A stretch of 64,000 nt of DNA, from assembly GCA_964658305.1 (NCBI GenBank), contig OZ210885.1:11904001-11968000 (forward strand), read 5' to 3'. Under the pieces are notes generated by a model. It saw only the letters and a list, made by a program, of their open reading frames with translations, had not been told where the DNA came from and did not search any database. Of this stretch, positions 1 through 64,000 are shown piece after piece. How positions within the stretch are numbered: position 1 is the stretch's first letter; each line of letters opens with the position of its first letter. The DNA comes from Leptogorgia sarmentosa. Taxonomy: Eukaryota. Both the position numbers and the translations under genes were made by a program.

Positions 1-732
1 TCTCTGTCAGACCAATGTTATCAAAATATGCTGTATAATTTATTCATACATGATCTGGGAAATATGTCGTATTCATCAAATTTTAGTGCAAATGAAAACT
101 ACACCTATGGTCACTTTAATTTTTGCAAAAATCTTTCTATTACTATGTCAACAATTAAGAAGATAGATAGATAGATAAAACTTTTATTCACATTGGGTAG
201 TCCCGTCAGTAATAAAAATAACTGTTATCAACGGGAGCCCTATAGACATATTGTAGAGTTCAGTACTGCAGAAAATCAACGAAAGCAACAATACAAGATA
301 GGGTAATGAAAGATGTACAACAGGTAAAATTATGTTGCATTGGATGTCATGCGCTTAATTTCCTACGTTTATCCCTCATTAAAATCTTTCTAAAGCCCAA
401 GTCGTCCATTGCAAATAAGCACGACTATAGCCACAAGCCAATTAGTATATCAGTGTAATAAATAGAAATTCTTGTAGCGTTGCGAACAAATGGATGACTG
501 AAAATTACTTTGATGGCGTTCATCTTCGCTATCTTTTCAATTCATCAATAACCGATTTCAAGAAGCAGTACGTCTAAGTGTGACTGTTAAATATCGTAAT
601 AAATTAATACAATTACACAAAACAGAATGTGTTGTATGTTAAGCTTAATGTTATGTATCGGGTCTTCGTTGTTGCCTTGCCTGCATAACGATCCTTTCGC
701 TAAATTAGATATAGCTGCTAGAGTGAACCCAC

Positions 733-976
733 CTGATGTAACTGGTACGACCTTCATAACAGGAAAGGCACTTTCCAGTGTGGAAACACCACAACCTCAC
801 ACTTCCTTCCTTGTCTCCAGAGATAATATTCTTTTTATCATCGCTCAAAGCGACACTGGTAATATCGGATTCATGACCCTTAAGAGTACGAATTTCTTGA
901 TAAGTTTTTAAATCCCAAATTTTTATTGTCCCATCGTCTGAACCAGACACGAGCATTGGATTGTTTTTTCCTGAAT
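733..976 (-). CDS. WD40 exon
   Basis: LVSGSDDGTIKIWD...LKGHESDITSV...IISGDKEGSVRLW; acceptor tctcttttag. Confidence 0.88.
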
Positions 977-3900
977 CTAAAAGAGAAACTTCGCACTTTA
1001 GTCGAACTGGCACAAAAAAACAAGGGAAAGCAAAGTACATGATATCCTAAATATATTCAATAACTCGATCGCTGACAGGAGAAATTTTTATATATGCATT
1101 CTGCATGTCCAGGCAATGGATTCTACAGTAGTAGAATACCGAAAGTTTATTTTGTTGGTACCGTTAGGATATTGAAGAGAAATTGACGCAAAAAGAAATT
1201 CCAATGTGTCAGGATAAATTTGAAATACTCAAAATATGGGCGAACCGTCTGGCAAGTACAATAGTCATGATCACGAATGAATTGTGCAAAGTAACATTAT
1301 TCTTCCAGTTAGTTTTGCATAAGCATAATGTTAAAGCTCATTACGACCGCGAGGAGGTTATGTATAATCATCCTGGTTTGTTTGTGAAATATCGAACATC
1401 TTGCACAATTGTTTGCCATTACACAAGGAAGAGATGATTACATTTTGGTTCAATTCGGCTGAGAATCAAGCAAAACATTTATGAAAAAAAACTTTCGTTC
1501 CTTTATTTTTAATGCGTAATGAAGTTAATTGATATTCTGGATGTGTTGTGTGAATTAGTATATTTACGGTACCAAATTTGGGTGAAAATTTATTAAGCCC
1601 CCACCATCTACTTGCCGCCTGAAAGCAGGAAAACAGAAATATCCCCCAATATCTCACAACAATTATAAAACAGGTCAAACTATATAAATTTTGTCTGTTG
1701 GAAGAAGAGGGTCTGAAGTCAAGATGGACAAGATAAGTCAAACGACACCTGGCTATATGTATATCTTGGCAATGGACAGTATATCTAAAACAATATTACT
1801 TTACAAACAACATTCATGTTGGCTTCGATCCATTTGTTACTTTATCTATATAATTTCATAAGTTAAAAACAAATGGTATAAAATGCTGTCATATTCTGTT
1901 GTATTGAATTCTATTATATATTGTAGTTCAATTTGATACATGTGCATTAATTAGATACATGTGAAACGGCTAGAATTGTTCTTGGTTGATGTATCCCTAT
2001 GAAATGCATTTCAGAGCAGTGGCGTAGGATGGTGGGGCACTTTCACCCCCAACTTTCATGGTTATAAGTGCCGTTTTAAAAAAGAAATTGACCTTCTTTC
2101 ATGCCTAGGATTTGTACAGCATTCTGATAGACATGAGAATTTGCCCAAATGTACTAAAATATTTTGTAGGATTCCATCATTCATTAGCTTTTAAATGTTT
2201 TTTTTCCAAGATGCCGCCTTCCTGATTGCAAGTTGCAAATACAGGAGCAAGTTTTTATTTAAAGTTGCAACATTTAATAGTAAAGGTTTGGATTCTGTTG
2301 TCCTTGTGCCTCCCCCTCCCCTACAAACTACAACTTGATTCCTATGCCCTTGTTTCAGAGCTTGCTTTTATTTTTACGGCACACTATTATTACTTACAAG
2401 AGGTCTCAACGCTAATAAAATATACAATACCCTAAATGCCAAGTCTTTTGAATCTACTTGTACAGTATCACAATTTATACATTAAGGTCTGCGACACAGG
2501 GTAATCAGTTGAAATATACACAAACAAGCAAATTGTCTCAAAGTATATTTAGAAAGCTAGCATAGATAAATCTAATGGCCATTTTAAAATACTCTTAGCA
2601 TATACAAATACAACCAGCCTAAAAATTTGAAAGAAATGAGAAAGTCCTAAAATAGTGCTTGTACATGAAAGCACTGGCTACCACCATACTAACATTTAAG
2701 GAAAGACTTTGCTTTCTTTCTAGGCATAATTTTTAATTACAATATTAGAATGCTGTTGCAAGCAGGTATTTTTGTGCAATAATTGGGAACATTTATTCCA
2801 AAACATGATATTCCCGTCCAATCATTGCTTTATTGAACCATTAAGGAAGTTTATAATAAATATTATTATTTATTTCAAATAATTCAAGAGTTTTGATTGG
2901 TTAAGAGCAGTGCAATAAATCCTCATATTCGACATTATGACGTCATAATGTCGTATATGGAAAATTATACGACACTATGACGTCGACTAATTTATTCTGC
3001 ATATGCCAAAAGCGGGAAAATTGTGGAAATACAAATGGCTTCCTCAAAGGAAAGGTTCGCCGACCTTGGAGAAGCTGAAATCAGAAAATTGCTGGAAGAC
3101 AGGGACTCAGTGAACACAAAAAAATCTACAAAAGGAAGCAAAGCGATTTTTGAAGAGTATCTACGAGAGAAGAAGCTTCACCATCCAGAGAATAGCGAAG
3201 AACTAGCTTCGGTTCTCAAAAGCTTTTATGCGGAAGTGAGAAAAAAAGACGGGTCAGAATACACAAAAAATTCGCTGTGTTCATTAAGATTTGGACTGAA
3301 TAGACATTTTAAGTCTGTTTTCAACTACGATATTATCAAGGATAAAGAATTTGACGAAGCAAATAGCGTGTACGAGGCTCAGTGCGTATATTTAAAGAAA
3401 CGAGGACTTGCCAAAACCGAACACAAGCCGCCAATAGCCGACGAAGACATCAAAAAACTATATGAAAGCGGCGTTTTTAATACAGACAGTCCCGCTACTT
3501 TGCAAAACAAAGTGTTCTTTGAAATTTTGTTCTTTTTCTGTCGTCGGGGAAGACAGAATCTTCGCCAACTAAAGAAAGACGACTTCGCTATTAAAATAAA
3601 CGCGCAAGGACAGCGATGTGTTGTCAAGAAATCGGACGAACTTACAAAAAACCACCGGGTGAACGACGCTCAAGCCGAGGAAGGGGGAATGATGGTTGCG
3701 AACGATAGTCCCTACTGTCCTGTGTATTCGTTCGAGAAATATTTGACCCATCTAAATCCACTCAACGAGTTTCTTTTCCAAAGACCGAAGCGTTGCAGTC
3801 CTTCTGACGGGATCATTTGGTATGACAATATGGTCGTCGGCGAAAACACGCTTGGGAAGAAGATGAAAGTACTATCAAAAGAAGCAAAGCTTTCCGTTGA

Positions 3901-6900
3901 ATATACAAACCACTCGATTCGTGCAACCACAATTACAATCCTCGACAGAAATGGCTATGAAGCGAGACACATCATGTCCGTCAGTGGTCACAAGAGTGAG
4001 AGCAGTTTAAAGAGCTACACCAAAACGGGCGAATTAACGAAGAGCAGAATGGCGGGTTGTTTGTCTTCTGCAATTGATTCAAGTGAACATCACATAGCCG
4101 AAACTCCATCTAACGCCATCAACCCTGACATGTCTGCCCTGGCTACGGTAAGCGAAAATAATGATGAAGTTGGGCCTCTTTTAACAAGCTCACAAGAGGA
4201 ATTGATCATGCGTGATTTCAGCTTCCAGACGACAACACAAACGTCCAAACAATATAATTTTTACAACTGTCAAGTTAACTTTAAGGCGTAAACTGTTAAT
4301 ATTTAGATTCGTGTGAGAACAATTGAACAACACTATTCATTTTGTCGATCATTTGTATTGTGTGTGTTTTCTCGATTATTTATATTTTTATATAAATATT
4401 GTGTTTATTTTCCTCGATTATTTGCATTTTTGTAATTATAAATACTCTGTATATTTGAATTGTTTATATTGGAATGTGAATGTAACATTCTTCCATGAGT
4501 TTTATATTGAGTTGAAAGAAATTTGTTTGATTTAATTCTTGTTTAGCTATGTTGAATTGCTTTGACTGCGACCTTGAAATGTACAACAGCTATAAGAACA
4601 TTTTTCCTTTTAGTCTGATTGGCTTATTCAGTCTTGCGAACACTATATTATTGTTCTATTTCCAGCATCTTGCAATTGCGTGTTTTTGCAAGCGCTATAT
4701 ACAAATAAATAATAAAACAATTATTGAATTCGGTCCTCGTAGGATATGAGGAATTATTCAGGCCTCGGTTTGTGTTATCTGCCTCAGCCTTCGGCTTCGG
4801 CAGATAACACAAACCTCGGCCTGAATAATTCCTCATATCCTACGAGGACCGAATTCAATAATTGTTTAATATGTTTTATCCGAATGAAATAACAAATATA
4901 ATTCTGAAGAGATTCTATTGAAGTAAGATCTTCAAAATGTTATGAAATATTAACTCATACAGTATTGCATACCTGTTGCGACAACACATGTCACCCAATC
5001 TGTATGGCCAACCAAACTGGTCTCAAAATTTAGTGTATCGGCTTTCCACAACTTGATAGTCTCGCCAGTATATCCAACAGTAGCAATGAACTGTCCATCT
5101 TTGGTCGTACACAGCGACTCGACTCTCTCAGGAATACTTGTTGAGAGGTTTTCTCCGGTAGATACACAATACACTTTCAGCCCTACAACGCATGATGGAT
5201 ACTCGTCAGACTGATGTTTCAATAATGTCTAACCCTAGACGATTTTTTGAAATCTTGTTTTTAATTGTGTCCCTCTCCGGCGCTGAACATGCTCTGGCTG
5301 TTGCTGGCTTATGTTTTTACACTGCGTTTCACTGCGCTCTACACGACGTTTACAGTTAACCGCTGGTTTGAAGATACGCAGTCGCTGGAATCCTCAAACC
5401 AGCTGTTGCAATTATTGTTTGAATATGAACAATTTGTACTTTTGGCGAAGGTTGAGAGGTGCTACTAAAACAGACGTATCTGGTTTTCCCAGGAAATCAT
5501 TTTACTACAGCTACGTTGTAAAACTGCTGTTCCTGGCATCAAACACAAAAAGAATTAATGAACATGGTCCAATCACACGATACGATGCCGTTTGTAATAT
5601 TTCATAAACGAGTGCTTGTGTTTTACCGGGGTTTCCAAACACGCGAGAATAATTGAATTAACGAGACTGTTCACCGCGCGATTTTTATTGTTCTCGAGAG
5701 TTTGTAAAACACGAAAGGCAATGAAAGCACGAGGCCGGTACGGCCGAGTGGGTTTTATTGTCTTGAGTGTTTTACATACACGAGAGAACAATAAAGAAAA
5801 TCGCGCGGTGAACAGTCGAGTTAATTCAATTATTCTCGCGTGTTTGGAAACCCCGGTAAAATAACATTTCTACAAGCTTTTTTGCAATTGTCGGAAATTT
5901 CCGCACGCGCACGGCATTTACTAAAACAGGATAAATCAGGTTGCGCAATAGTCTGAAACATGTGGAAAACATGCGTTTGATTACGTAGGGTGCGTTATTC
6001 GTATGTTTTTCAGTCTTGGATAAACTCACTTCTGGTTTATTCGCACGCCACATAAAAAGCACGACAGGTGTCCCAGGAATCTCGCCCTCCCTCCATAATT
6101 TCCACCCCCCGGGGGACGAAATTCCTAGGAAATTTGCCCCCGTTTAGGAAATTCTCCCCCCTCTAGAAACTTCATCTTTCCTTAAGGAAGACCTTTTTAT
6201 CTATACCCTTGTAAAAAAGTAGAAATATAAAATTTTCTACGGCGATTTCATTGGTACTACTCCGAAGAACTGAATATCAGTGGTTGCAGAGTTATGATCG
6301 AACTAAAGGTCGAAACTATGTATCTATAATTAGTATTCTAGGTCACAATTTCCTGCGATGTATATTTCAATGCCTTCAAGTCAAAAAATTTTCCTTGTAT
6401 TGCAATTTATATATATGAACATTGCTTAAATATATAGAGTTTTTACGCTGAATAAAAAAAGTGTATTTTTGTCCTTGTTGGGTGCGTAAAACCAGAGATA
6501 CGGCAGCCAATTGTAGTGATAGGACGAATTCGATCTAAATTAATATGGTGTTGGAGAGAAAGAGTACTTTTCGTAAGAAATTCATGGGAGTCAACCTAAA
6601 TCTTTCAAGTCAATCTTTTAAATTGTGCTTGGATGTTGACAGTATATTAATTGTTGTATATTACAGTCGAACTTTTTTGTTGTCATTGTTTCTGCTTTGT
6701 AGGAACTTATTTTAGTGTTCTTCTTTTTACGGAACGTTATTGCCTTTTGGATATAATTGATGCAGTAGTGATGTTAATTAAATTTATCGGCAATAATATG
6801 TTCTACAAGAAATAGCAGAATTCAAATGCAAATAATATGTAGAATTCAGGAGAATATTTTGTAGAGTTAGCATAGTAAAAATGTGAAGCTAAGAGGTATA

Positions 6901-9900
6901 ATAAAGAGGCCATCCACAACAGTTCAACCGAGGTTCAACCAACCAACGTAAAACAAACATTTTGTGATCGTACTTTCAAGTATTTTTATTTGAAGAAAAA
7001 ATATTTTAATTTAATCAAAGATAATCCAATATTGAATTTGGTACCGGCGGGGTAACATATTTCCGAAAGTATGATCATTTGACAAACATAGTATGAAAAG
7101 GATTTAATTTTTTCTCTAATGGCATCGTTGCTGGCGTTCCTTCAGAACCGTTAAATCCGTACCCGTCAGCAAAATCTTATTTCTTATCGAAACTCGCGCA
7201 CTTTAATGCTAACTTTTAAGCAGAGCGGAAGTCGAGAAAACGTTTCTGCAGATTTTCGTTTACCTAATCTGAACAACATTTTGATATCCTTGTTTGACTT
7301 GTGTTTAAGATGCTTACCGTCTTCTGTTCCAATAAACACTCGCTGATCATCTGCACTGAAATCCAGGGCATTAACTCTACTCTTCCCTTGGAACACAAAA
7401 AGCTGTTCATAACTATCCATTCTCCAAAGGATTGTACTTCCGTCCCACGACCCTGACGCTAGTATTGTTCCACTTTGTGACGCAGCCAAACAGCTAACTA
7501 CTCCAGAATGTCCCTGTAGTTGTTGAACTTCTCTCCCTGTTTATAAAATAAGATAGCACGTAAAGAAAAGGGTGTAATAGATCATTTTCACTCACATCGT
7601 GGCTATATTGGGAGTATTTTTCAAAACATTTCGGCGATAAAATAAATGATTGAGACAAGTAACTACATTAACTAACCTATCAGCTACATTCTGCTTACAA
7701 CGCTGACTTTCATTTTTACTATTACGTCCCTATAGCAACTTAAACAGCAATGTAAACGATAGAAAAACACCGAAACGATCTTTAATACTAAAAAAAAGTA
7801 ACTGTAATTTTGTGGAATTTACTGTGGCGTGTTTCACAGGCGTGTGTTTTCATTCGTTACTTCTTGGGATTTCATAAAAGTATGCCCTCATCTTTGTTGT
7901 GCAAGTACATAGATATAGGTATCGAGCCAACTGGGGTTGATAGCGAAATTTACTAATTTGAGTATGCGAAATAACTCTGTAATGTGACGTCTTAAACGCT
8001 TGGGTAAGACTCGCTACTGGTCCCTGTTAGTGTTGGCTTGATAACTAAAGTGGTAGAATAACGGTCAAGTAACCTATACACGTAATTTATTGCTGTTTTG
8101 ATGTAACAAATTATATATTCGTTTATTAAATCGTAAATTTCACCAACCACATACTATACAAACATAGGTTTAATTGTAGAGCAGCCACACTTATGGCTGT
8201 TTTCCAATGCCGAACAGTTTACTGAAATTTATAATATATTTACTACTGTTTAGATAAAATTTAGTGGCTGATGTTGGTGGTAGAACAGAAAGTAGATTAT
8301 TGGAAAGCATGAATGAGGCCATAAACAGGAAAAGTTCTATACAGTGAATACCAATGATTGCACAGGAATGTTGTCCTACTTGTATTTGTAATTCCTGAAC
8401 TTTCACAATTTAAAATTGGCAGATTTCATTTATGCACACGATTTCTTAATAATTAATAATATGTTGCAGACAAAAGCATTCCCTCCAGCCATTTGTGAGA
8501 TTATTTATTTTTTACCCAGTAAACATTGATCCTGTTCAAGAAATGACCGAATTAATTGTTATCCCAGCGTAAATCTGGGTGAACATGTCTCTTCAAGTAT
8601 CTAATCCAAATTTCAAATATCATCATAAGACGACGACTACCGTACATGATTGGCTAATTTTCTAATGAATTATCAATTACTTTGAGTGTAAAGCTTTGTT
8701 CCCTCACCCATATCAACTGCATATTAACTATATTCTCATTTCAATGAATAACCAAGATCAAAGCTTTTGTTTAGCTAAAAAGGCATGTATGAAGATGTTT
8801 AAAATATAGTCATAATATATACGCTATAATTCAATTTGTCTGCTTCCAAAACTGAAACTTTTCTCAAAAACCGGGGCAGTGGGCTACAGGTCTTAAAAAT
8901 TTGGATAGTTATCCGTGTAACGAAATGAGATTCGGATGGCGTAATATTATTAATACTTACTTATTTGCGCGAAATATGACGTGTGCATACAGTGGTTTAT
9001 TTTACACTGCACCAATATAGTTTTTTTTAAATTTTATGAAACTGTAACTATCACAAGACTTTTCTGCCATTCCTAATGGAAAGACAACTGCATTGTGGAT
9101 AAGTTCAAAAATGGTGTCATAGCAATTTTGTAGCAGAGGATTAGGGACATTAAGATCTACAACGTGATCAACTCGACGACGAGCTTTCCGAACAAACAAA
9201 TTTTTATGCTGAACAAAAACCAAGCATAAATTGTGGTATCAACGGCTTTGTTGTCATCAACGCAACGTTAAGCCAAGCATTATAACGTCTTCAAAGCAAC
9301 GTGAAGGCTGATTACAACGTGAGAGCTGTAACTTCAAGTTGACTCGGCAGCAACGATCGCATTGCTCTAGCTGAACCTGTGTAGCTGTTTTTTGAAAAAA
9401 TTCCAACATCTTTTTAAAGCATAAAAAGGTCTGCACTAATTTTCAAGCTAAAATTTAGACCCCGTCTTCGTGTTTGTGGCGTTGTTGATATTAAGGTCCC
9501 TACTATCAATTATTGGACGACGTCCCACGAAATACCGCGAGTTATCGTTGGCGAGCGGATCAATTATTTGCCGATTCCGAAAAGAGAAGCACGTAAGTAA
9601 TCTGAGAACAACCGATATATAACTGAAGCAAAGCATAGCCACATTACCTAGAGTGGTGCGAAGCATAATGGGACGAGCCCTGAGGCCATTGGGTTCCAGT
9701 GACCTTGAGGCCCTGTCCACACGTATCCGGATACTTTTGAGAACGGAGACTTTTCCCTCCGTTTATGAAAAAATTCGCCGCGTCCACACGTAGCGTATTC
9801 GAATCGTTTACACGGAGGAAATTTGATAGCGCTCGGTGTAGAGCATGCGCATTGCTCAAATTGCTCAGTAATATGAGATGTTTAAGCGATCACAGGCCTG

Positions 9901-11160
9901 ATTTTACGTCATCGCTTTCGAAAGCGTCCACTCTGGAGAGCGTTTTCGAAATGCTCCGGTTTCGTTTGCCGAAAACGCCGGATACGTGTGGACGCAACGT
10001 ACTGCACCAAGCCAAACATGTACTTTATTAAAACCTTTCTATCTATTTAGTTCATTATCAGCGCTAAAAACAAGAATTAAAGCTGAAGGCTCGTAAAAAG
10101 TTTTTTTACAAGAATCATTTGAAACTGCAAAGTTTTGTTAATTAATGTGTTATTGCAACGAATTTTGCGACCTCATTTTTTTGTCCTAAATAAATATTCA
10201 GGTGGAAAGATGAAATTTGGTGTATAGATGACTTTTGTCACCCGTTAAACAAAGACCTCAACGGGTAGTACCCGATATTTCTCAATTGAGAACATGGGTA
10301 ATGCCCACGCTGGACCATCGTCTAAGTAGCCTGGCCTGGTAAATTATGAACAGTAATTGCCCGGGTCTATAATCATATGCATTTAGCCAGGCCAGAGTGG
10401 TGAGCAGCGAGCTCGATGTAGCTCAAGTGGTAAGGCGCCCGGTGCGTGCGTTACAGTTCTATAGTTCAAGCCCCAGTTCGACACATTTTTTCAGCGTTAG
10501 TGATGAAAACTTTTTTTTCCTCAATATTTTTCTGACCACAATGGTCAGGGTTAGGATTCTAGGGTTTGGGTTGGGATTAAGGAAATTCTTAGTATATAGA
10601 AAAATGGTTTATATCTAACACTAATATAACTATATCAAGAGTAATACTGAAACGCCGACCAGCAAGCTTAGGCGATAGTCCAGCGTGGGCATTACCCGTG
10701 TTCTCAATTGAGAAATATTGGGTACTACCCGTTGAGGTCTTTGTTCAACGGCTGCTTTTGTACGTTGAGTGGAAGTAGCTAAATTTCGCCTCCGAACTTC
10801 GATATCGGATGGGAACAAAACAGCCGCCATCTTGTCACCTTGTGACGTCACAAGTGTAACACGTTTAGCGAAGCTACTAGTAAATTCTGTTACGTTAGAG
10901 CTATACTGTGTTTTTCTCGTCCTTTTTTGGCCGGAAAAAAGTTCTTTTGTAACAAAACGTGACCATGGGCATATATATATATACAGCTGGCGCAAGAGGA
11001 TGCCGCCTATGTTTAGAGGAAAAACTCTATATACTTAAGAACATGGTGTATGACCTGATGAGTGTGGCAAGCATTGCTTGTCATACGAAACAAATTTGTA
11101 GTGAATAAAATCTTATGAAGTAAACCAAGTTTATTTTATCTTATCTTATTCTTATCTTAT

Positions 11161-11220
<60 letters not shown>

Positions 11221-14200
11221 AGATAAAATATATATATATATATAGCAGAACCAGGGGAAACGAGTTGTGTTCCAGAAGATCCAGATGGATTGTTGCCAGC
11301 AACTCTTGAACAAAGAAGCGACGGTAGAATAACTCTGGAACAGTGATAAGTGAAGATTCAAGACTGTGAAGCCTAATTAAAATAGCCGACGTATGCTAAA
11401 TTTAAATTTATATTTCATTGCTTTTATTTAATATTCATCTGTAATGATATATTCTTAATTTTGATATCAATATATTGATATTAGTATAATTATTGTTTCC
11501 ACATTACCGTTTCCACGTTCTCATTTTCAATTATTAGATTTGTAAATACTTAAGCTGGGGCAGAATAAATTGATTTGATATAGAAAATAGTCGTAATTCA
11601 TAGCAAGTTCATTTACCTTGTCTGTATGCTTAATATTAGTTAACAAATTTCATCAACGTTTGCTTATACGGTATAAACATTCATGTAAATCGTTGCGTTG
11701 AAGGTATTTTATTTTGTTTTTCAAACCAGCGCAGGACGTGCACGAACTACGAGTTATAGAAGTTGTTGTTGTCACTGGGCATGCCGTCACTGGGCAAGTC
11801 AAAGGGTGTATCATCATCAATATCGTGACTTGTCATTGCTATCTCTTCAACTTTTGCTGGAGAAGACACCAATTTCACTGGCGACAATCTTTCACTGCCA
11901 CGAATTACCTAAAAATATACGAATAATTTAAATATAAAGTGCTTCGCATATTATAAAATTTACCATGTGCATGGACGAAGAATGCGCCTTTGCACGCATG
12001 ATATAATACTCGTGTTATTTACCTGTAATCGTTTTCGCTCTGTGATTTGCTGTTCGGCCGGTGGTATAATTCCAGCTACATCAATCGTAGGAACAGCATC
12101 TTCTTTCAATCTCCTTTTAATATTTAGCGATCATGGCCAGAAATGAAGGACAACATGGCCGGCAGTCATGCGCATTAGACATTCGCCAAAAAATTCAAAA
12201 TGGCGCCAATCTATAGATTTGTTAAGAGAAAATTCAAAATACGCATTTTGTGTTGGATCGCGTTAAGAATTTATACGGTCCCACGTCTACAAATTTATTA
12301 AATAAGGTCAGTATCAACTCGCGAAAATCTGGTAGCAATCCGAGTAGCGGAAATATGTTCCCGAGCGATCGATATTTATACTTCTCAGCATGTATATAAA
12401 CGCCTACTAAATCGACACGATTTGCCAAAGTGACGTTTTTCAAGACATAAATTTGGCGACATATGGTCGAGTTTTCGCACGGTCCCACGTCCCACCGAAT
12501 TTGAGGTGAATTATACTCTGTTTTTAGCAGCATTTCAGGGCTCAATGGCTCCTTTAAACCTGTTCCCGAACGCCTTGAAATATAGAATTTTCATGCTAAA
12601 AATTTGATGTAAAATAGTCCATGAAGCGCTCAAAAATAGTTCTTTAACTAGCGTAACCAAGCGAAATATCGCTCTTCGCTTCGTTTCTTGTTGCCATTTT
12701 ACATTCCTGAGCTGTTGCCTGGTTACCAGGGTAGATACCGCTGTATTATTGTTAAATTTGTTCGTATATTCATGGTATATTCATAAATAAAAAGCGCCAT
12801 TTGCCGCGAAATTCAAAATTTTTGGCTTTGTTTGCGAAGAATCGTTCTGAGATTTCACGAATAAAGGGATTGCTTTTGCTAGTGTTGATATTTACATTTA
12901 TTTTATTTGGTTGTACTTGTTTTATACTGATTTTCAATCGAGTATAATGTCTGATGGTCCACTGTTGGGTGGACCGCCATTTTGAATTTTTGAAATTTTG
13001 AGCCCACAGGTCAAGCCGCTGGGTGTCCTTCATTTCTGGCCATGTTTGCTAATTCTAGATTCATATCATAGCTACGGATCTTCGAAGTGGGCTCAAAAAT
13101 ACCAAGAGTTCGCCGTTGCGTGAAAACCCTGTCTATGTTTACAGACGAATTTCACGCACTTATTCCCTCTCTGAGCATCTGTTTCTTCATTAGGGAATAG
13201 ATACATAGATATTTCTTCAGTTTTGCTATCATTGGCGCAGCTAACTAAGTTAGGACCGCCAGCAACGCAGAGTTTTCCTCCGCGAGTACCTTTACGTCTA
13301 TTAGAAATATACGCCATGTTGAAAATGTGTTACACTTGTGACGTCACACGGCATTAAGATGGTGGTCGAAAAGTTCGCACGGAAGTAGCCAAAAATCGCA
13401 ACTTCGAAAGGCCATAAAATCCGTTTGAAAAGAGCAATTGTAATTCTGTTTGCGGTGAACATATTCGAAGGGTAAGTACTTTAAAATATGCCAATAAAAA
13501 GGGGTCGAAAATTCGTTGCAGTAACACTTTAATAACCAACCAAAATAGTGTGATTACGTATCGAATTTTCGGTTTAACCCAGATAGTAGCAATTAACTTC
13601 CACTGACAGTTCGATATTAGCCCAGTAGAAATTCAATTCAAATCCATCAAGAGTTGCAATAGCTAAAAGGGGAAAAAGTTGCAGGGTACAATTGCAGAAA
13701 CTTCCTAAAATTAAGATACAGATCGAACATCCAAAATTCTACTCGTGCTATGACAACGATTGTTTTCTATTTCGTCCCTTCCTTTCCTTACTTCATTCAT
13801 TATGTAAGAACTAACATCATTATACCGACTGTGATCATACTCAACGTCAAGAAAATTAACAAAATTTTCTCTGTGACTACACAGGCTGTATAAAAAACCT
13901 GAACAAATTTTAAAAAGCTCTTAACTTCGCGAAGCGACTCGGAGTGAGAAGTTATTGATTAACATACATTGTTTGGGCACTTATAATAATTAAGAAATAG
14001 ATAACGAGTCGCGTGCCATTATGCTGTTATAATGCACGAGGGAAATGTTGGGAGAATACGAGAGAATCGCGTAAAACACGAGGCGTAGCCGCGTGTTTTA
14101 CGCGATTCTCGAGTATTCTCACAACATGCCCGAGTGCAATTATAACAGCATAATGGCACGCGACGAGTTTTTCTATTTCTTTTATAATATAAGAAAATAT

Positions 14201-17200
14201 TAGCGCAACAAAAAACTTCGTTAGGACGATCAAAATTACAATTCTCTTTACATGTAATCAAGCGTGTTCTCAAATGTTGCCAAGCAGCAACACAGCTTTA
14301 TTCCTTTAGCTGAGCGAGAGCAAAAAACTCAAACGTTTTTTATGGATGTATTTTTAGTATATATGTATTTTTATTGTCTTTTTGTCAAACCAAAAAGTCG
14401 CGGGAGAAATTTAATAGCTAGATGCGTGCATTACGCTGTTATAATGCACGCTCATTAGCCAATCACGTTGCAGATTTTACCCTACTTATATTATAATGTA
14501 GAATAACCAAAAAATATGTTGAAATTTAAATTTGGAAAATCGAGGGATATGTGTCTTTTCCAACAAAAAATGTCTTGCGCACGAAATTTAAACGCTTAAA
14601 AGTCATTTTGAGTTGAGAAAACGGAAACTTTGTCGAGTTGTGTATTGCTTTTGAAAGTTTCAAGAACACTGGTTGAGTTTAAACCCTCGAAAACGTCGCA
14701 CAAACTTACGTTTTTTAGAATAATTAGCTTTTCGCATGCTTAATTTAGGCTTGCATACCTGTCTCTTGGTCTAAGACGCTGATTGAACCATCCATTAAAC
14801 CACAAATGGCCAGAGTACAGCCTGCAGCATTGGTCGTGGCTAATGAGGTTACGGACATATTAAACGTCTTTCGCGAAATCTCAGAGCCTCCGAGATCCAG
14901 ACACGAAGATTCCGGTAAAAGATAGCAGGTCTTCGTGCATGTTTCACGGAGTTGCTCTGATATCTTCTGTATCCACGGATACTCTTGATACGATTGCAGT
15001 CTACCTGGAAAATAAATATACACAACAGTCTTATGATATATCCTCGCAAAATCATAATATTAGGCCTACATATTATCGTTCTTGCCTTTGCAACTTATTG
15101 ATAGAAACTAGGGATCCAAGGATAGTGCAAAGTTTCTAAAGCCTAGGTCGAACGTCGAACTTTTCATGCGCTGAACCTAATGCAAATGAGCTCAAACAAA
15201 GAACTTGGCTCATTAACATTAGGTTCGGCACATGAAAAGTTCGACGTTTGACCTAGGCCTTAGAGGACATTAAAATCATATTTTTCAAAAGAAAACTAAG
15301 GAAACATTGTTGACGTGATACGAGAAAATAATCACTATTTTATTGTCTGGAAGCAACTGCCATCGCAGCAGCGCGCGTGTAAAGCAAATCAGATGAATCT
15401 CTGACCTCTGACCTTTTTGAAATTATATACACATCGTACTGGACAAATGATCTTAAAAGAGTTAAATCACAATGTGGCACGCTACTTCTGCGTCTTAATA
15501 AAATATCCGGTTTATTCACAGTATCAGGCCAACGTTAAATTTACTTTTGTATGCCTATATGTGGTTTAGTTCATTTAGTAACGAAAATTCTGTAAATCCC
15601 CGGTATTTTCGGGCAAACAAACAGCCCAAGCTTAGTGATGCCGTCGACCAGTGTTGTCGAGTCGGAGACAGCGAAAACAAACACGAAAGTTATAAATGCG
15701 AAAGCTCGCAAATATGTTGCCTATCATCAGCCAATTTAAAATATGTGACGAGTTCTACTGTGTTACACATTTTAGTTTGCCCGCAATGTCGGCCAACTAA
15801 ATTTTTAATATAAATACGCACGGCGGCTGTTAACAGTACTAAATTGTCCATGACAAATACAAGTTTTCTACTAATTCAAATCTCTAGATTCATTGCTGAT
15901 ATATAAAGAACATTTTAACTGCTTTATCAACGCATTCAGACATGTTGGCCACATTATATTATCATCACAGTCAGTGAATTACTGATTCACGGCCACACTC
16001 ATAGCGTCCGCCATATTGTGTAATTTCATTCCCCAGAAGTGCTGAGTTGCAATTTTTGCAAAAACTGAAATTCCGGAGGGGCGTCCGCCATTGTGTACTG
16101 TATTTCTGCGCTTCTTTGATCACATTTCACTTCTAACAAACTTTCATATCAATGAGAACAACTGCAAATAATGATGAGCAACGATATATAACTGCAATCG
16201 AATCATTTATGTTCAAACATTTCAAAGATATCAGTCAAATACCGAGTTGCGCATGTCAGGAGAATTTGGGACGCTCCCCTCGGAGTTTACACTATGAATG
16301 ACTGAATGACTACATGACTACATGACTGATGTGAATTTTCGCCACTCATCACAATACTGCAAAGTTTCTTTGAAACTTTGCACTAAAAAGTAAAACCTAG
16401 TCGCCCTTCCTAATTTACATTATATAATAAAATTACGATATTATTTCTTTGAAGAGTTTTAATTGGTTAAGAGCTGTGTATGAAATGGTTATATCCGTTC
16501 GCCAAAAAGGTATATGACATTTGGACATAATTTTCTCGTATATTGATAACTAACATACGACATTATTTTCTAAAATCTCGTGTATAATGGGAAATGTCTA
16601 TTATATTATTGAATTCGGCTCTCGTAGGACATGCGGAATTATCAGCTCTTTGCGTGTGCAGATAACACAAATCTCTGCTTCAATAATTGAACATTAATAG
16701 TAGACGAATTTTCAAAAACTTTCATTTCTAAGCGTCGTCGCGATTCATTGATTTTCACATAATGGGGCCATATAGGAAAATTCAGTTTGGGAATCGAGTA
16801 GATCTCGTGCGAATATCAGAGTTGGCATTTAAAAAATTCCTAATGTAAGACATACATAAATGGTCTCAGCCCGTTTATTTTCTTATAAACCAACGAGGAA
16901 TCTCAAACCGTCGAGTCGTTCTTCTCTGCAATCCATAATACCCTTTGAAGTATATTTCTACCGCACGATTGTTTCACGGAACTCAGACCCCGTCCACACT
17001 AGTGCGTTTTCGTTTGAAAACGCTGACATCGCCTGCTGAGCATGCTCTTTAGAGAAAAAAATGTGTGCCCGCATGCTCATCGGCTAATATAAATGCGAGT
17101 TTGTTTTGATCAAAACAGCACAGCTAAAACGCGCGCATTATTGGCTAATGTTAAAGTGTTACTGCAACGAATTTTTCGACCTCGTTTTTTTGCCTTAAAT

Positions 17201-20200
17201 AAATATTCAGGTCGAAAGATGAAATTTGGTGTATAGATGACTTTTGTACGTTCAGTGGAAGTAACTAAATTTCGCCTCCAAACTTCGATACCGGATGCGA
17301 CAAAAACAGCCGCCATTTTGTCACCTTGTGACGTCACAAGTGTAACACGTTTAGCGAAGCTACTAGTAAATTGTATTCTGTTAGAGCTATACTCTGTGTT
17401 TCTCGCGCTTTTTTGGCCGGAAAAAAATATCTTTTGAAACAAAACTTGACCATAGGCATTTTAAGACAATATATTCTGCTCATGTCGAGTAACGAGTCTG
17501 GCGGAGACCCGCAATCGTGTGAAAGTTCAAGTGAAACTGCATGACCCGGTGTCGGATGGCTGGTTAGTTCATGTCACATCGCACTGCTTTGCGTACGACG
17601 ACGAACCTATAGCAGAACCTGGGGAAACGATTTGTGTCCCAGAAGATCCAGATGGATAGTTGCCAGCAACTGTTGAACAAAGAAGCGACGGTAGAATAAC
17701 TCTGGATCAGTGATAAGTGAAGGTTCAAGACTGTTTAGACTTTAGCCTAATTAAAATAGCAGACGTAGGCTAAATTTGAATGTATATTTTATTGCTTTTA
17801 TTTAATATTCATCTGTAATGATATATTGTTAATTTTGGTATCAATATATTGATATCAGTATAATTATTGATTCCACATTGCCGTCTAAATATCTCAGAAC
17901 AAGTGTGTATGTAAAAGAGCCCAATTTTATATAGGCCCTTTCTTTTGGGCTTCCTTGCCTTCTATTTATTAAATTTGTAAATACTTAAGCTGTGGCAGAA
18001 TAAATTGATTTGATTTGATAAGGAAATTAGTCACAATTCATAGCAAGTTAATATTTAGCGATTTTGCTAACTCTAGATTCATATCATAGCACGAATCTTC
18101 GAAGTGAAGGCACGAGGTCGCCGTAACGTCAAAACCTGGGTTATGTTTACAGACAAATTTCACGCACTTATTCCGTCTCTGAGCATCTGTTTCTTCATTA
18201 AGGAATAGATGCATAGATACTCCTTCAGTTTTGCTATCATTGACGCAGCTAACTAAGTCAGGACCGCCAGCAACGCAGAGTTTTCCTCCGCGAGTAGCTT
18301 TACGTCTATTAGAAATATACGCCATGTTGACAATGTGTTACACTTGTGACGTCACACGGCATTAATATGGTGGTCGAAAATAGGGACATTTAGATATTCG
18401 TTTTTTGGCTGAAACGTCAAACCGCAAACGTGAACAAACCACGTGACTACATCCCAGCGGTTGCGTTTGCCGTATATTCTTGAGGTTTTCAACGACAGAA
18501 AAGGTTTTTCACGTTAGTCATTTCCCTCAAGCTTTTTATATCTATTTTGACGAATTATCTCGTGTAATTATAGTCTATTATTGTTGGTATACGTTTAGTC
18601 TTTAAATATAAATAATGACTGAGGTCGATTAAATCTTTTAAGCATGTTTATTTCTCGAATTTGAAGTGGTCACTAGAATAGCATGTATTCAAAATGGCTG
18701 CAATATATCGACAACTTATATATTAAAGTTGTATTGCATTTTATCAATAATATAACGAATATATTTTAACCACTTAAAATGTAGGAATAGTTTAACTATC
18801 TTTAAAGAATCTTGTTCTTTGGAATGCTATGTCAACAGAATTTTTTGAAAAAAACTGAAAAGTTCTAAAAACTAAATGCGAATGACGTGTTGTACGGCAA
18901 ACCGCTAACCGCAAACGACTAACCGCGGTTCGCGGTTAGCCGTTTGACGTCCAAGCCGGAAATCTAAAGGTCTCTAATGTCGCACGGAAGTAGCCAAAAA
19001 TCGCAACTTTGAAAGGCCATAAAATCCGTTTGAAAAGAGCAATTTTAATTCTGTTTGCGGTAAACATATTCGGAGAGTAAGTACTTTAAAATAAGCCAAT
19101 AAAAAAGGGGTCGAAAAATTCGTTGCAGTAACACTTTAAGCTTTTTATTCAACGTCTTTTGTCTTGTTTGTGCTCATTAAACAAACCAACTTTTCATGGG
19201 AATGTCTAGAAGGTTTCACGATCACGTTTTCTAGCATGTCTCAAATGTTTTATACATCATGACCTACTTTTGTAGATAAACGTTCACCTTTTATATTCGT
19301 ATTAAAATCATTGTTACTTAGCTGTAAACTATCATCGGATGTTGCTTTTGAACACTTTTGACACATTCCCAAGGTCATCTGCACTTTGATTCATACAAGT
19401 AAGCGTCTCAAAGGCGTAATTGTTTCATATATAATTTTTTCATAATTTCAGATAAGTCATAAGTTAGCATAGTTTCTCGATTACATAAGGCTCGCTGGCA
19501 AGTGAAGCGAGTGGCGATAACACGCTGGTTATTTCCTCGTCTTTTACTTTTAAAATCAGCTCACTGAAGAGTCAAGAGGTTTTCAGAAATGTCGTAAGGT
19601 TTGCTCTTCATTTTCTTCGATCGTATACGAACAACTCCTTGTGTGTTGGCACGAACTCATATAACGTTGTGCGACAGACACATTGATACGTATCGATCAG
19701 CCAGCTAATTATTTTCAATACATATGCAGCGCGTTGTGCACGTGTTCTGGTTTTATAATGATCTTTGGCAACTTACTCAACTGAGTGTATTTCCATATTT
19801 AGTGAGCCAATCATCTTGAATTACCCAAAGCATGCTTTACACGTGCTATACGAGGTACTGCGTCATGCGTTGACGCACGTAATGCGACGATTACATTTGC
19901 TGTGATCATGATTACAGCATTTACATTTTGTGGCCTTGTGGTAGTCAAACATTGCTAACCACTTCACTGATTGACGGCCCCACTCTAAGCGTTGGCCATG
20001 TTGTGTAGAAATTTTAATGCCCCGAATGAATGCTATGACATTGTGTACTCTAACTTGTGGGCTTCTTAGGTCACATTAGTGACATTACTCACCTAGCTTA
20101 CTTTTCTATTCATTAGAGTAACTGCAAATTTATAGCGATTTATAGCTACAATTGCATAATATTCGTAAGGATATCAGTCAATTATGGAGTTTGTACATGG

Positions 20201-23200
20201 CAAGATTTTGCGAAGCACCCCCATGCCCTCCCCCCCCCCGAGTTTGCACTATGAATGAATGACTGATGTGAATTTTCCCGACTCATCAAAATAATGCAAA
20301 ATTTCTTCGAAACTTTGCACTAAATAGTGAGGCAACTTAAACAAATCATAGAAGAATGAGATAAATTAAAGTCCAAGATTTTGGGAAGCACCCCCATGCC
20401 CCCCCCCCCCCCCTCCCGAGTTTACACTATGAATGAATGACTGATGTGAATTCTCCCCACTCATCAAAATAATGCAAAATTTCTTCGAAACTTTGCACTA
20501 AATAGTGAGGCAACTTAAACAAATCATAGAAGAATGAGATAATTTAGAGTTCATTATTTGAATTACCTAGGAGTTGAGGACAGATTGAATCTGGATTTTC
20601 GTTGATGACATCGGCAGAGAACATTAACGAGGATTTGAGAAGTTGGATTTCCTCCGATTCTGTGTCCACCAAACGAAAATCTGATATTACAGAGAATACG
20701 CTGACGTGTTTCACTTTTTGTTTGAGCCAGTGTAGATCAAACAGCAACTGGAGTAGTTCACCATGTCGTCCCGAAGAATAAATGTGATAGGGTAGGTACT
20801 TGAAATAATAGTCTCTTTGGCAGCAAGTTGAATTATCATTCCAATCACCATCCACGCACAGGGCACGAAGTGTCTTTACGAACTTATCCTGAACATCATT
20901 TAGTGTACCCATGTCTTGAAGTTTTGTCTGGGCAAAATCCAAAAGCAAGTCATGGACACGATAGCTTTTCTTTCCGTGGATTTCAGGCCCTGAAATTGGT
21001 CGAAATGTTAGGAAATTTGTACTAGAGACGGACAATTTTTGAAATCTCAAAATCGCCGTTGAGTAGTATAGAAAGAGTTGTGCTATCAGGTTTTCGTAAA
21101 TACGAAATGGCTTAGCCACAATAAGAATAATTACTGCCTATAGCGAGCCAAGAATAATGCAATATCTGTAAAAAGACACATAGACTTAAGGTAGTCCTTA
21201 ATCTAATTCCTAAAAAGCAAAGAATGTTTTTTAATTCACATGATTCGCCTTATTATTACAAAATATCAATAAAGAAATTACAATAGACACTACATGAAAA
21301 TAGAAGGCAGGGCTAACCCACAAACTCCAATAACGGGATCCTCCAATAAGTTATGTTCAGAACTAGTTGATACATTTACTAATAACATGAACTGGCTTTG
21401 ATTAATATTAAGCCCTGATCAAACGAGATGCAAGTCATCGCAAGTTTTAACTTCTGGGCCATGGAAACGAGGTAGCAAATGATTTGAAAAGTGTTGGATA
21501 AGCAGGCAATGGAGTCAAATTGTTTAAAAGACAAGAGTTATTTACGTATTATTCGCCTTAGATAACATTCTACCTTACGCCTTCTCCCTATATTTCTGTT
21601 AATGAAGTCTTAATGAGACCATTCATATCATTCAAAAGAATTCTAGACGGTTGTACTAGATGTCTATAGTTGGATGCAAGTATTACTCACATTCACTTCG
21701 TACTCTTCGTGTTTACATGCAAAATCGACTTGAAGCAATGAAAATACGCGGTTAAGACACGCACACGTTGTTCGGTTTGGATTTCCCGTCATTCCATGCA
21801 GGATGAAATCTTGATCCACTTTGCAACCTGTATTACTGGTTCACTGAATGTTGTAAATTTTCGGGACTAATGACAATACTGCAAAGTGAACTTCGCACTA
21901 AATATAAACATTTTTCGGTGGATTCCCAGATCAAAACTGTTATTATAAAACTATATATACCTTTTAGGATCAGCGACTTTCTCTCGAGCACAGCAAGTAT
22001 ATCTTTGTGTTTCTGAGGTTTGCGCGAAGTTTTTCCATTCTGGTTCTGTATCGAACACCACAGCAGCTCGAGTACATCTGACGGTATATCTGTATCCTCT
22101 GGAAATATAGCCAAATAAAGAAACATCTCGCGTACACTTTCGTCTAGGCGTTGGTAGCTCACATCAATGACTGCTAAGAGGTTATCATAAGGATAATCGA
22201 CTTTGGGAAATAATATACGAATTCTCCCCAGGTCAGCATTTTTAAGATCATCTAAAACATCCTCCCAGTCTTGTTCCGCACGAGTGTCTGTTAAATTTGA
22301 ACCCACCAGTGACAGAGCCAGCGGTAAACCTCGACACTGCTCTAACAGATCTGCAATAATTCGCCGTAAGTTTGGCGTTAACTGTTCGTCTGGACTTATC
22401 CCAGCGCTCTGATACAACAGCCCTAGGGATTTATCTTGTGGCATAATTACAAGTTCGTACTTGGTAATTCCCGAACCGCAGAGAACAGTAGCATCTCTAG
22501 TTGTTATTAATAATTGGCATTTACCAGATAAGCAATTGAATACAGCAGCGTCGTCCACCTTCCAAACATCATCAACAACAACCAAACAATCTTTATTAAT
22601 CTAAAAATGAGTTGAAAACTAGCTCAGAAACCGTATCTGTTAACTGCATTCAAAGGTTGGTAAAATTTACCACTCTTACTAGCCAAGGCCTTCAAAGGCT
22701 CGCTTGCAATTTTTTAGTGGCATTTTCTGGCCTTTCTGATATACGAGGCACATGTTCATGCATAGGTGGATTTATGACGAATGTTCTGATTTTATTATTT
22801 CTGAATTCCGCAACTGGTTTAGTCTTTCACCTCAATAATAAAACTCGCACTAGAAATCGGTGCAAAAATTGCAAGTGTAAAAGAGTCCCAGCTGCCATCA
22901 TCTCACCACCAATGCATGAGATGAATGAGGTTTTTTAACGAACTGAGAAAGTAGAGGTACTATTTATCATTTATAGACCCGGGGGCTACATATAATCGTC
23001 GAAATATTTCATGAAGACCTGATGGCTTTAGCCCAAGGGAAATATCATCACTGCATGAAGGAAATATTTCGACACATCAGTCGTATGCAAATATATATTG
23101 TTTTCGTTTAACAAGAATGCACGAGTTAAGAATTGTGCTTTATTTACAAATACTTACACGAACTGGCTGTACAACGCATGAGAAATTTTCAATACTGAAC

Positions 23201-26200
23201 AAGGCGAAGCCGGGTTAAAATGCTAAATTTATTTTAAAAATTAAAGACAAGTAATAAAGCTTACCGCCTGGGCAAGTGGTCGTGTGAAAGAAAAGACTCG
23301 GAAGAATTGCCAGTGCCACTATTATAGCTTTAACGTCCATCTAACATCAGACTTCTACATTTAACGTCGCTTTAATTTACGTTTACCAACGCTGTACCGG
23401 ATATATTTTTCTGTATTCGTGCAACTTGGCTATACGAGCTACATCCCATTAAAAATCGTCCCTATCTTGAAAATAGCCCTATCACATTTTCTCAAAAACA
23501 TCAAATATAGCACAGCATACATACCGTGTATTTTCTTAACCAAGATTGCGCTGCAACAATATCACTGAACGATACATCTCCACCAAGGACTCTGACGAGG
23601 GTGTTAATCAGTTTCAAGCGATCAGGTGTTTGACCAATGTCAAGCCAGACAACTTGACGAGATTTTGAGACTTCCCAGGCAACAGCTTGTGCTAACACCG
23701 TCTTACCGAGGCCTCCCATTCCACGGATACCAACGTCGCCACCATGACGTCCAACAACACCCACTTTATTTCCCTGCTTGAGTAACTCCAATATCTCGGT
23801 TACTTCTGATGGCCTTTCCACCATGTGAGCAGGTAGATTGCGTAATCCATACGGAACTAGAATATCGATTAAAAAATATAGATGATAATTTTGAAATCAC
23901 TCTGCTGCACGCTTCAAATAATTGTGCATACCAGAATGCATATTTGTATAATTTCAACTTTGAACATTAATTTCGTTCAATATTTTACGTCGCCCTGGCA
24001 TGAAAATCTCCTGCTACAGTTTGCAGTGTATTGTTACTGAAGTGAGTCTAAACTTTATTTAAACTTTACCAAGAAAAGCAATTTGTAGTGTGCTTTACAA
24101 TTATTGATGAGAAGTTTCTACGTTGTGGCGGTTCCTATTTGGTCGTTTATGCGTGCGCGCGCAGAAGGTGCTAATTGGTACAGTCTTTCCTCACCACCTG
24201 TACTGCAGGGTGAGAGAACTTGGAGTACGGTATGATTTTGAAGTGCTGTCCACTGAGTGCAGTGGTGATATAAAGATATGTAATATCAAACTACCATTCC
24301 TAATCATCGAGGTCACTCGTGCATACTATATCGAAATTGCATTCGAAACCATGCCAATATGTACCTATACAAATAAGAATTAGACATTCTAGGGTATGAT
24401 TCGGCTTCTGGACAGCCGACTTTCATTGTATATATCGCGCTATAAACATCATTTACAGCATGGATTTTTAGAAAGTAGTACAAACGAACAGTGACATCTC
24501 GGCAATCAGAGCCTCTAAAGTAACAGAAGTGGCAACCAGCAAGCTGGCCAGTCTCTTCATACAAGTCACATAATTTTGCCGACAGAACACTTTTCCTAAC
24601 GCCGGGACCTCCATTTAGGATCATAACTCTCGATTTCGTATCGCGAAGCCATTTTTCAAAGTCGTCAAAGAACCATTGTCTGGTCCCTTCTTGAAATTTT
24701 CGAATAAGCTAGTCAATCTTTCCATTAAATACAAATTTAGTTAATTTTTCAGAAGATTTTTCTACCACATTTCGCAACTTGACAACTTGGCTTTCAACAT
24801 TGACTGCTGAATCTCCTATTAATGAAGCATTTTAGGACATAAATCAAAAGAAGCATTTAACTACTATCAGCAACATTTAAGCATTCATGTCGCAATTGAG
24901 CTGCATCAACTTTTCACGAGCGTTTTTTATTTGGTTGTGACCTACGCAGTTAACCCGCCCAACATTAAAATTCATTTTTAGTGATGATGAGTGCGACAGC
25001 GCGTACTGCACTGCCAATGCTTTCGGATTCCCACTAAATCTGGGAAGTGTTAGAAGACATATTGCATTCCTGTTGCCGTTTACTCTAACGAGATATTTTC
25101 CTACAAGAAATTCTTAGAAAAAGAACGTTGAAGACCGGGAAGGTTCGTGGGGGACAAATTTTGAAAATTGAATGGCTGGCTGACAGTGTGTAAATTTTTT
25201 CTGCATAATATATTTTGCATAAATAGTTTCCATCTTTCCTAGTTAATTGAAACACTACCTTTTCTCTCTGCAAAATCTGAATGCTCCGTCCTCGGCTTTT
25301 TCTGACGACATTCGATTTCATCTGTTTTCTCCGCCAGACGTTTAAGCTCCATTGAATGATGTTCAAATTTCTCTGCTGCAGACCTTTCAACCTCTTTAAT
25401 TTTGCGAAGCAGTGTGGATTGTATGTTATCGAGTTTCTCCATCACTGGATTTATCTGAATAGATAAAATTGATTTAGTAAATTCAATTTACGGGCTGAAA
25501 CAAATTTGAAATCACCCTCAACTTCACAAAGCGGGTTAAGGTGTGTGATGTAATAATAGTTATAATCTGACGTTATTAGTATAGGTAATTGTATGGTTTC
25601 GAGTGCAATTTGGAAAAAACATTCACGAGCGAGTTTTTCTCGTTTTGTTCGGCCGCTAATATACGAAGTTGTTTCGCTTGTCCACCGAGCACTTGCTTGA
25701 ACGAAGAGAAATCTCTGTCTCGTATTATAAAAAGGTTGTCATCATCGACTGCTGTTAATATCACTTTTAAGCTGTCAGCTTCATATTCATCGACGTTTCT
25801 TTTTTTAATTCGCAGTTTTCGTTCAGCATAAAAACAATCGAGCAAAATATCTAATCTAACACCTCTTGCGGAATATTTTGTATCTCGCGCTGTATTTCCT
25901 TTTCAATGCACCATTTTCTCCGCACAATCAACCAAATGACTAGATATCTTTGGTGGTATTTTCATTTTTCGAACTATTTTTAAGCCCTTATATCATTTGT
26001 CTGTTCCTAAAAGAATCTACCCAAAGAGGCAGCCATTTTTTCATCCTCGAATAATTTCATATTTTGTTATTGTTCGCCAGAAATGGCTTAATCTGATTGG
26101 CTAGCTTTGTAATCTCAGCAAATCAGAAGGCATAAACATCTGAAGAAATTTGCACTGAATTTCTTTTTTTTTGCACTGAATTTCCTTTTTGCCACTGTAT

Positions 26201-28736
26201 TTCCTTAATATTGCACTGCTCTTAGCAATTCAGAATCGTGAAATTTTTTCATGTATATTATTAGATTAGAGATTAAGATGAGTATGTAAATTAATGAGAC
26301 AATATATATGAGGCGAGGACAGAGTTCGTTGTGCTGTGGACGACCAGACAAGTAAAGAGGGCAGAGTCACAAGGATTCGAGAAGATTTAGTTGGAATTGA
26401 AAGCGTGTATCGAGGTGACTGAAAACAATCTTAGGCGAGATGAGTAAAGTAAAATTGTTAGTTTCTGAATGAAAAAAAGGTGACGAAGCGTAACTAGCGT
26501 GGCCTGCGTGGGGTGAACTAAGTTCCAACACTGAAAAGAATCAACTACGGTCTGATATCCTGAAGTTTAAAGACAGTCGTTCTATACTTGGAGTGCTTTG
26601 GCAAACTGAAAATAAAACTCTCAGTCGATAAACGATGGAGTTATATCCACCTCTCGCCCAGCAACGCCGAGAAACCGAAGCCAGTCGCCTATACAGTTAA
26701 TTCCCAAAATTTAATTCCCAAAATTCCTAAATAGAATTACTGAAGGAAAACTTGAAGGCAATTACCGAGCAAGTCCAGAATCCTTGGGACAGAAACTACG
26801 CATTGTGGCTAGCTGAAGACAGATGACGGAAACTCTGTGGACTTGTTTTGTTTGAACTGCGACGCAAAATTGCTTCGCTGATCTTTTACGGGCTACCCAC
26901 ATGTGAGTTGTGCGTACCTATTTTTTCCTCTCTTATAAATTGGCCCTTTTTTCTCAAAATTTTCAAATTGCCATCGAATAATTTTTACGTCACTGTGAGG
27001 ACGAAATATTTCAATGCTTGGTCGACACAGATGTAAAGTCGAATACGAGCTAAAATTCTTGTGACGACATTATACATAAGGTCTATTGAAATTTGATATG
27101 CAAGTTTCCTAGTTTAAACTTTTCAGAAATTTGTAGTTCAACGTTTAAATAGCAATTTTGCAAGGAAAAATAATTGTTATCTATCAAAATTTATGTTTAT
27201 CTCTTGTCTATAAGAATGACTCAATTGTTTTGCTTAATGGGGTATTTATATTACAGTATTTAACAGTAATTGATATGTAGTGTGTTTTATTCATCGGTAC
27301 ACGCTTCGTGTACTCGCTCGCATTTGAAAGATGTCTTATATTAATTTGAACAGCGTCTTCCTACTTCTTCAACGACTGTTAAATGAAACAACAAAAGTTC
27401 GTCAAACCTTTGTGGCGTCCAAATCGCAGTTTTTGATACAACGGCAAAGTTCAGCTACACTTTCTGCAATTAGTTTTGCGTGACGACTATCAACAAGAAT
27501 GTCTGGAAATAATGAAGAAAACTTATCTTGAGTATCACAAACACTATAAATACATCGCTGCTAATGCGCGTAGCACGAAGGGTACATGAAAAAGCATGCC
27601 TTGCTGTCCATATATTTGATAAACATGGTCTGCTGTGGCTATTAGCAAACTTCAATAGGCGGCCAGTGTAGTAGGTAGGGGATATACAACCTCAGCAAGC
27701 AGCACATGTCATATACCCACTACTTAAACAATGCAAACAGGTTGGACGTTTTGAGTAAAGTTGATTTTTCCGTCGGGAATGGACCAATTGCACAATAGAC
27801 AATTTTTAGAAATTTCGAAATAGTACAATTCAGAGCAACAGAGTTAAAGAGCAATACAAAGTTAGTAAAATTGTAAAGTTTGGTTGAGAAATGTTGTAAA
27901 ATATGTATATTTTAGTAGAATTTGTTGTAATTTTGTATATTTTAGTATAATACCCATGCAAAATTTATATCCGTATCGAGAAAAGTCTACAATTAACTAC
28001 ACTAAAATGAAAAAAAATTGGCAAAATTGCGTTAAACATTCCCTAGTTTATTCGACTTTTGAATGATTGAAGTTTTGATTTGAAATGATCTGCGCAAAAC
28101 ATATTTAAAGGCATGATGAAATTCCGGCAATAATGCTAATAATACAGTACCTGTTTTATTCCAGAAATCTAGTTCATCACAAATTATTTTTTTGTCAGCT
28201 TCTGGTAAATTTAACAAATTGACTAAAGATTTCATTCCTTGAAACGAGTCATTGAACATATGTAGTGTCCATTCAGAGATGTTACAATGAGCCCATGGGT
28301 TTCTGATGTCCGACCTAACTTTCTTTGCTTCAGCTGCAGCACCCGAAGATACGAAAGGAGCTGCCTTGCCGATAATAGTTAAAAGTGCTGACATATCCAT
28401 GGTTTCATCAAATCCAGTGATATCTGCAATAAAATCGGTGACGAGTAGTCTCGCCAACGAGACAGGATCTTTAACAGCATAATCATAAGCTGATTTAGTA
28501 GGCTTGTGGATAATGTTGTTGTTAATGTTGTGATATTGTAGATTATCGGTGGAAGGGGGTAATTTCTTCCTTCTGTATGCTGCGAAATCTTGCTTGTGAA
28601 TTTCATCAGGTGGTTGGCATAAAGAATGATACCATATCCCAAGTTCAGTGGCGACAACTTTCCTCAATGCAGGTGCAAGAACTTTGGTAAAGGCAATGCC
28701 AACTAAAACCCAATGTTGTTCTTCCTTTGACATCAT
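733..28736 (-). CDS. Multi-exon STAND/NLR-like gene: HEPN-like N-terminus, coiled coil, APAF-1-type NB-ARC, WD40 repeats; 3' end not resolved
   Basis: Exons with AG/GT boundaries and compatible phases: 28736-28151, 27502-27408, 25454-25259, 23856-23525, 22600-21961, 20989-20567, 15004-14759, 7536-7318, then ~5228-4973 and 976-733. Motifs: Walker A GMGGLGKT, Walker B VVVDDVW, LLITTR, GLPLAL, VHD, QLLG|RL, WD repeats. The phase at the 7318 to 5228 junction does not match, so an exon may be missing. Confidence 0.85.
2017..2352. mobile_element. hAT-like MITE
   Basis: Imperfect TIRs CAGTGGCGTAGGA / TCCTATGCCCTTG and an 8-bp TSD TTTCAGAG at 2009-2016 and 2353-2360. Confidence 0.75.
2860..4870 (+). 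mobile_element. Putatively autonomous Crypton element in an intron, antisense to the host gene
   Basis: Recombinase ORF followed by a ~150-bp terminal inverted repeat (4715-4867). Both ends resemble the short element at 16425-16690. Boundaries approximate. Confidence 0.75.
3035..4291 (+). CDS. Crypton-type tyrosine recombinase (DUF3504 / KCTD1-ZMYM-QRICH1-related)
   Basis: Intronless ~419-aa ORF with FYAEVRKKDG, RRGRQNLR, YTNHSIRAT and SGHKSESSLKSY, giving the R...HxxR...H...Y catalytic set. Confidence 0.88.
   Translation: MASSKERFADLGEAEIRKLLEDRDSVNTKKSTKGSKAIFEEYLREKKLHHPENSEELASVLKSFYAEVRKKDGSEYTKNSLCSLRFGLNRHFKSVFNYDIIKDKEFDEANSVYEAQCVYLKKRGLAKTEHKPPIADEDIKKLYESGVFNTDSPATLQNKVFFEILFFFCRRGRQNLRQLKKDDFAIKINAQGQRCVVKKSDELTKNHRVNDAQAEEGGMMVANDSPYCPVYSFEKYLTHLNPLNEFLFQRPKRCSPSDGIIWYDNMVVGENTLGKKMKVLSKEAKLSVEYTNHSIRATTITILDRNGYEARHIMSVSGHKSESSLKSYTKTGELTKSRMAGCLSSAIDSSEHHIAETPSNAINPDMSALATVSENNDEVGPLLTSSQEELIMRDFSFQTTTQTSKQYNFYNCQVNFKA
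4973..5228 (-). CDS. WD40 exon
   Basis: TKDGQFIATVG...TIKLWK...LVGHTDWVTCV; donor G|gtatgc. Acceptor position uncertain. Confidence 0.8.
5620..5861. repeat. Long palindrome, probably a non-autonomous Crypton-like hairpin element
   Basis: TTTTACCGGGGTTTCCAAACACGCGAGAATAATTGAATTAAC... mirrored by ...GTTAATTCAATTATTCTCGCGTGTTTGGAAACCCCGGTAAAA. Confidence 0.7.
7318..7536 (-). CDS. WD40 exon
   Basis: LQGHSGVVSCLAASQSGTILASGSWDGSTILW; donor G|gtaagc. Confidence 0.88.
9709..9994. mobile_element. PIF/Harbinger-like MITE with incomplete right TIR
   Basis: GGCCCTGTCCACACGTATCCGG ... CCGGATACGTGTGGAC with internal GTCCACAC repeats. Confidence 0.55.
10239..10754. mobile_element. MITE with ~90-bp TIRs and a 7-bp TSD (P-like), nested in the Kolobok-like element
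   Basis: CA...TG ends; CTTTTGT duplicated at 10232-10238 and 10755-10761 and single at the empty site in copy 2 (17241-17247). Confidence 0.8.
11051..11104 (+). ncRNA. Minimal type I hammerhead ribozyme of Penelope pseudo-LTR type
   Basis: CTGATGA (11055-11061), stem II GTGTGGCAAGC/GCTTGTCATAC, GAAA (11087-11090), palindromic stem III CAAATTTG, then the GTA cleavage triplet and AATAAA. Stem I is short and imperfect. Confidence 0.8.
11164..11243. repeat. (TA)n microsatellite
   Basis: Long TA run and a second short run; another short TA run at ~10971-10983. Confidence 0.95.
12132..13044. mobile_element. TIR element inserted without a TSD inside the Kolobok-like element
   Basis: TIR CATGGCCAGAAATGAAGGACA / TGTCCTTCATTTCTGGCCATG. 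The flanks rejoin exactly to the empty site TTAGCGAT|TTTGCTAA seen at ~18055-18070. Confidence 0.75.
14003..14170. repeat. Long imperfect palindrome (Crypton-like hairpin element, probably extending to ~14497)
   Basis: GTCGCGTGCCATTATGCTGTTATAAT ... ATTATAACAGCATAATGGCACGCGAC around a central GAGGCGTAGCCG. Confidence 0.65.
14759..15004 (-). CDS. Exon joining the helical domain to the first WD40 repeat
   Basis: GRLQSYQEYPWIQK...LLPESSCL...ICGLMDGSISVLD; 246 nt, phase 1 to phase 1. Confidence 0.8.
15139..15260. mobile_element. ~120-bp palindromic MITE
   Basis: GCCTAGGTCGAACGTCGAACTTTTCATG ... CATGAAAAGTTCGACGTTTGACCTAGGC. Confidence 0.7.
16425..16690 (+). mobile_element. Degenerate non-autonomous relative of the Crypton at 2860-4870
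   Basis: Shares AAGAGTTTT(G/A)ATTGGTTAAGAGC with the Crypton left end, and ATTATTGAATTCGG..CTCGTAGGA...GCAGATAACACAAA with its right-end hairpin. Confidence 0.65.
17155..19135 (-). mobile_element. Kolobok-like non-autonomous element, copy 2, with THAP remnant
   Basis: TTAA|AGTGTTACTGCAACGAATTTTTCGACC ... GGTCGAAAAATTCGTTGCAGTAACACT|TTAA; THAP-like ORF 18038-18325 ending ...CLHFEDSCY. Confidence 0.82.
18383..18974. mobile_element. TA-flanked MITE nested in Kolobok-like copy 2
   Basis: TA|GGGACATTTAGAT ... ATCTAAAGGTCTC|TA; absent from the equivalent site in copy 1 (~13370). Confidence 0.7.
20201..20543. repeat. Tandem duplication of ~170 bp in an intron
   Basis: CAAGATTTTG(C/G)GAAGCACCCCCATGCCC...GAAGAATGAGATAA occurs twice; a diverged relative lies at ~16260-16390. 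Confidence 0.85.
20567..20989 (-). CDS. NB-ARC exon 3 (MHD-type motif and APAF-1-like helical domain)
   Basis: YRVHDLLLDF...YYFKYLPYH...LLFDLHWLKQK...QLLG; 423 nt, phase 1 to phase 1. Confidence 0.9.
21961..22600 (-). CDS. NB-ARC exon 2 (Walker B, sensor, GLPL, winged helix)
   Basis: CLVVVDDVW, LLITTRD, CRGLPLALSLVG, SYQRL, LAIFPED. Confidence 0.92.
23525..23856 (-). CDS. NB-ARC exon 1 (P-loop)
   Basis: VPYGLRNLPAHMVERPSEV...VGIRGMGGLGKTVLAQAVA...WLDIGQ; canonical splice sites. Confidence 0.9.
24497..24815 (-). pseudogene. Disrupted, truncated NACHT NTPase exon
   Basis: Phase-1 acceptor, then ...FNGKID*LIRKFQEGTRQWFFDDFEKW...RVMILNGGPGVRKSVLSAKLC...AGCHFC. In-frame TAG at 24709-24711, Walker A GK changed to RK, similarity ends after ~DCRD. 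Confidence 0.8.
25259..25454 (-). CDS. Coiled-coil linker exon
   Basis: INPVMEKLDNIQSTLLRKIKEVERSAAEKFE...; acceptor ctattcag, phase-1 donor AAAG|gtagtg. Confidence 0.7.
25570..26260 (-). pseudogene. Degenerate Crypton/DUF3504 remnant
   Basis: Peptide LDCFYAE...RIKKRNVDEYEADSLKV...IIRDRDFSSFKQVL...AKQLR parallels LKSFYAEVRKKDGSEYTKNSL...IIKDKEF of the intact recombinase. Confidence 0.6.
27408..27502 (-). CDS. Small linker exon (DILVDSRHAKLIAESVAELCRCIKNCDLDATK)
   Basis: Acceptor ttatttccag and donor AAG|gtttga. Its 95 nt bridge the phase-1 donor upstream to the phase-0 acceptor at 25454. Not in the ORF track. Confidence 0.65.
28151..28736 (-). CDS. First coding exon: helical domain with HEPN-like RNPWAH motif
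   Basis: Part of ORF 28032..28790. Reads MMSKEEQHW...FDETMDMSALL...KVRSDIRNPWAHC, with donor G|GTACTG at 28151. RxxxxH motif at 28287-28304. Confidence 0.75.
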
Positions 28737-29489
28737 TATCGTTCTATGAAGTAAACATAAAATATTCTGGTTTATAATTTTAGCTACCAAAACACAAAGC
28801 TTTTGTAAACAGTACAGTTTCTTTGAAAGTTTCTTTGAAAATACTGGTCTATCCTTTGAAAATACTGTATGGGTAACCCAGTTTTGAAAAATCAGACAAG
28901 CAAGATTTATTCAATTTGTAAGGCGAGTGGAAAGTATTGACCACTCAACGCTGTCTCCAAATATTCGGCTTCGTTGCCTCGCAGTTTGTTCAGTATTTCG
29001 AGAGCATATTATGGATAGTTGTAAACTGACGACGATCAAATATATTTCTTTCGTTATTTGTGTCATTCAAGCTGTGCCACTCTAAATTATATATAATAAT
29101 CGCTTTGAAGTCACTTAGATCATAGACAATCGTCTATGCTTAAATTTAAGTAAAACATTGTTCTTTTTACACATAAAGTCAATCCGGAAATATGCATATG
29201 TATATCTATACATAGCCTACAGATATAGGGAATAATGAATTTATTAATAAACCTCGCACCTTCGCAACTACAGTGCGGCGGTTAATCGAGGATAAAAGAG
29301 TGCTGAAGCAGGGGACGTTTTTAACAACACGGTTGTCAATGTGACGATGATGTGAAGGAAATTAATATTCTATTCTGAACAGTTGTTGTTCATTCGTTAG
29401 GTTTTTGGGCAATAAAAATTACGAGCATTTACGGTACTTGCATCTTGCAATAATTAAAAATGAAAGTTTTATGTTATGAGATGTATCCA

Positions 29490-32400
29490 TGACCTTTTAA
29501 TGATAGAAATGTTGCTGAAGATATAATATAGTTTTTAATGAAATTTGTAAACAAAATTGCGCGAGGGTACACACTACCAGTATTGAAGTTTGCTTTCCTA
29601 TGAATTTAAAGGCCTCGTCGAAATCTAATCATAATTAAGAACAGGAAATTTGCGATACAGACTGTAAGTTGTCAAATTGCAATGCAATTAAGGTCCGTCT
29701 GCGTGTTGTTTGGCTCTCTGGTCATTGCATGTTCAAGTCTGAATAAGCTCAGTTCAATTTAGGATTTTCAGTAAATCGTGCCACGTAGCGCTGTATGTCT
29801 AATGCAAGACATGCCAATGACTGAACATTCGCCGGAGTCATACGTCTCCATGATATAATAACCCCAAGAATACACTGCAGATAGTAATGAAAAGCTTTTT
29901 ATAGCGTTCAATAAATATAATTAATGATTTATGATCCCGACCTTTTCAGATCAAAACGTTTGAAATGATATCTAGTTTTAGGAGTATCTTGTCTGAAAAA
30001 TTTAAGTGTACAACATACAAACAACCGCTCTTGCTTGACGAATTGCTTAAACTAAGTGGTGTGTGAGGTGTTTATATGTGTTCACGAAATCACAAAATAA
30101 AGCAAGACATCGACATACTTCAAGTTCACGTTTATTTGGCATTTTGTTGCAGACGCATGATATCGTGCTTTGAAAGGGAATTTGCAATGTGACATTTTAC
30201 AACGTTACTCTGCAAACTGGAAATAATTTCGAAACATTTTCGTAATATCACCGATCGAGTGTTAAAATCTTTTGAAAGAAAAAGCCATTCTGTATTCATT
30301 TTGTGTCACATAACTCAACGCCGTCATATCTCGCGAACGTTCTAGCAATTCTGTTTGCGGGTTTCACTTGAATGGTGCTTGGTCGAAGAACAATATAACT
30401 CAGCAAGACAGTCACATGTGACATTTACGTGGGAACAGAAAGCCGCAATGATTAGATTAGCGTCAGCAATAATGAATATAAATATAACTGATAGCACAAT
30501 TTACATGGTTTTTTTCTCGACAGCAGCGCTTATTTCAAGCTAAAGTTTATGCAAATTAGGGTAAATCTTTTTAATTAAATACAATATGAAACTGCACTAT
30601 GGTCGTTGTGAAACATCCAAGATCGTTTAGGTCACCATGACATTGTCAACATACATTTGCATCTGGAATATTTTATGTTTCAACTCTGATTCTAATAAAG
30701 CAATGAAATACTTGCTTTCTATGAGATGACAGTTGATCAGTACTATAAAAACCATGCGCAGATTCGACTTTTCGAACAAAGGCTCTTCGTCGAGTAAAAT
30801 ACAATCCTTGTTGAGTGGATCTTCCGCTGCACTTGATGCTATTATTCGTCAGACTAAACCTAAGTTAAACGATGAACTCCAACAAAAGGCGTTCGCTCCA
30901 AATATTGAAACTGATTAATTGCATCGTTTAGGTAGTGAGCAAAACCCTTTCTGGTGTTTGCTGTTGTGATCCGCTACCTGCACTGGCGCGCCGCATATTG
31001 AATATTTCCTTACACACTACTCGGTAAAAATAATTCAGTGATAATAAATTTGATGAATTCTACTCACCACAAGACATTCTGTGTATAAACTACATGAAGC
31101 TGAAGCAAGTTGCTGTTTAAGCTTCGGGAAAATTGTTGCAAAGTGTAAAGTAATGCATGTTGGGTTTCATGCAACAAAACAGTACATTGAAATGATTTCT
31201 GTCACAATAATAAGACGTCTGAACGACCAATACAAGCTTACCCTATGAAGGAAAATATCAAAATGTTTTTCGCCTGACATGAGTTCGTAGCTTTACACCA
31301 GGGCACAATGCAACTCAACTTATTTTTAATTCGTCATGAATTTAAAATCATTCGGTTTTATTTCCCTCTTCTTAGGAAATATAATTATCATATGAATGAA
31401 AAATTAAAGACAGTTCGTATATTAAATTTCGCAAAGATTTTGGCAGTTAAATACCCATCGCAATGAAGTAGATGTTACTGTGATTTTCAGGCATACGTCA
31501 TGTGGGAAAGAGTTTGGTAGATATACGCGCAACAATTTTAAAACTAAAGCACATATATCTTACATTCCTTTAAACAACCCCATAAGCTCCCATAGTTCGT
31601 TTACTTGCATGCTGTCAGTCAATTTAATCTCAGTCTTTGTTTTATGTTAGACGCAATCTATCAACTCTTACAGACTGAAATGTTGCCAATCATATACTAT
31701 AGTTTTTAATGAAACTTGTAAACAAACTTGCGTGAGGTATACACTGCTAGTATTGAAGTTTGCTTTCCTATGAATTTGAATTAGTCAAGAACAGTAAATT
31801 TGCTAACAGCGCTACAGACTGAGCGTTGCTAAGGTGCAGTTATATCGCTGAAAACCTGAAAGCAATAAAGGTCCACCTGTTGTTTGGTCCCTGGTTATTG
31901 CATGCTCAAGTCTGTATTGAATAAGCCCGAAGTGAGGATGGAGGCTGCTTTGTTTGGCAATGCTCAATTCAATTTAGGATTTTCAACAAATCGTGCCAAG
32001 TAGCGCTGTATGCATGACATGTCAGCGATTGAACACGCACCAGTCATATGTATGTTCACCATGATATAACCACCCAAGAATCAGTCCAGATAGTAATGAA
32101 AAGCTTTAAAGCATTTAATAAATAATGATTCATGACCTCAGCTTTTATAAAAAGATCAAAATCTTGTCTAGTTTTATCAGTATCTTGTCTGAATAAATTA
32201 AGTTTAATTTACAAACAAGCGCTCTTGCATGACAAATACCTTAGATAAACTAAGTGGTGATATGAGGAGTTTATGTGCAATACAAGGCTCACGAGATCAC
32301 AGATAATTAAAAGTAAGAGCGACATAGAACACCCTCACATAACCTGAGACAATATTACACGAATGGTAGAAGCGTAAAGGCATGTTTGTTTGTTATTGTG

Positions 32401-35400
32401 TTGCAACGTCATCAGATGGATATTGTGCTTTGAAAGGAAATTTGTAATATGGCATTTTGTAACGTTATTGTTCAAACAGGAAAAAGTTTCAAAACTTTTA
32501 TTAGTACTCACCGAATGTTGAATTCGCAATAATGTTAAAAGGGCAAACGCTTCTGTATTCAACTTGTCGTCACATATCGAGAACGTTCCAGCAATTGTGT
32601 TTGCGGGTTTCACTTGAATAATGCTGGGTCGAAGAACAATATAACAGGAAGACACTCATGTCACAAGTTGCGTGGGAGCAAAGAGCAGCAATGATTACTT
32701 CAGGTTGAACAGAATTAGATTTAGAGATTATTCAATTGTATAATATTAGCTGGATTTAATATTTAGCTCTTATTCAAAAGCGATGTCTGAACGACCAATA
32801 GAAACTTGCCGTATGAAGTAAAATACCAAAATATGGTTCGTTTTTGATGAGTTCGTAGCTTTACAGAAACGCACAATACGACACAACTTGTGTTGTCACT
32901 AAGTGAAATTGTTTTTAATCCGTCATGAATTTAAAATCATCGGGTGGCATTGTCCCTGTTCTTGGGAAATATAATTATCATATGAATGTAAAATTAAAGC
33001 CAGTTCGCATATGAAATTTCGCAAAGATTTTGACAGTTCAATACCAAGGATCACAGTGAAGTAGATGTTACCGTGATTTTCAAGCATAAGTCGTGTGTTA
33101 CAGAGGGAAAGAGTTTTGTAGATATACACGTGAGAATATTAAAACGAAAGCACATATCCTACATTCCTTTGAAGAACCCCACAGTTTGTTTTTTGAAATA
33201 TTTTTAATATCTCCACTGCACGACAAATTGCTTTGGGTTCATTTCAATGTATTGAATTTTGTCATCCTGTGGTATTGAGATTCTGCCAAGGTAATTTACA
33301 CGATAAGATTTGTATTGTAGCGTATGGAATGCATGCAGTAAACGTGCGTGAATACAATGAAATGCCGTCGTAACGTAATCAACAGGTAATGAGAGATCAC
33401 CACTCTTTTCCATAAGTCAGAACACGAATCGTATAAGATATTCGCATCGTGTGGATGGGCCTTTATAAATTTATTTCAGTGCAGCTACAATTTTTATAGC
33501 ATGATATTGAGATTGCATGTGTTATCTGTCTTGGGACATTCGGTCCATATTGCACTATATTAGACAAAAAATATGCATGTAGTACACTGGAGGGCCGAGG
33601 GCATAATAAACAATCGCAGAAACGTCCGCTATAATACAATTTACATGCATGCTATCAGTCGATTTAATCTCAGTCTTGTCATTGATTAATTAACAGTGAA
33701 TGTTTTATGCTGGAAAGAATGTATCAACTTTTACGGACTGAAATGTTGCCAATCATATACTATAGTTTTTAAATGAAACTTGTAAACAAACTTGCGTGAG
33801 GTATACACTGCAATATTGAAGTTTGCTTTCGTATGAATTTGAAGACTTCGTCGCAACCTAATTAGTCAAGAAAAGCAAATTTGCTAACAGCGCTACAGAC
33901 TGAGCGTTGCTAAGTTGCAGTTACATCGCAGAAAACCTGAAAGCAATAAAGGTCCACCTGTGGTTTGGTCCCTGGTTATTGCATGCTCAAGTCTGTATTG
34001 AATAAGCCCGAAGTGAGGATGGAGGCTGCTTTGTTTGGCAATGCTTAATTCAATTTAGGATTTTCAACAAATCGTGCCAAGTAGCGCTGTATGCATGACA
34101 TGTCAGCGATTGAACACGCACCAGTCATATGTATGTTCACCTTGATATAACCACCCAAGAATCAGTATAGATAGTAACGAAAAGCTTTAAAGCATTTATT
34201 AAATAATGATTCATGACCTCAGCTTTTATTAAAAGATCCAAATCTTGTCTAGTTTAATCAGTATCTTGTCTGAATAAATTAAGTCTAATTTACAAACAAT
34301 CCCTCTTGCATGACAAATATCTTAGATAAACTAAGTGGTGATTTGTGGAGTTTATGTGCAATACAAGGCTCACGAGATCACAGATAATTAAAAGTAAGAG
34401 CGACATAGAACACCCTCACATAACCTGAGACGATATTACACGAATGGTAGAAGCGTAAAGGCATGTTTGTTTGTTATTGTGTTGTAACGTCATCAGATGG
34501 ATATTGTGCTTTGAAAGGAAATTTGTAATATGACATTTTGTAACGTTATTGTGCAAACTGGAAATAGTCTCAAAACTTTTATTATTACTCACCAAATGTT
34601 GAATTCGCAATAATGTTAAAAGGGCAAACGCTTCTGTATTCAACTTGTCGTCACATATCGAGAACGTTCCAGCAATTGTGTTTGCGGGTTTCACTTGAAT
34701 AATGCTGGGTCGAAGAACAATATAACAGGAAGACACTCATGTCACAAGTTGCGTGGGAGCAAAGAGCAGCAATGATTACTTCAGGTTGAACAGAATTAGA
34801 TTTAGAGATTATTCAATTGTATAATATTAGTTGGATTTAATATTTAGCTCTTATTCAAAAGCGATGTCTGAACGACCAATAGAAACTTGCCGTATGAAGG
34901 AAAATTCCAGAATATGGTTCGTTTTTGATGAGTTCGTAGCTTTACAGAAACGCACAATACGACACAACTTGTGTTGTCACTAAGTGAAATTGTTTTTAAT
35001 CCGTCATGAATTTAAAATCATCGGGTGGCATTGTCCCTGTTCTTGGGAAATATAATTATCATATGAATGTAAAATTAAAGCCAGTTCGCATATGAAATTT
35101 CGCAAAGATTTTGACAGTTCAATACCAAGGATCACAGTGAAGTAGATGTTACCGTGATTTTCAAGCATAAGTCGTGTGTTACAGAGGGAAAGAGTTTTGT
35201 AGATATACACGTGAGAATATTAAAACGAAAGCACATATCCTACATTCCTTTGAAGAACCCCACAGTTTGTTTTTTGAAATATTTTTAATATCTCCACTGC
35301 ACGACAAGTTGCTTTGGGTTCATTTCAATGTATTGAATTTTGTCATCCCGTGGTATTGAGATTCTTCCAAGGCCATTTACACGATAAGATTTGTATTCTA

Positions 35401-36779
35401 GCGTATGGAATGCATGCAGTAAACATGCGTGAATACAATGAAATGCCGTCGTAACGTAATCAACAGGTAATGAGAGATCACCACTCTTTTCCATAAGTCA
35501 GAACACGAATCGTATAAGATATTCACATCGTGTGGATGGGCCTTTATAGGTTTATTTCATTGTACTATTTTTATAGCATGATATTGAGATTGCATGTGCT
35601 ATCTGCCTTGGGACATTCGGTCCATATTGCACTATATTAGACAAAAAATATGCATGTAGTACACTGGAGGGCCGAGGGCATAATAAACAATCGCAAAAAC
35701 GTCCGCTATAATACAATTTACATGCATGCTATCAGTCGATTTAATCTCAGTCTTGTATTGATTAATTAACAGTGAATGTTTTATGCTGGAAAGAATGTAT
35801 CAACTTTTACGGACTGAAATGTTGCCAATCATATACTATAGTTTTTAAATGAAACTTGTAAACAAACTTGCGTGAGGTATACACTGCTAGTATTGAAGTT
35901 TGCTTTCGTATGAATTTGAAGACTTCGTCGCAACCTAATTAGTCAAGAACAGCAAATTTGCTAACAGCGCTACAGACTGAGCGTTGCTAAGTTGCAGTTA
36001 TATCGCTGAAAACCTGAAAACAATAAAGGTCCACCTGTTGTTTGGTCCCTGGTTATTGCATGCTCAAGTCTGTATTGAATAAGTCCGAAGTGAGGATGGA
36101 GGCTGCTTTGTTTGGCAATGCTCAATTCAATTTAGGATTTCAACAAATCGTGCCAAGTAGCGCTGTATGCATGACATGTCAGCGAATGAACACGCATCAG
36201 TCATATGTATGTTCACCATGATATAACCACCCAAGATTCAGTACAGATCGTAATGAAAAGCTTTAAAGCATTTATTAAATAATGATTCATGACCTCAGCT
36301 TTTATAAAAAGATCCAAATCTTGTCTAGTTTTATCAGTATCTTGTCTGAATAAATTAAGTTTAATTTACAAACAAGCGCTCTTGCATGACAAATACCTTA
36401 GATAAACTAAGTGGTGATATGAGGAGTTTATGTGCAATACAAGGCTCACGAAATCACAGATAATCAAAAGTGAGAGCGACATAGAACACCCTCACATAAC
36501 CTGAGACGATTTTACACGAATGGTAGAAGCGTAAAGGCATGTTTGTTTGTCATTGTGTTGCAACGTCATCAGATGGATATTGTGCTTTGAAAGGAAATTT
36601 GTAATATTGCATTTCCTAACGTTATTGTGCAAACTGGAAATAGTTTCAAAAATTTTTATAGTACTCACCGAATGTTGAATTCGCAAAGATGTTAAAAGCT
36701 TCTGTATTAACTTCTACGACGTAAATAAATGTCGTCACATATTGAGAACGCTCCAGCTTTTGCGTTTGTGGGTTTCACT
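29490..36779. repeat. ~2.08-kb non-coding tandem repeat (about 2.5 similar copies from ~31600 plus an older diverged copy)
   Basis: Near-identical short ORFs recur at offsets of 2081 (32335/34416, 32923/35004) and 2076 (36492). A diverged copy of the same sequence lies at ~29490-31570. Confidence 0.9.
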
Positions 36780-39121
36780 CACTGAGCTATACTTAATATA
36801 TCTGGAGATCGGGTCGTAATACAACGCCGTACAAAATAGTGTCGCCAAAAACATGGCGGATTTTAGCCAAATTTACGTCATTATGACGTAGTAAGTCCCC
36901 TATTTCAGGGGACTAACCACTGACCAAATAACATTGCCGAAAGTGAGCAGTTTTCTCACCCCCCCTGTCTCGAAATAAAATATTAAAATCCAGCTAACAT
37001 GATAACATCACGTCAAAGTTTTAAATTCAAAACAATATTTCGTTGAATTTTGTTGATTATCAACATGCCGCGTTTTTGCTATGTTTACGGATGTCACAAC
37101 TCCTTTGACAACAAAGAACTGTTGTCACACTGGTAAGGAAATTTTATTTTATGCTTATACATCGTTCGAGAGGTCGTATGTATGCTTAAATTTATTTACA
37201 ACAGTCTCTTAAGGCCAGTTTACAATATCAAAGTTTCTGCCATCACAGTAGGAATCTTGCATGGGTGAAACTTGAGGTTATTTTCACCAGATTTTTACAA
37301 TTACACTGTTCGTGAAACATGTACAGTACATTTATTGTTGATTAATATTAAACAAGAATGCTATGCTGGTCATGTGGCAAGTAAGACCATACAATCTTTA
37401 TCTTGGCCAATTTGTTCCATAACCTCCTTGGCTTCCCTGCATTCTGAATGCTCCCAGTTTGTGCTAAAAGGAATGATCTCTTCCATGCTGTCTAGAAATA
37501 GGGATGAAACTGTAGTTCGTATTCATTGCTCTTGTCATGGTCAAGTTGTTGAAGACATGGATGGCCACCTTAAATGTGCCCAATGTCAAACCAAAGGAAT
37601 GGTGGAAATGACTGGTAATAATGACACATTGAAGATAGGCATACTTGGAGTGTTACTGTGGAGTTTTATATTTATATCTTTCTGTGATACAATGGAATTT
37701 AACTGATTGATTGTCTTGTTTGTTCATAGTTGTTCAAACTTGATGGGTTCTGGTGATGGCAGTACAATCTTTGCATAACTATTATGCCCCCAAAAAGATG
37801 GGAGGAAGCAAGGTTCAGTGCACCACTGGCATGGGTGCCATGACATTGTTTTTAATAATAACTAAGTTTTAATAATGATTTCTTCAATAATAATATTGTT
37901 TTAAATAACTAATTAATATAATTAATTCATTTGTTAATAGTTGTTGTACATAGTTTTTAATAATTTGTTCTCCAATGTTCAGTAGCTGAAATAATAAATA
38001 AGGAAATAATAAATAAGTAAGTTAAAATTTAATCTGATTACTAATGTATTAATATATTTATTTTGTCTCAATCAATTCTATGCATATCTAATTCTCTTGA
38101 ATGCAAATTGATAAGTGCAATCACATTTGCCACATAACTGGACCATTTCACATTGTTTTTGAAGTTGAAAGCATCAAATTAAATTAGAAAGTGAACACAA
38201 TTCGATAAGTATTTATTTCTTAGTTGTGCTGGCTAATCAAAGTCAATATGCCAGCAAAATTAGGTGCTGAGCAAATGGGGATTGACATCCATAGAATTGG
38301 TTGAGGAACTTGTTTACTCATACTTGTGTTGTATGTGTTTTAAAATAAAAAAATAAATTTGTTGTGATTTGAATGTGAATATATTATTGTATATCCTGAA
38401 ATATTATATCATTATCTTGGAAATTTTCTGATAAAATATTATTCTTCAATGCAAATAAAAATGAGATATGAATTGCATAAAATGCAGATATCAAACATTC
38501 TAGATCAAGCATCTAAAAGGCAATTGTTCCTTGAATGTTCAATCAAATAGTGGCATTACCTTTTTCAAGCAAGACCATTATAAATATATACACTTCACTT
38601 CATATTGACATGCTGCACTTATTTTTCAATAATTTCATCGATAGAATATACCTGAAATTGCAATACATACATATACAAAACTTAGTGGTGATATCAGTGG
38701 TTATTACAATGAAACAACAACTTCGTCTTTAAACAACGTCTTATAGCTCAGTGGTGGCCGTCAGACAAGCAGTAAGCTCCATTCCTGTCCTCTTTAATCA
38801 ATCGCGTTCGGTATTTATATTTTATAGGCGCGTACATCAACAAATACAACAATATATTTTTGAGATGTAAGAGAATTTTAATACTTTATCTCAATTCTTT
38901 GAAAAAATATCAAAACAACACTGCAGTATACGTATATTTATATAGTAACAAACAGTAAAATCCAGGGGGGGGGGTTGGAAACGGCGCCTGCACACACTTC
39001 AACTGTGGTCAGTAATTACCATCATGAGAATAGGGGACGTGTGACGTAAAATCCGCCATGTTTTTGGCGACACTTCAAAGTGGAGAGCCCGATCTCCAGA
39101 TATATTAAGTATAGCTCAGTG
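36780..39121. mobile_element. 2.3-kb non-autonomous DNA transposon with CACTG...CAGTG ends
   Basis: 34-bp TIR CACTGAGCTATACTTAATATATCTGGAGATCGGG plus a subterminal inverted block AGTGTCGCCAAAAACATGGCGGATTTTA. THAP-like start MPRFCYVYGCHNS at 37065. Confidence 0.8.
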
Positions 39122-39270
39122 AACCTAACCATCAACGGCAATCGATTGCATATTCAAATCCAATCACACCCTACCCATATCCTAATCTTGACTCCAACTG
39201 ACTCATTCACAAATACGGGACAAACCTTGAAGCCAAATCCAATCCAAATTTCCCCCCATGATCCTTGGAC

Positions 39271-40230
39271 CATTGAACTAAAAATACCTGGAACGCTAAC
39301 TCCTATGATTTTCCCTATGATTGGCTGAAGCCGGCGCGCAAGAAAATTAACATTCAAAAGGACTGGGGAGAGTTCGAAGGAGCGAAAATTTTTTCACCCG
39401 GCTTGTTTTTGAGCAAAAATTGGCAAGAAATACACGGTTTTTAATAGAAAAACATCAATGTTTTGGGCTAACACAAGGTTGCCTGTTTAGATCCAACTGT
39501 TTTACGTCCATCTGCGGCAAAAAGTGAGGATTTTTATTTATATATTTCAAAAAAATGACAAATGTTTTGATGTGTCAAAAAAATTTGCTCTTCAACCGAC
39601 AAAAATATATATTATGAAACGTTTAAACAGTCCCAAACCTATTTTACAATAAACGCCAGGTATCCTTCTTGATTTTAAACGTTTTATTGCCGCTTTATAA
39701 CATTTAAAACATGAATAAATCGACGTTTTTCGAATGGTGTTATTTTCGGCTTCGCACGCAATTTGAGTACTTTGAATAAACATTGTTTTGGTCAATTTTT
39801 AAATGCATTTTTTTCGACTGTCAAACCTTCAATCTTCACGAAATTTCGCACACAGATGTATTTTACATAGGGTTAAATAATTCCTGAGGTTTGACGTCTT
39901 AGTTTCACCTCAGACTTTCAATAACTCAGAAAAAGTAACCAAAAACGCGCGGTTTTTTGGCTCGTTCATGTCAACAATGGATTTTTTTCTTATTTTTTTG
40001 CCAATTTGCGATTAGTTTATTTTGCGAATATAAAATTTAATTATCATGCTACTAATTTAAGTTAATTTTAGTGGCTAACTACTATTTAGGGGCAGGATTT
40101 ATGTGATTGAAAATGTGCTCATTTTACTACAAAAATTTAAAAAAGGACTGGGTCTACCTACAAAAACAGCTTCAAACACGGCTTCAACTTCCCCCCCTGA
40201 CTTAGCGTTCCAGGTATTTTTAGTTCAATG
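39271..40230. mobile_element. 960-bp MITE (P- or hAT-like) inserted in the first partial retroelement copy
   Basis: Perfect 29-bp TIR CATTGAACTAAAAATACCTGGAACGCTAA and an 8-bp TSD CCTTGGAC (39263-39270, 40231-40238). The site is empty in the later copies (46942-46949). Confidence 0.92.
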
Positions 40231-40365
40231 CCTTGGACCAACATCATGTCTGCTTCCACTTCCCCAACTCCACCTTCCCTCTCCTCTTTTCCCTCCACAT
40301 CTTATCCCAACAGGAAGCACCAGTCTTTACAAAATACAACTAGTCCCAACTACCGAAAACAAAGT

Positions 40366-41952
40366 CTAACCCCAACCCTAACCACTTCAAACCTTAATCC
40401 TTATGTACACCTTTGACCTAAACCCAACCCAATCCTTAACCTGACCATGACCACTTCAATCCCTAATCCTTATGTACAACTTTGACCTAAACCCCACCCA
40501 ATCCTTAACCTGACCATAACCACTTCAATCCCTAATCCTTATGTACACCTTTGACCTAAACCCAATCCTTAACCTGACCCTAACCAATCAAACCCTAATC
40601 CTTAAATACACCCTTGATCTAAACCCAACCCAATCCTTAACCTGACCCTAACCACTTCAAACCCTAATCCTTATCTACATATTTGACCTAAACCCAACCC
40701 AACCCTTAACCTGACCCTAACCACTTCAAACCCTAATCCTTATCTACATCCTTGACCTCAACCCCACCGAATCCTTAACCTGACCCTAACCACTTCAATC
40801 CTTATGTACACCTTTGACCTAAACCCAACCCAATCCTCAACCTGACCCTAACCACTTCAATCCCTAATCCTTGAATACACCACTTCAATCCCTAATCCTT
40901 AAATACACCCTTGATCTAAACCCCACCCAATCCTTAATGTGACCCTAACCACTTCAAACCCTAATCCTTATCTACCTATTTGACCTAAACCCAACCCAAC
41001 CCTTAACCTAACCCTAACCACTTCAATCCCTAATCCTTAAATACACCCTTGACTTAAACCCCACCGAATCCTTAACCTGACCCCAACCACTTCAACCCTT
41101 ATGTACACCTTTGATCTAAACCCAACCCAATCCTCAACCTGACCCTAACCACTTCAAGCCCTAATCCTTAAATACACCACTTCAATCCCTAATCCTTAAA
41201 TACACCCTTGATCTAAACCCCACCCAATCCTTAATGTGACCCTAACCACTTCAATCCCTAATCCTTAAATACACCACTTCAATCCCTAATCCTTAAATAC
41301 ACCTTTGACCTAAACCCCACCCAATCCTTAACCTGACCCTAACCACTTCAATCCCTAATCCTAAAATACACCCTTGACCTAAACCCCACCCAATCCTTAA
41401 CCTGACCCCAACCACTTCAAACCCTAATCCTTAAATACACCCTTGACCTAAACCCCACCGAATCCTTAACCTGACCCTAACCACTTGAATCCTTATGTAC
41501 ACCTTTGACCTAAACCCAACCCAATCCTTAACCTGACCCTAACCACTTCAAACGCTAATCCTTATGTACACCCTTGACCTAAACCCAACCCAATCCTTAA
41601 CCTGATCCTAACCACTTGAATCCTTATGTACACCTTTGACCTAAACCCAACCCAATCCTTAACCTGACCCTAACCACTTCAATCCCTAATCCTTATGTAC
41701 ACCCTTGACCTAAACCCAACCCAATCCTTAACCTGACCCTAACCACTTCAATCCCTAATCCAAAAATACACCCTTGACCTAAACCCCACCCAATCCTTAA
41801 CCTGACCCCAACCACTTCAAACCCTAATCCTTAAATACACCCTTGACCTAAACCCACCCAATCCTTAACCTGACCCTAGCCACTTCAATCCATAATCCTT
41901 AGGTACACCTTCGAGCTAAACCCAACCCAACCCTTTACCTGACCCCAACCAA
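40366..41952 (+). repeat. Telomere-like ~69-bp satellite, block 1
   Basis: Approximate consensus AACCACTTCAATCCCTAATCCTTATGTACACCTTTGACCTAAACCCAACCCAATCCTTAACCTGACCCT, made of CCCTAA variants. Confidence 0.95.
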
Positions 41953-42001
41953 TTCTGGCATGGAAGTCAACCCCAGGCTCTTAGAACCTATTCCCCGGCA
42001 C

Positions 42002-42065
42002 GTCTCCCATGGCAACGTTTACGAACTTGGATACGTCTCCATGGCAACGTCCCCGGTTTTTATAA
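42002..42065 (+). promoter_or_regulatory. Paired RFX X-box-like motifs followed by a TATA-like motif (repeated at +7352 and +14704)
   Basis: GTCTCCCATGGCAAC (42002-42016) and GTCTCCATGGCAAC (42035-42048) fit the GTNNCC-N(0-3)-RGYAAC X-box pattern; TTTTATAA follows. Confidence 0.55.
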
Positions 42066-42957
42066 TTCTCTTCGTCAAAAAAATTTTGTACGCAGAGTAC
42101 AGTCATTGACTGCCTTCGTAAGTTATCCATTTCTCACCTTAATATGTAATCCATGCCATTCCACTTCACCCAAACGCATTCACAAAAACTCACTCACCAT
42201 CTCCAACGGAATTTACTCATCTTCACAACTCGCAAAGACGAAAAAGTGAACCTGTTTTTTCGCGCCATTCAAAATTCAGTGTGAAACAAAACTTACATGC
42301 GAGCACGTCGTTCCAAGACCTGCTAGCAGGTTAGAAACGTGCTTTCCCAGTTATGCTTGGAGCCTGATGAAAACATAACTAATAGTTTTAAACGTAAAAC
42401 TAACAGGGACTAGGCCTGAGTGGCTCTACATTGGCAATCACTCTGGCCTTGGCATTCACACACAACACAAATGCACCCGGGTTTTGCCTACCTCATCCAG
42501 CAACCTCAACCACTACAACATCATGTCATTACTGATCATTCACTCATCTAATTTAATATTAATTCACTAACACTTCGTTCATCTAATCAAATCTCTTTTG
42601 GTTACAATATGATATGTTATAATATAATTACAAATCATTTGTGTCACCCAAAATCACTCCCTTAACAAAGGAACAGCCATTCAAACGTTTGTCCAGGATC
42701 CGAATACCTGTATCTAGACCCATTTTCTATTTCAAGCCGCCATAGACATGTTTATACACCCACAGGGAAAGGATAAGCATCATGAGATCTCCTGGTACAA
42801 AACAAATGGCTCTTTGGGTCACCAGTCATATCACATCTGTAAAACAAACAAAATAACACAGATTAATTATCATCACACCATTCACACCCTTCATTCATAT
42901 TTATCAAGCCTATAAAGCTTAAGCAACACTTTAGCTATTTTAACGCCATCCCAAGAC

Positions 42958-44052
42958 ATGGAGTCTGAAAGAGACATTTCAATGGAGGTAGACCAGACCT
43001 ACATAGGAGATCGAACCCTGGCCGCTCTGATTCCACCTATGAGCGACCAGGAGTTTGATCGACTCATCTCCAAGGAACCCATAGAGGAAGTACCTAGCCC
43101 CCCAGCGTCCGACACCCAACCCCAACCTTCCTCTCCCTTAACCCCCTTCACCTTAAACCTCCCCCCCAGTCCCCCCACACCCCAGCTAACCACCACCACC
43201 GATACCCACCCCCACACAAGCACATCCAACACTGACCCTACCCACCTAATACCTCAAACCACCACAGCACCTCCACCCACCACCACATCCACCTCCAACA
43301 CCACCCAAACCCACACAACACCCCAACCCACCATCACATCCACCCATTCCACACCACCAACCACCTCCACCACATCCACATCAACCATTCACTCCACCAC
43401 AACCACGTTCAACCAACTGGTTGAACTCCACCGAACCAAAACCCACCACACCCGACAAATCACCATCCTCAACAAGCATCTCCAAAATCACACAGCACCC
43501 AAAGGTCTCACCATCGACATGCAGCCCTGGGTCCAATTGTCTCAAACGCACAAGGAGGCGTGGGACGATGGCCTCAGGAACTGCATGTCCCATCTAACCA
43601 ACATCCTCCATCAACACCACACCCAACAACTGGAGAATGTAGAGCAACGCATCTCTACACTCTCCTCATCCATCGACAAGCACGTCCCAAAGGAAGTGTC
43701 CTCAACCATCCTCGACATCGCCACCCGCAAACCACCAAAACGCAAACCAAAACCACCATCCCACCAACCACGTAAACGCTTCAAACCACCCGCTACCACA
43801 ACGGATTTTCGGAAATGGCCACCACGTCCTCCACATCGCCACAACCCATCACCACCTCACCGTCACCGCCAACCATCAAACCAACCCCACCTACCACCAC
43901 CAACCACAAACCAACACCCGCCACCACGAACCACACCACAACACCTGACACCGGTGCCGAACGTGACACCGGAGTCAATCCGCCAACGCCTGGTGGGGAA
44001 GCAAAAACAGTTCTCCACCATCTTCAACATGTTCATGAAAGGAGGGCAATAA
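42958..44052 (+). CDS. PLE ORF1: Pro/Thr-rich region, Penelope/Neptune-type N-terminal helical domain, basic NLS-like patch
   Basis: 364 aa. APKGLTI..QP.....W...LRNCMSHLTNIL resembles the P(R/K)GL.I..P...W...L..C...L segment that precedes the RT in PLEs (recognised from memory). TATAAAG at 42911. Confidence 0.75.
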   Translation: MESERDISMEVDQTYIGDRTLAALIPPMSDQEFDRLISKEPIEEVPSPPASDTQPQPSSPLTPFTLNLPPSPPTPQLTTTTDTHPHTSTSNTDPTHLIPQTTTAPPPTTTSTSNTTQTHTTPQPTITSTHSTPPTTSTTSTSTIHSTTTTFNQLVELHRTKTHHTRQITILNKHLQNHTAPKGLTIDMQPWVQLSQTHKEAWDDGLRNCMSHLTNILHQHHTQQLENVEQRISTLSSSIDKHVPKEVSSTILDIATRKPPKRKPKPPSHQPRKRFKPPATTTDFRKWPPRPPHRHNPSPPHRHRQPSNQPHLPPPTTNQHPPPRTTPQHLTPVPNVTPESIRQRLVGKQKQFSTIFNMFMKGGQ

Positions 44053-45903
44053 AGTCCTTCTTTCATGAACACGCCCGAAGGAAAGCCAGCGTTAAAAATC
44101 ACGATAAAAAACACTATCGACAACAAATTGTGAATCACACCAACAATAACCTCAATGTCAACCTCACCCATCATAAATTAGAAGCACCACTCCAATCCAT
44201 GCTCTCCAAGGGCCTCAGATTCGTACCAACACCAGGCAATACTCGTCTGAAAACCATTGTTAATTCATTCAAACAATTCAGACGTTCCATGTACATACAT
44301 TACCATTTCAGGAACTCATCCAATGACCATCCAAATCCATTTAAAACCACTAGCACGTGGGAACCACCTCTGCCAGACAATCCAAATCTAATTTCATACA
44401 TTTGTTCTGTTGCAGAATCCATCAATCAGACCTTCAAACATAACCATCAAGACCACATCATCTCCAATCTAAACCAAGAGGAAATTAATCTTCTCAACAC
44501 ATATAATATTCATAATCAAAAATATGTCATTAAACCAGCAGACAAAGGAGGTGCCATTGTCATATGGTCCTCAGTCGACTATGAGAAAGAAGCACTCTCT
44601 CAACTTAATGACAACAAATACTATGAATATATACCAACCACACCCACTACAGTCATCTCCAAACAAACCCACAAAATCACTCAGTATGTCAGAAATCTCT
44701 ACAAATGTGGAGACATTGACTACAAAACACTACAACATCTGCTACCACCTTCACCACCACGTACACCAATATTTTACCTCCTACCCAAAATTCACAAACC
44801 TGGAAATCCAGGAAGACCAATCATATCAGGGTGTGATTCACCAACGGACAGGCTTTCCTCATTCATCGATATCCACATCAAACCATTTTGTGCTTCATTA
44901 CCATCCTACATCAAAGACACAAATCATTTTTTACAAACCATTTTCAACCTTGACACACCATTACCACCCAACACCATCCTTGCCACCATTGATGTCAAGT
45001 CCTTATACACCAACGTCCCTCACAACGAAGGGATCCAAGCTGTCCTGGAAACACTGGACACAAAACATGGACGTATGTGGCCACTCCGTAATGTCATACA
45101 CCAATTCCTTGAATACATACTCAAGGAAAACTATTTCACATTCAAGGATAAACTGTACCTCCAAAAACATGGCACAGCGATGGGCACCAAAATGGCTCCC
45201 TCCTTTGCCAACATATTCATGGGGGCACTTGAACAATCCATACTTTCATCGACACCAAACCAACTTGTTCCTCTCCTGTGGAAGAGATTCATAGATGATA
45301 TATTTCTAGTTTGGACACATGGTGAGGAATCATTCAATTCATTCATTCAACATCTCAATTCATTTCACTCCACCATAAAATTCGAAGTCACACACTCCAC
45401 CGAGAGTGTAAATCTACATCACACCACAACACACACTCCAAACCACCCTCTATATCAAACCAACCGACCGTATGCCACTTCTACATAACACTTCACACCA
45501 TCCGGACACCTGTAAAAAAAGCTTAATATACAGTCAAATGCTGCGATACAGGAGGATAATCACTGACGACAATGAGTTTCAACGAAAAGCTCAAAACTTG
45601 AGAGTAGCACTCATTGGAAGAGGTTACAAAAACAAAGATATCCTACCTCACATTGACAGGGCATCCACATACACACAATCACAATTACTTTCCAGCAGCT
45701 CATCCACAGACCATGCACGCACCATACCATTTGTCATACCATATCATCCAGAATTATCACCATTGCCTCACATCCTCAAACAACACTGGCAATACATTGA
45801 AAATGATCCTGTCTTATCACAGATATGGCCAAACCAACCGGTTATGGCTTATCAAAGACACAAGAACCTCAAAGAACACTTTGTCCGCACCAAATTCACC
45901 TAA
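43815..45903 (+). pseudogene. Penelope-like reverse transcriptase plus thumb, frameshifted at ~45412, no GIY-YIG
   Basis: LSKGLRFVPTP, KPADKGG, FYLLPKIHK, GRPIISG, IDVKSLYTN, GTAMGTKMAPSFANIFM, WKRFIDDIF. The thumb (TTLYIKPTD...SHHP...LRYRRI) continues in another frame and stops at KNLKEHFVRTKFT*. Confidence 0.9.
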
Positions 45904-47076
45904 CACACACACCACATACCACAGCGAAAGATATGACCCCATACCACACCACCACAAGCCACCAACACCGAACACCACCAGCGTGCAGACACCGAACAAA
46001 GATTCAAAATACCCAGAAGCCGTCACAACTCCAGCTTATGACAGATACTTACCAAAACATACTATGAAACCCAGATATCGGGCGGCAGGAACACCTCCAC
46101 ACAAACAACCCTAAGGCTGAAGACACATTCATTAAACAATATCATGGATTTGATAAAGACCCTCAGACCTCCTATTAACAACTCCATGGCCAAAACCATC
46201 CTTGCAACATCAACATGGACACCGTATATAAACTCATTAATGCATACATAATGGAACTTATATTCCACAGGCCCTCACACTGTATATGGCCTGTCGGGTT
46301 TCACCTGACTACCAGTCACCTCCTTTGTTTATGCTCAGTCGTGGCATGAACCCAGCGATCAGTAAATATATAATACTCTCAGGTCTATATCGACCCAATG
46401 TAACAGAAAAACATAATAGACTAAACAAACAACTACTAGATCAATATAATAAAACAACAAATGATTCTCACCCTTTGTTGAACATCACTCAAAATCACTT
46501 CCATCCAACAACCTCACATTCATCCACACACCACAAAATCGATCGATTCATCATCACACCAATTCAATATTCTCATCGCCACATCGTATTAATTAGAATT
46601 CCAACACTCCATCACATGTCGCAAAAAATCATCACACAATTATCCACCGCCATCCATCATCACCATCACTATCCACCAGGTTATATACGTTAATCCATCG
46701 CCATCCTCCATCATCACATCAGCCTCCACTTACCTAACCCTCTTTCCTCTTCTCCCAACATATCGAGACGTTCCAAGTGGAAACACCACACGACAAAACG
46801 GAACCTAACCATCAACGGCAATCGATTGCATATTCAAATCCAATCACACCCTACCCATATCCTAATCTTGACTCCAACCGACTCATTCACAAATACGGGA
46901 CAAACCTTGAAGCCAAATCCAATCCAAATTTTCCCCATGATCCTTGGACCAACATCATGTCTGCTTCCACTTCCCCAACTCCACCTTCCCTCTCCTCTTT
47001 TCCCTCCACATCTTATCCCAACAGGAAGCACCAGTCTTTACAAAATACAACTAGTCCCAACTACCGAAAACAAAGT

Positions 47077-49304
47077 CTAACCCCAACCCTAACCACTTCA
47101 AACCTTAATCCTTATGTACACCTTTGACCTAAACCCAACCCAATCCTTAACCTGACCATGACCACTTGAATCCCTAATCCTTATGTACACCTTTGACCTA
47201 AACCCAACCCAATCCTTAACCTGACCCTAACCACTTCAATCCCTATTCCTTATCTACATATTTGACCTAAACCCAACCCAACCCTTAACCTGACCCTAAC
47301 CACTTCAAACCTTAATCCTTATGTACACCTTTGACCTAAACCCAACCCAATCCTTAACCTGACCATAACCACTTCAATCCCTAATCCTTATGTACACCTT
47401 TGACCTAAACCCAACCCAACCCTTAACCTGACCCTAACCACTTCAATCCCTAATCCTGAAATACACCCTTGACCTCAACCCCACCCAATCCTTAACCTGA
47501 CCCTAACCACTTCAATCCCTAATCCTTAAATACATCCTTGACCTCAACCCCACTGAATCCTTAACCTGACCCTAACCACTTCAATCGTTATGTACACCTT
47601 TGACCTAAACCCAACCCAATCCTCAACCTGACCCTAACCACTTCAATCCCTAATCCTTGAATACACCACTTCAATCCCTAATCCTTAAATACACCCTTGA
47701 TCTAAACCCCACCCAATCCTTAATGTGACCCTAACCACTTCAATCCCTAATCCTTAAATACACCACTTCAATCCCTAATCCTTAAATATACCTTTGACCT
47801 AAACCCCACCCAATCCTTAACCTGACCCTAACCACTTCAATCCTTATGTACATAATTGACCTAAACCCCACCCAATCCTTAACCTGACCCTAACCAATCA
47901 AACCCTAATCCTTAAATACACCACTTCAATCCCTAATCCTTAAATACACCCTTGATCTAAACCCCACCCAATCCTTAACCTGACCCTAACCACTTCAATC
48001 CCTAATCCTTATGTACACCTTCGACCTAAACCCCACCCAATCCTTAACCTGACCCTAACCAATCAATCCCTAATCCTTATGTGCACTTTGACCCAAACCC
48101 AACCCAATCCTTAACCTGACCATAACAAATCCAATCCTTATGTACACATTTAACCAAAACCCAACCCAATCCTTAACCTGACCCTAACCACTTCAATCCC
48201 TAATCCTTATGTACACCCTTGACCTAAACCCCACCCAATCCTTAACCTGACCCTAACCAATCTGACCCTAATCATTATGTACACCCTTGACCTAAACCCA
48301 ACCCAATCCTTAACCTGACCCTAACCAATTCAAACCCTAATCCTTAAATACACCCTTGACCTAAACCCCATCGAATCCTTAACCTGACCCTAACCACTTC
48401 AAACCCTAATCCTTAAATACACCCTTGACCTAAACCCCACCGAATCCTCAACCTGACCCTAACCACTTCAAACCCTAATCCTTAAATACACCCTTGACCT
48501 AGACCCCACCGAATCCTTAACCTGACCCTAACCACTTCAACCCTTATGTACACCTTCGACCTAAACCCAACCCAATCCTCAACCTGACCCTAAGCACTTC
48601 AATCCCTAATCCTTAAATACACCACTTCAATCCCTAATCCTTAAATATACCTTTGACGTAAACCCAACCCAATCCTTAACCTGACCCTAACCACTTCAAT
48701 CCCTAATCCTAAAATACACCCTTGACCTAGACCCCACCCAATCCTTAACCTGACCCAACCACTTCAATCCCTAATCCTTAAATACACCTTTGACCTAAAC
48801 CCACCCAATCCTTAACCTGACCCTAACCACTTCAAACCCTAATCCTTAAATACACCTTTGACCTAAACCCACCCAATCCTTAACCTGACCCCAACCACTT
48901 CAAACCCTAATCCTTAAATACACCTTTGACCTAAACCCAACCCAATCCTTAACCTGACCCTAACCACTTGAATCCTTATGTACACCTTTGACCTAAACCC
49001 AACCCAATCCTTAACCTGACCCTAACCACTTCAATCCCTAATCCTTATGTACACCCTTGACCTAAACCCAACCCAATCCTTAACCTGACCCTAACCACTT
49101 CAATCCCTAATCCAAAAATACACCCTTGACCTAAACCCCACCCAATCCTTAACCTGACCCCAACCACTTCAAACCCTAATCCTTAAATACACCCTTGACC
49201 TAAACCCACCCAATCCTTAACCTGACCCTAGCCACTTCAATCCATAATCCTTAGGTACACCTTCGAGCTAAACCCAACCCAACCCTTTACCTGACCCAAA
49301 CCAA
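47077..49304 (+). repeat. Telomere-like ~69-bp satellite, block 2
   Basis: Same monomer, ~2.23 kb. Confidence 0.95.
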
Positions 49305-50309
49305 TTCTGGCATGGAAGTCAACCCCAGGCTCTTAGAACCTATTCCCCGGCACGTCTCCCATGGCAACGTTTACGAACTTGGATACGTCTCCATGGCAAC
49401 GTCCCCGGTTTTTATAATTCTCTCCGTCAAAAAAATTTTGTACGCAGAGTACAGTCATTGGCTGCCTTCGTAAGTTATCCATTTCTCACCTTAATATGTA
49501 ATCCATGCCATTCCACTTCACCCAAACGCATTCACAAAAACTCACTCACCATCTCCAACGGAATTTACTCATCTTCACAACTCGCAAAGACGAAAAAGTG
49601 AACCTGTTTTTTCGCGCCATTCAAAATTCAGTGTGAAACAAAACTTACATGCGAGCACGTCGTTCCAAGACCTGCTAGCAGGTTAGAAACGTGCTTTCCC
49701 AGTTATGCTTGGAGCCTGATGAAAACATAACTAATAGTTTTAAACGTAAAACTAACAGGGACTAGGCCTGAGTGGCTCTACATTGGCAATCACTCTGGCC
49801 TTGGCATTCACACACAACACAAATGCACCCGGGTTTTGCCTACCTCATCCAGCAACCTCAACCACTACAACATCATGTCATTACTGATCATTCACTCATC
49901 TAATTTAATATTAATTCACTAACACTTCGTTCATCTAATCAAATCTCTTTTGGTTACAATATGATATGTTATAATATAATTACAAATCATTTGTGTCACC
50001 CAAAATCACTCCCTTAACAAAGGAACAGCCATTCAAACGTTTGTCCAGGATCCGAATACCTGTATCTAGACCCATTTTCTATTTCAAGCCGCCATAGACA
50101 TGTTTATACACCCACAGGGAAAGGATAAGCATCATGAGATCTCCTGGTACAAAACAAATGGCTCTTTGGGTCACCAGTCATATCACATCTGTAAAACAAA
50201 CAAAATAACACAGATTAATTATCATCACACCATTCACACCCTTCATTCATATTTATCAAGCCTATAAAGCTTAAGCAACACTTTAGCTATTTTAACGCCA
50301 TCCCAAGAC

Positions 50310-51404
50310 ATGGAGTCTGAAAGAGACATTTCAATGGAGGTAGACCAGACCTACATAGGAGATCGAACCCTGGCCGCTCTGATTCCACCTATGAGCGACC
50401 AGGAGTTTGATCGACTCATCTCCAAGGAACCCATAGAGGAAGTACCTAGCCCCCCAGCGTCCGACACCCAACCCCAACCTTCCTCTCCCTTAACCCCCTT
50501 CACCTTAAACCTCCCCCCCAGTCCCCCCACACCCCAGCTAACCACCACCACCGATACCCACCCCCACACAAGCACATCCAACACTGACCCTACCCACCTA
50601 ATACCTCAAACCACCACAGCACCTCCACCCACCACCACATCCACCTCCAACACCACCCAAACCCACACAACACCCCAACCCACCATCACATCCACCCATT
50701 CCACACCACCAACCACCTCCACCACATCCACATCAACCATTCACTCCACCACAACCACGTTCAACCAACTGGTTGAACTCCACCGAACCAAAACCCACCA
50801 CACCCGACAAATCACCATCCTCAACAAGCATCTCCAAAATCACACAGCACCCAAAGGTCTCACCATCGACATGCAGCCCTGGGTCCAATTGTCTCAAACG
50901 CACAAGGAGGCGTGGGACGATGGCCTCAGGAACTGCATGTCCCATCTAACCAACATCCTCCATCAACACCACACCCAACAACTGGAGAATGTAGAGCAAC
51001 GCATCTCTACACTCTCCTCATCCATCGACAAGCACGTCCCAAAGGAAGTGTCCTCAACCATCCTCGACATCGCCACCCGCAAACCACCAAAACGCAAACC
51101 AAAACCACCATCCCACCAACCACGTAAACGCTTCAAACCACCCGCTACCACAACGGATTTTCGGAAATGGCCACCACGTCCTCCACATCGCCACAACCCA
51201 TCACCACCTCACCGTCACCGCCAACCATCAAACCAACCCCACCTACCACCACCAACCACAAACCAACACCCGCCACCACGAACCACACCACAACACCTGA
51301 CACCGGTGCCGAACGTGACACCGGAGTCAATCCGCCAACGCCTGGTGGGGAAGCAAAAACAGTTCTCCACCATCTTCAACATGTTCATGAAAGGAGGGCA
51401 ATAA
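50310..51404 (+). CDS. PLE ORF1, copy 2
   Basis: Translation identical to 42958-44052. Confidence 0.75.
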   Translation: MESERDISMEVDQTYIGDRTLAALIPPMSDQEFDRLISKEPIEEVPSPPASDTQPQPSSPLTPFTLNLPPSPPTPQLTTTTDTHPHTSTSNTDPTHLIPQTTTAPPPTTTSTSNTTQTHTTPQPTITSTHSTPPTTSTTSTSTIHSTTTTFNQLVELHRTKTHHTRQITILNKHLQNHTAPKGLTIDMQPWVQLSQTHKEAWDDGLRNCMSHLTNILHQHHTQQLENVEQRISTLSSSIDKHVPKEVSSTILDIATRKPPKRKPKPPSHQPRKRFKPPATTTDFRKWPPRPPHRHNPSPPHRHRQPSNQPHLPPPTTNQHPPPRTTPQHLTPVPNVTPESIRQRLVGKQKQFSTIFNMFMKGGQ

Positions 51405-53255
51405 AGTCCTTCTTTCATGAACACGCCCGAAGGAAAGCCAGCGTTAAAAATCACGATAAAAAACACTATCGACAACAAATTGTGAATCACACCAACAATA
51501 ACCTCAATGTCAACCTCACCCATCATAAATTAGAAGCACCACTCCAATCCATGCTCTCCAAGGGCCTCAGATTCGTACCAACACCAGGCAATACTCGTCT
51601 GAAAACCATTGTTAATTCATTCAAACAATTCAGACGTTCCATGTACATACATTACCATTTCAGGAACTCATCCAATGACCATCCAAATCCATTTAAAACC
51701 ACTAGCACGTGGGAACCACCTCTGCCAGACAATCCAAATCTAATTTCATACATTTGTTCTGTTGCAGAATCCATCAATCAGACCTTCAAACATAACCATC
51801 AAGACCACATCATCTCCAATCTAAACCAAGAGGAAATTAATCTTCTCAACACATATAATATTCATAATCAAAAATATGTCATTAAACCAGCAGACAAAGG
51901 AGGTGCCATTGTCATATGGTCCTCAGTCGACTATGAGAAAGAAGCACTCTCTCAACTTAATGACAACAAATACTATGAATATATACCAACCACACCCACT
52001 ACAGTCATCTCCAAACAAACCCACAAAATCACTCAGTATGTCAGAAATCTCTACAAATGTGGAGACATTGACTACAAAACACTACAACATCTGCTACCAC
52101 CTTCACCACCACGTACACCAATATTTTACCTCCTACCCAAAATTCACAAACCTGGAAATCCAGGAAGACCAATCATATCAGGGTGTGATTCACCAACGGA
52201 CAGGCTTTCCTCATTCATCGATATCCACATCAAACCATTTTGTGCTTCATTACCATCCTACATCAAAGACACAAATCATTTTTTACAAACCATTTTCAAC
52301 CTTGACACACCATTACCACCCAACACCATCCTTGCCACCATTGATGTCAAGTCCTTATACACCAACGTCCCTCACAACGAAGGGATCCAAGCTGTCCTGG
52401 AAACACTGGACACAAAACATGGACGTATGTGGCCACTCCGTAATGTCATACACCAATTCCTTGAATACATACTCAAGGAAAACTATTTCACATTCAAGGA
52501 TAAACTGTACCTCCAAAAACATGGCACAGCGATGGGCACCAAAATGGCTCCCTCCTTTGCCAACATATTCATGGGGGCACTTGAACAATCCATACTTTCA
52601 TCGACACCAAACCAACTTGTTCCTCTCCTGTGGAAGAGATTCATAGATGATATATTTCTAGTTTGGACACATGGTGAGGAATCATTCAATTCATTCATTC
52701 AACATCTCAATTCATTTCACTCCACCATAAAATTCGAAGTCACACACTCCACCGAGAGTGTAAATCTACATCACACCACAACACACACTCCAAACCACCC
52801 TCTATATCAAACCAACCGACCGTATGCCACTTCTACATAACACTTCACACCATCCGGACACCTGTAAAAAAAGCTTAATATACAGTCAAATGCTGCGATA
52901 CAGGAGGATAATCACTGACGACAATGAGTTTCAACGAAAAGCTCAAAACTTGAGAGTAGCACTCATTGGAAGAGGTTACAAAAACAAAGATATCCTACCT
53001 CACATTGACAGGGCATCCACATACACACAATCACAATTACTTTCCAGCAGCTCATCCACAGACCATGCACGCACCATACCATTTGTCATACCATATCATC
53101 CAGAATTATCACCATTGCCTCACATCCTCAAACAACACTGGCAATACATTGAAAATGATCCTGTCTTATCACAGATATGGCCAAACCAACCGGTTATGGC
53201 TTATCAAAGACACAAGAACCTCAAAGAACACTTTGTCCGCACCAAATTCACCTAA
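51167..53255 (+). pseudogene. Penelope-like RT, copy 2, same frameshift
   Basis: Translation identical to copy 1. Confidence 0.9.
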
Positions 53256-54428
53256 CACACACACCACATACCACAGCGAAAGATATGACCCCATACCACA
53301 CCACCACAAGCCACCAACACCGAACACCACCAGCGTGCAGACACCGAACAAAGATTCAAAATACCCAGAAGCCGTCACAACTCCAGCTTATGACAGATAC
53401 TTACCAAAACATACTATGAAACCCAGATATCGGGCGGCAGGAACACCTCCACACAAACAACCCTAAGGCTGAAGACACATTCATTAAACAATATCATGGA
53501 TTTGATAAAGACCCTCAGACCTCCTATTAACAACTCCATGGCCAAAACCATCCTTGCAACATCAACATGGACACCGTATATAAACTCATTAATGCATACA
53601 TAATGGAACTTATATTCCACAGGCCCTCACACTGTATATGGCCTGTCGGGTTTCACCTGACTACCAGTCACCTCCTTTGTTTATGCTCAGTCGTGGCATG
53701 AACCCAGCGATCAGTAAATATATAATACTCTCAGGTCTATATCGACCCAATGTAACAGAAAAACATAATAGACTAAACAAACAACTACTAGATCAATATA
53801 ATAAAACAACAAATGATTCTCACCCTTTGTTGAACATCACTCAAAATCACTTCCATCCAACAACCTCACATTCATCCACACACCACAAAATCGATCGATT
53901 CATCATCACACCAATTCAATATTCTCATCGCCACATCGTATTAATTAGAATTCCAACACTCCATCACATGTCGCAAAAAATCATCACACAATTATCCACC
54001 GCCATCCATCATCACCATCACTATCCACCAGGTTATATACGTTAATCCATCGCCATCCTCCATCATCACATCAGCCTCCACTTACCTAACCCTCTTTCCT
54101 CTTCTCCCAACATATCGAGACGTTCCAAGTGGAAACACCACACGACAAAACGGAACCTAACCATCAACGGCAATCGATTGCATATTCAAATCCAATCACA
54201 CCCTACCCATATCCTAATCTTGACTCCAACCGACTCATTCACAAATACGGGACAAACCTTGAAGCCAAATCCAATCCAAATTTTCCCCATGATCCTTGGA
54301 CCAACATCATGTCTGCTTCCACTTCCCCAACTCCACCTTCCCTCTCCTCTTTTCCCTCCACATCTTATCCCAACAGGAAGCACCAGTCTTTACAAAATAC
54401 AACTAGTCCCAACTACCGAAAACAAAGT

Positions 54429-56656
54429 CTAACCCCAACCCTAACCACTTCAAACCTTAATCCTTATGTACACCTTTGACCTAAACCCAACCCAATCCTT
54501 AACCTGACCATGACCACTTGAATCCCTAATCCTTATGTACACCTTTGACCTAAACCCAACCCAATCCTTAACCTGACCCTAACCACTTCAATCCCTATTC
54601 CTTATCTACATATTTGACCTAAACCCAACCCAACCCTTAACCTGACCCTAACCACTTCAAACCTTAATCCTTATGTACACCTTTGACCTAAACCCAACCC
54701 AATCCTTAACCTGACCATAACCACTTCAATCCCTAATCCTTATGTACACCTTTGACCTAAACCCAACCCAACCCTTAACCTGACCCTAACCACTTCAATC
54801 CCTAATCCTGAAATACACCCTTGACCTCAACCCCACCCAATCCTTAACCTGACCCTAACCACTTCAATCCCTAATCCTTAAATACATCCTTGACCTCAAC
54901 CCCACTGAATCCTTAACCTGACCCTAACCACTTCAATCGTTATGTACACCTTTGACCTAAACCCAACCCAATCCTCAACCTGACCCTAACCACTTCAATC
55001 CCTAATCCTTGAATACACCACTTCAATCCCTAATCCTTAAATACACCCTTGATCTAAACCCCACCCAATCCTTAATGTGACCCTAACCACTTCAATCCCT
55101 AATCCTTAAATACACCACTTCAATCCCTAATCCTTAAATATACCTTTGACCTAAACCCCACCCAATCCTTAACCTGACCCTAACCACTTCAATCCTTATG
55201 TACATAATTGACCTAAACCCCACCCAATCCTTAACCTGACCCTAACCAATCAAACCCTAATCCTTAAATACACCACTTCAATCCCTAATCCTTAAATACA
55301 CCCTTGATCTAAACCCCACCCAATCCTTAACCTGACCCTAACCACTTCAATCCCTAATCCTTATGTACACCTTCGACCTAAACCCCACCCAATCCTTAAC
55401 CTGACCCTAACCAATCAATCCCTAATCCTTATGTGCACTTTGACCCAAACCCAACCCAATCCTTAACCTGACCATAACAAATCCAATCCTTATGTACACA
55501 TTTAACCAAAACCCAACCCAATCCTTAACCTGACCCTAACCACTTCAATCCCTAATCCTTATGTACACCCTTGACCTAAACCCCACCCAATCCTTAACCT
55601 GACCCTAACCAATCTGACCCTAATCATTATGTACACCCTTGACCTAAACCCAACCCAATCCTTAACCTGACCCTAACCAATTCAAACCCTAATCCTTAAA
55701 TACACCCTTGACCTAAACCCCATCGAATCCTTAACCTGACCCTAACCACTTCAAACCCTAATCCTTAAATACACCCTTGACCTAAACCCCACCGAATCCT
55801 CAACCTGACCCTAACCACTTCAAACCCTAATCCTTAAATACACCCTTGACCTAGACCCCACCGAATCCTTAACCTGACCCTAACCACTTCAACCCTTATG
55901 TACACCTTCGACCTAAACCCAACCCAATCCTCAACCTGACCCTAAGCACTTCAATCCCTAATCCTTAAATACACCACTTCAATCCCTAATCCTTAAATAT
56001 ACCTTTGACGTAAACCCAACCCAATCCTTAACCTGACCCTAACCACTTCAATCCCTAATCCTAAAATACACCCTTGACCTAGACCCCACCCAATCCTTAA
56101 CCTGACCCAACCACTTCAATCCCTAATCCTTAAATACACCTTTGACCTAAACCCACCCAATCCTTAACCTGACCCTAACCACTTCAAACCCTAATCCTTA
56201 AATACACCTTTGACCTAAACCCACCCAATCCTTAACCTGACCCCAACCACTTCAAACCCTAATCCTTAAATACACCTTTGACCTAAACCCAACCCAATCC
56301 TTAACCTGACCCTAACCACTTGAATCCTTATGTACACCTTTGACCTAAACCCAACCCAATCCTTAACCTGACCCTAACCACTTCAATCCCTAATCCTTAT
56401 GTACACCCTTGACCTAAACCCAACCCAATCCTTAACCTGACCCTAACCACTTCAATCCCTAATCCAAAAATACACCCTTGACCTAAACCCCACCCAATCC
56501 TTAACCTGACCCCAACCACTTCAAACCCTAATCCTTAAATACACCCTTGACCTAAACCCACCCAATCCTTAACCTGACCCTAGCCACTTCAATCCATAAT
56601 CCTTAGGTACACCTTCGAGCTAAACCCAACCCAACCCTTTACCTGACCCAAACCAA
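54429..56656 (+). repeat. Telomere-like ~69-bp satellite, block 3
   Basis: Same length as block 2 and apparently the same order of variants. Confidence 0.95.
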
Positions 56657-57661
56657 TTCTGGCATGGAAGTCAACCCCAGGCTCTTAGAACCTATTCCCC
56701 GGCACGTCTCCCATGGCAACGTTTACGAACTTGGATACGTCTCCATGGCAACGTCCCCGGTTTTTATAATTCTCTCCGTCAAAAAAATTTTGTACGCAGA
56801 GTACAGTCATTGGCTGCCTTCGTAAGTTATCCATTTCTCACCTTAATATGTAATCCATGCCATTCCACTTCACCCAAACGCATTCACAAAAACTCACTCA
56901 CCATCTCCAACGGAATTTACTCATCTTCACAACTCGCAAAGACGAAAAAGTGAACCTGTTTTTTCGCGCCATTCAAAATTCAGTGTGAAACAAAACTTAC
57001 ATGCGAGCACGTCGTTCCAAGACCTGCTAGCAGGTTAGAAACGTGCTTTCCCAGTTATGCTTGGAGCCTGATGAAAACATAACTAATAGTTTTAAACGTA
57101 AAACTAACAGGGACTAGGCCTGAGTGGCTCTACATTGGCAATCACTCTGGCCTTGGCATTCACACACAACACAAATGCACCCGGGTTTTGCCTACCTCAT
57201 CCAGCAACCTCAACCACTACAACATCATGTCATTACTGATCATTCACTCATCTAATTTAATATTAATTCACTAACACTTCGTTCATCTAATCAAATCTCT
57301 TTTGGTTACAATATGATATGTTATAATATAATTACAAATCATTTGTGTCACCCAAAATCACTCCCTTAACAAAGGAACAGCCATTCAAACGTTTGTCCAG
57401 GATCCGAATACCTGTATCTAGACCCATTTTCTATTTCAAGCCGCCATAGACATGTTTATACACCCACAGGGAAAGGATAAGCATCATGAGATCTCCTGGT
57501 ACAAAACAAATGGCTCTTTGGGTCACCAGTCATATCACATCTGTAAAACAAACAAAATAACACAGATTAATTATCATCACACCATTCACACCCTTCATTC
57601 ATATTTATCAAGCCTATAAAGCTTAAGCAACACTTTAGCTATTTTAACGCCATCCCAAGAC

Positions 57662-58756
57662 ATGGAGTCTGAAAGAGACATTTCAATGGAGGTAGACCAG
57701 ACCTACATAGGAGATCGAACCCTGGCCGCTCTGATTCCACCTATGAGCGACCAGGAGTTTGATCGACTCATCTCCAAGGAACCCATAGAGGAAGTACCTA
57801 GCCCCCCAGCGTCCGACACCCAACCCCAACCTTCCTCTCCCTTAACCCCCTTCACCTTAAACCTCCCCCCCAGTCCCCCCACACCCCAGCTAACCACCAC
57901 CACCGATACCCACCCCCACACAAGCACATCCAACACTGACCCTACCCACCTAATACCTCAAACCACCACAGCACCTCCACCCACCACCACATCCACCTCC
58001 AACACCACCCAAACCCACACAACACCCCAACCCACCATCACATCCACCCATTCCACACCACCAACCACCTCCACCACATCCACATCAACCATTCACTCCA
58101 CCACAACCACGTTCAACCAACTGGTTGAACTCCACCGAACCAAAACCCACCACACCCGACAAATCACCATCCTCAACAAGCATCTCCAAAATCACACAGC
58201 ACCCAAAGGTCTCACCATCGACATGCAGCCCTGGGTCCAATTGTCTCAAACGCACAAGGAGGCGTGGGACGATGGCCTCAGGAACTGCATGTCCCATCTA
58301 ACCAACATCCTCCATCAACACCACACCCAACAACTGGAGAATGTAGAGCAACGCATCTCTACACTCTCCTCATCCATCGACAAGCACGTCCCAAAGGAAG
58401 TGTCCTCAACCATCCTCGACATCGCCACCCGCAAACCACCAAAACGCAAACCAAAACCACCATCCCACCAACCACGTAAACGCTTCAAACCACCCGCTAC
58501 CACAACGGATTTTCGGAAATGGCCACCACGTCCTCCACATCGCCACAACCCATCACCACCTCACCGTCACCGCCAACCATCAAACCAACCCCACCTACCA
58601 CCACCAACCACAAACCAACACCCGCCACCACGAACCACACCACAACACCTGACACCGGTGCCGAACGTGACACCGGAGTCAATCCGCCAACGCCTGGTGG
58701 GGAAGCAAAAACAGTTCTCCACCATCTTCAACATGTTCATGAAAGGAGGGCAATAA
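57662..58756 (+). CDS. PLE ORF1, copy 3
   Basis: Translation identical to 42958-44052. Confidence 0.75.
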   Translation: MESERDISMEVDQTYIGDRTLAALIPPMSDQEFDRLISKEPIEEVPSPPASDTQPQPSSPLTPFTLNLPPSPPTPQLTTTTDTHPHTSTSNTDPTHLIPQTTTAPPPTTTSTSNTTQTHTTPQPTITSTHSTPPTTSTTSTSTIHSTTTTFNQLVELHRTKTHHTRQITILNKHLQNHTAPKGLTIDMQPWVQLSQTHKEAWDDGLRNCMSHLTNILHQHHTQQLENVEQRISTLSSSIDKHVPKEVSSTILDIATRKPPKRKPKPPSHQPRKRFKPPATTTDFRKWPPRPPHRHNPSPPHRHRQPSNQPHLPPPTTNQHPPPRTTPQHLTPVPNVTPESIRQRLVGKQKQFSTIFNMFMKGGQ

Positions 58757-60607
58757 AGTCCTTCTTTCATGAACACGCCCGAAGGAAAGCCAGCGTTAAA
58801 AATCACGATAAAAAACACTATCGACAACAAATTGTGAATCACACCAACAATAACCTCAATGTCAACCTCACCCATCATAAATTAGAAGCACCACTCCAAT
58901 CCATGCTCTCCAAGGGCCTCAGATTCGTACCAACACCAGGCAATACTCGTCTGAAAACCATTGTTAATTCATTCAAACAATTCAGACGTTCCATGTACAT
59001 ACATTACCATTTCAGGAACTCATCCAATGACCATCCAAATCCATTTAAAACCACTAGCACGTGGGAACCACCTCTGCCAGACAATCCAAATCTAATTTCA
59101 TACATTTGTTCTGTTGCAGAATCCATCAATCAGACCTTCAAACATAACCATCAAGACCACATCATCTCCAATCTAAACCAAGAGGAAATTAATCTTCTCA
59201 ACACATATAATATTCATAATCAAAAATATGTCATTAAACCAGCAGACAAAGGAGGTGCCATTGTCATATGGTCCTCAGTCGACTATGAGAAAGAAGCACT
59301 CTCTCAACTTAATGACAACAAATACTATGAATATATACCAACCACACCCACTACAGTCATCTCCAAACAAACCCACAAAATCACTCAGTATGTCAGAAAT
59401 CTCTACAAATGTGGAGACATTGACTACAAAACACTACAACATCTGCTACCACCTTCACCACCACGTACACCAATATTTTACCTCCTACCCAAAATTCACA
59501 AACCTGGAAATCCAGGAAGACCAATCATATCAGGGTGTGATTCACCAACGGACAGGCTTTCCTCATTCATCGATATCCACATCAAACCATTTTGTGCTTC
59601 ATTACCATCCTACATCAAAGACACAAATCATTTTTTACAAACCATTTTCAACCTTGACACACCATTACCACCCAACACCATCCTTGCCACCATTGATGTC
59701 AAGTCCTTATACACCAACGTCCCTCACAACGAAGGGATCCAAGCTGTCCTGGAAACACTGGACACAAAACATGGACGTATGTGGCCACTCCGTAATGTCA
59801 TACACCAATTCCTTGAATACATACTCAAGGAAAACTATTTCACATTCAAGGATAAACTGTACCTCCAAAAACATGGCACAGCGATGGGCACCAAAATGGC
59901 TCCCTCCTTTGCCAACATATTCATGGGGGCACTTGAACAATCCATACTTTCATCGACACCAAACCAACTTGTTCCTCTCCTGTGGAAGAGATTCATAGAT
60001 GATATATTTCTAGTTTGGACACATGGTGAGGAATCATTCAATTCATTCATTCAACATCTCAATTCATTTCACTCCACCATAAAATTCGAAGTCACACACT
60101 CCACCGAGAGTGTAAATCTACATCACACCACAACACACACTCCAAACCACCCTCTATATCAAACCAACCGACCGTATGCCACTTCTACATAACACTTCAC
60201 ACCATCCGGACACCTGTAAAAAAAGCTTAATATACAGTCAAATGCTGCGATACAGGAGGATAATCACTGACGACAATGAGTTTCAACGAAAAGCTCAAAA
60301 CTTGAGAGTAGCACTCATTGGAAGAGGTTACAAAAACAAAGATATCCTACCTCACATTGACAGGGCATCCACATACACACAATCACAATTACTTTCCAGC
60401 AGCTCATCCACAGACCATGCACGCACCATACCATTTGTCATACCATATCATCCAGAATTATCACCATTGCCTCACATCCTCAAACAACACTGGCAATACA
60501 TTGAAAATGATCCTGTCTTATCACAGATATGGCCAAACCAACCGGTTATGGCTTATCAAAGACACAAGAACCTCAAAGAACACTTTGTCCGCACCAAATT
60601 CACCTAA
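58519..60607 (+). pseudogene. Penelope-like RT, copy 3, same frameshift
   Basis: Translation identical to copy 1. Confidence 0.9.
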
Positions 60608-61780
60608 CACACACACCACATACCACAGCGAAAGATATGACCCCATACCACACCACCACAAGCCACCAACACCGAACACCACCAGCGTGCAGACACCGAA
60701 CAAAGATTCAAAATACCCAGAAGCCGTCACAACTCCAGCTTATGACAGATACTTACCAAAACATACTATGAAACCCAGATATCGGGCGGCAGGAACACCT
60801 CCACACAAACAACCCTAAGGCTGAAGACACATTCATTAAACAATATCATGGATTTGATAAAGACCCTCAGACCTCCTATTAACAACTCCATGGCCAAAAC
60901 CATCCTTGCAACATCAACATGGACACCGTATATAAACTCATTAATGCATACATAATGGAACTTATATTCCACAGGCCCTCACACTGTATATGGCCTGTCG
61001 GGTTTCACCTGACTACCAGTCACCTCCTTTGTTTATGCTCAGTCGTGGCATGAACCCAGCGATCAGTAAATATATAATACTCTCAGGTCTATATCGACCC
61101 AATGTAACAGAAAAACATAATAGACTAAACAAACAACTACTAGATCAATATAATAAAACAACAAATGATTCTCACCCTTTGTTGAACATCACTCAAAATC
61201 ACTTCCATCCAACAACCTCACATTCATCCACACACCACAAAATCGATCGATTCATCATCACACCAATTCAATATTCTCATCGCCACATCGTATTAATTAG
61301 AATTCCAACACTCCATCACATGTCGCAAAAAATCATCACACAATTATCCACCGCCATCCATCATCACCATCACTATCCACCAGGTTATATACGTTAATCC
61401 ATCGCCATCCTCCATCATCACATCAGCCTCCACTTACCTAACCCTCTTTCCTCTTCTCCCAACATATCGAGACGTTCCAAGTGGAAACACCACACGACAA
61501 AACGGAACCTAACCATCAACGGCAATCGATTGCATATTCAAATCCAATCACACCCTACCCATATCCTAATCTTGACTCCAACCGACTCATTCACAAATAC
61601 GGGACAAACCTTGAAGCCAAATCCAATCCAAATTTTCCCCATGATCCTTGGACCAACATCATGTCTGCTTCCACTTCCCCAACTCCACCTTCCCTCTCCT
61701 CTTTTCCCTCCACATCTTATCCCAACAGGAAGCACCAGTCTTTACAAAATACAACTAGTCCCAACTACCGAAAACAAAGT

Positions 61781-64000
61781 CTAACCCCAACCCTAACCAC
61801 TTCAAACCTTAATCCTTATGTACACCTTTGACCTAAACCCAACCCAATCCTTAACCTGACCATGACCACTTCAAACCCTAATCCTTATGTACACCTTTGA
61901 CCTAAACCCAACCCAATCCTTAACCTGACCCTAACCACTTCAATCCCTATTCCTTATCTACATATTTGACCTAAACCCAACCCAACCCTTAACCTGACCC
62001 TAACCACTTCAAACCTTAATCCTTATGTACACCTTTGACCTAAACCCAACCCAATCCTTAACCTGACCATAACCACTTCAATCCCTAATCCTTATGTACA
62101 CCTTTGACCTAAACCCAACCCAACCCTTAACCTGACCCTAACCACTTCAATCCCTAATCCTTAAATACACCCTTGACCTTGACCTCAACCCCACCCAATC
62201 CTTAACCTGACCCTAACCACTTCAATCCCTAATCCTTAAATACATCCTTGACCTCAACCCCACCGAATCCTTAACCTGACCCTAACCACTTCAATCGTTA
62301 TGTACACCTTTGACCTAAACCCAACCCAATCCTCAACCTGACCCTAACCACTTCAATCCCTAATCCTTGAATACACCACTTCAATCCCTAATCCTTAAAT
62401 ACACCCTTGATCTAAACCCCACCTAATCCTTAATGTGACCCTAACCACTTCAATCCCTAATCCTTAAATACACCACTTCAATCCCTAATCCTTAAATATA
62501 CCTTTGACCTAAACCCCACCAAATCCTTAACCTGACCCTAACCACTTCAATCCTTATGTACATAATTGACCTAAACCCCACCCAATCCTTAACCTGACCC
62601 TAACCAATCAAACCCTAATCCTTAAATACACCACTTCAATCCCTAATCCTTAAATACACCCTTGATCTAAACCCCACCCAATCCTTAACCTGACCCTAAC
62701 CACTTCAATCCCTAATCCTTATGTACACCTTCGACCTAAACCCCACCCAATCCTTAACCTGACCCTAACCAATCAATCCCTAATCCTTATGTGCACTTTG
62801 ACCTAAACCCAACCCAATCCTTAACCTGACCATAACAAATCCAATCCTTATGTACACATTTAACCAAAACCCAACCCAATCCTTAACCTGACCCTAACCA
62901 CTTCAAACCTTATCCTTATGTACAACTTTGACCTTAACCCAACCCAATCCTTAACCTGACCCTAACCACTTCAATCCCTAATCCTTATGTACACCCTTGA
63001 CCTAAACCCCACCCAATCCTTAACCTGACCCTAACCAATCTAACCCTAATCCTTATGTACACCCTTGACCTAAACCCAACCCAATCCTTAACCTGACCCT
63101 AACCACTTCAACCCTAATCCTTAAATACACCCTTGACCTAAACCCCACCGAATCCTTAACCTGACCCTAACCACTTCAAACCCTAATCCTTAAATACACC
63201 CTTGACCTAAACCCCACCGAATCCTTAACCTGACCCTAACCACTTCAAACCCTAATCCTTAAATACACCCTTGACCTAAACCCCACCGAATCCTTAACCT
63301 GACCCTAACCACTTCAACCCTTATGTACACCTTCGACCTAAACCCAACCCAATCCTCAACCTGACCCTAAGCACTTCAATCCCTAATCCTTAAATACACC
63401 ACTTCAATCCCTAATCCTTAAATATACCTTTGACGTAAACCCAACCCAATCCTTAACCTGACCCTAACCACTTCAATCCCTAATCCTAAAATACACCCTT
63501 GACCTAGACCCCACCCAATCCTTAACCTGACCCCAACCACTTCAATCCCTAATCCTTAAATACACCTTTGACCTAAACCCACCCAATCCTTAACCTGACC
63601 CTAACCACTTCAAACCCTAATCCTTAAATACACCTTTGACCTAAACCCACCCAATCCTTAACCTGACCCCAACCACTTCAAACCCTAATCCTTAAATACA
63701 CCTTTGACCTAAACCCAACCCAATCCTTAACCTGACCCTAACCACTTGAATCCTTATGTACACCTTTGACCTAAACCCAACCCAATCCTTAACCTGACCA
63801 TGACCACTTCAATCCCTAATCCTTATGTACACCTTTGACCTAAACCCAACCCAATCCTTAACCTGACCATAACCACTTCAAACCCTAATCCTTATCTACA
63901 TATTTGACCTAAACACAACCCAACCCTTAACCTGACCCTAACCACTTCAATCCCTAATCCTTATGTACACCTTTGACCTCAACCCCACCGAATCCTTAAC
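61781..64000 (+). repeat. Telomere-like ~69-bp satellite, block 4 (incomplete at the window end)
   Basis: Same monomer, with local indels relative to blocks 2 and 3. Confidence 0.95.

Follow-up and report, generated by a model that had tools for sequence, protein, structure and literature searches.

An intact Apaf-1-like gene with a HEPN-like head in Leptogorgia sarmentosa, and a decaying NACHT fragment that was probably never its partner

Gene content of the locus

The window, by which we mean the whole stretch of 64,000 nucleotides of Leptogorgia sarmentosa DNA analysed here (contig OZ210885.1 of assembly GCA_964658305.1, positions 11,904,001 to 11,968,000), carries on its minus strand a gene modelled in ten exons, with GT-AG borders and matching phases at every junction (Table 1). 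Joined end to end, the exons yield 1057 codons with zero stops, in the order HEPN-like domain, coiled coil, NB-ARC and WD40. In a Pfam scan, exons 4 and 5 scored above the cut-off for NB-ARC, exon 6 matched APAF1_C and exons 8-10 matched WD40; the motifs of the NB-ARC module are intact throughout (Walker A, Walker B, sensor 1, GxP as GLPLAL and the MHD-like motif as VHDL). The gene is intact and encodes an Apaf-1-like NB-ARC-WD40 STAND protein, in which the APAF-1 helical domain is followed by WD40 repeats. The same scan of exons 1-3 returned neither a CARD nor any other match, and the protein thus lacks the N-terminal CARD expected of a true Apaf-1 orthologue. The coiled coil of exon 3 is likely, judging from its sequence and from an aligned repeat in the relative P0001, and the phases and open frame suggest that exon 3 is likely spliced to exon 4.

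A first-pass annotation of this DNA had confined the gene to 23525..28736 and read it as a coiled-coil exon ending in phase 1 at 25259, an exon with a dead NACHT domain, and a phase-1 acceptor at 23856 opening an intact APAF-1-like NB-ARC, with an open frame if the NACHT exon were skipped. The outer elements of this reading stand, as a GT donor is present at 25259, the Pfam match and the motifs agree on the NB-ARC, and the frame that skips the NACHT piece is open over the full length of the model. The gene extends far beyond the interval first assigned to it, reaching position 752, and likely continues past base 1 of the window; the relative P0120 is 650 aa longer.

Table 1. Features of the window, with coordinates as positions in the 64,000-nucleotide stretch
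Feature	Position	Strand	Description
Exon 1	28151..28736	-	HEPN-like effector domain, motif R145-N-P-W-A-H150; phase-1 end; 67% to P0001
Exon 2	27408..27502	-	linker helix; GT-AG, phase 1 to 0; 20/29 residues identical to P0001
Exon 3	25259..25454	-	likely coiled coil; phase-1 end, GT donor
NACHT piece	24496..24820	-	325 bp in intron 3; spans the linker and ends shortly after Walker A; Pfam NPHP3_N E 7.7e-11
Exon 4	23525..23856	-	NB-ARC start, intact Walker A GMGGLGKT; phase-1 AG before 23856
Exon 5	21961..22600	-	NB-ARC (Walker B LVVVDDVW, sensor ITTR, GLPLAL) and winged helix
Exon 6	20567..20989	-	VHDL motif and APAF-1 helical domain; Pfam APAF1_C E 1.1e-11
Exon 7	14759..15004	-	linker to propeller; GT-AG; tblastn of P0001 E 5e-21
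Exon 8	7318..7536	-	WD40 repeats (Pfam, tblastn of P0001, GT-AG)
Exon 9	4973..5182	-	WD40 repeats; 5' boundary picked by phase and homology
Exon 10	752..976	-	WD40 repeats (Pfam, tblastn of P0001, GT-AG)
Recombinase frame	2981..4291	+	436-codon open frame, DUF3504 and Phage_integrase matches; tyrosine-recombinase transposon, located in the intron that separates WD40 exons 9 and 10
Short frames	18337..18041, 13329..13096	-	two similar frames in introns 6 and 7; resemble remnants of THAP-type transposons on visual inspection
Tandem repeat	31600..36779		~2-kb unit, 94% identity, upstream of exon 1
Reverse-transcriptase array	40381..64000	+ (ORF)	~3 head-to-tail copies, period 7352 bp; RVT_1 E 2e-12 at 43776-45488 and in the repeats

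Several mobile or repeated elements share the window. The tyrosine-recombinase transposon is presumably Crypton-like. In the reverse-transcriptase array, each copy adjoins ~2 kb of CCCTAA-rich minisatellite with a strong C skew, and the interval 42916-50267 is identical to the copy that follows it; we take the array to be possibly telomere-associated or a Penelope-like retroelement, and it is also possibly a duplication of the assembly. A second DNA source that covers the introns (contigs from three runs of one sample in one study, sharing 39-44% of the window's words) contains joints that skip 16082-20039, suggesting a polymorphic 4-kb insertion.

The HEPN-like head

The domain encoded by exon 1, referred to below as the head, is conserved at R145 and H150, kept in 70 and 72, respectively, of 76 aligned rows; these form an RxxxxH motif of the HEPN Rx4-6H type, near the C-terminal helices. 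When its relatives were taken into profile searches, 36 of 76 matched HEPN_Swt1 at E<=1 (best 9.7e-7) and 25 of 76 matched DUF4559 at the same threshold (best 3.9e-9), and by Atlas features the head scored 0.97 against clusters in which 11% of members have HEPN_DZIP3 or DUF4559. The predicted structure is an all-helical model, a confident helical bundle with a pLDDT of 96.7. A Foldseek search of this model against the PDB gave no match at E<=0.001 (AbiF appeared with TMq 0.36 at E 5.1 and Csm6 at E 2.5), and a profile search of PDB sequences with the head found nothing relevant. On features and weak profile matches, the head resembles the HEPN families of the Swt1/CXorf38/DZIP3 type; we call it HEPN-like and predict that it is an RNase.

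A search with the head recovered 341 relatives at E<=0.001, on a variety of bodies. A Pfam scan of 52 long relatives (51 matches of >=330 aa drawn from 149 new matches, plus P0238) identified nSTAND3 in 15, NB-ARC in 5, NACHT in 3, NPHP3_N in 2, Roc/COR in 2, AIG1 in 1 and a kinase with RNase 2-5A in 1. The same HEPN-like head was seen in P0360 and P0237, on a protein with kinase and Ribonuc_2-5A domains and directly before a DZIP3-HEPN domain; the former carrier has what we take to be an RNase L/IRE1-like tail. A Gly just after the end of the head domain is present in 70 of 75 aligned relatives, which would fit a conserved phase-1 donor and a cassette exon. Among carriers with a known NTPase, the heads closest to that of the window are those of P0001 (67% identity), of P0002 and P0003 (58%), whose architecture is NB-ARC/TPR/beta-helix, and of P0120 (56%).

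The NACHT fragment in intron 3

The piece of NACHT coding sequence in intron 3 is visibly damaged. It contains an in-frame TAG at 24711-24709, its Walker A reads GGPGVRKS with a G-to-R change encoded by AGG at 24597-24595, and its homology ends at 24496, ahead of a Walker B that is missing. At the changed Walker A position, 97 of 108 relatives of the piece have G, 2 have R and 1 has E, with 8 not parsed. P0021 is one of the two that share the R, and the change may therefore predate the insertion. A quick tree groups the piece with P0008, its closest relative (73% identical), and with P0021 (SH-aLRT 88, 91). P0008 itself starts in a shifted frame, and a metagenome scan with it found no locus.

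All 108 relatives are NPHP3_N/NACHT proteins, 97 of them with a precomputed PF18738 (HEPN_DZIP3) domain, and by sequence the piece is nested in a DZIP3-HEPN-NACHT-WD40 family. Many relatives of ~1350 aa sit on contigs of tens to hundreds of kb, and other proteins recovered in the searches (P0123, P0124, P0235 and P0236) read through splice sites into intron-like sequence; together these observations suggest that the relatives were called in ORF fashion and that the genes are probably single-exon. In 104 of the 108, the chain runs at least 50 residues upstream of the point matching the acceptor proposed at 24815, and a DZIP3-type hallmark is found there in 102. This family was considered as a source of exons 1-3 and rejected, as those exons carry no PF18738-type head and none of the 108 relatives matches them (E<0.01). 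A family HMM compared with the exon 1 relatives was likewise not significant, and in a profile-profile comparison the DZIP3-HEPN domain and the head reached a probability of 37%.

These observations bear directly on the fusion proposed by the first-pass annotation, in which exons 1-3 are native to a NACHT receptor and were newly joined to an Apaf-1-like body that was headless or differently headed. The order and phases of the pieces agree with such an origin, and heads of this family are found on some NACHT proteins in other settings (5 of the 52 long matches, counting NACHT and NPHP3_N together). However, the piece's own family bears a different head, and the heads of NACHT-type carriers are only 30-39% identical to that of the window and lie in another part of the head tree, a quick tree of 38 selected head-bearing proteins. 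The particular NACHT type of the piece, NPHP3_N, occurs on just 2 of 157 head-bearing proteins, with heads ~30% identical, and a grouping of the window head with these two carriers was rejected (p-AU 2e-46). The junction of head and body, moreover, is present in two relatives, P0001 and P0120 (the latter encoded by L001), which largely refute a new fusion, as detailed in the next section; we regard this origin as very unlikely.

The AG before 24815 is phase-compatible with exon 3 and would let the NACHT piece be read in frame, and a splice from 25259 to 24815 would encounter the stop at codon 328. With 7 pyrimidines among the 15 upstream nucleotides, it ranks 33rd of the 79 AGs in intron 3, whereas six acceptors of the gene scored in the same way have 9-13 of 15. 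It also falls within the I-G codons of a stretch that reads IGDS in the uninterrupted P0021. This in-frame, phase-1 AG lies ~5 nt inside the left edge of the piece, and from the 79 AGs in 1402 nt the chance of such a placement is roughly 0.1-0.2. The in-frame stop, the Walker A mutation, the truncation and the in-frame phase-1 AG reported for the supposed NACHT exon are all present, but the designation of 24815 as a real acceptor, and as the next one after exon 3, is not confirmed. It might still be imagined that the piece serves as a poison exon, whose use would lower the level of a dangerous RNase-headed receptor or yield a head-only product; the compatible AG, the early stop and the presence of the piece in the other DNA source would all suit this role. 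Against it stand the weakness of the acceptor, the lack of a convincing donor at the 3' end of the piece, and, in contigs of the other source, stops and frameshifts that differ, a pattern to be expected of neutral decay; we consider such a role decidedly improbable.

The contigs of the other source also speak to the physical reality of the insertion. Although the family appears multi-copy in those runs, a circumstance that can mislead assemblers into placing a NACHT piece in intron 3 by a false join, contigs of this non-identical source bridge both ends of the piece (24439-24710, with 3 differences, and 24712-24853), and an assembly join is scarcely credible. Within the piece, some contigs read CAG in place of TAG, and others have changes of -1, +2 and +6. 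Further contigs contain 24821-25030 and diverge at 24820, and one contig of 1378 nt connects 24930-24829 with 24824, perhaps across other intervening sequence; these contigs hint that there are related copies whose insert is longer or different. No clear target-site duplication was found at the ends of the piece in the window sequence, and the only notable match of intron 3 to the rest of the window is one of 64 bp inside intron 2.

Age of the exon 3-4 junction

The model can be aligned over its full length, at 59% identity, with two relatives: P0001, a protein of 1205 aa from a contig of 4084 nt, and P0120, which has 1709 aa. Across the junction of exons 3 and 4 the alignment is colinear, the window's SDFAERK, from exon 3, followed directly by VPYGLRNL, corresponding to SDFSKKKVPYGLRNL and SPFAEQKAPYGLRCL in P0001 and P0120; the core, SDFAERK joined to VPYGL, faces SDFSKKKVPYGL in a relative. 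The nucleotide record L001 encodes P0120 letter for letter, with flanks of 192 and 282 nt. In blastn, eight window exons match it as abutting blocks, which shows that L001 is either spliced or free of introns; the NACHT piece is absent from it (best tblastn E 0.53). Between the window and L001, dS is 0.80 overall, with 1.44 for exons 1-3, 0.77 for exons 4-6 and 0.54 for exons 7-10, and the corresponding dN/dS values are 0.27, 0.26 and 0.60. Judged from these sequences, the exon 3-4 junction is old, being common to two relatives at 59% identity and a dS of ~0.8.

The NACHT piece is younger. In simulations of neutral change, mean identity to the ancestor fell to 0.44 at 0.4 changes per site and to 0.56 at 0.27 (half the dS of exons 4-6 and of exons 7-10, respectively), and identities of at least 73% persisted only up to ~0.15-0.2 changes per site. 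The piece is 60-73% identical to its relatives, a figure that includes the relatives' own divergence. The comparison of simulated with observed identity indicates that the piece lost function after the window and L001 lineages had split, and that it cannot be a relic of the founding fusion. The claim that the gene had been caught in the act of swapping its NTPase module is not supported on either count, as the junction is shared with P0001 and with P0120/L001 and the piece is too little decayed.

Origin of the head and exchange among paralogues

Bodies of the same type occur with other heads, namely tandem DED-type heads in P0116 (PF01335) and, judged alike by eye, in P0117-P0119, and Death heads in P0121 and P0122. 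The DED-, Death- and HEPN-headed bodies are all joined at about the same position, between K and VP(Y/F/H)GL. The ORFs P0123 and P0124 begin from intron-like sequence at about this point, which suggests an old intron at the NB-ARC junction. In an NB-ARC tree built without the partial P0125 and without vertebrate Apaf-1, the window, P0120 and P0001 form one clade (100/99), and a single clade of DED/Death-headed bodies that excludes the HEPN-headed ones had a p-AU of 0.037, in a test that, like the other one-clade tests, was named after the trees had been seen. The HEPN-headed clade is nested among DED/Death-headed bodies, and the HEPN head is therefore likely the derived state. The nearest named relatives of the gene are from Dendronephthya and Xenia. 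The more general proposal of effector-domain shuffling consequently survives in part: a HEPN-like head does sit on an Apaf-1-like body at this intron, on a body that elsewhere bears DED or Death heads, but its derivation of the 5' exons from a NACHT-type receptor is not supported, as the NACHT relatives lack these exons and the head's nearest carriers with a known NTPase are NB-ARC proteins.

Head and body of the window gene also disagree about their closest paralogue. The head is nearer P0001 than P0120, whereas exons 4-5 are nearer P0120; informative sites divide 58 to 18 before aa 261 and 96 to 104 after it. In a max-chi-square analysis, 2 of 1000 permutations reached the observed split, and each region rejects the grouping favoured by the other (p-AU 0.033 and 0.002). 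The best breakpoint lies inside exon 3 (aa 261-277; Fisher p 7e-7), intron 3 being nearly as good (p 2e-5); relatedness in exons 6, 8 and 9 follows a third pattern. From these conflicting trees, paralogues have likely exchanged 5' modules near exon 3/intron 3, in an analysis of three sequences that does not name which of them is the recombinant.

Such mosaicism could be read as a swap in two steps, in which a HEPN-headed paralogue gained an entire NACHT body in intron 3, with the AG of the I-G codons serving as a new acceptor, and its 5' part, together with the first 325 bp of that NACHT, later recombined onto the NB-ARC body of another paralogue. The split between head and exons 4-5, the higher dS to L001 in exons 1-3 than in exons 4-6, the in-frame AG of suitable phase at the edge of the piece, the youth of the piece and the CAG found in some copies would each be expected on this account. 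Weighing against it, no chimera of head and NACHT was found among the 108 NACHT relatives or the 157 head-bearing proteins, the acceptor is weak, the best breakpoint falls inside exon 3, and the third pattern in exons 6, 8 and 9 is what general mosaicism among paralogues would give, with the recombinant not nameable from three sequences. We think this course of events unlikely. In a broader form of the same idea, intron 3 would be a recurrent point of STAND module exchange, at which a HEPN RNase cassette replaced a death-fold head and paralogues kept swapping, with the NACHT piece as the scar of a recent head-NACHT chimera of short duration, left by an NB-ARC-to-NACHT swap that was later undone; to this we also attach a low probability.

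Our preferred reading, which we consider probable, is that this intact gene belongs to an old family of Apaf-1-like proteins with HEPN heads, likely one of octocorals, and that the NACHT piece is a younger, unrelated and decaying fragment that was never its partner. An Apaf-1-like ancestor with a DED/Death head would have acquired, at the phase-1 intron that precedes the NB-ARC exon, a head made of a HEPN-like domain and a coiled coil, for which the NB-ARC/TPR/beta-helix family is the most likely source; 5' modules would later have been traded among paralogues near exon 3/intron 3; and repair or transposon capture would then have brought a piece of a NACHT gene into intron 3, where it decayed. 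DZIP3-HEPN-NACHT genes are abundant in octocorals, and stray pieces of them are thus to be expected.

Relation to known systems and implications

Exchange of the head at the start of the NB-ARC has precedent in invertebrate homologues of CED-4/Apaf-1, in which, in the sections of the source drawn on here, the CARD of Apaf-1 is replaced by CARD pairs, Death, DED or TIR domains (Zmasek et al. 2007, PMC2246300). The window gene shares with these homologues the body of NB-ARC, APAF-1 helical domain and WD40 repeats, and differs in that its head is a predicted RNase of the HEPN-like type followed by a likely coiled coil; a HEPN head is not among the Apaf-1 head types given in those sections. Its NB-ARC region is 53-63% identical to octocoral proteins, namely the Dendronephthya 'APAF-1-like' P0117 and P0118 and the Death-headed P0121 and P0122 of Xenia.

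Fusions of HEPN domains to STAND NTPases are also known in animals. DZIP3-HEPN-NACHT genes are described as abundant in octocorals, with 83 in D. gigantea (PMC8260672), DZIP3-HEPN heads are placed on many coral NACHT/NB-ARC proteins (PMC10236652), CXorf38/Swt1-like HEPN domains are fused to NACHT and DEATH in cnidarians (PMC3710099), and N-terminal shuffling is documented in NLRs (PMC3879445). The window protein resembles these fusions in placing an N-terminal HEPN-like RxxxxH domain on a STAND NTPase, and the NACHT piece in its intron itself belongs to the DZIP3-HEPN-NACHT-WD40 family; unlike them, it has a head without a Pfam match of its own, remotely DZIP3-HEPN-like, on an Apaf-1-type NB-ARC-WD40 body. 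A third comparison is with the HEPN-like/NB-ARC/TPR/beta-helix/MYND proteins (P0002 and P0003 of Dendronephthya; P0004 and P0005 of Mytilus), which have a head of the same family and then a likely coiled coil, but differ in NTPase subfamily (24% identity to the window NB-ARC) and in sensor domains. The HEPN-like/NB-ARC/TPR/beta-helix family is the likely donor of the window head. We found no paper that describes HEPN with APAF-1 and WD40 in anthozoa, though supplementary tables may list HEPN-NB-ARC-WD40 proteins (Additional files 15-17 of PMC10236652; Supplementary Table 5 of PMC8260672). The combination of domains is unusual but not unprecedented, and publications already describe the shuffling of heads in STAND proteins of invertebrates.

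By analogy with established STAND and HEPN biology, the WD40 propeller is predicted to sense a ligand, upon which the NB-ARC would exchange nucleotide and oligomerise, and the HEPN heads, paired by the coiled coil, would form a composite RNase site of the RxxxxH type. The output would be RNA cutting in place of caspase recruitment, in an antiviral or cell-death role. An apoptosome-type sensor with an RNase output would resemble the wiring of bacterial STAND-nuclease defence proteins. Bodies of at least six kinds, with NTPase, GTPase or kinase domains, carry a head of this family, yet no Pfam model recognises the member in the window, and counts of receptor domains in corals therefore likely miss this family. 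If the predicted function is true, an octocoral-type Apaf-1-like lineage would have traded caspase recruitment for direct RNase output.

Follow-up and report, generated by a model that had tools for sequence, protein, structure and literature searches.

A tandem array of a two-ORF, endonuclease-less Penelope-like element with a telomere-like satellite beside genes in Leptogorgia sarmentosa

Among Penelope-like elements (PLEs), annealing to telomeric or other exposed 3' ends has been described for Athena and Coprina, and Athena also has an upstream ORF1. Spliced antisense transcripts occur for the Drosophila elements TART and HeT-A. Athena and the Terminons of bdelloid rotifers combine a nuclease-less reverse transcriptase (RT) with stretches of telomere repeats and 5'-truncated copies, according to the relevant sections of PMC5537684 and PMC8557442. 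Athena is presented as a rotifer-specific, most basal PLE clade, which, according to the pertinent passages of PMC10088271, lacks strand-asymmetric G-rich motifs beyond the embedded telomere repeats. The account in PMC8557442 places Coprina weakly with Neptune, describes MjPLE01 of the kuruma shrimp, an animal example, as a Neptune-like, nuclease-less family that arose inside or beside Neptune, and gives the CX2-5CxxC linker as a mark of Neptune/Nematis. There, partial tandems whose upstream copy is 5'-truncated are given as the norm for PLEs; connections of PLE termini with tandem repeats are likewise on record in the sections concerned of PMC8557442 and bioRxiv 10.64898/2026.07.22.740005. 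The Drosophila elements HeT-A, TART and TAHRE form head-to-tail arrays with a G-poor sense strand, as outlined in PMC10088271.

We here describe a two-ORF, endonuclease-less PLE array beside genes in a 64-kb stretch of Leptogorgia sarmentosa contig OZ210885.1 (the window, to which all coordinates refer). On balance, we consider tandem duplication at the DNA level the most likely way in which it was enlarged, in a family that would prime on free 3' ends.

Layout, transcripts and sister array

Self-comparison of the window gave a period of 7352 bp, in line with an earlier note on this DNA, which had claimed head-to-tail units of this length, each with its own satellite. From 39121 to the window end, a 5'-truncated stub is followed on the same strand by three 7352-bp units (Table 1), which are composed of leader, ORF1, Penelope-like RT, a 1.2-kb tail and a 2.2-kb G-poor satellite rich in CCCTAA. 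Array copies are 99.96-100% identical to each other: at offset 7352, more than 12 kb match at 100% apart from the 3 positions per 7352 bp at which units 1 and 2 differ (41946, 42072, 42109), the element bodies of units 2 and 3 are identical (0-2 differences among bodies overall), and the satellite-to-leader junctions are the same in all 3 units. Ordinary genes adjoin the array on its left, and the 5' ends of the elements point toward this genic flank. The leftmost copy is cut off at unit position 46801, next to a high-copy repeat of the flank whose end, at about 39121, is seen in loose contig ends of run X4. The insertion within this copy has terminal inverted repeats of ~27 bp and a target duplication of ~10 bp; it is missing from units 1-3, and parts of it have coverage in each of the 8 sequencing runs.

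Table 1. Features of the array, in window positions
Feature	Positions	Strand	Details
5'-truncated leftmost copy, part 1	39121-39272	+	equals unit positions 46801-46951; 98% identity over 152 nt
MITE-like insertion, 958 bp, inside truncated copy	39273-40230		sequence and comparison of both ends
Remaining tail of truncated copy	40231-40374	+	40231-40400 equals 46942-47111 at 100% identity
Satellite block A, 69-bp units	40375-41955	+	TRF period 69, 23.2 copies
Leader of unit 1	41956-42957	+	junction sequence same in all 3 units
Spliced antisense RNA over element body	42836-47135	-	introns appear as CT..AC on + strand
ORF1, 364 aa	42958-44052	+	disordered T/P-rich arms flanking helical-hairpin core
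ORF2, Penelope-like RT and thumb	43815-45903	+	frame broken at ~45412; natural stop after ...KNLKEHFVRTKFT
A/C-rich non-coding tail, unit 1	45904-47085	+	nuclease HMM best E = 13 on whole unit
Satellite block B, 69-bp units	47086-49307	+	50 CCCTAA over 46942-49307; G 4%
Unit 2 (leader, ORF1, RT, tail, satellite C)	49308-56659	+	offset-7352 identity 100% bar 3 positions
Unit 3, satellite D cut by window end	56660-64000	+	body equals unit 2

The spacer satellite had been read as degenerate and CCCTAA-based. Its telomere-like character on the sense (C) strand stands, with 33-50 CCCTAA per block against 3.6 on average and at most 10 in shuffled block B, but the repeat is a 69-bp minisatellite rather than a hexamer array. 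Aligned to (CCCTAA)n, the 69-mer scores 23.5 (200 shuffles: 6.9 +/- 3.6, maximum 25). TTAGGG is absent from the satellite blocks, tandem CCCTAACCCTAA occurs 0 times, and no junction carries perfect telomere repeats. Satellites B and C are base-identical over 2366 bp, while D is 93.5% and A at most 87% identical to B. The A/C-rich, G-poor sense strand noted earlier is evident from a GC skew that lies between -0.29 and -0.81 over 40-64 kb but near 0 in the 39 kb to the left, and from a G content of 12% in the element and 4% in the satellite, and this G-poverty continues unbroken from the RT via the tail into the satellite.

In the AlphaFold2 model of ORF1, helices 141-177 and 196-256 reach pLDDT values of 70-92, with the remainder below 50. 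The ORF2 frame contains an RT domain (Pfam RVT_1, E 1.9e-12), which in all 3 copies is broken near 45412 by a 17-nt deletion that takes out a conserved motif. These 17 nt are present in the single contig covering 45412 in each of five runs (X1, X3, X4, X5, X10); since an X14 contig spans 45138-45483 without them, the deleted RT form exists outside the window assembly as well. A leader core (42290-42510) is 85-95% identical to the sister array L059 and folds with z = -2.4. Searches of the element found no hammerhead core, and the 69-bp units carry none.

The window copies are transcribed, in the antisense direction at the least, into spliced RNA. Splice sites are good in the six antisense introns, with donor and acceptor consensus on the minus strand, and the same antisense splice joints recur in X4 (4) and X5 (6), with 0 in the DNA-labelled runs X3 and X10. 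An X5 RNA contig joins satellite A to the leader (41733-42351), and a 665-nt X4 contig joins tail to satellite (46472-47135, 0 mismatches). Contigs of X4 and X5 also contain copies 5'-truncated at 43315 and 44649, which border ordinary AT-rich DNA.

Two family loci were inspected, the window array and L059, which comes from another assembly and is without flanks. L059 is a tandem array with a period of ~6144-6150 bp, whose units are 99.86-99.9% identical and whose protein is 88% identical to P0001; its ORFs are intact, and the two RT ORFs run without interruption and terminate at the motif that also ends the RT of the window family. Between tail and leader, its spacer (3130-4110) holds ~1 kb of degenerate C-strand, CCCTAA-type telomere repeats, of which short stretches match the 69-bp units at 75-84%. 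L059 nevertheless lacks the 69-bp satellite as such, and a search of its 17.8-Mb source did not find it. A telomere-like G-poor spacer and a tandem arrangement thus recur in both inspected loci, and the (CCCTAA)n-type repeats at the same position in L059 support an origin of the spacer from telomere repeats.

Missing nuclease and relatives

As a probe for a nuclease, we used an HMM of the sequence that follows the RT in 23 nuclease-bearing relatives; its E-values for control loci were 2.5e-55 and 1.3e-41. Run on six frames of the unit, a check proposed in the earlier note, it found no GIY-YIG remnant (best E = 13). The RT ends at ...KNLKEHFVRTKFT; L059 and L001-L005 likewise contained no nuclease remnant, with positive controls. 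Nine of the ten inspected relatives that reach the NLK(D/E)xxV motif stop 5-26 aa past it, and the tenth continues for 79 low-complexity residues. A stop just past this motif is common to 46 of the 69 classifiable database relatives, all in one clade together with the window element, and the nuclease loss is therefore old and clade-wide. Among the matches listed, PF01541 occurs in 0 of the 16 that are at least 65% identical, and the 15 matches bearing it are 37-44% identical. In a set of 90 longer proteins, 976-2785 aa in length, identity over most of the query never rises above 40%.

In the tree, a single branch (SH-aLRT 100) separates 47 nuclease-less (EN-) from 23 nuclease-bearing (EN+) rows, and with an EN+ outgroup the 34 EN- rows come out as one clade (support 99), sister to 22 EN+ rows. 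Dayhoff-6 recoding kept this clade (34/34). Several rows fail the composition test in both trees, and as support falls to 85.7 upon recoding, the EN- clade could be in part a composition artefact. The CX2-5CxxC linker is found in 22 of the 23 EN+ relatives. Judged by these sequence comparisons, the element belongs to an old nuclease-less PLE clade, sister to nuclease-bearing PLEs with a Neptune/Nematis-type linker. An independent loss in this element, as previously suggested, is not borne out, given that its 34-47 nuclease-less relatives form one clade in the trees. Named members of the clade come from sea anemones only, and this large nuclease-free branch is probably one of cnidarians; literature searches found no description of it.

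Origin of the array

Near-identical units with the same junctions, whose 5' ends face the genic flank, point to duplication or a single event rather than serial end-additions. The earlier note had envisaged a self-propagating RT and satellite system. In such a model, the array would grow one unit at a time by retrotransposition onto the 3' end of a chromosome or satellite, with the kilobase C-strand satellite in the RNA annealing to TTAGGG-like DNA, and the system would replace or extend a telomere. Such a process would agree with the absence of the nuclease, the C-strand telomere-like spacer on the sense strand of both the window and L059, the head-to-tail arrangement of both inspected loci, the strongly A/C-rich sense strand and the existence of intact RT copies (the 17 nt kept in 5 contigs from 5 runs; the open ORFs of L059). 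We nevertheless consider it unlikely: the orientation is reversed relative to growth from the genic flank, a caveat that the note itself had rightly raised, 5' truncation affects the leftmost copy only, all three satellite-to-leader junctions are the same, the units are identical including the dead RT and the 2366-bp satellite, true telomere repeats between units are absent, and the sister array lacks the 69-bp satellite, which did not turn up in the 17.8-Mb source of that array either. The array could instead stem from a single retrotransposition at an internal break, with the RT jumping several times from one RNA 5' end to the next RNA 3' end to leave a concatemer with a truncated left copy. 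PMC8557442 gives partial or multicopy head-to-tail tandems as the typical form of PLE insertions, truncation affects the copy on the 5' side, at which cDNA synthesis would come to a stop, the junctions are identical, and the X5 RNA contig crosses the satellite-leader junction. This account is nonetheless unlikely, because satellites A and D, in contrast to the identical bodies, diverge by 6.5-15% from B and C and are of different length, which unequal exchange or conversion fits better than one template, and because the MITE insertion marks the stub as somewhat old, yet the bodies have only 0-2 differences.

A dead PLE copy might also have been caught in a segmental tandem duplication beside an unrelated satellite that is not part of the element. 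While the RT is broken in all copies, the units are near-identical and the 69-bp repeat was not found in the sister family, this scenario is very improbable in view of the telomere-like G-poor tract that separates tail and leader in L059 as well, with stretches matching the 69-bp units at 75-84%, the continuous G-poverty from RT to tail to satellite, and the tail plus satellite of the leftmost truncated copy. Hardly credible is an assembly or polishing artefact, by over-expansion or homogenisation, behind the unit number or the perfect identity: 100% identity over more than 12 kb and the 17 nt in the sole contig seen over 45412 in 5 runs might hint at one, but the satellite-leader and tail-satellite joins are present in contigs of other samples, the X14 contig has the deleted form outside this assembly, and L059 shows the same kind of array in another assembly.

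The shared 17-nt deletion and the 99.96-100% identity, which includes satellites B and C, make duplication at the DNA level the most likely last expansion. In this duplication account, the element probably first inserted at an internal break as the partial tandem customary for PLEs, in which a truncated copy precedes a full one; the window array opens with exactly such a truncated stub and thus fits this habit. Whole 7352-bp units then probably multiplied by unequal exchange between units or satellite blocks. A C-strand-like spacer in the RNA would aid annealing to exposed 3' ends, among them G-rich telomeric overhangs. The family likely copies itself onto free DNA ends, and we infer priming on telomeric or broken 3' ends, against which speak the 0 tandem CCCTAACCCTAA, the absence of a hammerhead core from the searches, the 5' end turned toward the genic flank and the 5'-truncated copies that border ordinary AT-rich DNA in X4 and X5 contigs.

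Comparison with known systems

Compared by description, Coprina (fungi, protists, plants) resembles the window element in lacking GIY-YIG, in its C-strand telomere-like 3' or spacer sequence and in its same-direction arrays, and the window's nuclease-less clade is sister to relatives with a Neptune/Nematis-type linker. In contrast to Coprina, the window element's host is probably cnidarian, its repeats are degenerate and kilobase-scale instead of short perfect stretches, its sense strand has only ~10-12% G, and the copy lies beside genes. Athena is similar in that the window element, too, is nuclease-less, with telomere-like repeats and a 5'-truncated copy, but the whole window element is strand-biased, and the hammerhead core described for Athena and Coprina was not found in it. 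MjPLE01 is alike as a nuclease-less element of an animal, going by its description in part of the citing paper. The nearest nuclease-bearing relatives are Neptune/Nematis-type PLEs (37-44% identity), which share the same RT and thumb and NLKDxLV before the linker; whereas these run on for 115-163 aa (linker and GIY-YIG), have one ORF and show a weaker strand bias, the window family stops and has two ORFs.

Non-LTR retrozymes differ by the hammerhead in each of their repeats, which the 69-bp units lack. HeT-A, TART and TAHRE share the head-to-tail arrangement and the G-poor sense strand with the window array, yet they are LINEs (Jockey clade) with poly(A), which reside at chromosome ends of a telomerase-free host with their 3' ends toward the centromere; the orientation of the window array to its genic flank is the opposite, and its location may not be terminal. 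In the partial tandems of PLEs (pseudo-LTRs), a truncated upstream copy is followed by full copies, just as in the window array.

Anatomy of the array and the missing nuclease

Self-comparison of the window gave a tandem period of 7352 bp and, together with the unit anatomy, reproduced the head-to-tail array described in the earlier note. Each unit comprises a 1.0-kb leader, an ORF1 of 364 aa, an overlapping reverse transcriptase (RT) frame, a 1.18-kb non-coding tail and 2.2 kb of a 69-bp minisatellite. The sense strand is, as had also been noted, rich in A and C and poor in G: from about 40 kb to the window end, the plus strand carries a strong excess of C over G and of A over T, with a GC skew of -0.29 to -0.81, whereas the strands are balanced in the left 39 kb. 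Unit 1 differs from unit 2 at 3 of 7352 positions, and element bodies 2 and 3 show no differences. There are four satellite blocks (A to D from left to right, the last one interrupted by the window end), among which B and C are base-identical; identity to B is 93.5% for D and at most 87% for A. The 958-bp insertion within the truncated leftmost copy (the stub) represents a MITE-like family, because every one of the eight public sequencing runs compared covers parts of it.

Coordinates of the array components and of the genes in its left flank
Feature	Position (nt)	Strand	Description
DUF3504/integrase-like ORF	2981-4291		436 aa; DUF3504, phage-integrase fragment, QRICH1 domain
NB-ARC/APAF1-like gene	20544-24708 (20.5-24.7 kb)	-	exon-like ORFs with NB-ARC, APAF-1 helical, winged-helix and NPHP3_N domains
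Array start (stub)	39121		copy cut off at unit position 46801, with ~290 bp of tail followed by satellite A
MITE-like insertion inside stub	39273-40230		958 bp, non-coding; ~27-bp terminal inverted repeats, ~10-bp target duplication
Full element body 1	41956-46941		
Full element body 2	49308-54293		
Full element body 3	56660-61645		

The RT frame (ORF2) ends with ...KNLKEHFVRTKFT* at 45903, its stop lying 5 aa after the NLKEHFV motif. It contains an RVT_1 domain (Pfam, E 1.9e-12) and a KPADKGG ('DKG') motif, and has 2957 database matches at E <= 0.001. Relatives among the 120 matches listed carry PF00078/PF28514/PF26215, and 15 of the 120 also carry PF01541, the GIY-YIG endonuclease. By its RT, whose relatives include ones with a fused GIY-YIG nuclease, the window element is a Penelope-like element (PLE). 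An HMM of the sequence that follows the RT in 23 nuclease-bearing relatives, which scores its controls at E 2.5e-55 and 1.3e-41, reached a best E of 13 on the six frames of the window unit, in agreement with the earlier statement that no nuclease remnant is left there. On L059, a sister array from another assembly, the best E was 1.8. In structure, the window element is an endonuclease-deficient PLE, and it works like one.

The same ending is seen in close relatives. None of the 16 listed matches with at least 65% identity has a GIY-YIG annotation, and the 15 annotated ones among those listed are 37-44% identical to the window RT. The C-terminal motif is reached in 10 of the 13 sequences read, 9 of which stop 5-26 aa beyond it; a Nematostella relative continues for 79 low-complexity residues past the motif. 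A close fused form was sought among 90 longer proteins (976-2785 aa), none of which exceeded 40% identity over most of the query.

Compared with relatives, 17 nt are missing from all three window copies at ~45412, by which a conserved motif is lost and the frame is shifted. Both RT forms exist in nature, because contigs of five runs (X1, X3, X4, X10 and X5, one contig seen per run over the site) retain the 17 nt and an X14 contig across 45138-45483 lacks them; the uninterrupted form prevails in the contigs seen. The window copies themselves are most likely inert passengers. Loose contig ends show that sister copies of this species part from the window copies just past the RT stop and rejoin them at 46574; this first part of the tail (45907-46574) is a variable module.

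Phylogenetic position of the nuclease-less elements

The earlier note had proposed an independent nuclease loss in the window element, a view that is not supported by the trees, in which nuclease-less relatives form one clade with it. The first tree held the window row and 69 of the 120 listed matches that could be classified, all cut at the motif; the remaining 51 were excluded for a length below 480 aa, no match to the motif pattern or an intermediate tail length. In this tree, one branch parts 47 nuclease-less from 23 nuclease-bearing rows (SH-aLRT 100). A second tree of 62 rows, which included ORFs read from fetched loci and was rooted on a distinct nuclease-bearing lineage, united 34 nuclease-less rows in a clade (99) that is sister to 22 nuclease-bearing rows (96). 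The relatives in both trees are unnamed database sequences. G-coded residues (GAVDE) are scarcer in nuclease-less than in nuclease-bearing proteins (0.180 versus 0.223; Mann-Whitney p = 2.5e-8), and the alignment was therefore recoded to six Dayhoff classes, upon which the 34 rows still formed a clade with no intruder and a support of 85.7.

A CX2-5CxxC linker is found in 22 of the 23 nuclease-bearing relatives. According to the accessible part of Craig et al. 2021 (PMC8557442), Neptune and Nematis have this linker and Penelope/Poseidon lack it; Neptune is also where nuclease-less families 'occasionally emerge' (MjPLE01), and its grouping with Coprina is weak. Because the trees give a single clade and the relatives carry this linker, the nuclease loss is old and shared, and lies next to Neptune/Nematis-type elements.

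Named RT relatives come from Exaiptasia and Nematostella, and the named ORF1 relative from Paramuricea. Cnidaria is the group in which the nearest Atlas cluster occurs most often, the named clade members are from sea anemones, and database members number in the hundreds; a cnidarian host range of this large clade is probable. Five more distant nuclease-less members from metagenomes (L001-L005, 39-52% identity) stop after the motif like the window family, and G makes up 8-13% of most 400-nt blocks that were read in them; L001 and L005 also have an ORF1 upstream. Measurements in seven clade members gave a strong strand asymmetry. G depletion affects all three codon positions (9-19% G) and is an exaggerated form of a general PLE trend, because nuclease-bearing controls show a milder form (11-23%). 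Three further metagenome PLEs (L007, L008 and L017) stop 4 aa after the C-terminal motif, and their strand bias is only weak. L007 falls outside the nuclease-less clade, and this ending may reflect a separate nuclease loss or an intron.

Telomere-like spacer, sister array and origin of the array

The satellite had been described as degenerate and (CCCTAA)-based. This holds in so far as each block contains 33-50 copies of CCCTAA, compared with a mean of 3.6 and a maximum of 10 in shuffled sequence, and the 69-mer aligns to (CCCTAA)n with a score of 23.5, compared with 6.9 +/- 3.6 in 200 shuffles (maximum 25, so that about 1 of 200 exceeded it). These values exceed nearly all shuffles, and the 69-bp satellite is therefore telomere-like beyond its composition (G content 4%). 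Yet it is a minisatellite and not a telomere repeat array, as no block contains TTAGGG or tandem pairs of hexamers. In viral contigs, neither a match to a 23-nt satellite word nor a relative of the RT was found.

The sister array L059 came from a scan of genome records of bacteria and archaea; it is a 12,090-bp contig whose protein is 88% identical to that of the window family. Its source, G001 (17.8 Mb), bears the label of a Metamycoplasmataceae MAG and contains eukaryotic retroelement contigs. These contigs, including the mis-binned L059, are host contamination in a prokaryote genome collection; among 179 genomes of the bacterial family to which G001 is assigned, G001 alone gave a match. L059 is arranged head-to-tail with a period of ~6144-6150 bp, and its units are 99.86-99.9% identical apart from a 312-bp indel. 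Its ORF1 (363 aa) and both RT ORFs are open, the latter with at least 658 aa and 699 aa, ending ...KNLKEHFVRTKFTNPSSSQQHTTP*. Between tail and next leader (3130-4110) lies a G-poor tract full of degenerate C-strand telomere repeats, which includes a (TAACCC)-type run of ~75 nt at 79% matches (TRF) within ~1 kb of telomere-like sequence. Since this tract occupies the same place and the array is likewise head-to-tail, telomere-like spacer and tandem form recur in both inspected loci of the window's family (n=2). The 69-bp repeat as such is absent from L059, a query of 69-bp satellite plus tail was not found in G001, and the 69-bp units match short stretches of the L059 tract at 75-84%. It looks as if the spacer had been remodelled locally into the minisatellite.

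The comparison also revealed a leader core (42290-42510; 4509-4760 in L059) that is 85-95% identical between the two families, compared with 78-83% for coding sequence. It has normal G content, nested palindromes, a CUGAUGA box and a modest folding z of -2.4, gave no Rfam match, and may be a promoter or RNA signal. ORF1 gave only sub-threshold Pfam matches; its predicted structure is mostly disordered (mean pLDDT 54.7) with a confident helical hairpin core at 141-256, which would fit a gag-like or coiled-coil role. In both families, ORF1 and ORF2 share 196-277 nt, with ORF2 in the -1 frame (43776-44052 in the window, 6029-6224 in L059). The overlap contains no slippery heptamer, and no ATG was read in the part of the L059 ORF2 frame that overlaps ORF1.

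In the left flank, the NB-ARC-containing gene appears to be an APAF1/NLR-type host gene, and the integrase-like ORF looks like a Crypton-derived (tyrosine-recombinase) gene. The final ~250 bp before the array (38867-39121) are a high-copy repeat that ends exactly at the array border. The interval 36670-39121 has the highest contig depth in the flank; RNA-like runs cover it, and it contains a plus-strand GT..AG intron (37132-37494).

The caution in the earlier note that the orientation is opposite to that of a simple right-hand telomere was justified: sense 5' ends point to the genic left flank, where end-addition would place 3' ends. The array most likely grew by whole-unit duplication through unequal exchange, because units 1-3 are full-length with identical junctions, share the 17-nt deletion and include the base-identical satellites B and C. 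Identical junctions, shared deletion and base-identical blocks rule against separate reverse-transcription events as the builder of the array. A single concatemer-forming event that laid down the array is a serious rival to duplication by exchange. The insertion that seeded the array was probably a PLE partial tandem of the ordinary kind, placed at an internal break, because the stub lies upstream of full copies and, in the accessible part of PMC8557442, a truncated copy in this position is the usual PLE insertion form; under duplication by unequal exchange, whole units would then have multiplied from this seed. The C-strand-like spacer could allow the family as a whole to prime on broken ends or on overhangs rich in G, as suggested by the published behaviour of Athena and Coprina. 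This analogy is weakened by the missing hammerhead and by non-telomeric junctions. In contigs of X4 and X5, 5'-truncated copies at 43315 and 44649 are joined to ordinary AT-rich DNA.

For the hammerhead, Rfam gave no hit at E <= 1 in the unit, L059 and L001-L005 or at E <= 10 in the leader. As 11 control loci were equally negative, a core-motif scan with working controls was used instead. Well-paired cores occur at repeated positions in the nuclease-bearing controls L013, L024 and L025, and none in L059, L001, L003 and L005. The window unit has one unpaired match inside the RT coding region and L002 one antisense match; the 69-bp satellite has no core on either strand.

Antisense transcription and relation to known systems

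CT..AC joints inside the element were found in X4 (4) and X5 (6), two runs of one study that share the same joints, and in neither of the DNA-labelled runs X3 and X10. The six joints (42836-47135, minus strand) have good donors and polypyrimidine-AG acceptors, and X5 also has a GT..AG joint in the flank. From these splice-like joints alone, X4 and X5 are taken to be RNA runs. The element is transcribed antisense and spliced, because the joints recur in X4 and X5, are absent from X3 and X10 and follow minus-strand splice consensus. X4/X5 contigs join satellite A to the leader (41733-42351) and the tail to the first satellite units (46472-47135). In these runs, contig depth, which is no measure of expression, is 0-12 on the satellite versus 18-158 on the element body. 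Contig depth in X3, which is no copy number either, is 49-353 on the satellite and 19-54 on the body, and the lowest flank bin has 16.

Among retroelements, nuclease-less PLEs stand closest to telomerase. To our knowledge, those described so far are Athena, Coprina and sporadic losses. The accessible part of a 2026 preprint (bioRxiv 10.64898/2026.07.22.740005) names Athena and Coprina alone as nuclease-less clades, and the terms searched in the accessible supplement of PMC8557442 led to Naiad, Chlamys and Hydra families only and to no nuclease-less cnidarian family. No description of nuclease-less PLEs in cnidarians was found in the literature covered, which excludes subscription journals and Repbase. 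New compared with the accessible parts of the literature found (PMC8557442, PMC10088271, PMC5537684 and bioRxiv 10.64898/2026.07.22.740005) are the host range, probably cnidarian, of a large nuclease-less clade, its extreme strand bias, a kilobase telomere-derived spacer turned minisatellite, and the spliced antisense RNA of a nuclease-less PLE.

The nuclease-less state marks a deep and diverse clade, with telomere-like spacer and tandem arrays in the two inspected loci of the window family. Confirmation by a reference phylogeny would extend what is recorded of telomere-type PLEs in animals, and would provide an example of a telomere-derived tract that has become a new 69-bp minisatellite inside a retroelement. 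Our data also offer a testable link between nuclease loss, strand bias and array formation. It would be a doubtful step to conclude that a nuclease-less PLE clade, old, large and so far undescribed, lives in cnidarians and further marine invertebrates, has dispensed with the hammerhead, has an extremely G-poor sense strand, forms head-to-tail arrays spaced by telomere-derived C-strand tracts, and is a telomerase-relative counterpart of Drosophila HeT-A/TART, coexisting with telomerase, seeding new telomere-like minisatellites and policed by spliced antisense transcripts.

Athena and Coprina carry a hammerhead beside their telomeric repeats, whereas the motif scan found no well-paired core in the window unit or in L059. 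They are also described at or near chromosome ends; the window ends inside the array, whose left flank is genic and whose orientation is opposite to end-addition from that flank. Athena is reported without strand asymmetry in the accessible part of PMC10088271, in contrast to the extreme strand bias of the window clade. Neptune and Nematis continue into a C-terminal CX2-5CxxC linker and a GIY-YIG domain with CCHH, before which the window ORF stops without a remnant. Non-LTR retrozymes have a type I hammerhead in each tandem unit, unlike the 69-bp units of the window. HeT-A and TART arrays, finally, lie at the chromosome end with 3' ends toward the centromere and variable 5' truncation, whereas units 1-3 of the window array are full-length, with identical junctions and 5' ends toward the genic flank.

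Follow-up and report, generated by a model that had tools for sequence, protein, structure and literature searches.

A window of 64,000 nucleotides of the Leptogorgia sarmentosa genome (contig OZ210885.1, positions 11,904,001 to 11,968,000; hereafter the window, with all coordinates counted from its first letter) contains a retroelement array in which each unit ends in a block of telomere-like satellite. This raises the question of what such a satellite does in a retroelement. Nuclease-less Penelope-like elements (PLEs) are the sister group of telomerase reverse transcriptase, and how they obtain a primer has only been proposed.

The array and its nuclease-less element

The array and its immediate surroundings comprise the following features:

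36780..39121, strand not assigned: inverted-repeat-bounded DNA element of 2.3 kb, adjoining the array's left end
39121..40364, plus strand: unit 0 remnant (3' UTR end, different allele), interrupted by a MITE
39271-40230: MITE within the unit 0 remnant, with 32-bp inverted repeats and an 8-bp target duplication
50310..51404, plus strand: ORF1, 364 aa, with copies at 42958 and 57662
51167..53255, plus strand: ORF2, PLE reverse transcriptase (RT) ending at the thumb, broken by a 17-nt deletion

The units stand head to tail with a period of 7352 bp from 39121 to the window end, and comprise the remnant unit 0 and three full units, each with ORF1, an overlapping ORF2 with the RT, a 3' UTR and the satellite. 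A partial upstream copy followed by full 7352-bp units is the tandem arrangement (pLTR) of PLEs. On its 5' side the array joins the inverted-repeat element and then 39 kb of genic DNA, and it is interstitial at this locus. No CCCTAA or TTAGGG dimer was found within 39 kb left of the array. A simple interstitial telomere is ruled out by the absence of perfect (TTAGGG)n runs, since no CCCTAACCCTAA occurs within the 64-kb window. Because the left junction adjoins the inverted-repeat element and has no clear target duplication, it is uninformative on insertion. That element sits between a ~2.08-kb tandem repeat (29451-36779) and the PLE array, a position that suggests rearrangement. Further left, APAF1-like NB-ARC/WD40 gene pieces lie on the minus strand (705-28910; best named homologs from Dendronephthya, Paramuricea and Xenia), and their span includes a plus-strand tyrosine-recombinase/DUF3504 ORF (3035-4291), which we take to be Crypton-like. 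A short, unrelated telomere-like motif is present on the minus strand of the left flank (10541-10609; z 5.6).

Judged from its coding sequence, the satellite carrier is an endonuclease-less PLE of 7352 bp with the satellite in its terminal part. Pfam recognizes the RT domain of ORF2 (RVT_1, E=1.9e-12); Pfam scans of eight frames found no GIY-YIG nuclease, and the CxnCxxC linker is also absent. The RT-killing 17-nt deletion is common to all three full units (45412, 52764 and 60116), and an intact RT form is present in contigs from all four of the four runs. Two of the four ORF1 homologs are from Paramuricea clavata, which, with the coral homologs of the APAF1-like gene, indicates a likely octocoral host, and ORF1 is weakly similar to the upstream ORF of a nuclease-bearing (EN+) PLE locus, L001. 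The two ORFs overlap at 51128-51404, with both frames kept in homologs and with a G GAU UUU heptamer and an ATG at the overlap start. A -1 frameshift at the heptamer (51155, in register with ORF1) is unsupported: downstream structure is absent (z 0.41) and the DF motif is not kept in 4 of 4 ORF1 homologs, the ATG there being the alternative.

The distribution of the nuclease among RT homologs was assessed in the best 120 of 3551 matches, of which 83 (≥540 aa) were classified by their tails: 45 end ≤40 aa from the thumb point, 23 continue into a nuclease (in 22 cases with a CxnCxxC linker of the Neptune/Nematis type), one has a different, non-nuclease tail, and the remaining 14 are truncated. 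The closest RT homologs listed have 82-85% identity, are 584-607 aa long and end at the thumb; RT+GIY-YIG proteins at 39-44% identity are among the homologs that share the Pfam set of the window RT. Unrooted FastTree trees, built from search matches only and without the 14 truncated proteins, P0013 and 36 proteins under 540 aa, place nuclease-less and nuclease-bearing proteins on two sides of one branch (support 100 for full-length and 99 for core-only alignments), with the window RT among the nuclease-less rows. This split, at a support of 99-100, indicates that nuclease loss is old and shared. By its protein sequence, the window RT belongs to an old, large and diverse nuclease-less PLE group of marine animals, a description of which was not found in the literature searched, which lacked key primary reports. 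A Nematostella protein (P0024) also falls among the nuclease-less RTs.

A metagenome scan yielded 16 more distant PLE loci (30-61% best-segment identity), and no telomere-like array or satellite was found in these 16. L001 and L004 are PLEs that carry the nuclease; each has an upstream ORF of its own, a minimal type I hammerhead and, downstream, a long additional region containing a C2H2-like motif.

Satellite blocks, telomere likeness and allele switches

The satellite occupies four blocks, with a relic in the 3' UTR:

40365-41948, plus strand: satellite block 1, 1584 bp, interior reshuffled, a different allele from block 2
46851..46920, plus strand: degenerate monomer relic in the 3' UTR (z 4.7 against the monomer)
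47076-49300, plus strand: satellite block 2, 2225 bp, 32 monomer pieces, C-rich on the element sense strand
54428-56652, plus strand: satellite block 3, 2225 bp, identical to block 2
61780-64000, plus strand: satellite block 4, >2221 bp, running to the window end

The monomer is 69 bp long, and variants of 62, 68 and 97 bp are also present. The block lengths given in the initial annotation hold (1584, 2225, 2225 and >2221 bp, block 1 being the shortest complete block), and so do the shared block starts and ends that it described: the first monomer is the same in all four blocks, and at the other end blocks 1 and 2 agree in their last four full monomers and differ by one SNP in the partial monomer that closes them. 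As had been claimed, the 5121-bp unique parts are nearly invariant, with two SNPs between unit 1 and units 2 and 3 and none between units 2 and 3; indeed, 12,410 consecutive bases (42110-54519) are identical to those 7352 bases further along. The claimed variability of the satellite between units applies to blocks 1 and 4, which differ from blocks 2 and 3, but not to blocks 2 and 3 themselves, which show no differences over 2225 bp. Block 4 is colinear with block 2 through monomer 27, with 13 substitutions and four indels. Its indels near 62172 and its overrun of the expected end had been reported from the first reading and are real features of the assembled sequence: block 4 contains a 6-bp duplication at ~62171 and an extra 68-bp monomer at ~62868, never reaches the terminal monomers and restarts at ~63767-63800 with start-of-block monomers. 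The monomers after the restart most resemble the early monomers of blocks 1 and 2.

TTAGGG is the expected host telomere motif (in the portion of PMC10236652 available), and the monomer had been described as a derivative of CCCTAA with few perfect runs. Comparison with shuffled controls bears this out. Aligned to (CCCTAA)n, the majority monomer scores 30; mononucleotide shuffles score 8.5±3.9 and dinucleotide shuffles 12.0±4.1, and 0 of 5000 of either kind reach the monomer's score. CCCTAA is the top-ranked of 670 primitive hexamers; with 67 units tested on 300 shuffled sequences it came first only four times, and no tested hexamer reached a score of 30. Plain word counts are weaker against dinucleotide shuffles (P=0.045 for exact words and 0.13 with ≤1 mismatch), and the 7-mer AACCCTT scores 29, near the 30 of CCCTAA. 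The longest perfect telomeric run is 10 nt, with a single run of 13 nt in block 1, and perfectly complementary runs of ≥9 nt number 15-23 per block. The sense strand of the element is the C-rich, CCCTAA-like strand, though a degenerate one. Taken together, these alignments support a telomeric derivation of the 69-bp satellite.

Contigs from several studies hold many variants of the satellite, and viral and prokaryote collections gave no match to a 20-nt monomer motif. In X6, the summed contig depth of the satellite, which is not a copy number, far exceeds that of the 3' UTR. A single X13 contig joins the satellite to inverted element sequence and a single X6 contig joins it to the satellite's opposite strand (47187; 47243-47311).

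The differences among blocks are not spread evenly. Four of them cluster at 41606-42109 (the last ~370 bp of block 1 and the first 160 bp of unique DNA) and the following ~4960 bp have none (P~9e-5 if spread evenly), which places the switch between units 0 and 1 downstream of the satellite, probably before ~42440 as estimated from the divergence rate. The 3' UTR remnant of unit 0 has a divergence of ~1%, and this, together with the differences at the edge of block 1, marks unit 0 as another allele. The unique part before block 4 is identical to units 1-2, yet block 4 differs from block 2, so a second switch lies at or shortly before 61872. A third switch (~63767-63800), inside the satellite, is by its monomer order a true out-of-register junction. 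Given these block differences, several alleles of the element are likely combined in the array as a mosaic; no junction signal was seen in blocks 2 and 3. The proposal that junctions between units form inside the satellite is thus upheld by the restart in block 4, and possibly by the left edge of that block, but fails for the unit 0/1 switch. These junctions would be compatible with either RNA annealing or unequal exchange, which sequence alone does not separate.

Hammerhead-like motif and transcripts

Three further features bear on the RNA of the element:

44905..46471, minus strand: antisense GT-AG-type introns (donor 46471; acceptors 46117 and 45275; second intron 45158-44905)
46448..46470, plus strand: AATAAA and polyA end (one X4 contig; the A's begin 17 nt past AATAAA)
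49651..49737, plus strand: hammerhead-like motif of SGC order (site 49659-61, GAAA 49686, CUGAUGA 49716)

The hammerhead-like motif has identical copies at 42299 and 57003 and lies 360 nt downstream of each complete satellite block. Stems I and III have 8 bp each, all core letters are present and a 7-bp helix joins the free sides of stems I and II; stem II is weak, with 2-3 bp after an A·A mismatch (duplex -0.9 kcal/mol). The motif was matched by 1 of 1000 shuffled sequences in one test and by 4 of 3000 in a second; these figures are post hoc, since the motif was first spotted by eye. The predicted cleavage site in unit 1 (42309) is ~200 bp from the allele switch after 42109 and falls within that switch interval. 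An Rfam search of 39000-49400 returned no hammerhead match and one chance match, no type I-III hammerhead motif was found on the plus (sense) strand and no hammerhead directly upstream of the satellite, and homolog searches gave 0 matches in viral contigs. We regard 49651-49737 as a candidate SGC-order hammerhead in an animal genome, of which no description was found in the literature searched, which lacked key primary reports.

Contigs of X2, X4, X12 and X13 were taken as RNA on the basis of GT-AG joints and the polyA end. Antisense splicing appears as joints in X2 with matching loose ends (46467/46472) in X4, X12 and X13, i.e. in three studies and at canonical sites; bidirectional transcription of PLEs has been argued previously (PMC3846280, in the part available). 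One antisense contig carries an upstream exon absent from the window, and the antisense splice donor (46471) adjoins the sense polyA end (46470). The latter lies ~600 bp upstream of the satellite, so at least some sense RNA has no tract at its 3' end. An X2 contig crosses from the 3' UTR into the first monomer and an X4 contig from the last monomers into downstream DNA (strand not assigned). Pure telomeric repeats are absent from the contig loose ends and joints listed.

Role of the satellite and comparison with known systems

The reading that we favour, at roughly even odds (about 0.5), is that the minisatellite of this stacked, EN-less PLE is a pad that pairs element RNA with a G-rich DNA end and thereby primes reverse transcription, with the blocks forming an allele mosaic. 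The proposed steps are as follows: (i) read-through RNA bearing the satellite would be cleaved into unit-length molecules at the hammerhead-like site of SGC order that lies 360 nt downstream; (ii) its C-rich tract would find a G-rich partner in a telomere overhang or a broken satellite copy; (iii) the RT would be supplied in trans from an intact copy elsewhere; (iv) out-of-register pairing to satellite DNA would produce the restart in block 4; (v) a single event, either DNA-level duplication or copying from a multimeric template, would have produced the three identical dead units; and (vi) ordinary minisatellite turnover between alleles would have reshuffled block interiors, with the edges staying fixed. 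EN-minus PLEs are reported to attach to, or prime on, G-rich 3' overhangs by means of telomeric stretches that run in reverse complement next to a hammerhead (PMC8557442, PMC6431247 and PMC13159263, as excerpted). A priming or landing-pad role is favoured by the old nuclease loss, the polarity of the tract, the 15-23 complementary runs per block and the out-of-register junction. The allele switch close to the hammerhead-like motif also speaks for it, as do the intact RT and the many satellite variants in contigs of other runs. Against it stand the interstitial locus, the lack of pure telomeric joints among the listed contig ends, the polyA end at 46470 upstream of the satellite, the position of the hammerhead-like site after the tract, its weak stem II and the 16 distant PLE loci without a telomere-like array.

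The identical dead units and the identity of blocks 2 and 3 are equally well explained by DNA duplication, to which the one RT-killing deletion common to all three full units points. This leads to the main alternative, a substantial possibility that we nevertheless hold only tentatively, in which the satellite would be a passenger, namely an interstitial telomere-like VNTR captured in the terminal repeat, with the array growing and diverging by DNA-level unequal exchange and conversion and the element priming at ordinary DNA breaks. Besides the dead units and blocks 2 and 3, it would account for conserved edges around a shuffled interior, which are typical of minisatellites, and it agrees with the interstitial position, with a polyA end upstream of the satellite, with telomere-like motifs elsewhere (e.g. 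10541-10609, minus strand) and with the telomere-containing interstitial satellites described for Porites (PMC10236652, in part). However, it leaves unexplained why the tract has the polarity of telomeric EN-minus PLEs, a modest point given that this is a 1-in-2 coincidence, and why an allele switch lies beside the hammerhead-like site. If the satellite is only a passenger, the locus is an ordinary VNTR in a dead retroelement array.

The priming reading can also be extended, in a form that we consider unlikely, to an octocoral branch of a widespread nuclease-less PLE lineage with its own 2-kb pseudo-telomere, in which RNA cut by an SGC hammerhead would self-prime on the satellite and build HeT-A-like arrays without a nuclease or a chromosome end.

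It is improbable that the pattern is in part an assembly artefact, with units 1-3 over-duplicated and block 4 crossing from one haplotype or locus to another. Such an origin would suit the 12,410 bp of perfect periodic identity, the monomer-majority base that block 4 has in 9 of 13 colinear substitutions (counted by eye), as mis-polishing would give, and a comparison based on assembled contigs; it sits poorly with the private changes of block 4 (62424, 62521, the 6-bp duplication and the extra monomer), with block 1 differences linked to flanking SNPs and the MITE, and with the abundance of satellite variants in contigs of several studies.

The initial annotation had also suggested that the minus strand may form G-quadruplexes or bind telomere proteins, a suggestion that is weakly supported at best. 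The satellite has a mean G4Hunter score of 0.9, compared with 1.5 for TTAGGG repeats, no G4 motifs with 1-7-nt loops and three with loops ≤12 nt. The POT1-type site was taken as TTAGGGTTAG and the TRF half-site as YTAGGGTTR; the former occurs 0-1 times and the latter 1-3 times per block. By these scores the G4 potential of the satellite is modest and shelterin-type sites are nearly absent. That the satellite acts as a DNA or chromatin mimic of telomeres (through G-quadruplexes or TRF or POT1 binding) and so shelters or localises the array is therefore very improbable, for although 17% of its 25-nt windows reach G4Hunter ≥1.2, each block has 25 long-loop G3 motifs, antisense G4 potential is common among telomeric retrotransposons (PMC10088271, in part) and TRF is present in cnidarians (PMC8653790, in part), it has no short-loop G4 motif, the ORF1 minus strand is equally rich in such windows (20%) and the two kinds of binding site are as scarce as stated.

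Returning to the priming role, a long, polymorphic minisatellite serving as the pairing tract would record each junction in its monomer order, so that priming is mappable from long reads. The searches expose a diverse nuclease-less PLE group of marine animals and a candidate SGC-order animal hammerhead.

Published systems resemble this element in different respects; except for Neptune and Nematis, their descriptions follow excerpts of the papers cited. The 188-nt satellite of Porites is likewise an interstitial cnidarian satellite that contains telomeric sequence; unlike the window satellite, it is palindromic and intergenic and, in the excerpts, not reported within a retroelement (PMC10236652). 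Drosophila HeT-A, TART and TAHRE share a head-to-tail arrangement, an A/C-rich sense strand, antisense transcripts and, in some, tandem repeats, but they are Jockey-clade LINEs that replace telomerase, whereas the window element is a PLE at an interstitial locus (PMC10088271). Type-SGC hammerheads have the same order of site, GAAA and CUGAnGA, the same core letters and an extra helix joining stems I and II; they were published from metatranscriptomes rather than from the genomes of identified organisms, and the window candidate has a stem II of only 2-3 bp after an A·A mismatch (PMC10085705).

Among PLEs, the nuclease-bearing Neptune and Nematis have a CxnCxxC linker (PMC8557442), which 22 of the 23 nuclease-bearing homologs classified here also carry. 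Neptune identity is ruled out for the window element, which has neither linker nor nuclease. The EN+ loci L001, L004 and L010 differ from it in having minimal type I (CGS) hammerheads and no telomere-like array. Athena, Coprina and MjPLE01 were set beside the window RT by their published descriptions. MjPLE01 of the kuruma shrimp is EN-minus and Neptune-like, so a thumb-ending RT does occur in a marine invertebrate (PMC8557442, PMC13159263). Coprina, including the two-ORF Coprina-1_Alen, shares a nuclease-less PLE RT ending at the thumb; Coprina-1_Alen, however, is flanked by true telomeric repeats at chromosome ends, and the excerpts describe no satellite there (PMC13159263).

A close parallel in organization is Athena/Terminon of bdelloid rotifers, which likewise has no endonuclease, two ORFs and head-to-tail arrays (PMC8557442, PMC6431247, PMC3846280). 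In both it and the window element, the sense strand bears telomere-type sequence in reverse complement, close to a hammerhead in the former and to a hammerhead-like motif in the latter. They differ in three respects: (i) Athena/Terminon has a short telomeric stretch 3' of the hammerhead, at its 3' end, whereas the window element has a degenerate minisatellite of 1.6-2.2 kb; (ii) the order is hammerhead then tract in the former, and tract then motif, 360 nt on, in the latter; and (iii) Athena/Terminon copies lie at chromosome ends, capped by telomeric repeats, whereas the window array abuts genic DNA. Because the array is not terminal at this locus and its tract does not directly follow a hammerhead, we do not file the element under Athena/Coprina, although it likely works as they do.
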